This document shows positions 1 to 64,000 of a stretch of DNA of 64,000 nucleotides, piece after piece. Source of the DNA: Lingula anatina (lineage: Eukaryota > Animalia > Brachiopoda); assembly GCA_051362555.1 (NCBI GenBank), contig CM120640.1:30647967-30711966 (forward strand), written 5' to 3'. Positions within the stretch are counted from its first letter, which is position 1, and every line of letters begins with the position of its first letter. A program made the position numbers and the translations under genes. The notes under the pieces are model-generated. The model made no database searches and was not told where the DNA came from. It saw only the letters and a list, made by a program, of their open reading frames with translations.

Positions 1-931
1 TTTATCCAGAATTGTGCAAAAGATGATAACAGCATGAAATTTTCCACGATGAATGACCATTGGGTGTTTGTCAACCCCCTGATCCAAAATAGATGAACAC
101 CCAATGGTTATTCATCGGGGAAAGTTTCATGCTTCTTTCATCTATTGCACAATTCGGGAAAAAATTTGGACTGAGCCACCTGACTATACCGTACTGCACA
201 TTTTGCTTTCACCACCAATATGTACCTTTTGATAGCGTAACTCGAAAACCGTTTGGAATACAAAAAACGGAGACCACCTTCAGTGTTGGGCTTTACATGC
301 TCTACAAAATGCAAAAAAGAATGGGTCTCTAGCATTAACGGTTCCCGAATTAGAGACAGTTTTCAGTTTCGGCATCTTATGGCCGTTACTCCAGTGAAAA
401 TGCACCGATTGACCCCAAATTCACGGCGATGAAAGATGACCTGAAGGGTAACACTTTCCAATAATATTATTGGTTAAGTCTGTGTGGTGTCTGAATAACA
501 GGGCAAAAAAAATTTTTTTCATAAAAAATATTATTTTTTTGAAAATTTTGGCCCGTTTGACCTTGAAGTAAAGGTCAAAGGTCAAATCCAATGGCATATT
601 TGAAATCTACACATATGACTTTTGGAAAGCCGTCTGTAGATATTTTTCCCATAACCCCTTCCGTAGGGTAGATAATTAGCATTTAATTTTGCCATTTTTA
701 GACAAGGGTGCATTGCAATGAGTGCCACACCCAGACCCCAATACCGGCAAAGCCCAAATTTTACGTGGAACGAGCTGAGATTATAGGTGACCTAAATCCA
801 AGAGATGGGTACGGGGGCCCTTACCGTCTAGGAGGAGAAGTGGTAACGGTAGCCGTCCGGCGGAGCCGGCAGAACGATCCGGACGAGACCGAAACCATGT
901 GTACCGCCAGCGCTAACGCTGGTGGTACAAT
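1..931 (-). mobile_element. Helentron-associated non-autonomous element (HINE/DINE-like), family A, copy 1 (runs off window start)
   Basis: Terminal hairpin gtaccgccagcg-ctaa-cgctggtggtac (901-928) followed by aa; ~700 bp homologous to 5080-5785 and 15176-15933; tgaccttga/ggtcaa motifs typical of invertebrate Helentron derivatives. Confidence 0.6.
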
Positions 932-2254
932 TAAAGTGAAAGGAAAAAGATTAGAGGGAGAAAAAGAGCAACAATTGAACATCCACATTTTCCCCCAAAG
1001 CACCCTTTATTTCAGTAAAATAAGGGAGAACATATATAATAATGGCATGCACACACTCAGAAACAAAAAATACTTTTTGACAAGCATCTAAAAGTCAAAA
1101 TTAATATATCTCATACTTAAAGAACAATACACTAACACTAACAGAACAAATAAAATTTCTAGTACAGCAATATGGTATCAACAGGCCTCTATTCAAACAA
1201 ATAAAAAATACATCAATAGAACAATTTTAATATCCAATTTGCTCCATTTTGAAATTATAAACATAGTGAAGGATTGAATTTGACAAACTGCACTGATATA
1301 ATTTTATTTTCCAATTTTGACTCTTTATTTCACAAGACATGATAACAGATTTACCATCATTTTTATATAATCAACCAACAAAATTGTTAAAATGCAGAAT
1401 TTGTCAAAAGAACACATTTATCAAATATGTTCAATAATGAGACGTTTATGTCTAAGAATTGAACCTGAGGAAAAAACACTTATACAAAAAAAAAAATAAT
1501 AATAAAAAAAAATAATGTTGTAAAAATTATAAAAATAAAGCTGATTTTCAAACTCAGTAAGTTTGTAAGTTTTGTAAATTTGGAATCATATCAACTCCAC
1601 TTGCTACACTGACTGAGCTGTATCATTTCCCCTCACATTTTAAAGTAATTAATATATTCTTTATGTGGTATATGGACTGTGATCTCTGATGACTGGTTGT
1701 CTGCTACCCCATTGGGATGAGTGGGTCACTGGGGCTGGCCATGCCCTGTTTTAGGTTAAGCGTGTTTTTTGGTTTGTTGTAGTCTTCAAAAAAGACAAGA
1801 ACTTTAGACTAATGAATAAAAAAAGAAAATTTCCAGTTATTGAAGCTATTTACTCCATTCTGTGCCACAGAGCTGTCATATGCTAAGTCTGGCATGCTGA
1901 TGGCCACAACCTTTTCTCCATGGAAAGCCAGTTCCTGCAGGTGCCCCAGTCTGAATTCACTCCTCCCCATTCAAATGCAGCTAGGGCCTTGCCCATACTG
2001 AAATAACAGCAACAACTATTTCAATATGCAAGGGAATTGTTTGTTATCATTACCAAAAGATTAATATTTGGACATATATTAAATATTAAATAAGTCTTTT
2101 AAAAATTGTTGCAATGATTATACCTTATATGCCTTTAAGAAAAAACAGTTTGATAATGAATAACTCATTTTCTAAGATGCATTTGATATCATCTAAGATG
2201 ACTTAACAATTTTTTCTTAAAATTCTTTGCAAGAGAGAGAGAGAGAAATCTTAC

Positions 2255-2342
2255 CTTCTTCTTTGCAGAAATAGGAACACAACAATAACTGCCTCTAATA
2301 GGATGACCCCAAGTATAATGGGGACCACAATGGCAGCTGTTT
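2255..2342 (-). CDS. Isolated transmembrane-coding exon (single-pass membrane protein type)
   Basis: atttcag acceptor, gtaag donor; 88 bp phase1-phase2 exon reading xTAAIVVPIILGVILLEAVIVVFLFLQRR(R/S): long hydrophobic stretch plus basic stop-transfer. Confidence 0.6.
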
Positions 2343-2557
2343 CTGAAATAACATATTTACTGGGAATGTATCAAATCAAGAAGGGAAATAATTCATTGAA
2401 GCAGCAACAGGGACTTATTTACAGGGACTAGAACAACCAAGACTGACATAAGATGAATTTAATCTTAGATGCAAAAATGTTAAAAGAAACTTACTACGAG
2501 ATATGATAATCAACAAAATGAAATTTTAAAGCAAAATACAGTTTTTCAAATTTGACC

Positions 2558-4118
2558 TCAAAAAGGATCTTGATTAAAGATTATGTAGTCTACTATCAAC
2601 TTATGTGAACTTGCATCAGCTCCAGTGAAAGCTGAAGGCTCCTTTTCACAGTATTCTCCATAATACTGTGAAATTTGATCAAATTTATTCAAATACAGAG
2701 TGACAAAATTTTTGGCTTTAAATAAAATAAAAACAAAAACTCAACACCATTTCAGATGTAGGCAAGCCATGCTGCATTTTTCTTTAATTATATCAATTCA
2801 TAAACATGGGTAGATTTCACAAGATAAACAGCCAGTATACAACAGCATACCCTGGTTTTCCTCAACTGCACAAACTCCAGGATTGCATTTTTGATTTGCA
2901 AAATCATCAGCCGTAGCCAGCAATTTCAAAGGGGGGTTCTTTTTCTGAAAAAGTGGACCTTTTACCATATAATCCCCATGTACATGTACCTAGGTCAAAT
3001 TTTACACAGAGTGGACCTTTTTCCAGCAAAAAGGGGGGTTCTTTTGAACCCCCCCTGGCTACAGGCCTGTTTATCTTCATATTAAAATCTTCATGTGTAT
3101 AATAAAATAAAATGCAATCAAATGGAATACGCTTAAATACCACATATATGAGAAAAGCTAATACCTTCACCCAGACATCTGGGCTGCATACAACACCTGG
3201 GCATTGCTCTCTGACATAACGTAAATTTCCACATTTCCACAATTCACTTGCTGGAAATAAAAATCAAGTCTTACAATCGTGCAGGTTACATTTGAAGTGA
3301 TTTAGCACACTTTTATTGTTAATGGTAGTAAAAATTGACAAATGAAAATATTTGCTCAGAAAGTATGACTAATTCCATTTTAAAACAAAGATATGGGAAG
3401 GCATGGTGATGGTCAGCTTGCATTAAAACAAAGCTCTTTTGTGAGTGATAATCCATTCAATTTTTAAGAATTTGGGCAATTTCTTATCCCCTAATGCCTT
3501 TTCATGACTTATCAAATGCTTATTAGGGTGGGGTGTGGGTGGGGGGGAAGCTTACCTCAGGTGGCTTCTGTGTTTGTGAGTTCACAATCTGCAAAGTCCA
3601 TCAAAATTGGTAATTGGATGAGTGTCCTGTCTCAACAACCCTACGTAACACTCCAGGGACACTACATGTGTCAGGCATCAGATTGACAGTAACAAAGGCC
3701 ACACTGATTAGAGATTTTCCATACACCACTTCCTGATAGACCTTACTGTAAAAAGAAATCAGTGATTTTTATATTTTTACTTTCAAACAGAGCCTATTTC
3801 AGTTATGTTGCATTGATTGCATTGAAGACAATTGCAGTTCATTCTTTTGTAATTTAATAAAGAAACACTTAATGAAATCAAGAATGTAATTCATCCTCTC
3901 ACCTTGCAAATGATGCCCTCCTATTCCTAAAGGAGAGTACAGGAGGTAAAGTCAAAGTAGTGATGTTTGTGACAGGGGGTGGGGTCTCCAGAGCATATCC
4001 CTGCAGATTAAATATATAGCCGTTTAAACTTTCCACTATAAAAAAACATCTTCTGATGGGAGGATTGCCTCATTATCCACATTGGTCACATTAAGTGGCT
4101 TTGTTGCTCAGCAGGTAT
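2558..4118 (-). pseudogene. Degraded Ulp1/peptidase C48-like domain in four exons (4118-3903, 3745-3556, 3250-3165, 2665-2558)
   Basis: AG/GT-bounded exons giving ..ESLNGYI.. (cf. DEVINFY), ..*WTLQIVN.. (cf. HWxL), WKCGNLRYVREQCPGVVCSPDVWVK (Q-x5-C spacing as in the Ulp1 oxyanion Gln/catalytic Cys) spliced in phase to YYGEYCEKEPSAFTGADASSHKLIVDYII (cf. YAEY..F...D....R); internal stop and a phase break present. Confidence 0.55.
2908..3069. mobile_element. Degenerate short MITE with (ca)gccgtagccag/ctggctacaggcctg ends
   Basis: Imperfect terminal inverted repeats and G/C runs like those of the 54812 family; no clear TSD. Confidence 0.35.
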
Positions 4119-4827
4119 CTGAAAATATTTTAATACATCATTTAATAAAATAGACAGACAGATAGATAGAATTAAATTAATAACACAGTATCATAATGAT
4201 GCTATGATAGATATTCTATGTTAAATTTTTGGTTTAATAGTTTATTTAATATACCAAATTTTACTCAGACTAAATTAACATGAAACACATACACATACAC
4301 ACACACACAAACACAAAAGACACAAATTATGTGTTCTTTATTTTCTTTAACTGAGGTGAGAAAGCAATCGGTAGGGGGTGTAACTTCATCCCTGCACAAG
4401 ATTTTGTCACCAATGTGGCAAAGTTGACCACAAGTCTTAGGACTATAATCCTGTGCTGTCATTTTTTTATGGAGTTATGAACCCCTAATAACAGATTTCC
4501 ATTCAACAAAGGCATCATTTTGCTTTGTTAATGATTAAATCTGAACTAAGGCTTTTAAGAAAAATTGCTGGCAGGGTTTTGGAATATTAAATGGTGTCAT
4601 TAAATTTGTGTTAAAACAGTGTTTGTGCATGCTCAGGTAAAAGAGAAATGTGACATGACGTGTGTAAATGCTAATTAATTTTGTCATGGAACACTGAAGA
4701 TATATTTATTATCCAAAATGATGTATGTTTTCAATAAATAAGGAGTTTTTGGCAAATGTTTAGTAATATAGTATCCTTAAAAAAGACAAAGTTTCATAAT
4801 TTTATAATCCAAACTCAGTTTCGGCAC

Positions 4828-4994
4828 CTAGTTTTTGTGCATCTCCACACTCCAGCCAATGTTTCTTCCTCACCAGCCATAATACACATCTCCATACTCC
4901 AGCCCATGTTTCTTCCTCTGATCGAGTCACCAGCCATAATACACATTCCTTTGGCATTATGTCAACCATGAATCAGGCTGAAGTGGCAATCCCT
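4828..4994 (-). pseudogene. Exon remnant, possibly PHD-finger-like
   Basis: ttgtag acceptor; after frameshift correction reads EEET-WLECG-xCTK; contains an internal ~55-bp duplication; weak. Confidence 0.25.
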
Positions 4995-5079
4995 CTACAA
5001 ATATATAAAGAGAGAAAATGAAAATGTAATTAATATAGGCTTGCACATTCACTTAAATAAATGAATGATTAAAATATAG

Positions 5080-5785
5080 GGCAATGCCTAAACCATATCA
5101 AAAACAAAAAAATGGGCACCACCTCCAGTATTGCACTTGACAAGGTCTACAAAATGCAATAAAACAGAGATCTCTGGCATTTACCATTCCAGATTTAGAG
5201 CGAGTTTTCAGTTTCGGTATCTAATGGCGGCTTCTCCCGTGAAAATGCACCGATTGACCCCAAACTCTCAAAGATGAAAGGAGACCCAATGGTAACCCCT
5301 CACTAAAATAGGAGAGCTTAGGGCTGCATAGTTTCCAAAAATTAGCACAAACAAATATTTTTTTACAGAAAATTCCCATTTTTAGAAAATTTTGGCTTGT
5401 TTGACCTTGAAAAAACAGTCAAAAGTCAAATCCAAGGACATATTTAGAATCTCCACATGTGACTTTCGGTCAGACTTCTGTAGTAATTTTTCCCATAATT
5501 CCTTTGGTTTGGGAGATATTTAGCATTGAATTTTCAAAAATTTTGACAAGGGTGCATTTCAACAAGCGTCACGCCCAGGCCAGTGCACTGACGGAGACAA
5601 AAAAACCAGGGTGTTTAAGTTGAGATTATATGTGACCTAAATCCAAGAGATGGGGACACAGGTCCTTGCGGTCTAGGAGGAGAAGCGGTAACGGCGATTT
5701 GTTTCCGGCGCCCGACTGCGGAGCCGGCGGAGCTGTACGAGACGGGTTGGGACTAAAACCATGAGTACCGCCAGCGTACACGCTT
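5080..5785 (-). mobile_element. HINE family A, copy 2
   Basis: Colinear homology to ~250-930, ending in a truncated gtaccgccagcg hairpin. Confidence 0.55.
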
Positions 5786-6564
5786 AATAAGATTCATATT
5801 AAGAAAATGCCCATCCTCATAAATGCAGAATATTAAATATAAACCAAGCTAAACATTGGACTTTACTTTATATAGATTCCTGATTAAGTAATATAAGCCA
5901 GTTGATGGCACTGATTGAAATTTTAAATGAAATATGATGTTACCCTTTTCTGCATTCTTCATTGAGCTCACGGCAGCCACCTTTTATTAAATAATAAAGC
6001 CCACCAGAATGGACTATTCTGGCAATCAAAGTTCTGAAGCTTATATAAATGCCAAGAATATTGTCAAGGGATAACAAATCATACGAGATCCATACTATAC
6101 TTTACAATAAATACATTGTAAACAACTCAGAAATGTAATAAATTCTATTATACCACCAAAACAGAAGTTATCATAATTATGTGTTAATTAAGTTGAACTT
6201 ACTTTGGGTCTTTATATTCATTGCCAAAATCTCAAATGCCTGTGAAATGAAAAAAAAAAAAAAAAAAAAAAAAAAAACTTACAATTTCAACCTGACAGTG
6301 ATAATATAAACTTTTTTAGTCAATGATGTATGATTTCATCATTAACTTTACAAATTTTGCATTTATATTATTTTGTTAGTCAGAAAAATTAACTCACTTT
6401 TTGTTTAATAAACTTTGCTCCAAAGTAACCAGCTTTTTTTTTTTTTTTTTTTTTTTTTGTGAACAGTATCCCTTAATAAAGTTTGCATGCCTTTGAAGTT
6501 TAGGTATGTCTATGTTTTGTTGAGGTTACAAACTATTGTCTGAACCGTGAAGCAATTTAGCATC

Positions 6565-6750
6565 TTAAACTGCATTCCCACAGATTTTAGATTGATCTAT
6601 CCCCATAGGAAGTCTCACTAGATAACTGTCAGCTTAGCCAGCTGAAACGTCTGTCCGGCCTACTAAAAGCTGACAGCAATTGATCATGAACCCCCAGGGA
6701 GTTAGGTCAATCCAGATAGATCAATCTACATCTTTGGGAATGCAGTCTTA
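6565..6750. mobile_element. PIF/Harbinger-like MITE
   Basis: TIRs actgcattcccacagattttagattgatctat / atagatcaatctacatctttgggaatgcagt with TA(A)-type flanks; relatives at ~39083-39317, ~39955-40168 and a fragment at ~19130-19165. Confidence 0.55.
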
Positions 6751-6986
6751 GAAAAACTGTAATTAAAACTTAAATGCCTTTACATTTTTCACCTACGTTT
6801 CCTTTTCTTCTTCACTTGAACTATCCACAAAATACTAAATTCTAGTGGTTTTACAATTGGAACATGGTAGAAAAACCATAATTTTTTAAATTTCCTTACG
6901 TTTTGCAATCTTTGAGAGTCACGTTCATCCTTAGTGCCGGACAGGCAATTATAATCCTCTACAATCTGAAAAACAAAATTAATAAT

Positions 6987-6990
<4 letters not shown>

Positions 6991-7043
<53 letters not shown>
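6991..7043. repeat. (TA)n microsatellite
   Basis: Direct observation. Confidence 0.95.
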
Positions 7044-7045
<2 letters not shown>

Positions 7046-7344
7046 TTGATATATAAATTCTTTTATGTAATTATTTGTGTATTAATTTTTTGAGATGTAC
7101 AGACACAGATGTCACTACAATCATGTAGTTGTCACTTGCGTCTTTCGTCACCATTCACTTTCAGTGATAACACCATAAGTGGAAAAACTCTTTAACTTTT
7201 CTCTTAAAACTTTTGAACTCTCATGTTTCTGAGGTCTATGCTAGTTACATATCCCTAATATATGTGTTACTTGTTGTGCACAATTAAAACTTGGTGTTGA
7301 TTTTGCTGTTAGGCCTAATTCATTATTGCATCTAATGTTGTGTA

Positions 7345-7582
7345 TCATTTAATGTTACATCTGGTCAACACCATTATACAGCTCAGAGACATAGACAATA
7401 ACAAAACCAACAGTGAAAAAACTAGGTACATAGGATGATATCATGGACTGAACACAACAGTAATGAGGAAGTACAAAATAATCTAAAAATGAAAAGATAA
7501 TTGTTGAACACCACAAGAAAACAAAATTACCTCATTTTGGAGATATCATAAGGAAAAATAATTTGCAGCTGTTGTTGTTAAA
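7345..7582 (+). mobile_element. RTE-clade LINE ORF2 C-terminal fragment
   Basis: Degraded translation LYSSET*TITK..KKL..ISWTEH..NEEV....KR*LLNTTRK...FG.IIRKNNLQLLLL matches the RTE/BovB ORF2 tail pattern. Confidence 0.55.
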
Positions 7583-7584
7583 AC

Positions 7585-8860
7585 CTGCTTTTTCAATAGG
7601 AATTAGCCATCCACAGACAGGTAGAGAATGGAAAGGGTACTCTGGAAAAAGAGCAATATAATTGAAAAAAAACTGAAAATAACACTGAAAACACTGGCAA
7701 ATTCCATGACTTAAAATAGTTCAACATTAATAATTTTGTCAAATCTAGTCCAATGTTTCTGATATTTGTACAAATTAAGCTTAACAACAATAAAAATCTT
7801 GTTTTTTTTTTTTTTAAGTGTAATTTTTTTTTTTTGAAATTGATAATCAGAAGAGTGAGAATTAACCAGATTTAGTTTCTAAATTGCAATGTATTATTTA
7901 CTCTCAAAGAAAACAGCAAACGTGATGATTTGGGGTTGTTTGAGTAAGAGGTGGCAAATTACCTATAAGTTCTATCTGGAAAACAATATAAACCCATACA
8001 AAACTTCTCCTTACTACCAATGGCAGATGCAGATTACTGCTTACAATGGGTTTCTGGAATGGGTTGTTGTTACCACAATATTTGACAAATCTTGCCACAT
8101 ATCATGTATTGTAATCATGGATAAGAGATAGTACTGCTCTTGATGCTGTCTTTTACTGCCAGCTTTTTCATGTTCAGGGTACTCTGGAAAAAGAATAATA
8201 TAAATAAAAAAACTGAAAATTACATTGAAAAGACTGGCAAATTCAATGACTTAAAATAGTTAAATGTTTATAATTTTGTAAAATCTAGTCCAATATTACT
8301 GAAATTTGTACAAATGATGCTGAACAACAATAAAAATCTGTGATAAGCTGATCAGTTGACTGTGTCTAATTAAAAGTATTTTTTCAGACAATATATTTGA
8401 ACAAACTGAAAATTACATTGAAGATTGGCAATAAAAATCTGTGATAAGCTGATCAGTTGTCTGTCTTTTTTTAAGCATCAGTTTTTTTTTTGGAAAGAGA
8501 GAAGAGTGAGAATTAACCAAAACTAATATTTCAATATTGAACTGTATTATTTACTCTCAAAGAAAACTGCAAACATGATGATTTGAGGTTGTTTGTGTAA
8601 GAGGTTGCAAATTACTTATAAGTATTATATGGAAAACAATATATACCCATACAAGACTTCTACTTATTACCAATGCCAGATGCAGATTATGGGTTTCTGG
8701 AATGGGTTGCTGTTAGCACAATATTTGACTATGTCCTAAATCTTGCCACATATCATGTATTGTACACATGGATAAGACATAGTGCTGCTCTTGGTGCTGT
8801 CTTAAGCTTTCACTGCCTGCTTTTTCATGTTAAGGGTACTCTGGAAAAAGAATAATATAA
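7585..8860 (-). repeat. Exon-A + ~192-bp satellite module, tandem copies
   Basis: Exon-like block (ttccag..gtaat on minus strand; ~7961-8180 and ~8617-8840) alternating with satellite monomers; same module at 16-18 kb, 22 kb, 25 kb and 62 kb. Confidence 0.7.
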
Positions 8861-8863
8861 CTA

Positions 8864-11800
8864 AACAAGGCAGCAAAGCCGTCAAATGTACAGACAAAAA
8901 CAGAAAATAAAAATGCAGATAAACAGGTCATTTTGTCAATTTAGATGCAATAATAAACAAGGCAGCAAAGCTGTCAAATGTACAGACAAAAAACAGGAAA
9001 TAACTATGCACAAAATAGGCTACTGTCAATTCTGATGCAAAAATACATTATGTTAAACTGCAAATTCAACATAAAATTTTAATTATCCTCAAAAGGTAAT
9101 ACCAATGTAATTAAAATATGTGACAAGTTTACACTTTGAAAATGTATAACTTCCAGAAAAAGAAGTCAATTCAACTGCTTTTCCAACTCAGGCTGAATTT
9201 TAGTCCTGTATTTCTTTTTTGAAAGTTTGGCAATCATAAGTAAAATGGTTTTCCCATAATGGTCATCATGGCAGCAGCACCCAAAATTGTGTTTTCTTCT
9301 ATTCTGATGCCATATTACAAAATGGTTAACAGCATAATGACCATCAATTTTTAATAATAAAATATACGTATCATGGATTTTCAGAAAATGTGACTAGCAT
9401 GGGTCTTCAAGCCCGTGGAACTTCAAAGTCACACCTTGAAAATGCCAATATGTGAAAAATTAAATTTTCACAAAAAACTGTTTAACTGGCAGTAAGAATT
9501 ACCAAACAGACTGTATTTCCTACTGAAGCTGTATTTTAGTCCCATGTTTCTTTCCTGTAAGTTTGAGAACAGTAAATGACATGGTTTTTCTTAAATGGTC
9601 ATCATGGGAGCAGTGCCCAAAATAGTTTTTTTTTCAAATTTTGATGCAATATTACATAATGTTTAACAGCATAATGACCATCAATTTTAATGATAAAATA
9701 TTAGTATTATGGATATTCAGAAAATGTGCCTAGCAAAGGTCTTCAGGCCCATGGAACTTCAAAGTCACATCTTGAAAATGCCAAAATGTAAATGAGACAG
9801 CACTGTTCTGAAATGTTTTTTTTTTTTCATTTTTAACAATTTTTAACATAAAACAAAATTAACAGTTTTCTGCCGTTTTTATATGATCAACTAAGAAAAT
9901 TGATGAGATGGAAAAAATATCAACAGAGCAGTGTTAAATGTCCAATTTCTTCCATTCTGAGATTCTGAACATAGTGAATGATTGAATCTGACAAACTGCA
10001 ATGATATGGGTTTATTTCCATTTTTGAAACTTTATTACACAATACACGATAACAAGTTTACCCTCATTTTTACATAATCAACTAATAATGTGGTAAAGAT
10101 GCAGAAAATGCCAAACAAACACTTTTACGTATCTTATTAGTTCAATTATGAAACTGTTTACATGCCTAAGAATTGAATCTGAGGAAATGTGAAAAAACTG
10201 CATTTCTTTAAAATAATGGCCCGATTATGCTGATTTTTGAAGTCAACCTGCGTTTTAGCAGGAATGACCACTCCTGTAAGTTTAATGACAATTGGCCTAT
10301 CTGTTTTTCTTATATTGTGTTAACAGTGTTGCATATATGCTGAAAAGTGAAAAAAAAAAAGCATAACTTCTACAATAATGGCCCGATCATGCTGATTTTC
10401 GAACTTGACCTGCATTTTATGAATATTCGTCAGCTCTGTAAATATACAGCCAAAAAGTAAAACTTTCTTCCACTTATCGTGTTTACAATGAAAGTGCACG
10501 GCGCCAGCGACAGCGACAGTGATGGCAACGACGGCGACGACAGATGCAGGTGATGGCAATATGTACAGACACATCTGTACATATTAACTGTACTGTTTGA
10601 GAACAGTAAGTGACATGGTTTTTCTTAAATGGTCATCATGGGAGCAGTGCCCCAAATAGTTTTTTTTCAAATTTTGATGCAATATTACATAATGTTTAAC
10701 AGCATAATGACCATCAATTTTTAATAATAAAATATTAGTATCATGGACAAACAGAAAACATGACTAACAAAGGTTTTTAGGTCGATGGAACTTCAAAGTC
10801 ACACCTTAAAAATGCCAAAATGTAAACAAGACTCCACTGTTCTGAAATGGGTTTATTTCCATTTTTAACACTTTTTTAACATAAAATTAATAGGATACTG
10901 CCATTTTTTATATGATCAACTAAGAAAATTGATGAGATGTGAAAAATATCAATAGAACAGTGTTAAATGTCCAATTTCTTCCATTCTGAGATTCTGAACA
11001 TAGTGAATGATTGAATCTGACAAACTGCAATGATATGAGTTTATTTCCATTTTTGACACTTTATTACACAATACACGATAACAAGTTTACCATCACTTTT
11101 ACATAATCAACTAACAATGTTGTAAAGATGAAGGAAATGTCAAACAAACACTTTTACGTATCTTATTAGTTCAATAATGAGACTGTTAACATGCCTAAGA
11201 ACTGAATCTGTAGAAATGTGAAACAAGACAGCACTGTTCTGAAATGGGTTTTTTCCCATTTTTAACAATTTTTTTACACAAAACAAAATTAACAGTTTAC
11301 TGCCATTTTTATATGATCAACTAAGAAAATTGATGAGATGGGAAAAATATCAATAGAATAGTGTAAAATGTCCAATTTCTTCCATTCTGAGATTCTGAAC
11401 ATAATGAATTATTGAATATGACAAACTGCAATGATATGAGTTTATTTCCATTTTTGACACTTTATTACACAATACACGATAACAAGTTTACCATCATTTT
11501 TACATAATCAACTAACAATGTTGTAAAGATGCAGGAACTGTCAAACAAACACTTTTATGTATCTTATTAGTTAAATAATAAGACTGTTAACATGCCTAAG
11601 AACTGAATCTGAGGAAATGTGAAAAAACAGCATAACTTCTAAAATAATGGCCCGATTATGCTGATTTTCGAACTCAACCTGCGTTTTAGTAAGATTGACC
11701 ACTCCTGTGAGTTTAATGACAATTGAGTTTAATGACAATTTTCCTTAAAATGTGTTTACAGCGTTGCATATATGCTGAAAAGTGAAAAAAACAGCATAAC

Positions 11801-13838
11801 TTCTACTATAATGGCCCGATCATGCTGATTTTCGAACTTGACCTGCGTTTTATGAATATTCATCAGCTCTGTAAATATAAAAGCAAAAAATAAAACTGTG
11901 TTCCACTTATCATGTTTACAAGGAAAGTGCACGGCATCGGCATCGGCATCACCATCGGCGACGACGGCGACGACAGACGCAGGTGATGGCAATATGTACA
12001 GACACATCTGTGTCTGTACATAATAATGCTTATAATAGCACAGTCAATCAACACTGAATTTTAATCATGCACAACAGGTAACATGGTCAATAACAGGAGC
12101 AGATCCAGAGATATTTTCTGACAGTATTCCAAATTATCTTTGTTGATCCATCCTCCATTTTTGATAGTCTTCCAACAGAAAAAAATAGATACCCGTCAAT
12201 GTAAACTTTAAAATCTGACCGTCATCTGGAAGACCCAGAAGATGGTCTCAATCCGCTGCAATAAGATTACAGTTTCAGGACAATGAGAGTTCAAATTCTT
12301 ATAATGAAAATCCCAATAAGTTTCTTTCCTGTAAGTGTGAGAGGAATAAGTGACATGGTTTTCCTTTAATGGTCACTATGGAAGCAGCTACGGCAATAGG
12401 GTTTTCTTCAATTTTGATGCAATATTACACAATGCTTAACAGCATATCATGACCATCAATAATAATAATAAAATAAAAGTATTATGGATATTCAGAAAAT
12501 GTGACTAGCAAAAGTCTTCAAGCCCATGGAAGTTCAAAGTCACATCTTGAAAATCCCAAAATGTAAACAAGAGATAACAAACATTCTGAGATTCTGAACT
12601 TGGTGAATGATTTAATCTGACAAACTGCAATGATATGAGTTTATTTCCATTTCTGACACTTTATTACACAATACACAATAACAGGTTTACTGCCATTTTT
12701 ATATAATCAATTAACAATATTGTTAAAAAGGAGAAAATGTCAAAAGAACACTTTTAACATATCTAATTAGTCCTATAATGAGATTGTTAACATGACTAAG
12801 AATTAAATCTGAAGAAAAACCACTTATATACAATAAAGGCATAACTTCATCAAAACTTAACTGATCGAACTTATTTTCAAACTTGATCTGTATATTATTC
12901 AGACTGATCACTGCTGTGAGTTGCGAGACAATGGGCTGATCAATTATCCTTGAAATGTGTTATCAGTGTTGCATATATGCTGAAAAAAAAAGCACAACTC
13001 TTGTAATGGTTTGATCAAGCTGATTTTCAAACTCTACCTGTATTTTAGTAAGACTGATCACTCCTGTAGGTTTCAAGACAATAGGCCTATCAGTTTTCCT
13101 TGAAATGTGTTATCAGTGTTGTACATATGCTGAAAAAAGCAAAAAAAAAACAATATAACTTATTAAACAATGGCCCGATCATGTCGATTTTCAAACTTGC
13201 CCTTCGTATTATCAATGTTAATCAGTTCTGTAAGTTTCAAGCCAAAAGGTAAAATGGTTCTCCACTTCTTGTCTTATCAGTGTTGCATGGATGCTGAAAA
13301 AAGTGAAAAATAACAGCATAACTATGGAAAAAATCATGCTGATTTTCAAACTTGACCTGCGTATTATCAATATTCATCAGTTCTGTAAATTTCAAGCCAA
13401 AAGGTAAAATGGTTTTCCACTTATATCGTGTAATCAGTGTTGCACATATGCTGAAAAAAGTAAAAGAACAATATAACTTATTAAATAACGGTCCTATCAT
13501 GGTGATTTTTCGAATTTAACTTACGTATTATAAATATTCATCGGTTTAAGTTTCAAGCCCAAAGGTAAAACGGTTTTCCACTTATTGTGTTATCGGTGTT
13601 GCATATAGGCTGAAAGAATGAAAAAACTTAGATAAAAATAGCCCCATCATGCTGATTTTCAAACTTGACCTGGGTATTATGAATATTCATCAGTTCTGTG
13701 AGTTTCAAGCTAAAAGGTAAAACAGTGTGCCACTTATCATGTTATCAGTGAAAGCGCATGGCAACGACGGTGACGGCAACAGCAACAGCAGACACAGGTG
13801 ACGGTTACATGTACAGACACACCTGTGTCTGTACATAA
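8864..13838 (-). mobile_element. Composite/multimeric HINE family B (~5 kb) with internal tandem repeats
   Basis: 3' end (minus) gtctgtacat-ttgacggctttgctgcc-ttgttt at 8864-8896; 5' subTIR hairpin tgtacagacac..gtgtctgtaca repeated at ~10562 (shortened), ~11995 and ~13810, each beside an (acggcg)-type microsatellite; internal ~0.43-1.06 kb duplications and ~150-160 bp tandem units (12850-13750). Confidence 0.65.
12115..12320 (-). mobile_element. CR1/L2-type LINE APE endonuclease fragment
   Basis: Degraded IR(S)LNSH..LIA..ET.. and YIDGYLFFSVGRLSKMEDG (cf. IxGYxFFxxxRxxxxGGG). Confidence 0.35.
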
Positions 13839-13940
13839 AAATCTGAAATAAGCTTATCACTTCCCTGTTTCCAATTTAAGTGTAGTCAATTGATATCAGA
13901 AGAGTGAGAATTAATAAAAACAAATATTTCAAAATTGCAA

Positions 13941-14197
13941 CTAGAAAAGCACTCCAAGAGCGCAGACCTCTGCCATGGCAGCAATTTTTGATTACTTTTG
14001 ATTGATTATTGATCCAGATCATCACCAATCTGTTCCTTGGCCCACCACACCACTAATCATCTGTTCCTTGGCCCACTTCTGACAGTTCCTGAAAATTTCA
14101 TCAAAATCAGTCCATAACTTTTTGAGTTATGTTGATGACAGACCGACAAACAGACAAACAAACAGGGGTGAAAAGATAACCTCCTTGGCGGAGGTAA
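13941..14197 (-). mobile_element. Short HINE family C (ttacctccgccaaggagg...ctag type)
   Basis: Minus strand starts ttacctccgccaaggaggttat + (tttg/tctg)n and ends tggcagaggtctgcgctcttggagtgcttttctag-tt; inserted into satellite at TT without a TSD; partial copy at ~16810-17010. Confidence 0.7.
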
Positions 14198-14242
14198 TAA
14201 ATTTCAAATAAAGCATCAAATGTGATGACTTGTGTTTGTTTG

Positions 14243-14614
14243 GTGTGTGTGTGTGTGTGTGTGTGTGTTTGTGTCAGGGCACCTTATACAGTATATATTG
14301 GTATCTGTAAATCTCATACTACGTGAGTGATCTTTTCTTATAATAAAGATGAGAATCCTAACACACACTAAAAGCCACCTTCAACTCTGCAAGGGGCACT
14401 GCCAAAACACACATCCTCAGAGGCCCAGCTCTGAATCATGTTATTTTGGTAAAGTGGAATTCAACTAGGGCATGAGCCGACCACCCCCAACACTGCAACC
14501 AGTCCACCCTCCCCCTTATCTGACAGGCAGTGCCACTACTATGCCTTGTCTACCACGATCAGAGGCGAGACACCTCTATCATACCAATCACGGAATGTCC
14601 TTTTCAGGCCACCG

Positions 14615-14647
<33 letters not shown>

Positions 14648-14865
14648 ATCTATAAATCTCATGCTACGTAGGCGAGACACCTACCTCCTCATCAAAGGCA
14701 ATCTTTTCTCATAATAAAGGCGAGAAGCCTAACACACTCTAAAAGTCGCCTTCAACTCTGCAAGGGGCACTGTCAAAACACACATCCTCAGAGGCCCAGC
14801 TCTGAATCGTGTTATTTTGGTAAAGTGGAATTCATCTACAGCATGAGCCGACCACCCCCAACACT
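14243..14865. repeat. (TG)n followed by a ~350-bp tandem duplication containing a (TA)n tract
   Basis: ~14300-14512 is repeated at ~14645-14865. Confidence 0.7.
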
Positions 14866-15933
14866 TAGGTCAAAGGTCAATTTCAAGTTCAGAGTAAGGT
14901 TGCCAGTATGTGACTTCCTATACAAGTTCAATAGTAAATATGGGCCTAATTCTGCCAGTTTTGGAGATGTAAGGGACTAAAATGGGTGTATCTTTGCTAA
15001 TTTTGGAATTACAGTAATGTGCCATAAAATTTGTACAGAAGAAATTAATTGAAATGACAAAAAGATTGTTTTGCTTGAAATTCATGAAATGGTGGGTGCT
15101 GAGAAATTCCAATTTTCAAATTTCATGGAATTCTGTCATTTTTGACCCCAAGTTGTCTGTCCCTCACTAAGCCTAATGTTATCTTTTCCTGACATTCAAA
15201 ATTTATGGCATATTACTGTATTTCATATTTTATTTTCACAACACGTTGCACTTTTTGAAACAGCACAACTCGTAAACCGTATTGAAAACAAAAAAATGGG
15301 CACCACTTTAAGTGTTGGGCTTGACATGCTTCACAAAATGCAAAAGAATAAGAGGTCTCTAGCATTTACGGTTCCTGAATTAGAGAGAATTTTTAGTTTT
15401 GGCATCTTATGGCGGCTACTCCCAAGAATATGCACTGATTGACCCCAAACTCAGGAGGATGAAAAATAACCTTAAGGTTAACACCTGCCCATAATATTAT
15501 AGGCAAGGTCTGTGTAGTTTCTGAAAATCAGTAGCAATAAAAATTTTTTTGCAAAAAATTCATTTTTTTAGAAAATTTTGGCCATATGACCTTGAAATAA
15601 ATGTCAAAGGTCAAATCCAAGGGCATATTTGAAATCTCCACATATGACTTTCGGTCAATCATCTGTAGAATTTTTTTCCATAATTCCTTTGGTTTGGATA
15701 ACTAGCATTTAATTTTGCAAATTTTGGACAAGGGTGCATTGCAGCACCGACAAAGCCCAAAATTTACGTGGATCGAGTTGAGATTAAATGTGACCTTAAT
15801 CCAAGAGATGGGTACGCAGGCTCTTGAAGTCTAGGAGGAAAAATGGTAATGGTGACTTGGCGGCAAAGCCAGCGAAATATGAGTGTCAGGACTAAAACTA
15901 TGTGTATCGCCAGCGCCTACGCTGGTGGTACAA
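14866..15933 (-). mobile_element. HINE family A, copy 3
   Basis: Homologous to 1-930; hairpin cgccagcg-ccta-cgctggtggtac; satellite resumes right after it; left boundary approximate. Confidence 0.55.
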
Positions 15934-16118
15934 TGAAAATCTGAGATAAGGTTATCACTTCACTGTTTCTAATTTAAGTGTAGTTAATTGGCAATTGATA
16001 TCAGAAAAGTGAGAAATCACAAAAACAAATATTTCAATATTGCAATAAATCATTTTATCTCAAATGAAACATCAAATGTGATGACTTGTGTTTGTTTGTG
16101 TAGGAAGTGGCAAATTAC

Positions 16119-16405
16119 CTATTATTGTCATCTGGAAAACAATATATATCCATTCAAGACCTCTCCTTACTACCAATACCTGGTGCAGATTCCTCCTTAC
16201 AGTGGGTTTCTGGAATCAGGCTGTTAGCACAAACCATTTGACAATGTCCTAAATCTTGCCACATATCAGGTATTGTACACATGGATGAGACAGAACTGCT
16301 CTTGATGCTGTTTTTCACTGCCTGTTTTTTCTATAGGCATTAGCCATGACCAGACAGGTAGAGTCAGTCCACCAAGAAGCCTCCATGCTGCAAGGAAAGG
16401 GTTAC
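16119..16405 (-). pseudogene. Longest copy of exon A (Ulp1-like N-terminal part)
   Basis: tttttccag acceptor, gtaat donor; reads GNPFLAAWRLLGGLTLPVWSWLMPIEK...ICTRYW**GEVLNGYI (cf. Ulp1 WLxDEVINxY); several stops. Confidence 0.4.
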
Positions 16406-17186
16406 CTGGAAAAAGGAGACAGGGTGAAGTAGTGAAGAGATGAACATTATTTTATAAAAGACAAAGCCCTGATAGGCAACCACATCAATGTTAGAAAAAA
16501 ATTAAACTATGGTGTACTGTCAAGCATTCAAAAGGGTATGGCAGAGACAAGTGGTGTGTTGAATGACCTGTCATAAGAAGTCACACTTGTGACTGCAGAG
16601 ATTGATACATTTATCTATTTGCAAAGTAAAAAGTGATAATAAAATATCTATTAATGTTTCATGTAAAATGTGCAAAAAAAAAATTAAACAACTGTTAAAC
16701 TGCGATAAGCTTTTCTGTTGACCATGTGTATTTGATGTGTAATTTTAGACAGTATATTCAAGAAAACTAAAAATTATATTGAAAATACAAACAAATTCCA
16801 TGGCTTAAAACTAGAAAAGCAGACCTTCACCAAGGCAGCAAAGTCTCCACCCAATGCCGTTTCACTCCTAAATTTTCATTCCATAATGATTTAGTTTTTT
16901 GATTTTTGATTATTGATTGATTAATGATCCGGATGACCACCAAAAACTATTCATCTGTTCCTTGGCCCACTTCTGACAGTTCCAGAAAATTTCATCAAAA
17001 CCGGTCCATGACAAATCTGGTCCAATTTACGTGAAATTTTATAAATGATGCTTTAGAACAATAAAAATCTGATATAAGCTTATCAGTTGCCTGCATCTAA
17101 TGAAAAGCATTTTTTGGACAATGTATTTGAGAAAACTGAAAATTACATTGAAATGACTGGCAAATGCCATGGCTTCTAATAGTTAA

Positions 17187-17523
17187 AGGGATAATAACTC
17201 TTCGTTTTGGCCAAAAAATAAATTTTCCTGGAGTAAACAACAATTTTCCCATACTAACCAATGGTTAATGAATCCATTTTTACATTCAAAGTTAGTCCCT
17301 GGTTTTTTTCTAAAAAGTTTGGTTTTTTGTTAAAATCTCTTAAGAGATTATAACAGAGTATAGCTATCAATGGAGGTCACGTGGTCTGAAGACAAGCTCA
17401 TATATCAGAATAATAGCTGTAACTGCCGTTTTTGTGGTAAAACAGAATATATTATATTTCTATGAGTTGTTCACAATGTTTTTATTGTGAAATATAGATA
17501 TCATATGAAGAGTTATTATCCCT
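17187..17523. mobile_element. Kolobok-like MITE
   Basis: TTAA on both sides, perfect 17-bp TIR agggataataactcttc; splits a satellite monomer; related degenerate copy ~29283-29741. Confidence 0.75.
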
Positions 17524-18019
17524 TTAAACGTTAATAATTTAGACAAATCTGGTCCAACGTTTGTGAAATTTGTATAAATGATGCTTAAGAACAATAAAAA
17601 TCTGAGATAAGCTAATGACTTCACTGTTTCTAATTTATTAAGTCTAGTTAATTGGCAATTGATATCAGAAGAGTGAGAATTAACAAAAACAAATATTTCA
17701 ATATTGCAATAAATCATTTCATCTCAAATGAAACATCAAATGTGATGACTTGTGTTTGTTTGTGTAGGAAGTGGCAAATTACCTATTACTGTCATCTGGA
17801 AAACAATATATACCCATTCAAGACTTCTCCTTACTACCAATACCAGATGCAGATTCCTCCTTACAGTGTGATCTGGAAACAGGCTGTTAACACACACCAT
17901 TTGACAATGTCCTGAATCTTGCCACAGGGATTCCTGGAAAAAGGAGACGGGGTGAATTAGTGAAGAGGCAAAGTTAAACATAATTTTTTAAAAGACAGAG
18001 GCCTGACAGGCACCAGCAG

Positions 18020-18560
18020 CAATGTAAGAAAACTACACAATAAAGCTGACAAATATACAGGCACCATACAGGAAACAAGGCAGTAAAGCTGACAAATGTT
18101 CAGAGGCAGAAAAGAGTGTACCAAATAATGTTTTGGCCAATTCTGATGCACTATCACATAATGCTTTAAAACAGCATAATCACTCCTACCCTCTTACATT
18201 ATGAACTACAGGTAACATGGACACTGAAAAAAACTAGCAAGTAATTTAGTTTCATCAGCAATAAAAGCCACTGAAAATGCTAATGTGTGAAAAATAAAAT
18301 ATTCAAAAAAAAAAAAAAAAAGGAAAAAAAAACAGAACAATTACCATAAATGTAAATTGATCATGCTGGTTTTTGAAAACATTCTTTGCCAAACAAACCT
18401 ACACAGTAAATTTAATGTTAAACACTTATGGGGCAAATGTCACCAAAAATGGACAAAAAAGGAACAGCATAATTACTGTAAATGATTTCTCATCGTGCCA
18501 ATTTCCCAAAGCAACCTGCCTCTTTACCAAACAAAGCCACTCAAAAAATATAATGTAAAA
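18020..18560 (-). mobile_element. HINE family D, truncated copy
   Basis: Homologous to 59335-59720 (aaagctgacaaatatacag...). Confidence 0.45.
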
Positions 18561-18579
18561 CAAAAGATTTTTTGACAGT

Positions 18580-19130
18580 AATAAAATTGTTTTCAACTGA
18601 CAATATATTCCAGAAAAATGAAAATTACATTGAAAATACTGGCAAATTCCATGGCTAGAAATAGTTCAAGGTTAATAATTTTGACAAATCTGCTGCAATG
18701 TTTTTGAAATTTGTAGAAATGATGCTTAAGAACAATAAAAATCTGAGATAAGCTTATCAGGTGACTGTGTGCAATGAAAGTGATTTTTCATACAATATAT
18801 ACAGAAAACTGAAAATTACATTGAAAACACTGGCAAATGCCATGGCTTAAATTAGTTAAAAGTTAATAACTTTGACAAATCTGGCCCCATAATTGTGAAA
18901 TTTGAAAAATGATGCTTAAGAACAATAAAAATTTGACATTAGCTGATCAGTTGACTGTGAGTAATGAAAGTAATTTTTCGGACAATATATTCCAGAAAAC
19001 TAAAAATAACATTGAAATGACTGGCAAAAAATAGTTAAACTTTTATTATTTTGTCAAATCTAGTCCAACTTACGTGAAATTTGTACAGCTTTAGCTTAAA
19101 AACTTTAATAATCTGAGATTAGCTTATCAG
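18580..19130. repeat. ~192-bp satellite, ~3 monomers
   Basis: Same unit as 61620-64000. Confidence 0.75.
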
Positions 19131-20111
19131 ATGGATCGATCTAAATCTGTGGGAACCCAGTCTAAGCCTTCAAATCCTATAGAACATTAAGGGAACACTT
19201 AATATTGTTTCTTAGTGCCCAAGAAATAAGCGAAATGCAAATTTATAACATACAAGCCAAACTTCCCTTTCCACTATTTTTCCTCTGTCATGATGAGAAA
19301 CATTTTACTTTTAAGTTCTAATCTCAAACAAGCTACTTCTATTCATCAATGTCAAAGCTTATGAATATGTAAACATTTGAGGTGGGATAGGCCAATAAAA
19401 TGATATATAAAACTCATAAATAAAGTAACTACCATGTGTTTAACAAAGAGCACCTGCTATTAATATTGAACTGTGGGCTAGCTGTGGTCCATATAGCGAC
19501 TAGGTTAGGTCACACAACTCTGCCTTCTGGGAACGTTTTGAAGTCAAAATGGCGACTAGCACAAATAATGATGTTCTGATATTTTAAGAATTTATATACA
19601 ATTTAAAACATTCTCAACGATAGGAAATGCTTATAGGTATGTGTAACAAACTCATAAATGATTGACCAAACTAACACTTTAATATAAAAGACAAGAAACT
19701 GACAGTCCACCTGCGTCAGTTCTGAAAATTATTAAACTATGGTGCACTGCCAAGTGTCCCACCTTATATGGCAGACATCTGTGTTTTGGTAATTTAAATG
19801 TGATTGCTGAGACAGGCACAATTCTTGATCTAAATAAAATGATCAGAACTCTGCCAAATCTGCTTGAATTTTTGTGAAATTTACACACAAATTGCCTAAC
19901 ACTTTTAAAAATCTGTAATATAATATGTCAGCTGCCTAATACTAGTTGACTTACATTTTGTGATGAGAAGTGAGAAAAAATAAAAAATTACTTATTAAAA
20001 TTCTAAATTATGACAAATAATATTCACACCCCGAGAAAATGAAACAAAAAAGGTGATAATTGGTGTTTGTTTCTCAACAATACAAGATCAACTGTTAATT
20101 TTGTGTACCAC

Positions 20112-21444
20112 CTGCAAGCAGTCCAGTTACTGTCATGGCATTGGGTCATCCAAGGGAAGTAATGACCACTGCTCCACTTTAGGTCCAATACATTTCATCC
20201 CAAACTGACCACATCAAGCTGGTCACTAGAGAGACATGTCACAATGTATAACTGTCAAACTGTGCGTGAACTAGAATAAAGATAAACGTTAATTAAATAA
20301 AACATTCAAAACAATCATCCACTGATGATCAGAAGCAAATGAATATCCAATATTTCAGCCCACCAAGTTACATGTCCTTCAGTCACTATATATAAATAAT
20401 AAAATGCACATGAAAGATATTTTAAGATAAGTATTCATTTTGTATAACAATGTTTTGTGCATATAAGATGAAATGGTTTAATCTAAACAATCTTTATTGT
20501 ATGAAAGGTGTGGACCAAAAAAATACTTGAGACTAAAAGTACAATGCACATTACAATTTAATTAAAATAAATGAAAAAAAAACAGTGGAATAAAAAGTAA
20601 TCCACGTTTTTCAAATCACAATAAAAACCACATGAGTCCAAAAACTGTGATAATTGGTGTTTGTTTTCTGTACAGAGGAAAAACAGAAAACCAATAACCT
20701 ATTCTTACATCTAACACAAAACCAGACGTTCATTTTATGTACTACCTGCAAAAAGTCCAGTTACCTGTTTACCATGGCTGTCATGTCTCTGGCTCTTCAC
20801 AACCCATTCATCCTGAAACTTGTTGTGTCTTCCACAACTGGGTGAGATGAAAGGATATTCCTGCAGCTGCCATTTCCTGTCTATTTCACACATCGGAGTT
20901 GTGGTGATTGAAATGTGATAAGTTAAAAATGACCTTGTCTTTTGGAGGCTACTGGACACCATTGTGACTGCTGAAACTATCACAATCTCAGACTGATCAC
21001 AATTAAATCAACAGAACTCTGTCAAATCTGCTTGGATTATTTGTGGAATTTGCAAACAAACTAACTAAACACAATAACTTTAGAAATCTGGGATAACTAT
21101 ACCAGGTGGCTGTGCCTTATTTTGTGAGGAGTAAGATGGGAGAAGTGCAAAAAAAATTATTAAATTTTAAAAAAACACAAAATATGATCACTGTTTTGTT
21201 GATCTATAGGGGAAGGATAAGAGACAAATTTTGTGTTACATAGCTTGTAAAACAAAACCAAGTGTTTATTTTGTGTATTACCTGCAATCAGTTCTGTTCC
21301 CATCTTGGAAATGGGTGACCTGAGGGAAGTCATGTCACTACTCCACTTTAGGTCCAATAAATTTCATCCCAAACTGACCACATCAAGCAGGCCACTACGG
21401 AGACACATGACACTGTACAACAACTGTCAAACTGTGTGTGTGAA
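20112..21444 (-). pseudogene. Cluster of degraded Ulp1-like exons (20270-20112, 20876-20746, 21444-21282)
   Basis: AG/GT-bounded; 20270 and 21444 are paralogous; ends converge on aactggact..tgcag (xWTLQ, cf. HWxL; degenerate in the 21282 copy); the 20876 exon reads KWQLQEYPFISP (cf. DYDLILIP). Confidence 0.35.
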
Positions 21445-21806
21445 CTAGAAAAAAAAAGATAAACATTCATTAAAAATATTAAACAGTGGCCAACAGTGAT
21501 TCACAGCTTTCTGTTTAGAATATGTAGTGTATTTTGCTTTATTATATTCATTAACTTGGAAAATGTAACATAAACACATTTAAATATTAATTATCAAGAA
21601 ACAATACACTTAACTTCACAGAGTTGGGAAAGCATGCTGCGATCCTGAATTGGCGGTTAAACAGAAACGACATGCAATCGACACTTTTGTCCAAGCTCTC
21701 CGTTTAAAATATACATTGTATTTTGCTTCATATTCATAAAGTTTGGAAAATGTAACATTAAACACAAAAAAATATATTATCAGGGAAGAGTACACTTAAC
21801 TTTACA

Positions 21807-22905
21807 TTGTACACATGGATAAAACATGGTGCTGCGTTTGGTGCTGTCTTTCACTGCCTGCTTTTTCATGGTAAGGGCACTCTGAAAAAAGAACAATATA
21901 ACTGAAAAAAATGATAATTACACTAAAAACACTGGTAAATTCCATGACTTAAAATAGTTAAATGTTAATAATTTTGACCAATCTTGTCCAATGTTTCTGA
22001 AATCTGTACAAATGATGCTTAACAACAATAAAAATCTGTGATAATCTTATCAGTTGTCTATGTCTTTTTTTAAGCATCAAATTTATTGGAAATTGATAAC
22101 GAGAAGAGTGAGAATTCACCAAAAGAAATATTTCAATATTGCAATGTATTATTTACTCTCAAAGAAAACAGCAAATGTGATGATTTGAGTTTGTTTGTGT
22201 AGGAGGTAGCAAAATACCTATAACTGTTAACTGGAAAACAATGTTTACCCATACAAGACTTCTTACTATCAATGCCAGATGCAGATTACTCCTTACAATG
22301 GGTTTCCGGAATGGGTTGCTGTTAGCACAATATTTGACAATGTCCTAAATCTTGCTACATATCATGTATTGTACACATGAATAAGATTTAGTGCTGCTCT
22401 TGGTGCTGTCTTTCACTGCCTGCTTTTTCATGGTAAGGGTACTCTAGAAAAAGAACAATATAACTGAAAAAAAAAACTGAAAATTACATTGAAAAGACTG
22501 GCGAATCCCATGACTTAAAATAGTTAAATGTTAATAATTTTGTCAAATCTATTCCAATATTTCTGAAATTTTTACAAATGATGCTAAACAACAATTAAAA
22601 TCTGTGATAAGCTGATCACTTGTCTGTGTCTATGAAAAGTATTTTCTTCGGATGATATATTTGAGAAAACTGAAAATTACACTGAAAACGCTGGCAAATT
22701 CCATGACTTAAAATAGTTAAACGTTAATAATTTTGACAAAATGTGTCCAATATTTCTGAAATTTGTTTAAATGATGCTTAACAACAACAAAAATCTGTGA
22801 TAAGCTGATCAGATGACTGTGTCTAATGAAAAGTATGTTCTTCGGATGATATATTTGAGAAAACTGAAAATTACACTGAAAACACTGGCAAATTCCATGT
22901 CTTAA
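21807..22905 (-). repeat. Exon-A + 192-bp satellite module
   Basis: Exon-A copy ~22217-22443 flanked by satellite monomers. Confidence 0.7.
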
Positions 22906-24938
22906 GAGGGAAATGTACCCAAATATTGCTAAAAATCATCACTTTGGGTTTTTTATGTCTAATTATTGGTTAAATGTGTATCTAACATTTAACTGAATAA
23001 CCTTTTTACATTTTGAACAGAAAATATGGTGGCTTGGTCTGTGCCCAGCCTTCGTTGCCAAGGGCCGTTGGCATGGGTAAACTCGGTGGGAGGACCTTAG
23101 CAGCATCAGTACGACTCGCCAAACAATAAAAAAGGAACGTGTCACACTCCCTTTTTCATAAACAGCGGTTGGCAAAGCATTGCCTATTGTTCCGCTTAAG
23201 CTGTTTTGATAGTTGCTCTTGATTGTGATCACCACTAAGGAGAATCTTTTCTGAGACATTGGATTTTCTCAAAATACACGTCTTTCCTTGAATTGTTTGT
23301 TGCTATACATGTATTTTTGATTTTCTTCTTAATATTTTGAGATACGATAAAAAGAGAAACATTCCACTGCTTGCTACCTGTGACAGCAACCGTCAAACTA
23401 TCGATCAATCTTCCACAGCAGCTCTATACAGTTGTCAGATTTTATAGATCTATGCAACTTGGGCCTAGAAACGAGGTGCATGTTTATCAAATCTTTAACT
23501 TGACAACTAATGATTACTTGGCTCTACGATGGTGATGATGGTGATAATTTGTGTTTTGGACTTTTTCTGAGCAAATCAATGTAAACATTTCGTCAAATAC
23601 TGACTGGAATCATATACAAGATTGCTTTGAAAAGACTTGAGCCCATATCCTAGCGTAACCTTTCATCGAGTGGCGTAAAATTTCAGTACATGTGCAAAAA
23701 AATACTAAGCAAACAGAGCTAATGATATGGCTAGACTCCTTTTTTTGCGCGAACAACAGTAGGCTGAGATCACGTGAGGGCTGTATTATTAATAACATTT
23801 TGATTTTTCAGAATTATTCATTTCAGCTATGAGATATGAGCTGGAGAATAAGCCCTAGCATTTTCAACCTAAATGCTGGTATACTGCGAGGTACAGTTCT
23901 AGATGCATGTATGCACTTTCAAGGCCGACATGGTTTTTTCTTCAATAATTATCCCAATTTCTGACAAACACAACATTACACATTTCCTCTAACAAGCCCT
24001 GCCTGCATGGTTGCATCTATTTCTTGTTGTTGATGGTCCGATCGGCGTCCTGTAACACGACCCTGTTTTTGAACCATTTTTTGCTCAGCTAATGTGGACA
24101 AGACCGCCTGCGATGATGCTATATTGTGTGCACATCCTAGAGCGCATCCCTAACACTTGCCCCAGCGTCAACTGATGTGGCCACTGATTGGTTGAGTAGT
24201 TAGAGCTTACTTGATTGCCTGTCAATCATTCTGGCAGTGCTAGTGGTAACCCCTTGAAGTTATTAACAGAAGGTGAGATTGATACAAAAATAAGATTTTC
24301 TGACATCCAAATGCATGTAAGCAAGCTAATTTCAACCGGCTATAGAGTACCTATCTTCGCGATCATCAGAACGATAGCAGGTAAAGCTGTCAACATTTTA
24401 ATTTGCTATTTTGGACAATTAACCTCCCTGAAGGGTTTTTGCTTTCAAGATTGACGAAATACATGTAGCGTTATCGGAGCAAGCTTTAACTGTCTACCTG
24501 TACACTTGAGGTAGATCAAATTCACCAAGCTTATAAAGAAAAGTATGCACTACAAGTACGTTTTAAAAATTTTTGATTGATCCTCTCTTTTCCAATTTAT
24601 TGACTTTGAAAGAGAAAATTCCTTAATATTTTGATGTAATTTCACATTTTTATAGATAAAATCATCAATAAGTCTCTAAAGAAAAATTCCTGACTCCCTT
24701 TTGTAGTACTTTGTTCAATTGTTATAACACCATTAAAAGCATATTTATAGCTGTCCAGGTGCCTGAGAAAATCAGGTGTTTAAAAATGGTGTTTTTGTCC
24801 CATGTCACATGATGAAGTTGGAGCTGTGTTTCAAGCATAATTAATAAGAGGTTTTGAAGATACATTAAATGAATGTGATAGGAATAAAAAAAACTAAGAC
24901 CTTTATTTTCAGAGAAAATCTCCAACCTACATTCCCCC
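22906..24938. mobile_element. Kolobok-like non-autonomous insertion (possibly two nested)
   Basis: Host ccatgtc-TTAA|...|TTAA-aatagtta duplicated; termini gagggaaatgta / tacattccccc; a second end-like motif catttcctct at ~23981-23990. Confidence 0.55.
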
Positions 24939-24939
24939 T

Positions 24940-25768
24940 TAAAATAGTTAGAGAGTTAACCAAAACAAATATTTCAATATTGCAATGTATTATTTACTCT
25001 AAAAAAAAACAAAAAAAAAAAATGATTTGAGTTTGTTTGTGTAGGAGGTTGCAAATGACCTATAACTGTTATCTGGAAAACAATATATACCCATACAAGA
25101 CTTCTCCTTACTTCTCCTTAATGCCAGATGCAGATTACTCCTTACAATGGGTTTCCGGAATGGGTTGCTGTTAGCACAATATTTGACAGTGTCCTAAATC
25201 TTGCCACACATCATGTATTGTACACATGGATAACACTTAATGCAGCTCTTGGTGCTGTCTTTGACTGCCTGCTTTTTCATGGTAAGGGTACTCTGAAAAA
25301 AGAACAAGATAACTGAAAAAACTGAAAATTACATTGAAAAGACTGGCAAATCCCACGACTTAAAATAGTTAAATGTTAACAATTTTGTCAAATCTAGTCC
25401 AATGTTTTTGAAAATTGTACAAATAAAGCTTAACAACTTTTGTAATCTGAGATAAACTGATCAGTTGACTGTGTCTGATGAATAGTGTTTTTTTTTAATG
25501 GGACAATATATTTGAAAAAACTGAAAATTACACTGAAAACACTGGCAAATCCCATGACTTAAAATAGTTAAACATTAATTACATAATTATAATTTTGTCA
25601 AATCTAGTCCAAAATATGTTTCTGAAAATTGTACAAATTAAGCTTAACAACTTTTATAATATGAGATAAGCTATAATCAGTTGACTGTGTCTAATGAAAA
25701 GAATCTTCTTCGGACAATATATTTGAGAAAATGAAAATTACACTGAAAACACAGGCAAATTCCATGGC
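24940..25768 (-). repeat. Exon-A + 192-bp satellite module
   Basis: Exon-A copy ~25060-25291 followed by satellite monomers. Confidence 0.7.
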
Positions 25769-25769
25769 A

Positions 25770-27746
25770 ACACTGGTACTTCTAGCTGCTCTCATCTTCT
25801 CCATGTACTGGCATTTGTCGCACATCTTGATCTGCAAAATGCAATAAAATGCATATCTATTACAAGGAATGATGTAGTAGCTCATGCTGGCCACAGTGCA
25901 CTAATTAATCTAGTTTGACAGCTTGTTAGAGAAGTTTGCACAAAACAACAAGTGAATAATACTATTCAACAAACCAATCAGAAACAAAATCTGTCACTTT
26001 ATGTCAGTTATGGACAGATGATAGATGGACAGTTTAATACTAAGTTAAATTTATACAAAACTGGTGATTAAAAAAATTGTTTATTTGCCTTAGTGTTTTT
26101 TCACCCAACACACCACTTTATAGGTGTTACGATTTTCTTGTTACAAATTCATCTCATACTTGCCCTTTCTCTCTCTTTCCAAACAGGTATACAAAAAGGT
26201 ATACAACAGTGTTTCCAAAAAACTACAATACATGTACTTTCATACAGTAATGACTACAATTGCTGCATACCCATTTGTTGATGCATGTAACCATGCTTCT
26301 CCAATAGAAGAAGCTCTCAATTTGCCCCAGGGTCTTCTTCTGGCCAAATTGGCTTCCCATAGGGGAATTATGACATTCGCGAAATTTTTTCTTTTTCTCA
26401 TCATTAAATACTACTAGCCTCCTTACACCACTCTTGATATAACACATCTCTGACCCTGAAAATATAGAAAAACAACTCAATTGTACTATTTTAAAACAAG
26501 ATACATATGTAACAGACGGACTCTCTGGTTGTGTAAAATGACTTTATTGCTATAACTAAAATTTTCACCCTGTAATAAAGGTGACATATAATTAGATAAA
26601 ATGACATACAACAAATAACTTATAATTCTATAGTTTACCTCTATGATAAGGAAATAATAAATTCGATATAGATAACTACGGTTTATAAAGGCTATAACGG
26701 CTTACCCTGATCTTATTCAAGGGCGTTTAGAAAGAGTGCTGGATATACCAATACGGCTTGGTCTGAAAACTAAAGAGTAGAAAACGATGTAATACAGTAT
26801 AGTATAGTATAGTGGAGTTGGATATGCAAAAGACAAGATAAAATATAACTAAAATTAACTAGATGACATCCAACTTCCCATATAGAAACAGACAGAAGAA
26901 CAGCAACTTCAGCACTATTTGAAAATACGGCGCCAATGCCTTTTATAATGAGAAGTCACATGACAAAGACGCGGGAAGACAGAACAAAGGGACATAGACA
27001 AAGAAACAGACAAAGGAACAATTAGAGGGCGTCAGAGTCACAGCAAGTCACAAGACAAGACGAGTGACGAGTGCATATTTACACATAGTTACACATATAA
27101 TAGCAGATTTCTGGCCTATAAAAATACCAACTAGAAAAGGTGCACATCTGTCAATACCAGTACTTTGTGGATAAACAGAAAACAGAACTATGGGATATAT
27201 GAACAACCAAGCTGTTATGATAAACTTTAATAGGTAATATTTGTTTCTGTTGCATGTTAAGAAATGAAAATTGTCTTCATTGGACACCAAATGCAGAGTG
27301 AAAATTAAACAAAAGGCACCAGTTACAAAAAGCAAAAGGCTCTCCATATTTAACTACCTACATTTTCTCTTTTCTAATTTCTTGTGCATGATTATATAAC
27401 AACATATACTTTTTTCTATTTCTCACAGATTTTTCAAAATAATTTCATACCACAGGCTTAAATTGTTGAATGAATGTTAGGGAATTAGGTCATGTTTTTT
27501 ACCATGTTTACCAAAATAACAGAACAGGTACAGATTCCAAAAGAAAGTAACATTTGAATATTAAACCAAAATTCATACAAATGGAAAGAACATCATCCTC
27601 TTACCTTCACATACTACATGTAGTATATAGTTCTTAGCCATTCTCCTAACTGATGCCTTGTGGTTGGCATTCCAACCAGCATCTCCTTTCCCTTCCTGCA
27701 GATACTGAAACACATCATCTAGGTTGACCAAATGGCGCTCTGCCAT
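25770..27746 (-). pseudogene. Intron-containing Ginger/GIN1-type integrase, N-terminal + zinc-binding domain (exons 27746-27605, 26455-26271, 25831-~25770), truncated before the DDE core
   Basis: Phase-consistent splicing gives MAERHLVNLDDVFQYLQEGKGDAGWNANHKASVRRMAKNYILHVVCE|GSEMCYIKSGVRRLVVFNDEKKKKFRECHNSPMGSQFGQKKTLGQIESFFYWRSMVTCINKW|IKMCDKCQYMEKMRAARS: YL..G......K..VRR.A..Y, CH....G.(H>Q)FG..KT...I...FYW..M...I..WI..CDKCQ. Confidence 0.8.
26508..27093 (-). mobile_element. Solo LTR (Gypsy-like), 586 bp
   Basis: tgtaac...gttaca termini, 4-bp TSD cata on both sides; TATA-like tataaaaagg and downstream aataaa on minus strand. Confidence 0.7.
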
Positions 27747-27768
27747 GACTGAAAGTAGTATAAGTATA

Positions 27769-28684
27769 GTGACAAGAAGTCTGTAAAACAGATCCTGGTA
27801 CAATCCAACACTCCTGATGACAGTAGGTGAAATAGTGACAAGAAGTCTGTAAAACAGATCCTGGTACAATCCAACACTCCTGAAGACAGTAGGAGAAGTA
27901 GTGACAAGAAGTCTGTAAACAGATCCTGGTACAATCCAACACTCCTGAAGACAGTAGGTGAAGTAGTGACAAGAAGTCTGTAAACAGATCCTGGTACAAT
28001 CCAACACTCCTGAAGACAGTAGGTGAAAGTGACAAGAAGTCTGTAAAACAGATCCTGGTACAATCCAACACTCCTGATGACAGTAGGTGAAGTAGTGACA
28101 AGAAGTCTGTAAAACAGATCCTGGTACAATCCAACACTCCTGATGACAGTAGGTGAAGTAGTGACAAGAAGTCTGTAAAACAGATCCTGGTACAATCCAA
28201 CACTCCTGAAGACAGTAGGTGAAGTAGTGACAAGAAGTCTGTAAACAGATCCTGGTACAATCCAACACTCCTGAAGACAGTAGGTGAAGTAGTGACAAGA
28301 AGTCTGTAAAACAGATCCTGGTACATTCCAACACTCCTGATGACAGTTGGTGAAGTAGTGACAAGAAGTCTGTAAAACAGATCCTGGTACAATCCAACAC
28401 TCCTGATGACAGTAGGTGAAGTAGTGACAAGAAGTCTGTAAAACAGATCCTGGTACAATCCAACACTCCTGAAGACAGTAGGTGAAGTAGTGACAAGAAG
28501 TCTGTAAAACAGATCCTGGTACAATCCAACACTCCTGAAGACAGTAGGTGAAGTAGTGACAAGAAGTCTGTAAACAGATCCTGGTACAATCCAACACTCC
28601 TGAAGACAGTAGGTGAAGTAGTGACAAGAAGTCTGTAAACAGATCCTGGTACAATCCAACACTCCTGAAGACAGTAGGTGACAA
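27769..28684. repeat. 65/66-bp minisatellite, ~14 near-identical copies
   Basis: Unit gtgacaagaagtctgtaaa(a)cagatcctggtacaatccaacactcctga(a/t)gacagtaggtgaagta; explains the three long overlapping minus-strand ORFs. Confidence 0.95.
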
Positions 28685-28727
28685 AAGTCTCAAAATACAC
28701 TCCTTACATACAGATTGAGAGCAAGTC

Positions 28728-29098
28728 CAGGCCTACTCAACTACCAGACTCGGCACCTACGGATCCAGAATAAACCGCTACGATCAAACCTAATTGCTCC
28801 TCAAGGTCACAAAACTATAACCGGTACTGATGGCTAGGCTTGTCTTTATCATATAAGTAGCGCGTTTCCACCCCCTGATTGAGGGAGTCGTCTGTCGTCA
28901 TGTTGTTGTATTCATACGACTCCTACTTGACGAAAACGAGGCACGATACCCGGATGACAGGTAGGCTTACAAAATTTGTGATGGGGTATGATACTCTGAA
29001 ATGCGATCTGACACACACCTTGAAAACGGGTAGTGTGGTCTGATATACTGGTTTATTCTGGAACCGTAGGTGCCGAGTCTGGTAGTTGGGTAGGCCTG
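28728..29098. mobile_element. MITE with ~49-bp TIRs and 5-bp TSD (hAT5-like?)
   Basis: caggcctactcaactaccagactcggcacctacggatccagaataaacc / ggtttattctggaaccgtaggtgccgagtctggtagttgggtaggcctg; TSD aagtc on both sides. Confidence 0.8.
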
Positions 29099-29765
29099 AA
29101 GTCTTTCATCTGATAAAAATGATTGACAGTTACTGAAGACAGGGCATAATTACAAGTAATTGAACTTAACCACTTGAACTGGACAATGCAAGAAGCCATA
29201 CAGTCTTACTTATCATCACCATAAGGTATACTTCAAAATCACCTAGAAAATGTCATCTAGATTTTATGAAATGAATTGAATTGAAGGAGCAATGTGGACC
29301 ATATGTGGACCTTCATATATTGATATACTCCTGTAAATGACGATTTTCCCATACTTACCAATGGTTTATGAATCCGTTCCAACATTCAAAGTTAGCCCAC
29401 AATTTTTTATAAAGTTTTGATTTATTTTTATAATCACTTATGTAATAATATGACTCTCAAGCTAAAAGGTGGTATCCCTTTAAATATATTAAAAAAATAA
29501 AATAAACTTTTTAAGAAAAGCTACTGCACTAACTTTGAACAGATGTCAGAACAGATACATTTATAAATTCAATATATTGGAAAAGTAAAATTATATGCTG
29601 GGTTTAATAATTATGTCTTTATATTGGGCATTAATAGTCAACCTAAAATTTTTTAATGTACTAACCAATGGTAATTATAGAAAACCGTCCTTTACCCCAG
29701 GAAAACTTCCTTTTAAGCCAAAATGAACAGTTCTTCTTCCTTTAAGAAAACTTGAGAACACTTAC

Positions 29766-29847
29766 CATTTACTCAGGTTATCCACAATAACATTGTCCAG
29801 TTGGAAGCCACCACCTTCCATATCAGTCATTTTAACAGACATAACTG
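29766..29847 (-). other. Orphan exon-like segment
   Basis: ttttag acceptor, gtaag donor, open frame VMSVKMTDMEGGGFQLDNVIVDNLSK; no family recognised. Confidence 0.35.
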
Positions 29848-30057
29848 CTAAAAATAAAGATAATTAAACTGATATATATTTCACTTTCATTTATAAGGGC
29901 ATGCAAATCAATTACCAAAACTACGGATATTATTGCATTCATAATTAAAATTGTTATTTTAAAAAGAGGTCTTTAAAAAGTACTTTAAATATCAAAAACC
30001 TTATAGTCATAAACATTACTGACTTGGCCATCCTGAGGTGTCAATAGCGACTTTACA

Positions 30058-33000
30058 GTTTCATTTGCTGTGGCATCTCATCAACTGAATTTTCTGTATT
30101 TGCTTCAAATCATTCTCTTGGTCTTAGTTTTCCCTAGACGTCCAAATTTGTGACCAAGTCGGATAATTTTCTCTGAAGTTTCTTCTTAGATTTTTTTTTC
30201 TCCTCAAGACAGCGATTGGCCTTCATCCTGATTACATATAAATATCTGAGATTACTTTTCTTTCAGGACAGCGATCCACCTTCATCCTGAGTACATACAA
30301 ATTTTTTCAGATTACTTTTTTTTTCAGGACAGCAATCTGCCGTCATCCTAAGAAAATATAAAATATCTCATATTACTTTTTCTTTCAGGACATTCATCCG
30401 CCTTCATCCTGAGTACATATAAATATCTCAGGTTACTTTTCTTTCAGGACAGCGACCCGCCTTCATTCTGAGTAAATATAAATTATCTCATATCACTTTT
30501 TTCAGGACAGCGATCCGCCTTCATCCTGATTACATATAATATCTCAGATTACTTTTCTTTCAGGACAGCCATCCGCCTTCATCCTGAGTAAATATAAAAT
30601 ATCTCATATCACTTTTTTCAGAACAGGGATCCGCCTTCATCCTGATTACGTATAAATATCTGAGAATATTTTTCTTTCAGGACAGCGATCTGCCTTCATC
30701 CTGAGTACATACAAATTTTCTCAGATTACTTTTCTTTCAGGACAGCGATCCGCCTTCATCCTGAGTACATACAAATTATTTCAGATTACTTTTCTTTCAG
30801 GACAGCGATCCGCCTTCATCCTGAGTAAATATAAAATATCTCAGATTATTTTTTTTTCAAGACAGCGATCCACCTTCATCCTGAGTAAATATAAAATATC
30901 TCAGATTATTTTTTTTTCAAGACAGCGATCCACCTTCATCCTGAGTAAATATAAAATATCTCAGATTATTTTTTTTCAGGACAGCGATCCTCCTTCATCC
31001 TGATGAAATATAACTGATTGAACCGTCTCTTTAATAGATAATCTTTTAAGTAAGCTGGTTGTCTGATTGTTCTCTTTGGTCTGGTGTAAATTGGTTCTTC
31101 AATATGATCACCGTTTCACTTGCTGTGGCATCTCACCAACTGAATTTTCTGTATTTGCTTCACATCATTCTCTTGGTCTTTGTTTTCCCTAGATGTCCAA
31201 CTTTGTGACCAAGTCGGATAACTTTTCTCTGAATTTCTTCTCAGATTATTTTTTCTCCTCAAGATAGCAATCAGCCTTCATCCTGATTACATATAAATAT
31301 CTGAGATTATTTTTCTTTCAGGACAGCGATCCGCCTTCATCCTGAGTACATACAAATTATTTCAGATTACTTTTCTTTCAAGACTGTGATCCGCCTGCAT
31401 CCTGAGTAAATATAAAATATCTCAGATTACTTTTCTTTCAGGACAGCGATCCGCCTTCATCCTGATTACATATAAATATCTCAGATTACTTTTCTTTCAG
31501 GACAGCGATCCGCCATCATCCTAAGTAAATATAAAATATCTCATATCACTTTTTTCAGGACAGCGATCCGCCTTCATCCTGATTACATATAAATATCTGA
31601 GATTATTTTTCTTTCAGGACAGCGATCCGCCTTCGTCCTGATTACATATAAATATCTGAGATTACTTTTATTTCAGGACAGCGATCCGCCTTCATCCTGA
31701 GTAAATACAAAATATCTCATATCACTTTTTTCAGGACAGCGATCCGCCTTCATCCTGATTACATATAAATATCTGAGCTTATTTTTCTTTCAGGACAGCG
31801 ATCTGCCTTCATCCTGAGTACATACAAATTTTCTGAGATTACTTTTCTTTCAGGACAGCGATCCGCCATCATCCTAAGTAAATATAAAATATCTCATATC
31901 ATTTTTTTCAGGACAGCGATCCGCCTTCATCCTGAGTACATACAAATTATTTCAGATTACTTTTCTTTCAGGACAGCGATCCGCCTTCATCCTGAGTAAA
32001 CATAAAATATCTCAGATTATTTTTTTTTTCAAGACAGCGATCCACCTTCATCCTGATTGAACTGTCTCTTTAATAGATAATCTTTTAAGTAAGCTGGTTG
32101 TCTGATTGTTCTCTTTGGTCTGGTGTAAATTGGTTCTTCAATATGATCACCGTTTCACTTGCTGTGGCATTTCACCAACAGAATTTTCTGTATTTGCTTC
32201 ACATCATTCTCTTGGTCTTTGTTTTCCCTAGATGTCCAACTTTGTGACCAAGTCGGATAACTTTTCTCTGAATTTCTTCTCAGATTATTTTTTTCTCCTC
32301 AAGACAGCAATCGGCCTTCATCCTGATTACATATAAATATCTGAGATTATTTTTCTTTCAGGACAGCGATCCGCCTTCATCCTGAGTACATACAAATTAT
32401 TTCAGATTACTTTTCTTTCAGGACAGTGATCCGCCTGCATCATGAGTAAATATAAAATATCTCAGATTACTTTTCTTTCAGGACAGCGATCCGCCTTCAT
32501 CCTGAGTAAATATAAAATATCTCATATCACTTTTTTCAGGACAGCGATCCGCCTTCATCCTGATTACATATAAATATCTGAGATTATTTTTATTTCAGGA
32601 CAGCGATCCGCCTTCATCCTGAGTACATACAAATTCACTCAGATTATTTTTCTTTCAGGACAGCGATCCGCCTTCATCCTGAGTAAATATAAAATATCTC
32701 ATATCACTTTTTTCAGGACAGCAATCCGCCTTCATCCTCATTACATATAAATATCTGAGATTATTTTTCTTTCAGGACAGCGATCCGCCTTCGTCCTGGG
32801 TACATACAAATTATTTCAGTTTACTTTTCTTTCAGGACAGCGATCCGCCTTCATCCTGAGTAAATATAAAATATCTCATATTACTTTTCTTTCAGGACAG
32901 CGATCCGCCTTCATCCTGATTACATATAAATATCTCAGATTACTTTTCTTTCAGGACAGCGATCCGCCTTCATCCTGAGTAAATATAAAATATCTCATAT

Positions 33001-33600
33001 CACTTTTTTCAGGACAGCAATCCGCCTTCATCCTGATTACATATAAATATCTGAGATTATTTTTCTTTCAGGACAGCGATCCGCCTTCGTCCTGATTACA
33101 TATAAATATCTGAGATTACTTTTATTTCAGGACAGCGATCCGCCTTCATCCTGAGTAAATATAAAATATCTCATATCACTTTTTTCAGGACAGCGATCCG
33201 CCTTCATCCTGATTACATATAAATATCTGAGATTATTTTTCTTTCAGGACAGCGATCCGCCTTCATCCTGATTACATATAAATATCTGAGATTATTTTTC
33301 TTTCAGGACAGCGATCCGCCTTCATCCTAAGTAAATATAAAATATCTCATATCATTTTTTTCAGGACAGCAATCCGCCTTCATCCTGAGTACATACAAAT
33401 TATTTCAGATTACTTTTCTTTCAGGACAGCGATCTGCCTTCATCCTGAGTAAACATTAAATATCTCAGATTATTTTTTTTTTCAAGACAGCGATCCACCT
33501 TCATCCTGATTGAACTGTCTCTTTAATAGATAATCTTTTAAGTAATCTGGTTGTCTGATTGTTCTCTTTGGTCTGGTGTAAACTGGTTCTTCAATATGAT
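30058..33600 (-). repeat. Higher-order satellite: three arrays of ~60-bp monomers (about 13, 13 and 20) separated by Gypsy integrase-derived spacers
   Basis: Monomer ~tcagattacttttctttcaggacagcgatccgccttcatcctgagtaaatataaaatatc; spacers at ~31020-31240 and ~32058-32280 translate (minus) to VIRLGHKVGHLGKTKTKRMM and YTRPKRTIRQPAYLKDY. Confidence 0.85.
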
Positions 33601-34497
33601 CACTGTTTCACTTGCTGTGGCATCTCATCAACTGAATTTTCTGTATTTGCTTCACATCATTCTCTTGGTCTTTGTTTTACCTAGGTGTCCAAGTTGGATA
33701 ACTTTTCTCTGAAGTTTCTGAATCCTGTCATTTCTGTAAATGAGTCCTTCAATAATACTAAATTCTTCTCTCATGTGCCAGTATGGTTCAATCTCCTCAT
33801 CTTTTCTGTATAGATTCCAATCTCTTGTTGAGATTCTCCCTCCAAGTTTGATTAGTGTTGGGTCAGTGAGGGTTTTTTCTGCTATCTCTTTGAGAATCAC
33901 TGCATTTTCAGATTTTACCATCCATCTGATCATCCTCTCTGTACTATCACCACCCGTTTGTGGCTGTGGCTGTCTGGAGAGATAATCAAGAAGGTCTGCA
34001 TCATTCTTTCCTGGCTCATATACCACATCATGGTCAACACCTTGGAAGTCCATCACCCATTTCTGTATTCTCGATGGTAATTTTGCTTGTACTTTGTTAA
34101 ACCTGGGTGGATACTTATGGTTTGTGTGCTGTGATAATATTGACCTTTGGAGCACCCTGTAGGTATATTCTCATCCTGTACTTTGCCCATCTTACGGCCA
34201 ATGCATCTTTTTCGGTCTGTGAATATTTCTTCTCTGTATCTGTCAGTGCTCTGCTTTGCTTTGTCCGTTTCTTGGAACAGTCCTGCTGACAACCCTTCGT
34301 TAAGACTGGCTTCTGTTCTCAGTATTATTAGTTTGCCTGGTTCAAAGAAGGCCATTGTTTTGCTGCTGGTGATAGTTTCTTTTAATTTCTCGAAGGCTTT
34401 TTCTTCCTCATCTCACCAACGGCATTTCACATCTTGCTTGGTCAGTTCTAATAGTGGAGCAGTCAGTGAGGCATAATCCTCTATAAAGTTGTCTAGG
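33510..34497 (-). mobile_element. Ty3/Gypsy pol remnant (RT connection, RNase H, integrase zinc finger, C-terminal tail; core deleted)
   Basis: FIEDYASLTAPLLELTKQDV..EEEKAFEKLKETIT..MAFFEP..LRTEASLNEGLSAGLFQ..RIQKWVMDFQGVDHDVVYEPGKND..DYLSR..IIEGLIYRNDRI..GHLGKTKT; frameshifts and stops. Confidence 0.85.
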
Positions 34498-35916
34498 CAT
34501 GGATGTCTTGGATCACCTATATACACGTACTGAAAAAAAATGGGTTCATTTGAGATGTATGTTGAATAACCAATAAATAAATAACATTCATTATTATCAA
34601 TTTAGCTTGGCATCCTAAGTGAATTTTTGAAGGACATTCATTGTAATTTTACATCTTCAGCAGTCCAGCATGTCTCAACATGAGAAGCAACACTATATTT
34701 GAGAATGGTGAAGCCCTATTTACAGTATACTTGGCTACGTAATGTACGAGTTCCTAACATGCAAAGCAATACTGCACTCCAGTTGGAGGACTATGGTTTA
34801 ATAGAGAGTTATAAAGATACGAAGGACGAAGCGAACACTGCAAAAATCCCCACAAGTAACTTTTATAGTAGCTCTAAGACAAGTACATCATAGAAACCCT
34901 ATTGCTACTAATTTACTCTGCTAGTGCTTTTAAAGGTTTACCTCAGATGTTTCCAGGAATCCAGATCTACTGTATAACACCTATAACACTGGGATCAGCG
35001 GATCCCTTTGTCTACCCCTTCAGGGTTCTCCCCAGGCCTTTATAGCGTATCGGCAGCGATACGCATTTCTTTTTGCCGATACGCTTCTTTTTTTGCCGAC
35101 ACGTTTCTTTAAGATAAAAATTCAGTTCGGTGAAGTTGCAGGGTTGGCTGTCCGACCAGGGAATTATATCGAATTATGACGGACAGGTCATGATTTATGA
35201 GAAATTTGGAGCAAAAATCTTTTAAAAAATCATTTTTGATGCATACTAACGTCTTTTTCTCTTCCTAGACGGTACTGAAAAGAGTGACCTACTTTTGGCA
35301 CAAAACACATGCAGTCGCAAAATGAATTGTGAACAAACTTACCGCCAAATTATGAAAGTGAACACCCTCCAGAACTTCACAAGACAAAATTTATTCACAT
35401 AACAGGCTCACTACTGAATATTTATTTGGTTAAAAATCTTCGTGCTCTAGAGATAAAGACCGTTCCAAAAACAGAAACTACACAAGTACTGTGCAACAGC
35501 CAGATTGATCTGGATGAACTAGATATATCTAGTTCGTTGTCAAGGCAACATACTGCCTGTCAATCAAATACGTTGTACGCTATCTACTTACTATAGAACG
35601 TGAAATCTTTGGGACTGAAGATCTTGTTGAAATATTGTTTATTTGCCAAAATAAAACATGAAATTTTGTATGATGTTTTCTTTAATGACTTTAGCATCAC
35701 CTATATTATTTACAGTTAAAAATTTAGTGCTGGAATATGATAAATTAACATTGCTGTCATATACCCGTGTGATATTGATGTAAGTTAGATATATTAGTAA
35801 TAACAAATATGAGAATTTAAATAAAAAGGGGGACTTTTTTATACTGCTTTTATTTAACTCATATATTAAAAAAATCAAACACATGATAACCCCTAAAAAG
35901 TTGAATTGTTAACATA

Positions 35917-37580
35917 CAGGGTTAATTACCACTTAATATGGAATATTTTTTATCAATGTTATTTTTGAGTGCTGATTAAAATTTTTTGGCTTGAGTCATT
36001 AAAAAAGTATGTCACTGAGTGATAATAACATCCAGTCTTCTGTTGTGAGATATTTTGGTCAATAATATTAAATCTGACATAAGATGCCATTCAAAAGAAA
36101 GGAACACCCCCAGAAAACCATATCAACAGTTTGATGTCAGTATAAACTTTAAGATAAGATATTAAAGAAAATGATAGCCTCCGGACAGTGATATGTTACA
36201 CAGTCAAAGAACTCACTACAGTAAATCATGAAAAGTCAGTAATTGCGGGTATGACCTCCAGCAGCCGCTTGCAGCGCCCTCATCCTACGTGGCATATCCT
36301 GTGACACGTTTTTTAGAGTTTGGGTGGGGATATCATTCCCTAGCAGTGATATTTACCTGTCGCAGTTCATCACTATTTACCGGCCGAGGACCATAGCTAT
36401 TAATTCTGTGAGTTACTTCCACCCACAGATTTTCAATTGGGTTCATATCTGGATAGTTTGCAGGCCAGGGCAGTTGCTGAACCCATTGGTTTTGAAGAAA
36501 AACAGTGATTCTGCGGCCTCGATGTGGGGTTGCGCAGTCGTCTTGGTACACAAAGTTGTTCCTGAAGATGAATCTTACCAATCGAAGCATTGTTTGCTGT
36601 AGAATGTCTCTGTAGGAATCCTGGATGAGGTTGTCTCCTAGAAAAACCAACTGGTTCTGGGCACCGACATGAAATACCCCCCAAACAGAGACGTTACCAT
36701 CCCCTGCTTGCACCCTAGGCAGTACACAATCATTGTTTTATGCCCCTCGTACACGTCGATGGACACGGATTCGACGATCAACCCTAAAAAATCCATATCT
36801 GGCCTTATCACTGAAAACAACGTGATTCCAGTGTTTTGGCTGCAAACGCGCGTGGTCCCCAGCCCTTTGCAGACGTCGCTGAATATGACCTGCTGTTAAC
36901 AGTGGTTTCCATACTGGCCTTCGTGCAAAATAACCGGCTTGCAGAAATCTCTTGTTCACGTGAGACCTTGAAACGGGCGTTTGAATGACATTCTGCCTCT
37001 CTTTTTTGAGGACACTGGTTGTCTTTGTACGACCAGCACCGCGTCCACTAAGGAGAAGGCGATCCTGTCTTCTTGATGTGATACGCGGACACCCTGGCCG
37101 AGGTATTGGAGTAGGTGCCCCTGTAGCAGCATTTCTTTGGAGGACTTCACAAACGGTTCCTGATAAATGTTGAATTACCTGGCAATGGCTGTCCGTTTCT
37201 GGCCATTTTCTCTGAGAGCAAGAATCCCATAGTAAGCTGCGTTGCTTTGCTGTCGTACCATATCTTCACTAAGGTACCTGTCAAGTTTCAGAGCGATCCC
37301 TTTGTTGCTTCTCTAAACACGCTCCAAAGATTGACCAAACCCATGCGTTTTTATACAAGGGCAGAAATTGCCGAAAAGACCACCCCTCACATTTATGACC
37401 ACAGAACATGCAACTGCATGCATCAATTAATTCGAGAGTTGTGTGGTAATTAGGTAACACATCTGGCTACACATGGAGTGACACCTCAGCTTTGCATTTA
37501 AAGTAGTTAGAGAGAAATTAAATATTTTGTAGAAAATTTATTCGCCAAAAAATAATATTCCATATTAAGTGGTAACCCTG
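35917..37580 (-). mobile_element. Tc1/mariner element, full length, degraded
   Basis: TA flanks; TIRs cagggtta(atta)ccacttaatatggaatatt; 1.66 kb. Confidence 0.9.
36230..37261 (-). pseudogene. Tc1-type DD34E transposase pseudogene
   Basis: RRPVWKPLLT..WNHVVFSD..VWGVF..FVYQDDCATPH..WPANYPDMNPIENLW spread across frameshifted ORFs. Confidence 0.9.
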
Positions 37581-38337
37581 TAAATATAAGTAAAGTATTA
37601 TAAAATGAATATTCTTTAATTTTTCATTGAACTTTATTCAAATATTATAAATTTTGAATATTTTAATAAAATCAATCTTACAGTACCCCCTCCCCACCTG
37701 TATTTTTTTTAGCTTTGGTTAAACTTCATGTGAATTTATTATCAAATTGCAGATTTACAATTAGTAGACCCTGTACCCAAAATCCTAGGAGAAGCCCTGA
37801 TTGAAACTATGTTAAATCATACTTATATGCAAGATTAAATCTTCAAGAGTTCACAAGTATGAAAAAAAACTTTTTATCTGAAAATGAATCCACTTTAAGG
37901 TGCATTTTCCAACTCATTTGATTGAATGTCTTGGTAATAAATGCATTAAATGTATGACTACAATTATTTATTTACAAAGTTCAATTAATAGAATGAATAG
38001 AAAAAAATATTGGTTTTGTTGGGCAGGTTGGATTGAAATTCGGACAGGTGCTCATAAAAGTTAGTGTCTAGCCCTGATTTTTCTGCAAAATTTGGTCCTG
38101 CACGTGGGCTATGCTGTAACAATTTAATGACAGCTTCAGATTGCATGGGATTGCACCCTTTTTGCATGAAATAATAAAAATTTTACCTTCGGAGGGCACA
38201 TCCACCGACCCCCCCCCCCCCCCCCCCCCCCTTTGTACCTCGCTTCGCAAGCCTCGGTACTCTCGCGAAAAAAAATAAGGGCTATTTTCGATTCCTGGGG
38301 AGAACCCTGACCCCTTGTATCTGCAGCTCCTTCTTCT

Positions 38338-38340
<3 letters not shown>

Positions 38341-38429
<89 letters not shown>
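38341..38429. repeat. (TC)n microsatellite
   Basis: Direct observation. Confidence 0.95.
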
Positions 38430-38431
<2 letters not shown>

Positions 38432-38640
38432 AAAACCCCAATCTTTCCGGTACAGATAACTACAACAATGTACTCACCCTTCTGTCATCAAGAATGTCTT
38501 TGCGTGCATTAAAAAGGATGCTGGAATCGTGGAATGTCCTGCTGCTTCAGATCAAACTTTTACTGTAACCCCTAACTATATCCTTGCCCTTGGTATAACG
38601 TTATTTCATAACGTGTGAAAATGTTCCCGCTCCGCCGAAC

Positions 38641-38669
38641 CAAGGAGTTATAACAGTTATAACTCCTTG
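38641..38669. mobile_element. 29-bp palindromic micro-insertion with 7-bp TSD (P-element-like termini)
   Basis: gccgaac|caaggagttataac-a-gttataactccttg|gccgaac. Confidence 0.6.
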
Positions 38670-39082
38670 GCCGAACTAAGCCCGACTTTAAAAAGTACAT
38701 GTGGGTCAAATAAAACCCGCAGTGAATACTGGGTCACATCTCGGTACATTCGGGCACACGAAGCGCCGCAGTTTTTCTCTGCGTCCAAGTTATTATATAT
38801 ATATATATCGCTTAAATGTGATATATTATTGATAATTGATGGAGAATATAATTACTACATAAAAGGTAATTTTAAATTCTTTTTTTACCTTTTTAACTTT
38901 TTTTATTGTTATCATATATTTTCTTTTTGCTTTAACTTTGCTCATAGACAATTAAATTATTAGCTGGATCTTAGCACTGCTAACATAACGCTCAATTTTA
39001 AGGAGGAAATGGAGCATTTACGGACCTTCGCATTAAAAGAAATTACCTTTAAAAGTATACTAAACTTACTTTAAAAGACCTT

Positions 39083-39317
39083 AAGACTGGTTTCCCATAC
39101 CTAGATCTATCTAACAGGATCGATCCATCTCCAAGGGGTTTCTCGCTAAATTGCTTTCAGATGAAGCGGGTTAGATGTCTGTCACGCCTACTGAAACTGC
39201 TAGGGGAATTATCGTTCAGCATCTAAACCGCTTAAGTTGATAGCAATTTACTGAGAATCTACTTGGTGATAGATCGATCCAAAGTTAGTACGATAGGGTC
39301 TGCGAATGATCCCTAAG
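39083..39317. mobile_element. Harbinger-like MITE (6565 family, diverged)
   Basis: gatcgatc-containing inverted ends and internal homology to 6565-6750. Confidence 0.4.
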
Positions 39318-39954
39318 TCATTTTTGTCTAAATACCCTGCAAAGCGACTAGTACACGTACTTAAATTACTTTAATAGACTGCGCTACAGACTGCGCTAGT
39401 ACTCTAATATGAGATATATTTGCACGTTTATTTATTTTTTTTTTAATAAAAAGGTCTACATTTCCCTCAATTCCAAGTTTATTTTCTCAGTGCCTGGTAA
39501 CGAAGGTTTTGCAAATGGCTTTCTAAGAGAATGCAGCTTTGTTGTGTTTCGTGTAAACCATTTGACTGTGCCCTGTCAACATATCGTCCAGCTAATCATG
39601 AGGGCCCGCTGGTAAAGTACTGATCTCAGTTCACGGCCGCGGAAAATAAAAATCATCAAATCACAAATCACATAAATTAATTAAAACTTTATTCGTATCT
39701 CATTGAAAATGCTAGTCCAGCGAGCTTAAAATAACTATCATCAAGTATAATGACTTCGTTTCACTGAGGACTGGGGATAAAAACCCGCATTTCACGATTC
39801 ACAGGAATGGGGTGCTTCACGGATGACGCTAATTAATAATAATAAATAAATAATTAAAAAAATAATTTAAAAAAAAAACGTTGCTAGCATCTCGGGAAAT
39901 GAAAAGTGGTTTTCACGGGTAACGAAAATACCCAATGAAGCCTTCAGTCATTGA

Positions 39955-40168
39955 CCCCATTCCCAGAGATTAGATCGATCTACTTTAGATCGACCTAACT
40001 CCCTGGGGGTTCACGCTAAATAGCTGTCAGCCGAGCGGACACGAAAGTTAATTACCCCCTTACAGCTTGTAGTAGGCGGGACGGACATTTAAGCCGGATT
40101 ATCTGACAGTAATCTAGTGAGACTCCCCGCAGGGATAGATCGATCTAAAAGCTCTGGGAATACAGCCA
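39955..40168. mobile_element. Harbinger-like MITE (6565 family, inverted)
   Basis: attcccagag-attagatcgatcta / tagatcgatcta-aaagctctgggaat TIRs. Confidence 0.55.
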
Positions 40169-41069
40169 TTGTCTTAACTAAAATGTAGGTTTTATTAATT
40201 ACTAAAATATTTCAAAAGCATCAAACAACTAAAATTAATCATCTTCGACAAAAATAAGCCACGGAGGAATTCTCAGTTTTTAAAAGCCGGGCGACACCGC
40301 GAAAGTCGCTGCAAGTTATTTATTACGTTATTTAGATAAACATTCTAGACATTTTCTGAAACATTACACTTGCTTCCTAACAAGTTCCTAATTTTTTTTT
40401 TACTTTATTGAAAATAAACTTAAAGGTGGATGTGAGATGGTGTTGTGAGGGACAGTAACAAAGGTTAAAATTGAATCCGAATTTCGTGTTTTAAATATGA
40501 TTAGCGCAGGTGCTGAGCTAACTTATGCAACAATTTTCGTGTGCATCGAAAGACTCGCGAGAGAAATAATTACTGCAAAATGTAATCGCTCCTCATTTCT
40601 CTTGTTGGCACTCTCTCCATGTCCAGCGGTACTTGTAGTGCCCAGTCCACCAAATACTTATTACAAAACAGACAATAACATTGATTTCTCTTGCACATTT
40701 CGTTATCATGAATTCCCCAATAAGATTGATTAAGATTCCTTTTATCATGTCTTAGCAAATTGATTTTGAGAAGCGCGCGCACCCCCCCACACACACAGAG
40801 GAGAGAGAGAGAGAAAGAGAGAGAGAGAGAAAGAGCAGGTTAAATTTCTTAGGTGATAGGAACAATCAACAAAGATCAACATAAACCGTCTCGAATCGGA
40901 CTTCTCACAACATTTTTTTCTTTCATTAAACTTAACAAATTCAAGCCGTCAAATTATATAAGATTTTACTTCAAATAACCAAAAATATCATATCCATACA
41001 TAGACATACTGTCAAAAGATACTGGTAGATCAACTTAAACAGTCTTGAGTCAGAATTCTCACAATATTT

Positions 41070-41103
<34 letters not shown>

Positions 41104-43241
41104 TTCTTTAATTTTTAAAAAACAAATTCAAGTTGTTACATCGTCTAAGATTTAATTTAAAAAATATCATATTGCATACATTGACATACTTTATGAGCAT
41201 TTCTGTAGTTGTCGTGACCTAAATTTCTTTGTCTTGGAAACTCGCTGATGAAAAGAGTATGTGTACTTATCTAAATATAAGTAATCTACAGGCCTTTTCG
41301 ATATTTTGGCTATACATAAGTCTTGACGAATCTCTCCCTGATATCTTTTATTTTATAAGTTTTTTTGTTATACGTGTATTTTATGATAACCCTGTAAGAA
41401 TGTTAGCATGGCTTTATTATGAATTTTCGATAAAAAACTAGTAGAATACAATAACAGAACAAGAAACAAAGATGACTGAGCTGTTTTTAGTGGTTTCTTT
41501 CGACAGGATTTACGATTTATTACGAGGCGGTCTATCTATACTACACTGAAGCTTGGACTAAATAACGAATAACGTTATTATATCCAAGACTGAAGGCATC
41601 CGTAACTGTTTTTGGATTAAAATACTCTAGATTAAGCAGAATTATCATATCAAAAACACCAAAAAGTGATATCTCAAATCTACCGGAGCAGTGAATTTTT
41701 ATTTTATTTCCGTTATCAGATTTCACAATTAACTCTTATGCCTAGATTACATTAGAAAAGCGTGTCGTGCGATGAAATTAAATACGATTTTCCGTGCGTT
41801 TTTTTTTAACGACGTACGGGCTACAGCGAATACGTTTACATTACGGGTGGGTTAATGTTAATGTTGATGTTAATCAATCACCAAAATATTTATTTTATTA
41901 CGAAACAGTGTCTATTTTTACACAGATAATAAAAATCAGTCAATGGGTACACAGTGATGCTTTAAGGCCTTCTTTAAATTCTGCTGCTGCTATGCAGAGA
42001 CGGAATAAATATAAAACATTGTTGCATGTATCAGACTATCTCGAAAGTAAATCATTTACTAGAATAAAATGGCGATTGTTTTATTTATCATTACTTTTAC
42101 AATTAGAGTGAGCTCCCGGTATTATTCCATTGCTGACGAAATCAATACTGGAGACGACGGTTATATTGACGCGGATAAAGAAATTAAATCCTAACTTGAG
42201 CTTTAACCTTGGTCATTATTAGTAATTTTGCCCATGCTTTAACTAAAGCGTTTTACTACAGGCAAGAGATAAACCTGAACAGATGAACAGGTCCAGCAGT
42301 GAGGTATCATCCTCACCCGCTCTTCTCTTGATGGATGACGGCGCCTCTTGATGGATGACGGCGCAGAAAAATGTAAAGTGCGTACTGGTGTCGCCAGACA
42401 CCTTTTTTTTTCTAGAACTTCTTCATGCCATTTTCTTCATTTTTTTTCTTTTACAGATCTTGTATCAATGCTCCAACTTAAACATACCCGGGCCCATCAT
42501 AATACGTTGATAAAAAACGAATAGAACAATATATAAAAGATTGGTGGGGGCATTTTCTACAATAAAACACCCACACTAAAAGTAATAATAAGAGATACCT
42601 AAATTTCTGCTCACTGTCTTTTCGCCGTCATTCGTTTTTGTCTAAATCATCATTTTGTGCATTGTCTTCAATAATTCATGAAGTCCAGATTTTGGGAGAG
42701 GGGCAACTGCCGCAATGAAGCCCACGTAATCCTCTAGCTAATTTCATTTACAAGCACACTTACCACATCGTCACCGTAACACCAATATAAGCTCTTTCTG
42801 TAAAATAACAAAATTTCTGTCCATAATCAACTGACTTTGTAAGAATGAAAACATCAATTGAATAACATGACTATAAACCAATGTTATATGGTATGTTTAA
42901 CCTGAAGCTAGGGGATGAACAAGGACAGTGAGAAGTCGTTCTCTGTAATGGGTTCCTGACCACTCCTCTAGGTCCAACCTTATCAGTAAAATACGTCAGG
43001 GGGTGTTCCATGCCAAGTAAGTGTCTCGTCTGTCAAGCTGCAGGCAAATATGACATCAGTGCAAACATTGAATCGCCGAGTAGGAGAAGGAGGGGAGGGG
43101 GGGCATCGAAAACATTACTCACTTGAAGTTGGCCATGGACTGACTGGGGTCTCGATCCTCGATGCAATATATCAAGAACTTGTTTATAAATATGTAAGGG
43201 GTAAAGGAATGAACAGGGCCCATCATCCTCTTCTCCGCTAA

Positions 43242-43827
43242 GGCCCCTATTTCACACAGACCACGAATCCCATGAATCTCCAGGAATTGACAAATTTCAG
43301 GATTCGGCTGGAATCGTGAGATTTTGCCAATTTTCTGGTCTAATTCGAAACGCTCTACGATTCAGTTACGATACAGGTGCGATAGTGTTACGAATATTCG
43401 TGGCATTCGGCTGGAATCGAACGAATATTGTCCAGAAATTCACTACGATTTTTTGGAATCGGGAGTTCGTGGCCAAAACTTTGAACAGCTCAAATTTTTT
43501 GCCACGAATTCCCGATTTATCAAGAATTGCAAGGACTGACTACGATCATATACGAATCTGTTAAGAACTTCACGAACTGATTACGATTCAACCACGAATC
43601 CTGAAATTTTCAATTCCTGGCGATTTGTGGGATTCGTGGTCTGTGTGAAATAGGGGTATCAAAGTTTTTGCCACCAATTCCTGTTGGTCAAGAAGTGCAA
43701 GAACTGACTACGAATATATACGAATCTGTTAAGAAATTCACGAACTGATTACGATTCAACCAAGAATCGTGAAATTTGTCAATTCATGGCCATTCGTGGG
43801 ATTCGAGGTCTGTGTGAAATAGGGGCA
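43242..43827. mobile_element. Harbinger-like MITE with tandemly duplicated right arm
   Basis: taa|ggcccctatttcacacagaccacgaatccc ... gggattcgtggtctgtgtgaaatagggg (ends ~43656), with the right arm repeated again to 43827|taa; internal (acgaat/attcgt) motifs. Confidence 0.75.
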
Positions 43828-46815
43828 TAACAACTGACGTGGCTGAAAATGTAAGGGCGGGGTGGGGGAGGGGAATAAGCTCCTATCCCCCCCCCCCCCC
43901 CCCCCGCCCCTGCAAATATTTTTCTCAACCTACTGTCCTTATCGCATGGAAATAAATAAATACGGTGTTAGGTATGTGTGATGTAATCAGGGCGCTGGAA
44001 ATTACTTTTATTTGATTTATTTATTTATTTGTTTTGGAAACTTTTAAAATCAGACTGAAAGAGTGCTTTCTTATGCAAGAATGATAACTTCCAAAATATC
44101 TCTAAACCGAAATCATAAGAATGGAGATACTCATAATAAACGCGTCTGCTTTCTCTGAATTTCGTTATTTGCATCACAGTGTGGGAAACCCCCTTAAACC
44201 ATCCCGGGGCCCCCACATTACATAAAATACCCTTTAATAATAAAACCCCAGGGCTTGAAGCCCAGGCTCACATCTTTGGATAACGCTATCTGTAATACTG
44301 CTACAGAGATTCCCAGGTTCCTTGTCTTAAAGTCTGCACACGGAAAAGAATGAAACGACTCCATGTTGTAACTTCAACAGAATATATTTTGCTACACTAA
44401 AAGTTACATGATGCAAGTATGACCTCTCTCCTCCTCTCTCTAGCTCTCCCCCCTAGATTTAAGTTTACAGATTTTTATACAAAACTTTATCAGTTAAACT
44501 GTCCATCACATAACTTAAAAACTGATAGGTTACTTCATACACAAGGCCACCTTCTTCCAGGTGGGCACTCCTAATAACACCCTGTAATCTAGTTCTAACA
44601 GATTACTGGCTTCAGAACAAAGGACATTAAAATTTGAACTGCAAGGTGTGAAGCATTATCTGAACAACTTGTACAACTTGGCTTCCCATGTCTGAATTTT
44701 ATCAAACAATGGCTTCCTCTGATTGAGTTAATACAACATCATGTATGAAAGTTTTAAAAGTACTAATTACACTTTTTTTCTATACTATGGTTCCTGACAA
44801 CAGGCTGATGATTAAAAAAAGGTAGACATGAAGACATTTAACGTGAACATAAATTTGTGTTGTACTAATATGCGAATATAGAGTAGAAACTTAGTATGTC
44901 TTTTTACTGGAAGCAACTATACTGGGTTTATTTCACAACTCAAATTTTCAGTCAATGCAGATAAGGAAATGACAGAAAAAGTCAAACTGAAATGACACAC
45001 CAAACGAAACCATTGAATATTGTCACAGAAAAGCAAAGTGTGTATAAAAAGGGCCAATACATTATCTTTAATGTGGTTTTTAATACTTCTTAATACTTAT
45101 TATCTATTTTGACCTGGAATTTAACATATTATGTATTACTGCAAACTTAATTTATTATCGTGTATTTATTTATTATTTCATCTATTTTCCTCTTGTGGGT
45201 AATTAACCTGTGCTTTATTCCCCTTTTCTTTCAACTCGGGTCAACACACTCCATGCCATAGAGTTGCTGTGTACATGTAACTGAAGGATAGCCTTTGGAG
45301 TCTACAATACAAAGTAAAATGTGTCCCTCAACAAGGTGGGACTACAGAGCTATACTGGCGAAGAGCAGATTTGCAATTTCTTTTGGATTTCAAACTCTTT
45401 CCTTTGCTCTCAATCTTCTAAACATCTGAACTGAACAGTCCCCCTGCAGACAATCTCCAACCGCAAGCGTAGCTTGGACTTATTTTTAACATAACTAAAA
45501 AACTGCCTGCTTGTATAGAAATGTAAGACTTTTTAATTTAAACATGGGCACCCTAAACTGTAAAAAATATCTGTTTATTGGACACGTCTATACACTGTAT
45601 TTACTCATTAAAGACGTCCGGAGGTTGGCGCGGTAAACAAATACACTGCTTCATTTATAAATAACAACACTGACTATATTTCAAATAAGAAAAGTTAAAA
45701 AAAAAAGGAGTTGACGTTTGAGTTTTTCTATAAACAGTACCCAATGTCCGTCAAAAGAACTGTATAAGGCTTTTACTTTAAGATAATGATTTCCTGTTTA
45801 TATATGAATATTTGAATATGAATATAAATTATTTTCCTGTACAGTTTTCTTTCAAAAGAACGGAAGGAAAAGTCTTTAAACTGTCTTATTTGATGAAAAA
45901 GTTTCATATCAACAGCTGAATGTAAATAAACGATATTTTGGTTCTAAGTCACCACTGTAATCATATACTCTTCGAAAATTCCCCTCTCATGTGGGAAGTT
46001 ATTTCTTTTTATAGCCAAATCGAATTCTCCAAGTGGAGCGACCCATCGTGGCATATTTAACCTCGGCCTCGGGCTGATCACTTGGCATGTCGAATTCCAC
46101 GAGACTTTCAGGGGAAAGGTTCTTGGTGATCGTGTACGCCACTAATTCAACCAACTCCACACAGTCTCACCACAGCGTTGTGCGGAACTCATGGCACACT
46201 AACTAAGGGAAATAATGTAATTTAAAATCTGGTAGAACAAAATTATATAAAGAATATTTTTGGAAATAAGCAAACAAGTAAACAAAAATTAATAAACAAA
46301 ATTATAAAAAGCTAAATAAATATATAAATAATACGGTGTAGATATATTAATAAAAAAGAATGAAAGAAAGATAAAAAATGAAAAAATGAAAAGAAAAATA
46401 CTGCAAATGGAGTGAAAATTATTTCCTTCCTGCAGTTTCACAAAAGTCAATTATTATAAACAGAATGCGACTATAATATGATGAATACATTGAGTCTTTA
46501 GTTTCTTATATATTGTATACCTTTTAATCACTCGACTAGCTGACGCCGGAATACATATAGTTCTTTTCCCTCCTCTCGCCTATATCTTAATTTTCTTATG
46601 TAAATAATCCTGGGGACAGTCCGGCGTTTTCATTGTTCGACAGCTAATCTTGATCACCAGTATGATGATTGACGTTTGTATATATAACTGCCAATCAAGC
46701 CATCCACTTTTAATAGCTTTGATTGGCACCTCTCAATCACAGGAAGTAAAAGCTCTTTCGCAGCATGATTGTGATTGACGTTTGTTTAACTAACCGTCAA
46801 TCAACCTGTCAAATT

Positions 46816-47059
46816 TGACAGCTTTGATTGACACCTATCAATCACAGGAGATAAGAGTTCTTTGGCGGTATGGATGTGATTGACGATCGCGAGATGTTAG
46901 AGTTCTTTTATTCTACAAAGAAATTGTAGGAGCTGTCTGACAGCTTTGATTGACACCTATCAATCACAGGAGATAAGAGTTCTTTGGCGGTATGGATGTG
47001 ATTGACGATCGCGAGATGTTAGAGTTCTTTTATTCTACAAAGAAATTGTAGGAGCTGTC
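46816..47059. repeat. Exact ~120-bp tandem duplication (plus diverged upstream unit)
   Basis: gacagctttgattgacacc...gtaggagctgtc present twice. Confidence 0.85.
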
Positions 47060-48227
47060 CGCAATGGACAGATTCCCCCGGAACCGGAATTTTTGAAGCA
47101 AGGTTTATACAAAGGAAAGAAAAGCAGGCAAATCTCATATAGTATTATGTGCTCTCAGACAGAAAATATATGTCATTTATACATAAGCCGGTATATACCA
47201 AAAATAGAAATAGAAACAGTTACAAGTATAGTAGCCAACCAAATAGATGAATAAAGGAACAAAGAAATATATGGAAAGAATTATTTACAGACCAAAAATG
47301 CATGAATAAAAAAATCAAAGATAATAACCATGAGGCTTTTTTTTTGCTATTCTCAAACTTACTGGAGTAATTCGTGTTATGATAAATACAGTCCATGTTC
47401 GAATTGCAGATATATTAGGTCTTTTTCCTTAAATTACCCCGCTTTTTCACTTTTATGTTATACTTTATAATGTAAGACTTGTTAATGCAATAAATGGAAA
47501 ACCCCGTGACTTATCATACTGAAATTTACAGAATCACTTTTTAGCATGAGTATTAGAATACAACGGCAAATGTCAGCTTTATCGGACCATTTTTGACGAA
47601 GGTTATCCCATGTCCCCCCTTTCCTTCGAATGGAATGTGTCGTCTCTCCTGACGCACTGCGTTCCGTAGTTGTTATAGCTACAGCTTGCTCCAGTCCGTC
47701 TTAACACTTTCTTCAAAAATAATTTGTAATCGGATATACATACATATTTTAGCGTTAAAGAATCTAGATATGATTTGAGTCGCTACGAAAGAAAATAATA
47801 AAGTTTGATAAAAGTATTGATCAAATAGGCCCATGATCACCTGCAGGGGCCTCAAGTACAGTAATCACTGTTATATGGTGAGGCCTACTCTTTTTTCATA
47901 CAAACGAAATTCAAGAATTTTGGACACTTTTGAAATAAGTGCATTCAGTACAAAAAGTTTCGAGTATTAAAAAAATCCTTATATTACTCCGGAGAAATTA
48001 TAAGAAAAATTATCATATCAGCGCCCTCTATCATTTATGGCTGTCTTCACTAGCACAATATGGTGAAATTCATGGACACCGTCACAATCATGTTGAGATA
48101 GACTCTGAGGTCAAATACTGTAGCATTAACACTGTTGTAACTCAATTTCTTCTATTCTCCCCTACATCATCATTGACAGTTGCCAGAGAGGGAGATTCCC
48201 TCGCATGCCCTACGTCCCCCACCCCGA

Positions 48228-48237
48228 CACACAGACA

Positions 48238-48273
<36 letters not shown>
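48228..48273. repeat. (CA)n microsatellite
   Basis: Direct observation. Confidence 0.9.
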
Positions 48274-51200
48274 ACTATTTTTATGGTTTGGAAATAGTAA
48301 CGCCTCGGTTAGAAATGTGTTGTTAAGCAGTTTGCCATAATAAAATACTTCGACTACACAAAATGATATAGAAAAAACAAATCGGCAATTAAGAAATTCA
48401 CTTAATTCCATTTCGAGTCATTCAATGTTTCAAGAATTTCATCGGCTGTTTTATAACTTGGTCATGCTAACAGCCTGTTTTAATCAATAATTAAAACAAG
48501 TCAATTTTCGCGCTCCGAAATTTCATTCTTCATTGTGTGGCTTATTGCACACCCCAGGTAGAGGTGACACTCACGTCGTTAGCCTAACTTTTTATGTAAC
48601 TGGATCATTTTTGAAATATTGTAGAGATTTCTTTGTAAAGTCCCAAATATCTCATTTCGTAAAAAATCATTTTTTGATTTAAAAAATTATCATTCTGTCC
48701 TTCAAACCGCAATCTGTACTACTCTGTTTTTAGTCTATTGTCTATGGGGACAGTTCTGCAAAAGCACGAAATCTCATTCATTAGCGCTTCTGTTTTATGT
48801 TTTCTGATGTATTCTGAATAATCGCGCAAATACAGTAGGCCCTAGTGCATATATGAAAATGTGCAATATTTCGTGCAAGTAGGTAAACATACTTGATGTG
48901 ATAACATTTGCTGTGACTTATTTTAATGTGGTGATCGCCGACAGTTTGTGTAGTTCAAAAATAGCAAACTTTGACTTCACGTAAATTCTGTCGGCACTTT
49001 ATGTTCCATCTGTAACTGACAGTAGAAGAACACATACTGTCACGGCGTAGGGATTTTACGTCGTTTTTTTTTTCACGCGCCATTCGTCGCGTTCGTTGTA
49101 AAAACGCTAATTTCAATGAAAAATGCCGATAATTTCTTTCTTTTTTAAATTTTTAAAGTTTCAATTTAAAGACATGATAGGCGAGTATGAAAGCTTCATT
49201 TTTATTCATTGGGGCAACATTTCAGAGGAAGAAATTGATAAAGCAAATCAGCGCTTAATTATAACGCCACGGTGATTTTCTAGCATAGAAACAGCATAAC
49301 AAATTATCTTAATTTTAGTTCCCTTCGTAGCGTTGACGCTTTGTCAGTTAATTTTCTAGTGCTGCGTTTTTAGTAAAGGCTCTCTTTCTCAATAGACGTC
49401 ATTTTTTAATTCTAACTTCATCTTTGTGAATTACTATAGTTGAAACATACGGTAGTTATATAAGTAGAAAAGATAAATCTGTACAGGGTTTTTTTAGAGA
49501 CAAAAGTTGTTAAAGTTTGTATAACCTGGTGTGTTCAAGTTAAAGGACACTGGTAAATACCCGGAGGCACTCAAAACTCAATTTCACCGACTCTCCCAAA
49601 CCTTTTATACCATCTACCATACCTTCCCCCCTCATTTTTGTGCCGCTTTATTTCAACATATTTCCTTTTATTCCAACTTTCTCTATTGAATGGTTCGTCG
49701 ACATCTAATTTTAAACTAAAATATCATATTGCCATTTCCAATGGCTTATTAGGTAATTTCTTTATGAACTTTTCCTCCCCCTCCCCACCTCGCGTTATGT
49801 CTTCACTAACAATCATGGTTGAGACAGCATCAGAGTCAAAACACCGCAGTCTAATGGCTCGGATCATTACTCTTATTAAAACAGATTGTTCATTTGTAAG
49901 TATACAGTACTGGTTGGTGTTCTTTTCTCGAAAAATAGACTTAGTGTCTGGATTAACAAAGGCGTGAAATTGTGAACTTTGTCCGAAACTGTTCATGCGT
50001 GTTTTCAATACTATATAATTGTGCAGGTAAAAATATTAAATCAATGTAATCCTCTGTCCGTCCCATGTCCCTAAAACTGTAAATCTAAAACCAGCTGCCG
50101 AGTTTCTGATCGTAGTATTTTTGTATTTTCCTCCAGATGGCGCTATCGTACGGTCTAATTGGTCAAACAGTCAAAACTGCTCAGATATTAAAATCAGTGT
50201 GCCATATTGAGTCATATCAAGATAGCCAGTGACCTACATAATGTCGTTTCAATTTGGGTGGTTTAGGGTCTGAAGTTAATTTTCGTCTGGTATTTTTTTG
50301 AAAATATACTGAACACCAACTCGTCCTATGTATTTTTAATGTTGTCAATTACAAATGAAGTTTCATCCGTAAAATATTGGTAAGAGTTGAAAAGGAAAGG
50401 CGGCCACTTCAGGCTGCCACCTCCCCCTACCATGAATGTAATGGGATGGAGAGCCTGATAGGAGACGTCACTGCCTCATTGCTGAGTGATCAGGAAGTGG
50501 AGCGAAGGCGGCTTAGATATTAAGTATACGAATATCGTAATTTCAGCCATATCAATATAATGTTTTAAGAAACCAATGTTAGGTATTTGGTGATAAGTTA
50601 CTTGTGATTTATTTTTGAAAAGTATTTTGACACCCGTTTGTTTAAAAGTGGTTTTGACTATTTCCCAACATTTTCCCCACGTAGGCCTACCATTTATTTT
50701 CTCCTTTACTTCAACTCATCACGTCTCATAAAACAAAGGAAGATGCAGTTGCACTTCTTGTTCAGTATTTTGACCTTCTTCGGTAGAAATAGTAGTGGTA
50801 GTGGAAGTTTACCGTGAGAAATGGCCAAGGAGGGAAAAATGGTGTGAAATGTCTTGTGAGGGTCTGGCTATTGACATGTTGATATTTACACGTACCCGGT
50901 AGTGAGCGGTTGGTAGTGGAATTATAAAATTTAATGTACACTTCCATTTCGAATATTGGCAAGATTTCATAAATTAATATATAATATTTCATTGCATTAA
51001 AATGTGTGAGCTAAATTGAAGTTGTATTGATTTCTGCGTGACATATTATAAGATCAACCTTTCAAGACATAAGGAGCGAAATGCTCAAAATGCTGTTTGG
51101 AACGGATTTGAAAAGGCTTTGTCTTTTACGTGTTTTTTTTTCAATAACATTACGAATTTACGAATTAAATGTAACATATTTAAAACGTAATGATATATCA

Positions 51201-52439
51201 GAATGCATGGTCATCAGTTTAAAACTTGCTTTATTGTATTGAAATATGTTCTATACTATCGTAGTGTCAAGTTTGTCTCACGTGACATGTAAAATGGAAC
51301 TATTTGTGGTATTCTTCAGCAAGACGGCAGGGGATGACTTTCTAGTTTTAGATGGGAATTAAGTACGCAAAAATACACAAATTTTATGTCGGTTTAAAGC
51401 AAAATATTTTTCTATAATATTCAGAATTCTGTAATATTGGGTTTCACCTAAATTACCAAGGGACACATTACCGAAATCGCTGATAAATTCTACAAGTCCG
51501 TTGTCGAATTCTTAATTTCTCTTTTTACCAGCGTGAGTGTCTTCTTCAGTCCGATTCTCAAAACTGACTGAAATCTAGAATATATATATATAAATAATAT
51601 ATATATATATATATATCGACTGACGCTCATTGTGTGTCTCTCTGTTAATGTTCAGGTGAGAAAAAAGGATTGTCTCTTGAAATTTGCTGTCTTGTTGAGT
51701 AAGAGATGTCATTTTACGAATCAAGATCAATTATTTTGTGTCACAAGTGAAGTATGTAGAATAAAGAAATTTCCATTTGAGAAAAATTTCCATTTGAGAA
51801 ATATCCCTTCTTGAAAAGCTGATTTCGTACATGTAAATGCCCTTCATATGATGGAGAAGAAACTACTTTCGTGTTTTACTTATCTCTGAACGTATAGTTC
51901 TTACAATGTAAAATATGACACGTTTTATCATGAAAAATAACTGATATTTTTGCCATTAATCTGTTAAACAAATCCATGTTCCGCGTAAAGATGAAGGGAC
52001 CATTTATGTGATTGAAAATTATTTCATTTTTCAAATTTAATTGTTTTAAGCAATTTTCTCTAACCAGCATCTTTCCTTCTATTGACCAGATGATGCAGAA
52101 ATTAGGGATATTTTTTCGTCTTTTGTTTTTGTCATTAAGAAAAAACATAAGACCATTAGTGTGGTAGATAGTTTATTTGTCAAGTCAAATATATAAGAAT
52201 GTTATATTTTTACACTTGTTGAATTTAAATACAGACATAGTAATATTATACTATAATATCATAATATTCTTTTAGTTACTAGAACGCTTTTTAACTTGTA
52301 GTAATAAAAAGACTGAAGACAATGATATTTTACAGATATGTCTTATAAACAATCGAATACTGAGTACATAAGAGCAATCTGTATTTCTCTGAATAAAAAA
52401 CTTATTAAATATACCAAACGTCATAGTGTTTTTACTGAT

Positions 52440-52812
52440 GGCTACATGACTCAGTGGTAGCCTGGGGTTGGGGTTCGATTCCTGGCTCGGGCACTTTGGA
52501 ATTACAAAGGGAGTGCTATCAAAATTTTCCTTTGGTTACTATAAGAAGAAAGTCTACCCGGGGAGGGTGGGTGGGAACAGTTAGAGGAGTAGGTAACGCG
52601 CTTGCCTCTCAGACAGAAGGTCGCCAGTTCGATTCCTGGCGCTTCTAGGTCCCAGCAAATTACCTTTTGCAAAAATAAACTCAAGTAAACAATTTAGACT
52701 ACTACAAGAGGGTCATACGAATAAGGAAAAGCAAGTTGAGGCAGTGGCTCAATAGGTAAGGCGACAGACGAAGAAGACGACTGACTAAGTTGATAACCAA
52801 AGGTTCGAGTTG
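52440..52812 (+). mobile_element. tRNA-derived SINE heads / tRNA pseudogene fragments (three)
   Basis: A-box/B-box pairs: tgactcagtggtag..ggttcgattcc (52449-52482); tRNA-shaped 52574-52646 with T-arm gccag-ttcgatt-cctggc; tggctcaatagg..ggttcgagt (52747-52810). Confidence 0.45.
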
Positions 52813-54811
52813 AGCTGAAGAAAAGAGTCGGGAATGATGATGTGACATTTTACAAATTTTGAAACTACATCTATTACAGCTTTTATGTACGTTTATTAAA
52901 ACAAATGCAAGCAATTCCACAATACAGATCTATGCAAAACCCATACATTACGTTTTGGCTCTACATAAAAAGTAATTTTCATAACGACTTCGCATTTCGA
53001 GATGTAAATCAAGCTTAAATACAACTATCTACAACTAAATGTGTCGGAGGTTCTATGCATTTTGAAAATTGTCGTTTAAGAACAATTGTTTTGGTTTTTT
53101 AACAAGTGTCCAAGAACACTGCATACGAGACCACATAGTACTGACCAGAACAAGAAATTATCAGGTTTTTTGCTGCGACTTAAAAGAGAAAGTTGAAGAT
53201 TTGAAGTGAAGTATTTTACAGCCATTGACATTGGTGTATTCGTCTTTTGACTGATCCAAAATTTCAACGAGGGACATTTTTATCCAAATTCAAAGGTGGT
53301 ATCAAATTGAAAATTCAAAATGCATATGATCTCACGTAAGCGTTACCCCCACACGCGGGTACACACTCATGACACCACAACTTCCTCTATGTCGCCATGC
53401 TGATGATCACACACAACACCAAACAGCAGTCAAACATTATTCAATTATGTAAATTTGATGAGTGCTTTTCTCATAGATAAATAAATATGTACCTCATATT
53501 TTGCGTCATCTTTAGGATTTTGCTGGCATTTCGAGTGAACACTTAAATTTATGCGTCGTGCAAATCAAGAACAGCATGAAGACATGGTCAGTTTACAACC
53601 TTATCCCAGTCATGGTCATTTTAAGAACAATATGTAAACAAAATTGAAAAGGTTATGCAAAAACAAGTCTAGTTTACTCAAAATAACAAATCACATTTAC
53701 TCAGAAAATGCTAATAAACTCAAAGATCTCTGGTGTTCAGTGATCAAAAAACACTCAGTAAAAATAACCCAACAGCATGTGCAGGACTGGCACCTAATCA
53801 GGCCTTTTGTTCTCAATCACCCCTTGATCCCGACTGAATTATAGAATTAAGAATGTGCCAAGTACAAGATCAACATTAAATAAAACGCTGACCTTCCAAT
53901 TTTGTGTAAAACTTACTCTAGCCAATCAAAGTGTCATTTTTCTGATAGTATTTTGATTTTTCATATTTGATTAGACAAAAAAATCACAAAAGAAAAGATT
54001 TTTAGACGATAAGTCAGTTAATTGGCAATTAACAGAAAAAAATCATGTTTTAGAGGATTGACAAAAGTTGAGTCTACAAAAGTTCGTTTAATTACTAGGA
54101 AATACCCATTACCCCCAAAACAGAGCTTGTAGTTTTTGATACGAGTTTGATAAGGATTTTTCAAAATTTCAAGTTGTAAAAGATGCGATAAATGCCAGTC
54201 CTACATATACATTTTAATTGACAAAAGACGCAAAAGGAAACACTTCCTACTATTCACCGTTTCTCTTTGTGAACAGTTCCGCTATGTAATGAAGGTAAAA
54301 GTTAATTGTCCTTTTTTAACAACAAAAACTTATCAATTTCGAAAGGAAAAACTAACTCGACCCCTGGTTTGATTTTCTGAAAACAAAAACATCTTTACCC
54401 CCTCCCAGCAATAAAACTATGGGTCTATCACTGATCAGACATACTACTAGTATATCAAAACACCGGGATCCAAAAGAAGTTTATTCTTACCATGCGTCAT
54501 AACCGCATATTCACAATTCTAGAAAGACCCTATAAAGACGTTTTAATACGTGTGGGCAATTCTGCCAAAACTTGAGCACATTTTACAATTTTATACTGCC
54601 GTTAATTCTTAATTGCATAATTTGGATCACAACGTTTACAATTTATTGTAGATTTTTTCATTGAACCCATAATAAAATGCCTGTATGCATTTTACGTAAT
54701 GAAGTTGCGACTATTTTTTTCTAAAGTTAGCTTCATTAAAATCAATATTTGTATCCAATTTAATATGAATAAACGTGCATTTTCGTGTCTTCTTACCTAG
54801 TTGCCCACACA

Positions 54812-55294
54812 CAGGGCCGTAGCCTCCGGGGGGGGGGGGGGGGGGGGGGCAGGGGGGGGCGGGGGGGGGGGGCAGCTGCCCCCCCCTGGGATTTGAGGTG
54901 CAAAAAAATAATCGCAAAGGTGAATAAAAATAATTGCAAAGTTGGTATCAATTCTGTGAGAAAATGCGCTGATGGCCACTAGACAATCATTCAACAATCT
55001 GTTTACAAAGGTGTACTGTTTTTAGACAATCTACGAAATGAAGTACAATTGGCATGTTGTGTTGAAAAAATGACTGTACCTATGGCAAAATGAACCCACA
55101 ATTTCTGACTTCTGATTTAGCAATAAATAACAGTTATAATGCACCAGAATTCAGTATTATACATACAGTTTTTTAAAAATTTCCACGCTGTGGGAGGGGG
55201 ACCCCCCCCCACACACACCCTCCCCCCTCGGGGGCTTCGCCCCCTTGTGTCCGCTTACTGCCCCCCCTGGCATTTTGCTCAGACTACGGCCCTG
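54812..55294 (+). mobile_element. CAGG-ended MITE, copy 1 (5-bp TSD, hAT5-like?)
   Basis: TIR cagggccgtag / ctacggccctg; flanks acaca/actca; highly similar and colinear with 58467-58943. Confidence 0.8.
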
Positions 55295-57640
55295 ACTCAC
55301 ACAAAATTTTACAATGAAATATTAAACCGGTAGTACTAGCACAGTGCTCTACCTGCACATCACTTGATGATAATTTTACAACAATTAATTTTATTTTCAT
55401 AGATCACTTAAGCAAGTCATTTTTTGTTTAAGGATAACTTCAAAAGTGTCGTTTCAGGTTCGGGAACTGGTGGGCATGAACAAAAAATAAATAAATCACA
55501 ATGAAAACATCGTGTGCGGATAGAGTACTGTACTACAACTTATTTACACATGTATAATAATAAGCGAGCGACGTGCAGGGTTGACGCTTGGATTTAGTCA
55601 ATTTTATTAGAAGTTTCATGAATAAAACATTTGTTGCACGCTGCACTTCATTCGATACACGTTTTGATGCAGAAAATTACAATCCAAAGCAAACATTGCA
55701 TTTCAAACCAAATCAAATGTCAGCCCTGCAAGTTGACTATACGACAAACGCAAGACAACGTTGACATGGGTGCGGGCGCTGGCGAACACGAATCTGACGT
55801 CTTTTCTGGGAGTGCGTCTAATCTCAACGTAGACGGTTGTTACGAGACACTGAAATTAAATGAAAAATGAAATAAATTAAACAAAATCCATGTGAGAGAA
55901 AAATTATCTAGTGAAATACAATCTTCATACCGACCCTTTTTGGTATGTATTAAGAGATATAAAAGTCACATTATATATATATAAGAATAGATATATCCTC
56001 GGTATATTGAACCTACACGTTCTATACAATGACATCATTACTATTGCATACCCTGTACACACTGTTACACGTCAACATACTAATATTTATATTTATCTAT
56101 CTTTGCTAAGCCATATCCCTCCACAAGGAGTATTGTGATGGAGACTGCATATTTGCCCACATAGATAATTTTATCATAAAAACAGAAAACCGGCCGTAAA
56201 ATCACGCTGCTCTGTATACCAACTATTACAAAAGATAATGATGTTTGGACTTTATATAAAGATGTTTGGACTTTATATATTTGCGGAATTAAAAGTAGAT
56301 AAATGTTAACATTTTACAGAAAGCCTAGTTTTGATAAAGATAACTCTGGATTTTGTAAATGCGGGGATCAGGGTTACAATGTAGTAATATAAAATTGTTT
56401 CAGTTCCGTAGGATAACATAAAACACTGGTCAATGACAATTAACATGTTGTTTATAGGGCACAAGGATGCAGAAAGTGTTTGGTTTTTGTCTTGTTTTAT
56501 TTATGCATTATATTGCTTATTTTGTGAGTAGTCTGACATAAATTCAGCATTTTATTGCTACATGTGCTTATTAAAACCACTTCGCTTTTATAGACAGAAA
56601 AAGAATGATTTTACCAATTACTTGATTCCAATTCAGCCACTTAATTAATTTTGTAATCCAAACACTAGAATTTTAGCTCTATTTCTTTTAAAATCAGATA
56701 CTTTGTTCGAGCATTTTATTCCCGATTGTAAAATCAAGGATGGAATGAAATTGAATCATGAAAATTGAAGTCAAGGGAGGTCGACAGTGTCTAGCAAATG
56801 TACGTTTGCTTTCCTGGTCGAGGTTAGTTCTCTAGAAAACCACTGGTTTGTTGTCAGTTTACTTTAATAAACAGGATAATTTTGTACAAACCGCTGTCGT
56901 AAGATAAAAAAAGGCACCCATTGGGAGCTGAGAATGCACCGATAGTTACCTGCTTTGTCGCCTTGCTTTGTTTAAGACGTAATAGCGCGTTCAGACCTTT
57001 GGACGGCTGGGATAATCTTTTCACTTCTTTATGAGCAAATACTTTTTTTCTGGAAAAGGCAACATAAAAAGTTATTTAACTTTTCAAGCTCATTTCGGCA
57101 TTCATGTCAATGAAATATACCCAAGAACAATTACCCCTGAAGTGGGAAATGCATACTTTTTGACAAAATATCGTCAACATAAACCGATCAGTGTTGCCTT
57201 ATGTCATCTATACAGTACTTACAACAAACTATATCAGTTCTCAGTGCCAAAATTTCAGTTTACGTGTGGAAATTGTGACAATGTGGCATATAAAGCTTCT
57301 TCCTCTTCCTCCTGACCTTGGCCCTTTCTGAATACCTCTCACCAAATGCTCACCTGGTTACATAACAGTATCACTGTCGTGGGATTGTGTTAGAGAAGAC
57401 ACATTGTTGTTTTCCCTCAATCTAAAACGCTACCATCAGGTTATTATACAAACAAGCCATTTTGTTTTGCCTATAGACTTTCATCCCAAATGAATGAGGT
57501 TATTTCCAATTAAAACATGAATGAGACTGTTTTAAAACTAGAAGAATTACAAGGCACAAAACCATAGACATAAATATTTTGCACTCTGAACTTGACCAAA
57601 CGATTACCAAATCAACAGAGTGCCTAGGAGGCAGAATATA

Positions 57641-57942
57641 AGGCGCCATTCAGAATATATGATCCCAGTACTATCTGATCCGCCGACTAAATATGGCCGA
57701 CCACACTTCAAAGGTTCTAGAGATGTCGCTGATTCCTAATGACCTCCCCGCCTCTACAAGCACCATGAAATGGATCAAATCTTGGCTCCGAGGTTTAATT
57801 GCTAGGCTCCTGCAGCGACGGCGCATGTGGAGGCGGGGAGACCATCCAGAAACAGCGGCACCTCTTTTGAAGTGTGGTCGGCCATATTAACTGAAGTCAG
57901 CGGATCAGTTAGTACTCGAATCATCTGTTTTGAATGGGGCCT
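57641..57942. mobile_element. Harbinger-like MITE with long imperfect TIRs
   Basis: aggcgccattca..atatggccgaccacacttcaaa / tttgaagtgtggtcggccatat..tgaatggggcct, TA flanks. Confidence 0.7.
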
Positions 57943-58466
57943 TAGTGAGGAGTGAGGTTAACCACTGAGAAAGTAACATTAACGCAGGAGGGGGGGGGGG
58001 TCGACGAAAAATTACGCGCATGGAACTGTGCATCAATTGAGTGGTGTCTCGGCCCTCGGATATAAACGGCGCAGCAAAGACGTTCTTGTTTGTCTGAATT
58101 TCATTGTGACACCTGTGATGATAAATGTTTATGTATCAATCTGTTTGAATGTAAAGTTTATATGCACAAACGCGAAAACGACTATGAGTTTTTGTTTTCA
58201 TCATCCATTACATCCAGCTATTTTTCTTTGTGAATACATTTTAATGAATTACAGGTTCTTAGCTCAGACGTCTCCTCAAGTTCACCTTGCCAGTTTTGTT
58301 AAATGCCGCTGCTAACGCGTTCCTGGAAAATGCTAACTTTTAGGTGACTTCCTTTTTAATCATAATCTCCAAACACCTTTTCATTTCAGAGCTTAATGAT
58401 TTTAGGTTATATTTGCTTTGCATTTTTACCTCTCTATATAAGGAGGAGTTCTTCCAGCTTTTCCTC

Positions 58467-58943
58467 CAGGGCCGTAGCCTCCGGGGGGGCAGGGGGGGGC
58501 AGCTGCCCCCCCTGGGATTTGAGGTGCAAAAAAAAAAAATAATAATAATAAATAATCGCAAAGGTAAAAAAAAAAAATAATTGCAAAGTTGGTATCAATT
58601 CTGTGAGAAAATACAGTCATGGCCACTAGACAATCATTCAACAATCTGTTTACAAAGGTGTACTGTTTTAGCCAACTCAGTTCATGCCGAAAAGTCCAGT
58701 TGGCATGTTGTGTTGAAAAAATGACTGTACTTATGGCAAAATGAACCCACAATTTCTGACTTCTGATTGAGCAATAAATAACAGTTAAAATGCACCAGAA
58801 TGCAGTATTATACATACAGTTTAAAAAATTTTTCCACACCATGGGAGGGGGACACCCCCTCCCACACCCTCCCTCCTCGGGGGCTTCGCCCCCTTGTTTC
58901 CGCTTACTGCCCCCCCTGGCATTTTGCTCAGGCTACGGCCCTG
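58467..58943 (+). mobile_element. CAGG-ended MITE, copy 2 (5-bp TSD)
   Basis: TIR cagggccgtagcct / aggctacggccctg; TSD tcctc on both sides. Confidence 0.85.
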
Positions 58944-59333
58944 TCCTCCAAATTCGTGGTTTGATATTTTGATATGAAAACCCAAAATTTAAAGTTGTTT
59001 TGCTAAAACAGAAGTAGAAGCAGTCTACAAGCGTCTGTCTCGGTAGATCTTAGTTATTTTATTTATATGTAAAATTTGGCTATGGCGTATTGTCAGATCA
59101 ATTTTACTTCTAGGTTCAAGTCAGAAGATCATATATTAATGCTGATTTCTCTTCAAAAACGAGCTAAAAATAGGTATGCCACCTGCCAAAATTAGTTCTT
59201 GAACAAAGTAACCATGGTAGATCGTAATTCATTATTTAAGTTACATGTAAAATATGGCCATAATTTATTGTCAGATCAGTTTTACTTCCAGGTTTAAGTA
59301 AGAAGATCATATAATATTGGTAATTTCTATTAA

Positions 59334-59918
59334 ACTAGACAGCAAAGCTGGCAAATATACAGACACCATACAGGAAACAAAGCAGCAAAGCTGACAAACG
59401 TTCAGACACTACACAGAAAAAAAAGTGCACCAAATAATATTTTGGCCAATTTTGATGCACTGCTACATAATACTTAAAAGCAGCATAATCACTCTTACCC
59501 TCTTACATTATTTACTACAGGTAACAGGGACATTGAAAAGCTACCAAATGATTCAGTTCCATGGGATATAAAAGCCACTGAAAATGCTAATATGTGAAAA
59601 ATAAAAAAATTCACACAAAAAAATAATAATTACCATAAATGTAAACAGATCTTGGCTATTTTCAAAGTAACCTGGCTCTTAACCAAACAAAGCCACTCAG
59701 TACATCTAGAGTAAAACAAAAATACAGTTCGGCAGTTATGGGGCAAACATCACAAAAATTGTGCAAAAAATTTAAAAAAAAGTAGAACCATAAATGTAAA
59801 CCAATCATGCTGATTTTCCAAACCAACCTGTCTCTTTACCAAACAAAGCCACTCAGTGAAATAAAAGTAAAACAAAAATACGCTTCAAGAATTATGGGTT
59901 GAATGCCACATAAACTGT

Positions 59919-59967
<49 letters not shown>

Positions 59968-60163
59968 ATAATTATCATAAATGTAAACCAACCATGGCGA
60001 TTTTCAAAAGCAACCTGCCTCTTTACCAAAAAAGCCACTCGGTTAATTAAAAGTAAAACAAAAATACGGTTTGAAAGTTATGGGGTGAACTTCAGCAACA
60101 ACGACGGCACAAACAAACAGACCAGTCAGAATATATACAGACATTTACAGTGTCTGTATATAA
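59334..60163 (-). mobile_element. HINE family D with ~170-190 bp internal repeats and poly(A)
   Basis: ctag + hairpin cagcaaagctg + tatacagaca at the left end; atatacagaca..tgtctgtatat hairpin at the right end; three internal units. Confidence 0.6.
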
Positions 60164-61030
60164 AAATGAGCTGCAAAAATAGATAGGCAATGCCACCTGC
60201 CAAAATTAGCCCTTGACTACACCTTACTAATGTATGTATCGTCTGTCATAGTAGATCTTAGGTATTAAATTTATATGTAAAATATGCTTATGACTTGTCA
60301 GATGACAATTACTGCTATGTTTATCAGGTACTTAATTGTTACTACAATGTTACACAAACAAAGAACATTCCAAGATTGAAAAAATGGTTAATTTACAAAG
60401 ATTTATTGTGAAACAAATTTTCCTTTGCTCAGTACAAAAACAATGTCTATTCATTAGAATTACATGTAGTTGGAATGAACAATATATGCAATTTACAGTT
60501 AAATTGAACACAAGCAATCATAGGGTACAAACAGATAACATCCAATTAATATCAAACAAATTTGAAAACCTACTGATGCAAACTGCCTTTCCCACCTGCT
60601 AGTGTAAATTAAGTAAGATCAAAGGAAATGTTTCAGTCCTTTGATACTAGTGGTTTGTTATATTCAGTCTCTGTTTATGCTGTCCTTGGTACAGTGATCA
60701 GTCTCAAAAGATTTCCAAACAGCAGTGGTTTATAGTTTATATCCAACACCTCAAACATATTGTTCATAATATCCTTTGCACTGGTATGATTAATAAAGAG
60801 TATTCAAATCCATTTCATAAACAAATTCCTTTCAACATTTACACTTTATCAAGGTCATAAATATACAGATAGGCATGTGCTGAATTGGATATATTTGCAG
60901 TAATTGTATCAATTATAGCTAGTATATGATAGGCCTCTATGATAGGCCTCTAAGCAGATATAAAGTAGATACTGGAACCACAATGCAAATGGCTGAATGC
61001 ACATATTACTGTTCAGAAGACATATCTTAC

Positions 61031-61190
61031 AAAGTTTGACTTTAACACTGATCCAAACTGTCTGCCACCCAAGTTATTTCTTCAGAACTTTCATTCCACC
61101 TTCTTACTGAAATACTACTACATTCTTTCCTTTCTTTGCCTCATACTATCTCTTGTACTTTGCTTGAGACTTTTCAACTTTCTTCTTGTA
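61031..61190 (-). pseudogene. Ginger/Gypsy-type integrase C-terminal exon remnant
   Basis: ttttcag acceptor, gtaag donor; YKKKVEKSQAKYKR*YEAKKGKNVVVFQ*EGGMKVLKK (cf. ..I.KAQ.RQK..YD.K......F..GD.VL upstream of the GPY/F motif). Confidence 0.55.
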
Positions 61191-61499
61191 CTGAAAATAT
61201 ATAGTTTATAGAAATTGTATTAAATAGGGTATGTTTCAGTATAAATGGGAGAAGCGAAGTTCAAGTTTTTGCCATATAAACTTATACTGTGCACAGAGCC
61301 AGCAGGATAAATGAAGTTAGCCCCAGAAATTACAATACTGAACCTGCTGCCATCACTATTCTGTTGACACATTTTAACAAAATTTTCTAAATGTTGCAAT
61401 ATTTTTATGAACAGATTACGTGTGACATCTTTTTTTTCTATAAAACTTGTGTGAAACCAAATATTGCTCAATGTAAGGGGCTACTCTTTAATCTTGCAT

Positions 61500-64000
61500 G
61501 GACCAAAATAAAATATAAAAAAAAAATTAATATTTCAATATTGCAATGTATTATTTACTCTGAAAGTAAACAGCAAATGTGATGATTTGAGGTTGTTTGT
61601 GTAAGAGGTTGCAAATTACCTTATTAATTAAAATAATTAAACATTAATAATTTTGTCAAATCTTGTCCAATATTTATGAAATTTGTACAAATGATGCTAA
61701 ACAACAATAAAAATCAGTGACAAGCTGATCAGTTGTCTGTGTCTAATGAAAAGTGTTTTTTTGGACAACATATTTGGGAAAACTGAAAATTACATTAAAA
61801 AGACTGGGAATTTGCAGACTTGAAATAGTTAAAAGTTAATAATTTTGTCTAATCTAGTCCAATATTTCTGAAATTTGTACAAATGATGCTTAACAACAAT
61901 AAAAATCTGTGATAAGCTGATCAATTGTCTGTGTCTAATGAAAAGTGTTTTTTTGGACAACATATTTGGGAAAACTGAAAATTACATTAAAAAGACTGGG
62001 AATTTGCAGACTTGAAATAGTTAAAAGTTAATAATTTTGTCTAATCTAGTCCAATATTTCTGAAATTTGTACAAATGATGCTTAACAACAATAAAAATCT
62101 GTGATAAGCTGATCAATTGTCTGTGTCTAATGAAAAATGTTTTTTGGGACAACATATTTGGGAAAACTGAAAATTACATTGAAAAGACTTGCAAATCCCA
62201 GGCCTTAAAATAGTTAAACATTAATAATTTTATCAAATCTTGTCCTATATTTCTGAAATTTATACAAATGATGCTTAACAACAATAAAAATCTGTGATAA
62301 GCTGATCAGTTGTCTGTTTCTAATGAAAAGTTTTTTTAAGGACAATATATTTGCAAAAAACAAAAATTATATTGAAAAGACTGGCAAATCCCAGGCCTTA
62401 AAATAGTTAAACGTTAAAAATTTTGTCAAATCTAGTCCAATATTTATGAAATTTGTACAAATGATGCTTAACAATAATAAAAATCTGTGATAAGCTGATC
62501 AGTTATCTGAGTCTTTTTTTTAAGTGTCAAGTGTATGGGAAATTGACCATGAGAAGAGTGAGAATTAACCAAAACAAATATTTCAATATTGCAATGTATT
62601 ATTTACTCTGAAAGTAAACAGCAAATGTGATGATTTGAGGTTGTTTGTGTAAGAGGTTGCAAATTACCTATAACTGTCATCTGGAAAACAATATATACCA
62701 TACAAGAGTTCTCCTTACTACCTCTGCAAGATGCAGATTAGTCCTTTCTGGAAGGGGTTGTTGTTATCACAATACTCAACAAGGCCCTAAATCTTGCCAA
62801 ATATCATGGAGAAGACACAGTGCTGCTCTTGGTGGTATCTTTCACTAACTGCTTTTTAAGCTTTTTCATGGTGAGGGTACTCTGAAACAAGAACAATATA
62901 ACTGAAAGGACTGAAAATTACATTTGAAAAGAAAGACAAATTCGGTGACTTAATTAAAATAATTAAACGTTAATAATTTTGTCAAATCTGGTCCAATATT
63001 TCTGAAATTTGTACAAATGATGCTTAACAACAATAAAAATCAGTGATAAGCTGATCAGTTGTCTGTGTCTAATGAAAAGTGTTTTTTTGGACAACATATT
63101 TGGGAAAACTGAAAATTACATTGAAAAGACTGGCAAAACCCAGACCTTAAAATAGTTAAACATTAATAATTTTGTCAAATCTTGTGGAATATTTCTGAAA
63201 TTTGTACAAATGATGCTTAACAATAATAAAAATCTGTGATAAGCTGATCAGTTGTCTGTTTCTAATAAAAAGTTTTTTTTAGGACAATATATTTGCGAAA
63301 ACCTAAAATTACATTGAAAAGACTGGCAAAACCCAGACCTTAAAATAGTTAAACATTAATAATTTTGTCAAATCTTGTGGAATATTTCTGAAATTTGTAC
63401 AAATGATGCTTAACAATAATAGAAATCTGTGATAAGCTGATCAGTTGTCTGTTTCTAATGAAAAGTTTTTTTTAGGACAATATATTTGCGAAAACCTAAA
63501 ATTACATTGAAAAGACTGGCAAATCCCAGGCCTTAAAATAGTTAAACGTTAAAAATTTTGTCAAATTTTGTCCTATATTTCTGAAATTTGTACAAATGAT
63601 GCTTAACAATAATAGAAATCTGTGATAAGCTGATCAGTTGTCTGTTTCTAATGAAAAGTTTTTTTTAGGACAATATATTTGCGAAAACCTAAAATTACAT
63701 TGAAAAGACTGGCAAATCCCAGGCCTTAAAATAGTTAAACGTTAATAATTTTGTCAAATTTTGTCCTATATTTCTGAAATTTGTACAAATAATGCTTAAC
63801 AACAATAAAAATCTGTGATAAGCTGATCAGTTGTCTGTTTCTAATGAAAAGTTTTTTTAAGGACAATATATTTGCAAAAAACAAAAATTATATTGAAAAG
63901 ACTGGCAAATCCCAGTCCTTAAAATAGTTAAACGTTAAAAATTTTGTCAAATCTAGTCCAATATTTATGAAATTTGTACAAATGATGCTTAACAATAATA
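61500..64000. repeat. ~192-bp tandem satellite (~10 monomers) with one exon-A copy (~62669-62881); runs off window end
   Basis: Period 192-193 bp (e.g. 61821 vs 62013; 63151 vs 63344). Confidence 0.9.

What the first reader, a model, noticed from the sequence alone, without database searches (positions are those of the whole stretch)
1800..27750. Candidate giant, intron-rich Ginger-type element coupling an integrase to multiple Ulp1-like protease modules and a membrane-anchor exon
Seen: all recognisable exons from 27.7 kb down to 1.8 kb lie on the minus strand with canonical AG/GT ends. Their order is integrase N-terminus/zinc finger, repeated Ulp1-like exons (25, 22, 21-20, 17, 16, 8 kb), a possible PHD exon (4.9 kb), a near-complete four-exon Ulp1 domain (4.1-2.6 kb), then a TM exon (2.3 kb). 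Established: Ginger1 DNA transposons encode Gypsy-like integrases, can carry introns and can carry Ulp1, OTU or PHD domains. Inference: this is a decayed, >25-kb, multi-protease version (element or domesticated gene family) that plain ORF calling cannot see. The repeated protease array and possible membrane anchor are not a typical described architecture.
Basis: partly seen in the sequence, partly recalled or inferred. Interest (0 to 1): 0.8.

Follow-up and report, generated by a model that had tools for sequence, protein, structure and literature searches.

The report
Broken integrase gene beside receptor remnant
This stretch holds the first three exons of a transposon-type integrase gene, a short DNA block repeated many times nearby, and the tail of a membrane-protein gene that RNA reads show spliced; these are likely unrelated broken pieces, not one giant multi-protease element.

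Summary
The integrase part is real; the giant multi-Ulp1 element is not supported. Three minus-strand exons (27.7, 26.4, 25.8 kb) give a stop-free 130-codon frame with a YPYY-like motif and an integrase zinc finger (Pfam E=1.3e-7). Their two introns match a Ginger1-type reference locus in position and phase. Exon 3 runs into a 193-bp repeat before its expected donor; no DDE core, TIR pair or Ginger1-type target site was found. The 'repeated Ulp1 exons' are copies of one DNA block, 82-98% alike, also present at 62.8 kb; 7 of 7 share a stop in the frame with the Ulp1-like motif, so they were likely copied after death. No piece hits Peptidase_C48 or PHD (0 of 23); the one local Ulp1 signal fades when repeat-derived bases are shuffled. 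RNA reads (49, in 3 of 4 runs) join the supposed last Ulp1 exon (2.6 kb) to the membrane exon, whose partner looks like an EGF end; most reads differ from this copy, whose donor is AT. No RNA was laid on 7.6-30 kb, so a link to the integrase is untested.

The parts
27605..27748 (-). GIN/Ginger1-type exon 1: ATG at 27746, YPYY-like region, phase-1 donor
   Evidence: AG/GT ends; 27.5 bits against control maxima 23.0-24.2; weak tblastn to integrase N-termini, E 0.02-0.98
26706..26762 (-). 57-nt exon-like piece with strong splice sites; carries an in-frame stop if included; role unknown
   Evidence: sequence; no RNA laid here
26271..26455 (-). Exon 2: integrase H2C2 zinc finger, first His kept, second His replaced by Gln; phase 1 in, phase 0 out
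   Evidence: Pfam Integrase_H2C2 E=1.3e-7; alignment A3; same intron positions as locus L001
25769..25831 (-). Exon 3 start: CxxC of the zinc finger, then runs into the 193-bp repeat after 21 codons, 3 codons short of the donor seen in L001
25063..25292 (-).
22221..22442 (-). Repeated block, copy; a partial copy follows at 21880-21806
21281..21443 (-). Duplicated exon-like piece, pair with 20271-20111 (131 of 158 bases alike); both share stops in all three frames; identity unresolved
20762..21120 (-). Diverged 193-bp repeat (21120-20984) followed by a diverged copy of the repeated block (20884-20762); source of the only local Ulp1+PHD score
   Evidence: (0 of 1000 shuffles)
20111..20271 (-). 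Second copy of the 21.4-kb piece; followed by another diverged 193-bp repeat (19937-19803)
17786..17933 (-). Repeated block, partial copy
16124..16405 (-). Repeated block, longest copy; carries the Ulp1-like motif W..GEVLNGY with two stops
7966..8840 (-). Two more copies of the repeated block (8840-8619 and 8183-7966)
4829..4994 (-).
   Evidence: trace RNA depth in 1 of 4 runs
3556..4118 (-). Two decayed exons (4118-3903, 3745-3556); Ulp1 not supported, SEA-like by eye only
   Evidence: depth about 1.4 in 1 of 4 runs, none in the 3263-3469 intron bin
3165..3250 (-). Cys-bearing exon whose end is in frame with the 2.6-kb exon; likely first part of a membrane-proximal EGF-like module
   Evidence: frame; EGF reading is inference from recalled cysteine spacing, no Pfam or PDB support
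2605..2665 (-). Exon starting YYGEYCE, spliced to the membrane exon in RNA; donor is AT in this copy
   Evidence: 49 joint reads in 3 of 4 runs; both read differences silent in this frame
2255..2342 (-). Single membrane-spanning exon followed by basic residues
1640..1997 (-). Cytoplasmic-tail and last-exon region of the membrane-protein gene
   Evidence: canonical joint 1997-2255 in 6 reads (2 of 4 runs); depth 5-17 at 1607-1813 in all 4 runs
61628..64000 (-). Sister block outside the finding: 193-bp arrays with a copy of the repeated block at 62881-62671

Best explanation
The region is likely a mosaic of three broken things: the 5' end of a Ginger1/GIN-type integrase gene, a dead DNA block that was likely copied in tandem, and a likely defective duplicate of the 3' end of an expressed single-pass membrane-protein gene. 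Shown: the three integrase exons, their intron positions, the cut of exon 3 at a 193-bp repeat, the shared stop in the repeated block, the same-strand layout of the repeats, and the RNA joints from the 2.6-kb exon to the membrane exon and on to the tail. Inferred: a deletion or rearrangement at the 193-bp repeat removed the catalytic DDE exons; unequal crossing-over or slippage spread the repeat-plus-block module (34 of 35 repeat hits on one strand, a sister array at 61.6-64 kb); the membrane gene is a type I protein with a membrane-proximal EGF-like module, and most reads come from an intact copy elsewhere while this copy is only weakly transcribed. Nothing here would transpose or make a protease.
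For: Integrase: Pfam E=1.3e-7; 81.4 bits against controls of at most 24.2; introns at the same place and phase as L001, and intron 2 also as L006. No catalytic core: best 24.7 bits against 24.5 control, 7 of 25 permuted profiles score as high, while reference loci score 272-439 with the same method. No bracketing inverted repeat among the pairs listed and no CCGG/CCGT/ACGG+TGT end before 43.9 kb. Repeats: 82-98% alike, TAA shared in 7 of 7 printed copies and a stop just before it in 6 of 7, 34 of 35 hits on the minus strand. Membrane gene: joint 2341-2604 in 13+18+18 reads in 3 of 4 runs; all reads differ from the window at 2630 (85 of 85) and nearly all at 2657 (60 of 61), both silent in the frame that continues into the membrane helix; window-like reads at 2309 are 4 of 36, 0 of 18 and 2 of 44, and the canonical 1997-2255 joint has 4 and 2 reads in the same two runs. 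The 4.9-2.3-kb exon chain has 10-11 stops in each frame.
Against: No RNA was laid on 7.6-30 kb, so a transcript joining integrase and membrane exons is untested. CpG is depleted over the whole of 1-30 kb (observed/expected 0.32 against 0.77 at 30-59 kb) and all pieces share one strand, which fits one old transcription unit as well as a mosaic. The integrase frame is stop-free over 130 codons (weak: 761 of 2000 copies stay open at 5% random change). A Ulp1+PHD profile scored 44.4 at 21.3-19.7 kb with 0 of 100 permuted profiles as high (1 of 25 over the whole region), and one block copy gave p=0.005 among 20 regions. The EGF/SEA reading has no Pfam or PDB hit either. The abundant reads do not cover the 3.2-kb exon, so their upstream exon is unseen; allele and paralogue cannot be told apart without DNA from the same animals. 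My Ulp1 profile comes from 13 proteins, those named all from fish, and could miss a distant family.
Confidence: 0.68

Rival explanations
1. One decayed Ginger1 element: integrase exons followed by a single Ulp1(+PHD) region whose pieces were amplified after death; the membrane exons belong to a neighbouring or host gene.
For: Known Ginger1 order is integrase then Ulp1/PHD (PMC2836005; loci L003, L004). The block holds a W..GEVLNGY motif close to the WLEGEIVNSY of P0040; local Ulp1+PHD score 44.4, 0 of 100; a weak match to integrase C-terminal columns lies right behind the sister array at 61190-61023 (0 of 100 local permutations with one profile, 24 of 100 with the other).
Against: Motif score below the permuted-profile maximum; the 44.4 score falls to a mean of 34.0 (maximum 40.3, 20 shuffles) when two stretches that are diverged 193-bp repeats are shuffled, against a null of 30.3 +/- 3.7; no DDE, TIR or target site; 61.2-kb match not above the reversed-window control (5.0 against 5.2 bits).
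Confidence: 0.2
2. One reading: a single >25-kb element or domesticated gene with several Ulp1 modules and a membrane anchor.
For: All pieces on one strand within one CpG-poor block; trace exon-restricted RNA depth on the 4.9-3.2-kb exons in 1 of 4 runs; by eye the 4.1/3.7/3.2-kb exons carry Ulp1-like words in the right order.
Against: Copies share stops, so they were never separate working proteases; 2.2-5.1 kb scores below null (79 of 100); 0 of 23 Pfam pieces and no SENP/Ulp1 chain in 4 PDB searches; the 2.6-kb exon ends at 2605 in RNA; block and 4.1-kb exon are not alike in DNA (972 and 533 of 1000 shuffles as high).
Confidence: 0.05
3. The three integrase-like exons are a host gene module (YPYY + zinc finger without DDE), as in domesticated proteins, rather than a transposon remnant.
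For: Stop-free spliced frame; an upstream exon-like piece at 29.8 kb; relatives with H2C2 domains and no or only weak rve: P0003 (Saccoglossus), P0005, P0007, P0011 (molluscs); ZBTB11 uses such a finger (PMC5384227).
Against: Second zinc-binding His is Gln, and each of the four HHCC residues is needed in ZBTB11 (PMC5384227 passages); exon 3 has no good donor and runs into a repeat; no close protein found (a weak negative).
Confidence: 0.07

Closest known systems
Ginger1 DNA transposons (Bao et al. 2010, PMC2836005; parts 1-3 of 5 read) and the Ginger1-type loci L001, L003, L004, L006 fetched here
   Same: YPYY-like region plus H2C2 finger split by introns at the same positions and phases.
   Different: Ginger1 are 2.6-7 kb, with 40-270-bp TIRs, CCGG/CCGT target sites, DDE, GPY/F and one OTU or Ulp1 domain; none of these was found here.
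Domesticated GIN1/GIN2 and Imagin genes (PMC2836005; PMC3424704 passages; PMC12863088 abstract)
   Same: Multi-exon, Ginger1-derived integrase N-terminus without terminal repeats.
   Different: They keep the integrase core; this copy stops after the zinc finger, has lost one His, and expression is untested.
Proteins with integrase-like HHCC fingers and no catalytic core (ZBTB11, PMC5384227 passages; P0003, P0005, P0007)
   Same: Zinc-finger module without DDE.
   Different: Those are long intact proteins, most with C2H2 fingers; here the module ends in a repeat.
SEA-EGF-TM membrane mucin-like proteins (recalled, no call)
   Same: Last cysteine preceded by a Y-x-G-E motif, 12 residues after the previous cysteine, then a short linker, a membrane helix and basic residues.
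   Different: Resemblance from memory only; no SEA or EGF profile hit; the upstream exons are broken in this copy.

Membership tests
Ginger1 DNA transposon | YPYY motif and H2C2 zinc finger | tested here: met
   degenerate, second His is Gln
Ginger1 DNA transposon | Intron positions shared with Ginger1-type loci | tested here: met
   introns 1 and 2 match L001, intron 2 also L006
Ginger1 DNA transposon | DDE catalytic core | tested here: not met
   positive controls score 272-439
Ginger1 DNA transposon | GPY/F region | tested here: not met
   none in 1.5-27.8 kb; only a weak candidate outside, at 61.2 kb
Ginger1 DNA transposon | 40-270-bp TIRs with TGT..ACA ends and CCGG/CCGT target-site duplication | tested here: not met
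   old ends may have decayed, and one end could lie before base 1 of the window
Ginger1 DNA transposon | C-terminal Ulp1 or OTU domain, with or without PHD | tested here: inconclusive
   Pfam negative; local signal depends on repeat-derived bases; motif likeness only
Ginger1 DNA transposon | Several dispersed copies in the genome | not testable with these tools
   no genome held
Ulp1/SENP protease (Peptidase_C48) | Profile match with intact His-Asp-Cys triad | tested here: not met
   0 of 23 pieces; no SENP chain in PDB searches; 79 of 100 null scores as high at 2.2-5.1 kb
Domesticated GIN-type gene | Spliced, expressed, conserved open frame | tested here: inconclusive
   frame open for 130 codons; no RNA laid on these exons; conservation not testable
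SEA-EGF-TM membrane protein | Membrane helix spliced behind a cysteine-bearing juxtamembrane exon | tested here: met
SEA-EGF-TM membrane protein | SEA and six-cysteine EGF domains by profile | tested here: inconclusive
   no hit on single broken exons; spliced form was not searched

The most novel reading that the evidence does not exclude
The expressed relative whose upstream exon was not seen carries a transposon-derived Ulp1 protease or integrase zinc finger in front of the membrane exon, that is, a Ginger1-born domain tethered to a membrane, and this locus is a decayed family member or makes such a fusion by skipping its dead exons.
Probability: 0.06. Interest if true: 0.65.

Novelty: not a real feature. 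Interest (0 to 1): 0.17.

Why it matters
As read here it matters little: a transposon-gene remnant, local repeat expansion and a defective duplicate are ordinary in AT-rich invertebrate genomes. The small gain is a Ginger1/GIN-type gene with the conserved introns in this animal (a brachiopod according to earlier AI notes, not checked by me). It is also a caution: decayed AT-rich exons can be read by eye as Ulp1, PHD, SEA or EGF, and one convincing-looking Ulp1 word here came from a satellite-like repeat. If the novel case held, a membrane-tethered transposon protease or zinc finger would be a new route of transposon domestication.

Tried and rejected
Whole-genome search: no genome held. Word-indexed homologue searches with the zinc-finger exon (2 candidates, none scored) and the 2.6-kb exon (1 candidate, none scored): weak negatives. 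No RNA holder listed for 24.8-29.9 kb: no evidence either way. tblastn of 44 integrase/Ginger1-type proteins: nothing below E 0.17 outside the zinc-finger exon in 1-31 kb. Metagenome scan with the zinc-finger exon: 100 pattern matches, none confirmed; viral contigs with alignment A4: 9 matches, none confirmed. PDB searches of four pieces gave only chance hits (CLIC E 0.22, TBP E 0.058). ESM Atlas gave no answer. Earlier-findings look-ups by place, sequence and words were empty in 6 of 7. Ideas dropped: the block as a decayed DDE exon (33-81 of 100 permutations as high); homology of the 3.7-kb exon to the 21.4/20.2-kb pair (27 and 762 of 1000); TSP1, chitin-binding and TRPM readings seen by eye, with no Pfam hit. 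Literature searches: Ginger1+Ulp1+transposon gave 1 paper; Ulp1+transposase+PHD+intron+Mutator gave 2; Lingula anatina+Ginger+transposon gave 4, 3 listed, none read; SEA+EGF+transmembrane mucin+invertebrate gave 2, none read. I saw no description of a multi-Ulp1, membrane-anchored Ginger in the texts I read; supplements of PMC2836005 (alignments) were not opened and may bear on the intron comparison.
Full report
Setting. The window is AT-rich animal DNA; no genome is held. Earlier AI notes on the same genome call it the brachiopod Lingula (not checked by me). CpG observed/expected is 0.32 at 1-30 kb, 0.77 at 30-59 kb and 0.23 at 59-64 kb, which I read, from general knowledge of invertebrate gene-body methylation, as gene-derived sequence in the two low blocks.

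Integrase exons are real. The 26.4-kb exon hits Pfam Integrase_H2C2 (E=1.3e-7, 32.1 bits; 1 of 14 pieces) and finds 26 proteins in the 1.84-billion library. A frameshift-tolerant profile of integrase N-termini scores 81.4 bits there and 27.5 at the 27.7-kb exon, against maxima of 23.0-24.2 on reversed and complemented window. Exons 27748-27605, 26455-26271 and 25831 onward splice in frame without a stop for 130 codons. Intron 1 (phase 1, two residues before the E-x-x-Y word) and intron 2 (phase 0, after Trp) sit where they do in the Ginger1-type locus L001; intron 2 also matches L006. Conserved introns are reported for Ginger1-5_HM and the Gin genes (PMC2836005, parts 1-3 of 5 read; PMC3424704, passages). 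The second zinc-binding His is Gln. Exon 3 runs into a 193-bp repeat at 25768 after 21 codons; in L001 the donor comes after 24. The open frame is weak evidence of selection: 761 of 2000 copies stay open at 5% random substitution.

The rest of a Ginger1 is missing. Profiles were built from proteins found with P0009 (319 hits, 120 listed, 8 with Peptidase_C48). The DDE-to-GPY/F profile finds nothing above control by tblastn, hmmsearch (4.0 against 4.5 bits), frameshift-tolerant alignment (24.7 against 24.5) or spliced alignment (7 of 25 permuted profiles as high), while reference loci score 272-439. No inverted-repeat pair brackets the region, and no CCGG/CCGT/ACGG+TGT end occurs before 43.9 kb.

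The 'Ulp1 array' is a DNA repeat. The pieces at 25.3, 22.4, 21.9, 17.9, 16.4, 8.8 and 8.2 kb are copies of one block, with another at 62.9 kb and a part at 61.6 kb; copies are 82-98% alike. Most follow 193-bp repeats, and 34 of 35 hits of that repeat are on the minus strand, which points to local tandem copying rather than transposition. But the TAA inside it is in 7 of 7 printed copies and a stop before it in 6 of 7, so the block was copied when already dead, and the word scores 21.2 bits where permuted profiles reach 23.3 on average. The 21.4/20.2-kb pair is a separate duplication (131 of 158 bases alike, flanks 47-58%) with shared stops in all three frames. Against my reading: a spliced Ulp1+PHD alignment scored 44.4 over 19.6-23 kb, with 0 of 100 permuted profiles as high (1 of 25 over 1.5-27.8 kb); 2 of 20 regions had p below 0.05 and 1 of 14. 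However, 21120-20984 and 19937-19803 are diverged 193-bp repeats and 20884-20762 is a diverged block copy; shuffling the two repeat-like stretches lowers the score to a mean of 34.0 (maximum 40.3 in 20 runs), inside the null range (30.3 +/- 3.7, maximum 40.8). Real Ulp1 regions in L003 and L004 score 165 and 283. Ulp1 ancestry is therefore possible but not shown.

The 4.9-1.7-kb end. None of 23 read-through pieces hit Peptidase_C48, PHD, SEA or EGF, four PDB searches gave chance hits only, and 2.2-5.1 kb scores 24.3 with 79 of 100 permuted Ulp1 profiles as high. RNA reads from 4 runs in 3 studies were laid on 1400-7600 at 90% likeness. The 2.6-kb exon is joined to the membrane exon in 13, 18 and 18 reads (3 of 4 runs; the fourth has no depth there). 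The window's donor at that joint is AT. All 85 reads at 2630 and 60 of 61 at 2657 differ from the window, and both changes are silent in the frame that continues into the membrane helix. At 2309 only 4 of 36, 0 of 18 and 2 of 44 reads are window-like; the canonical joint 1997-2255 has 4 and 2 reads in those same two runs. So most reads come from an intact relative (paralogue or other allele; 435 further difference rows and 8 joints were not shown by the tool), and this copy is weakly transcribed on the minus strand. The 4.9-3.2-kb exons have depth about 1 in one run only, with none in the 3263-3469 intron bin; no joint among them was listed. Their chain has 10-11 stops in each frame. The 3.2-kb exon ends in frame with the 2.6-kb exon and gives a cysteine 12 residues before the last one, followed by a linker, a helix (hydropathy 3.06) and basic residues; I read this as a membrane-proximal EGF-like module of a type I protein, from recalled spacing in membrane mucins, without a profile hit. 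The words beyond base 2605 that complete the Ulp1 likeness of the 2.6-kb exon are intron in the spliced form. The identity of the 4.1- and 3.7-kb exons stays open (SEA-like or Ulp1-like by eye).

How it most likely came about (inferred). A Ginger1/GIN-type gene lost everything after its zinc finger at a 193-bp repeat; a repeat-plus-block module was copied in tandem; further non-autonomous elements inserted; and the 3' end of a membrane-protein gene lies downstream as a defective copy. A weak match to integrase C-terminal columns at 61190-61023 (0 of 100 and 24 of 100 with two profiles; not above the window-wide control) hints that the sister array at 59-64 kb may come from the same family.

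What is left open. No RNA was laid on 7.6-30 kb, the exon upstream of 2665 in the abundant transcript was not seen, no genome-wide copy search was possible, and the Ulp1 profile is narrow (13 proteins). Verdict: observation partly confirmed; the giant multi-protease, membrane-anchored element is not supported; interest 0.17. Papers seen: PMC2836005 (parts 1-3 of 5), PMC3424704 and PMC5384227 (passages), PMC12863088 (abstract and outline); others as search listings only.

Noticed in passing
window 59000-64000 (-): Sister block of the finding: 193-bp arrays, one copy of the repeated block, a 74% match of 59332-59877 to 18030-18565, CpG-poor, and a weak integrase C-terminal candidate exon at 61190-61023.
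   Followed up: partly
window 29959-34487 (-): Gypsy pol relic (RT_RNaseH_2 hit) at 33655-34487; its zinc-finger piece recurs in four ~190-bp copies spaced 1.0-1.5 kb inside a 60-bp tandem array at 30196-33509.
   Followed up: no
window 35915-37582: Tc1-type element: 37-bp inverted arms starting TA-CAGGG, HTH_Tnp_Tc3_2 and DDE_3 hits in separate frames.
   Followed up: no
window 28728-29098: MITE-like element with 49-bp arms (96%) and a 5-bp target duplication AAGTC, next to a 66-bp array of 14 copies at 97% (27767-28681) that abuts the first integrase exon.
   Followed up: partly
window 187-935, 5089-5784, 15214-15938: Family of ~750-bp elements with a palindromic end; strongly covered by RNA reads from other copies. 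Helentron-like by recall only.
   Followed up: no
window 9200-13840 and 7095-7335 (opposite strand): Second repeat family with a palindromic start and 155-164-bp and 401-bp tandem cores.
   Followed up: no
window 29846-29766 (-): Exon-like piece with AG/GT ends near the edge of the CpG-poor block; out of frame with the integrase exons, so 5' untranslated or from another gene.
   Followed up: partly
window 6965-6793 and 6240-6203 (-): Two exon-like pieces with good splice sites; the first is open for 58 codons, no Pfam hit, RNA depth below 1.
   Followed up: partly
window 46816-47059: Perfect 122-bp tandem duplication.
   Followed up: no
L003 2568-4039; L004 2224-4773: Ginger1-type loci whose Ulp1+PHD region is split into 7-8 exons, more introns than the 0-4 listed for whole Ginger1 elements in PMC2836005 Table 1.
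   Followed up: no
P0005, P0007, P0011: Mollusc proteins of 1348-1473 residues with three integrase H2C2 stretches and C-terminal zinc fingers, with no or only a weak rve hit: a likely domesticated family.
   Followed up: no
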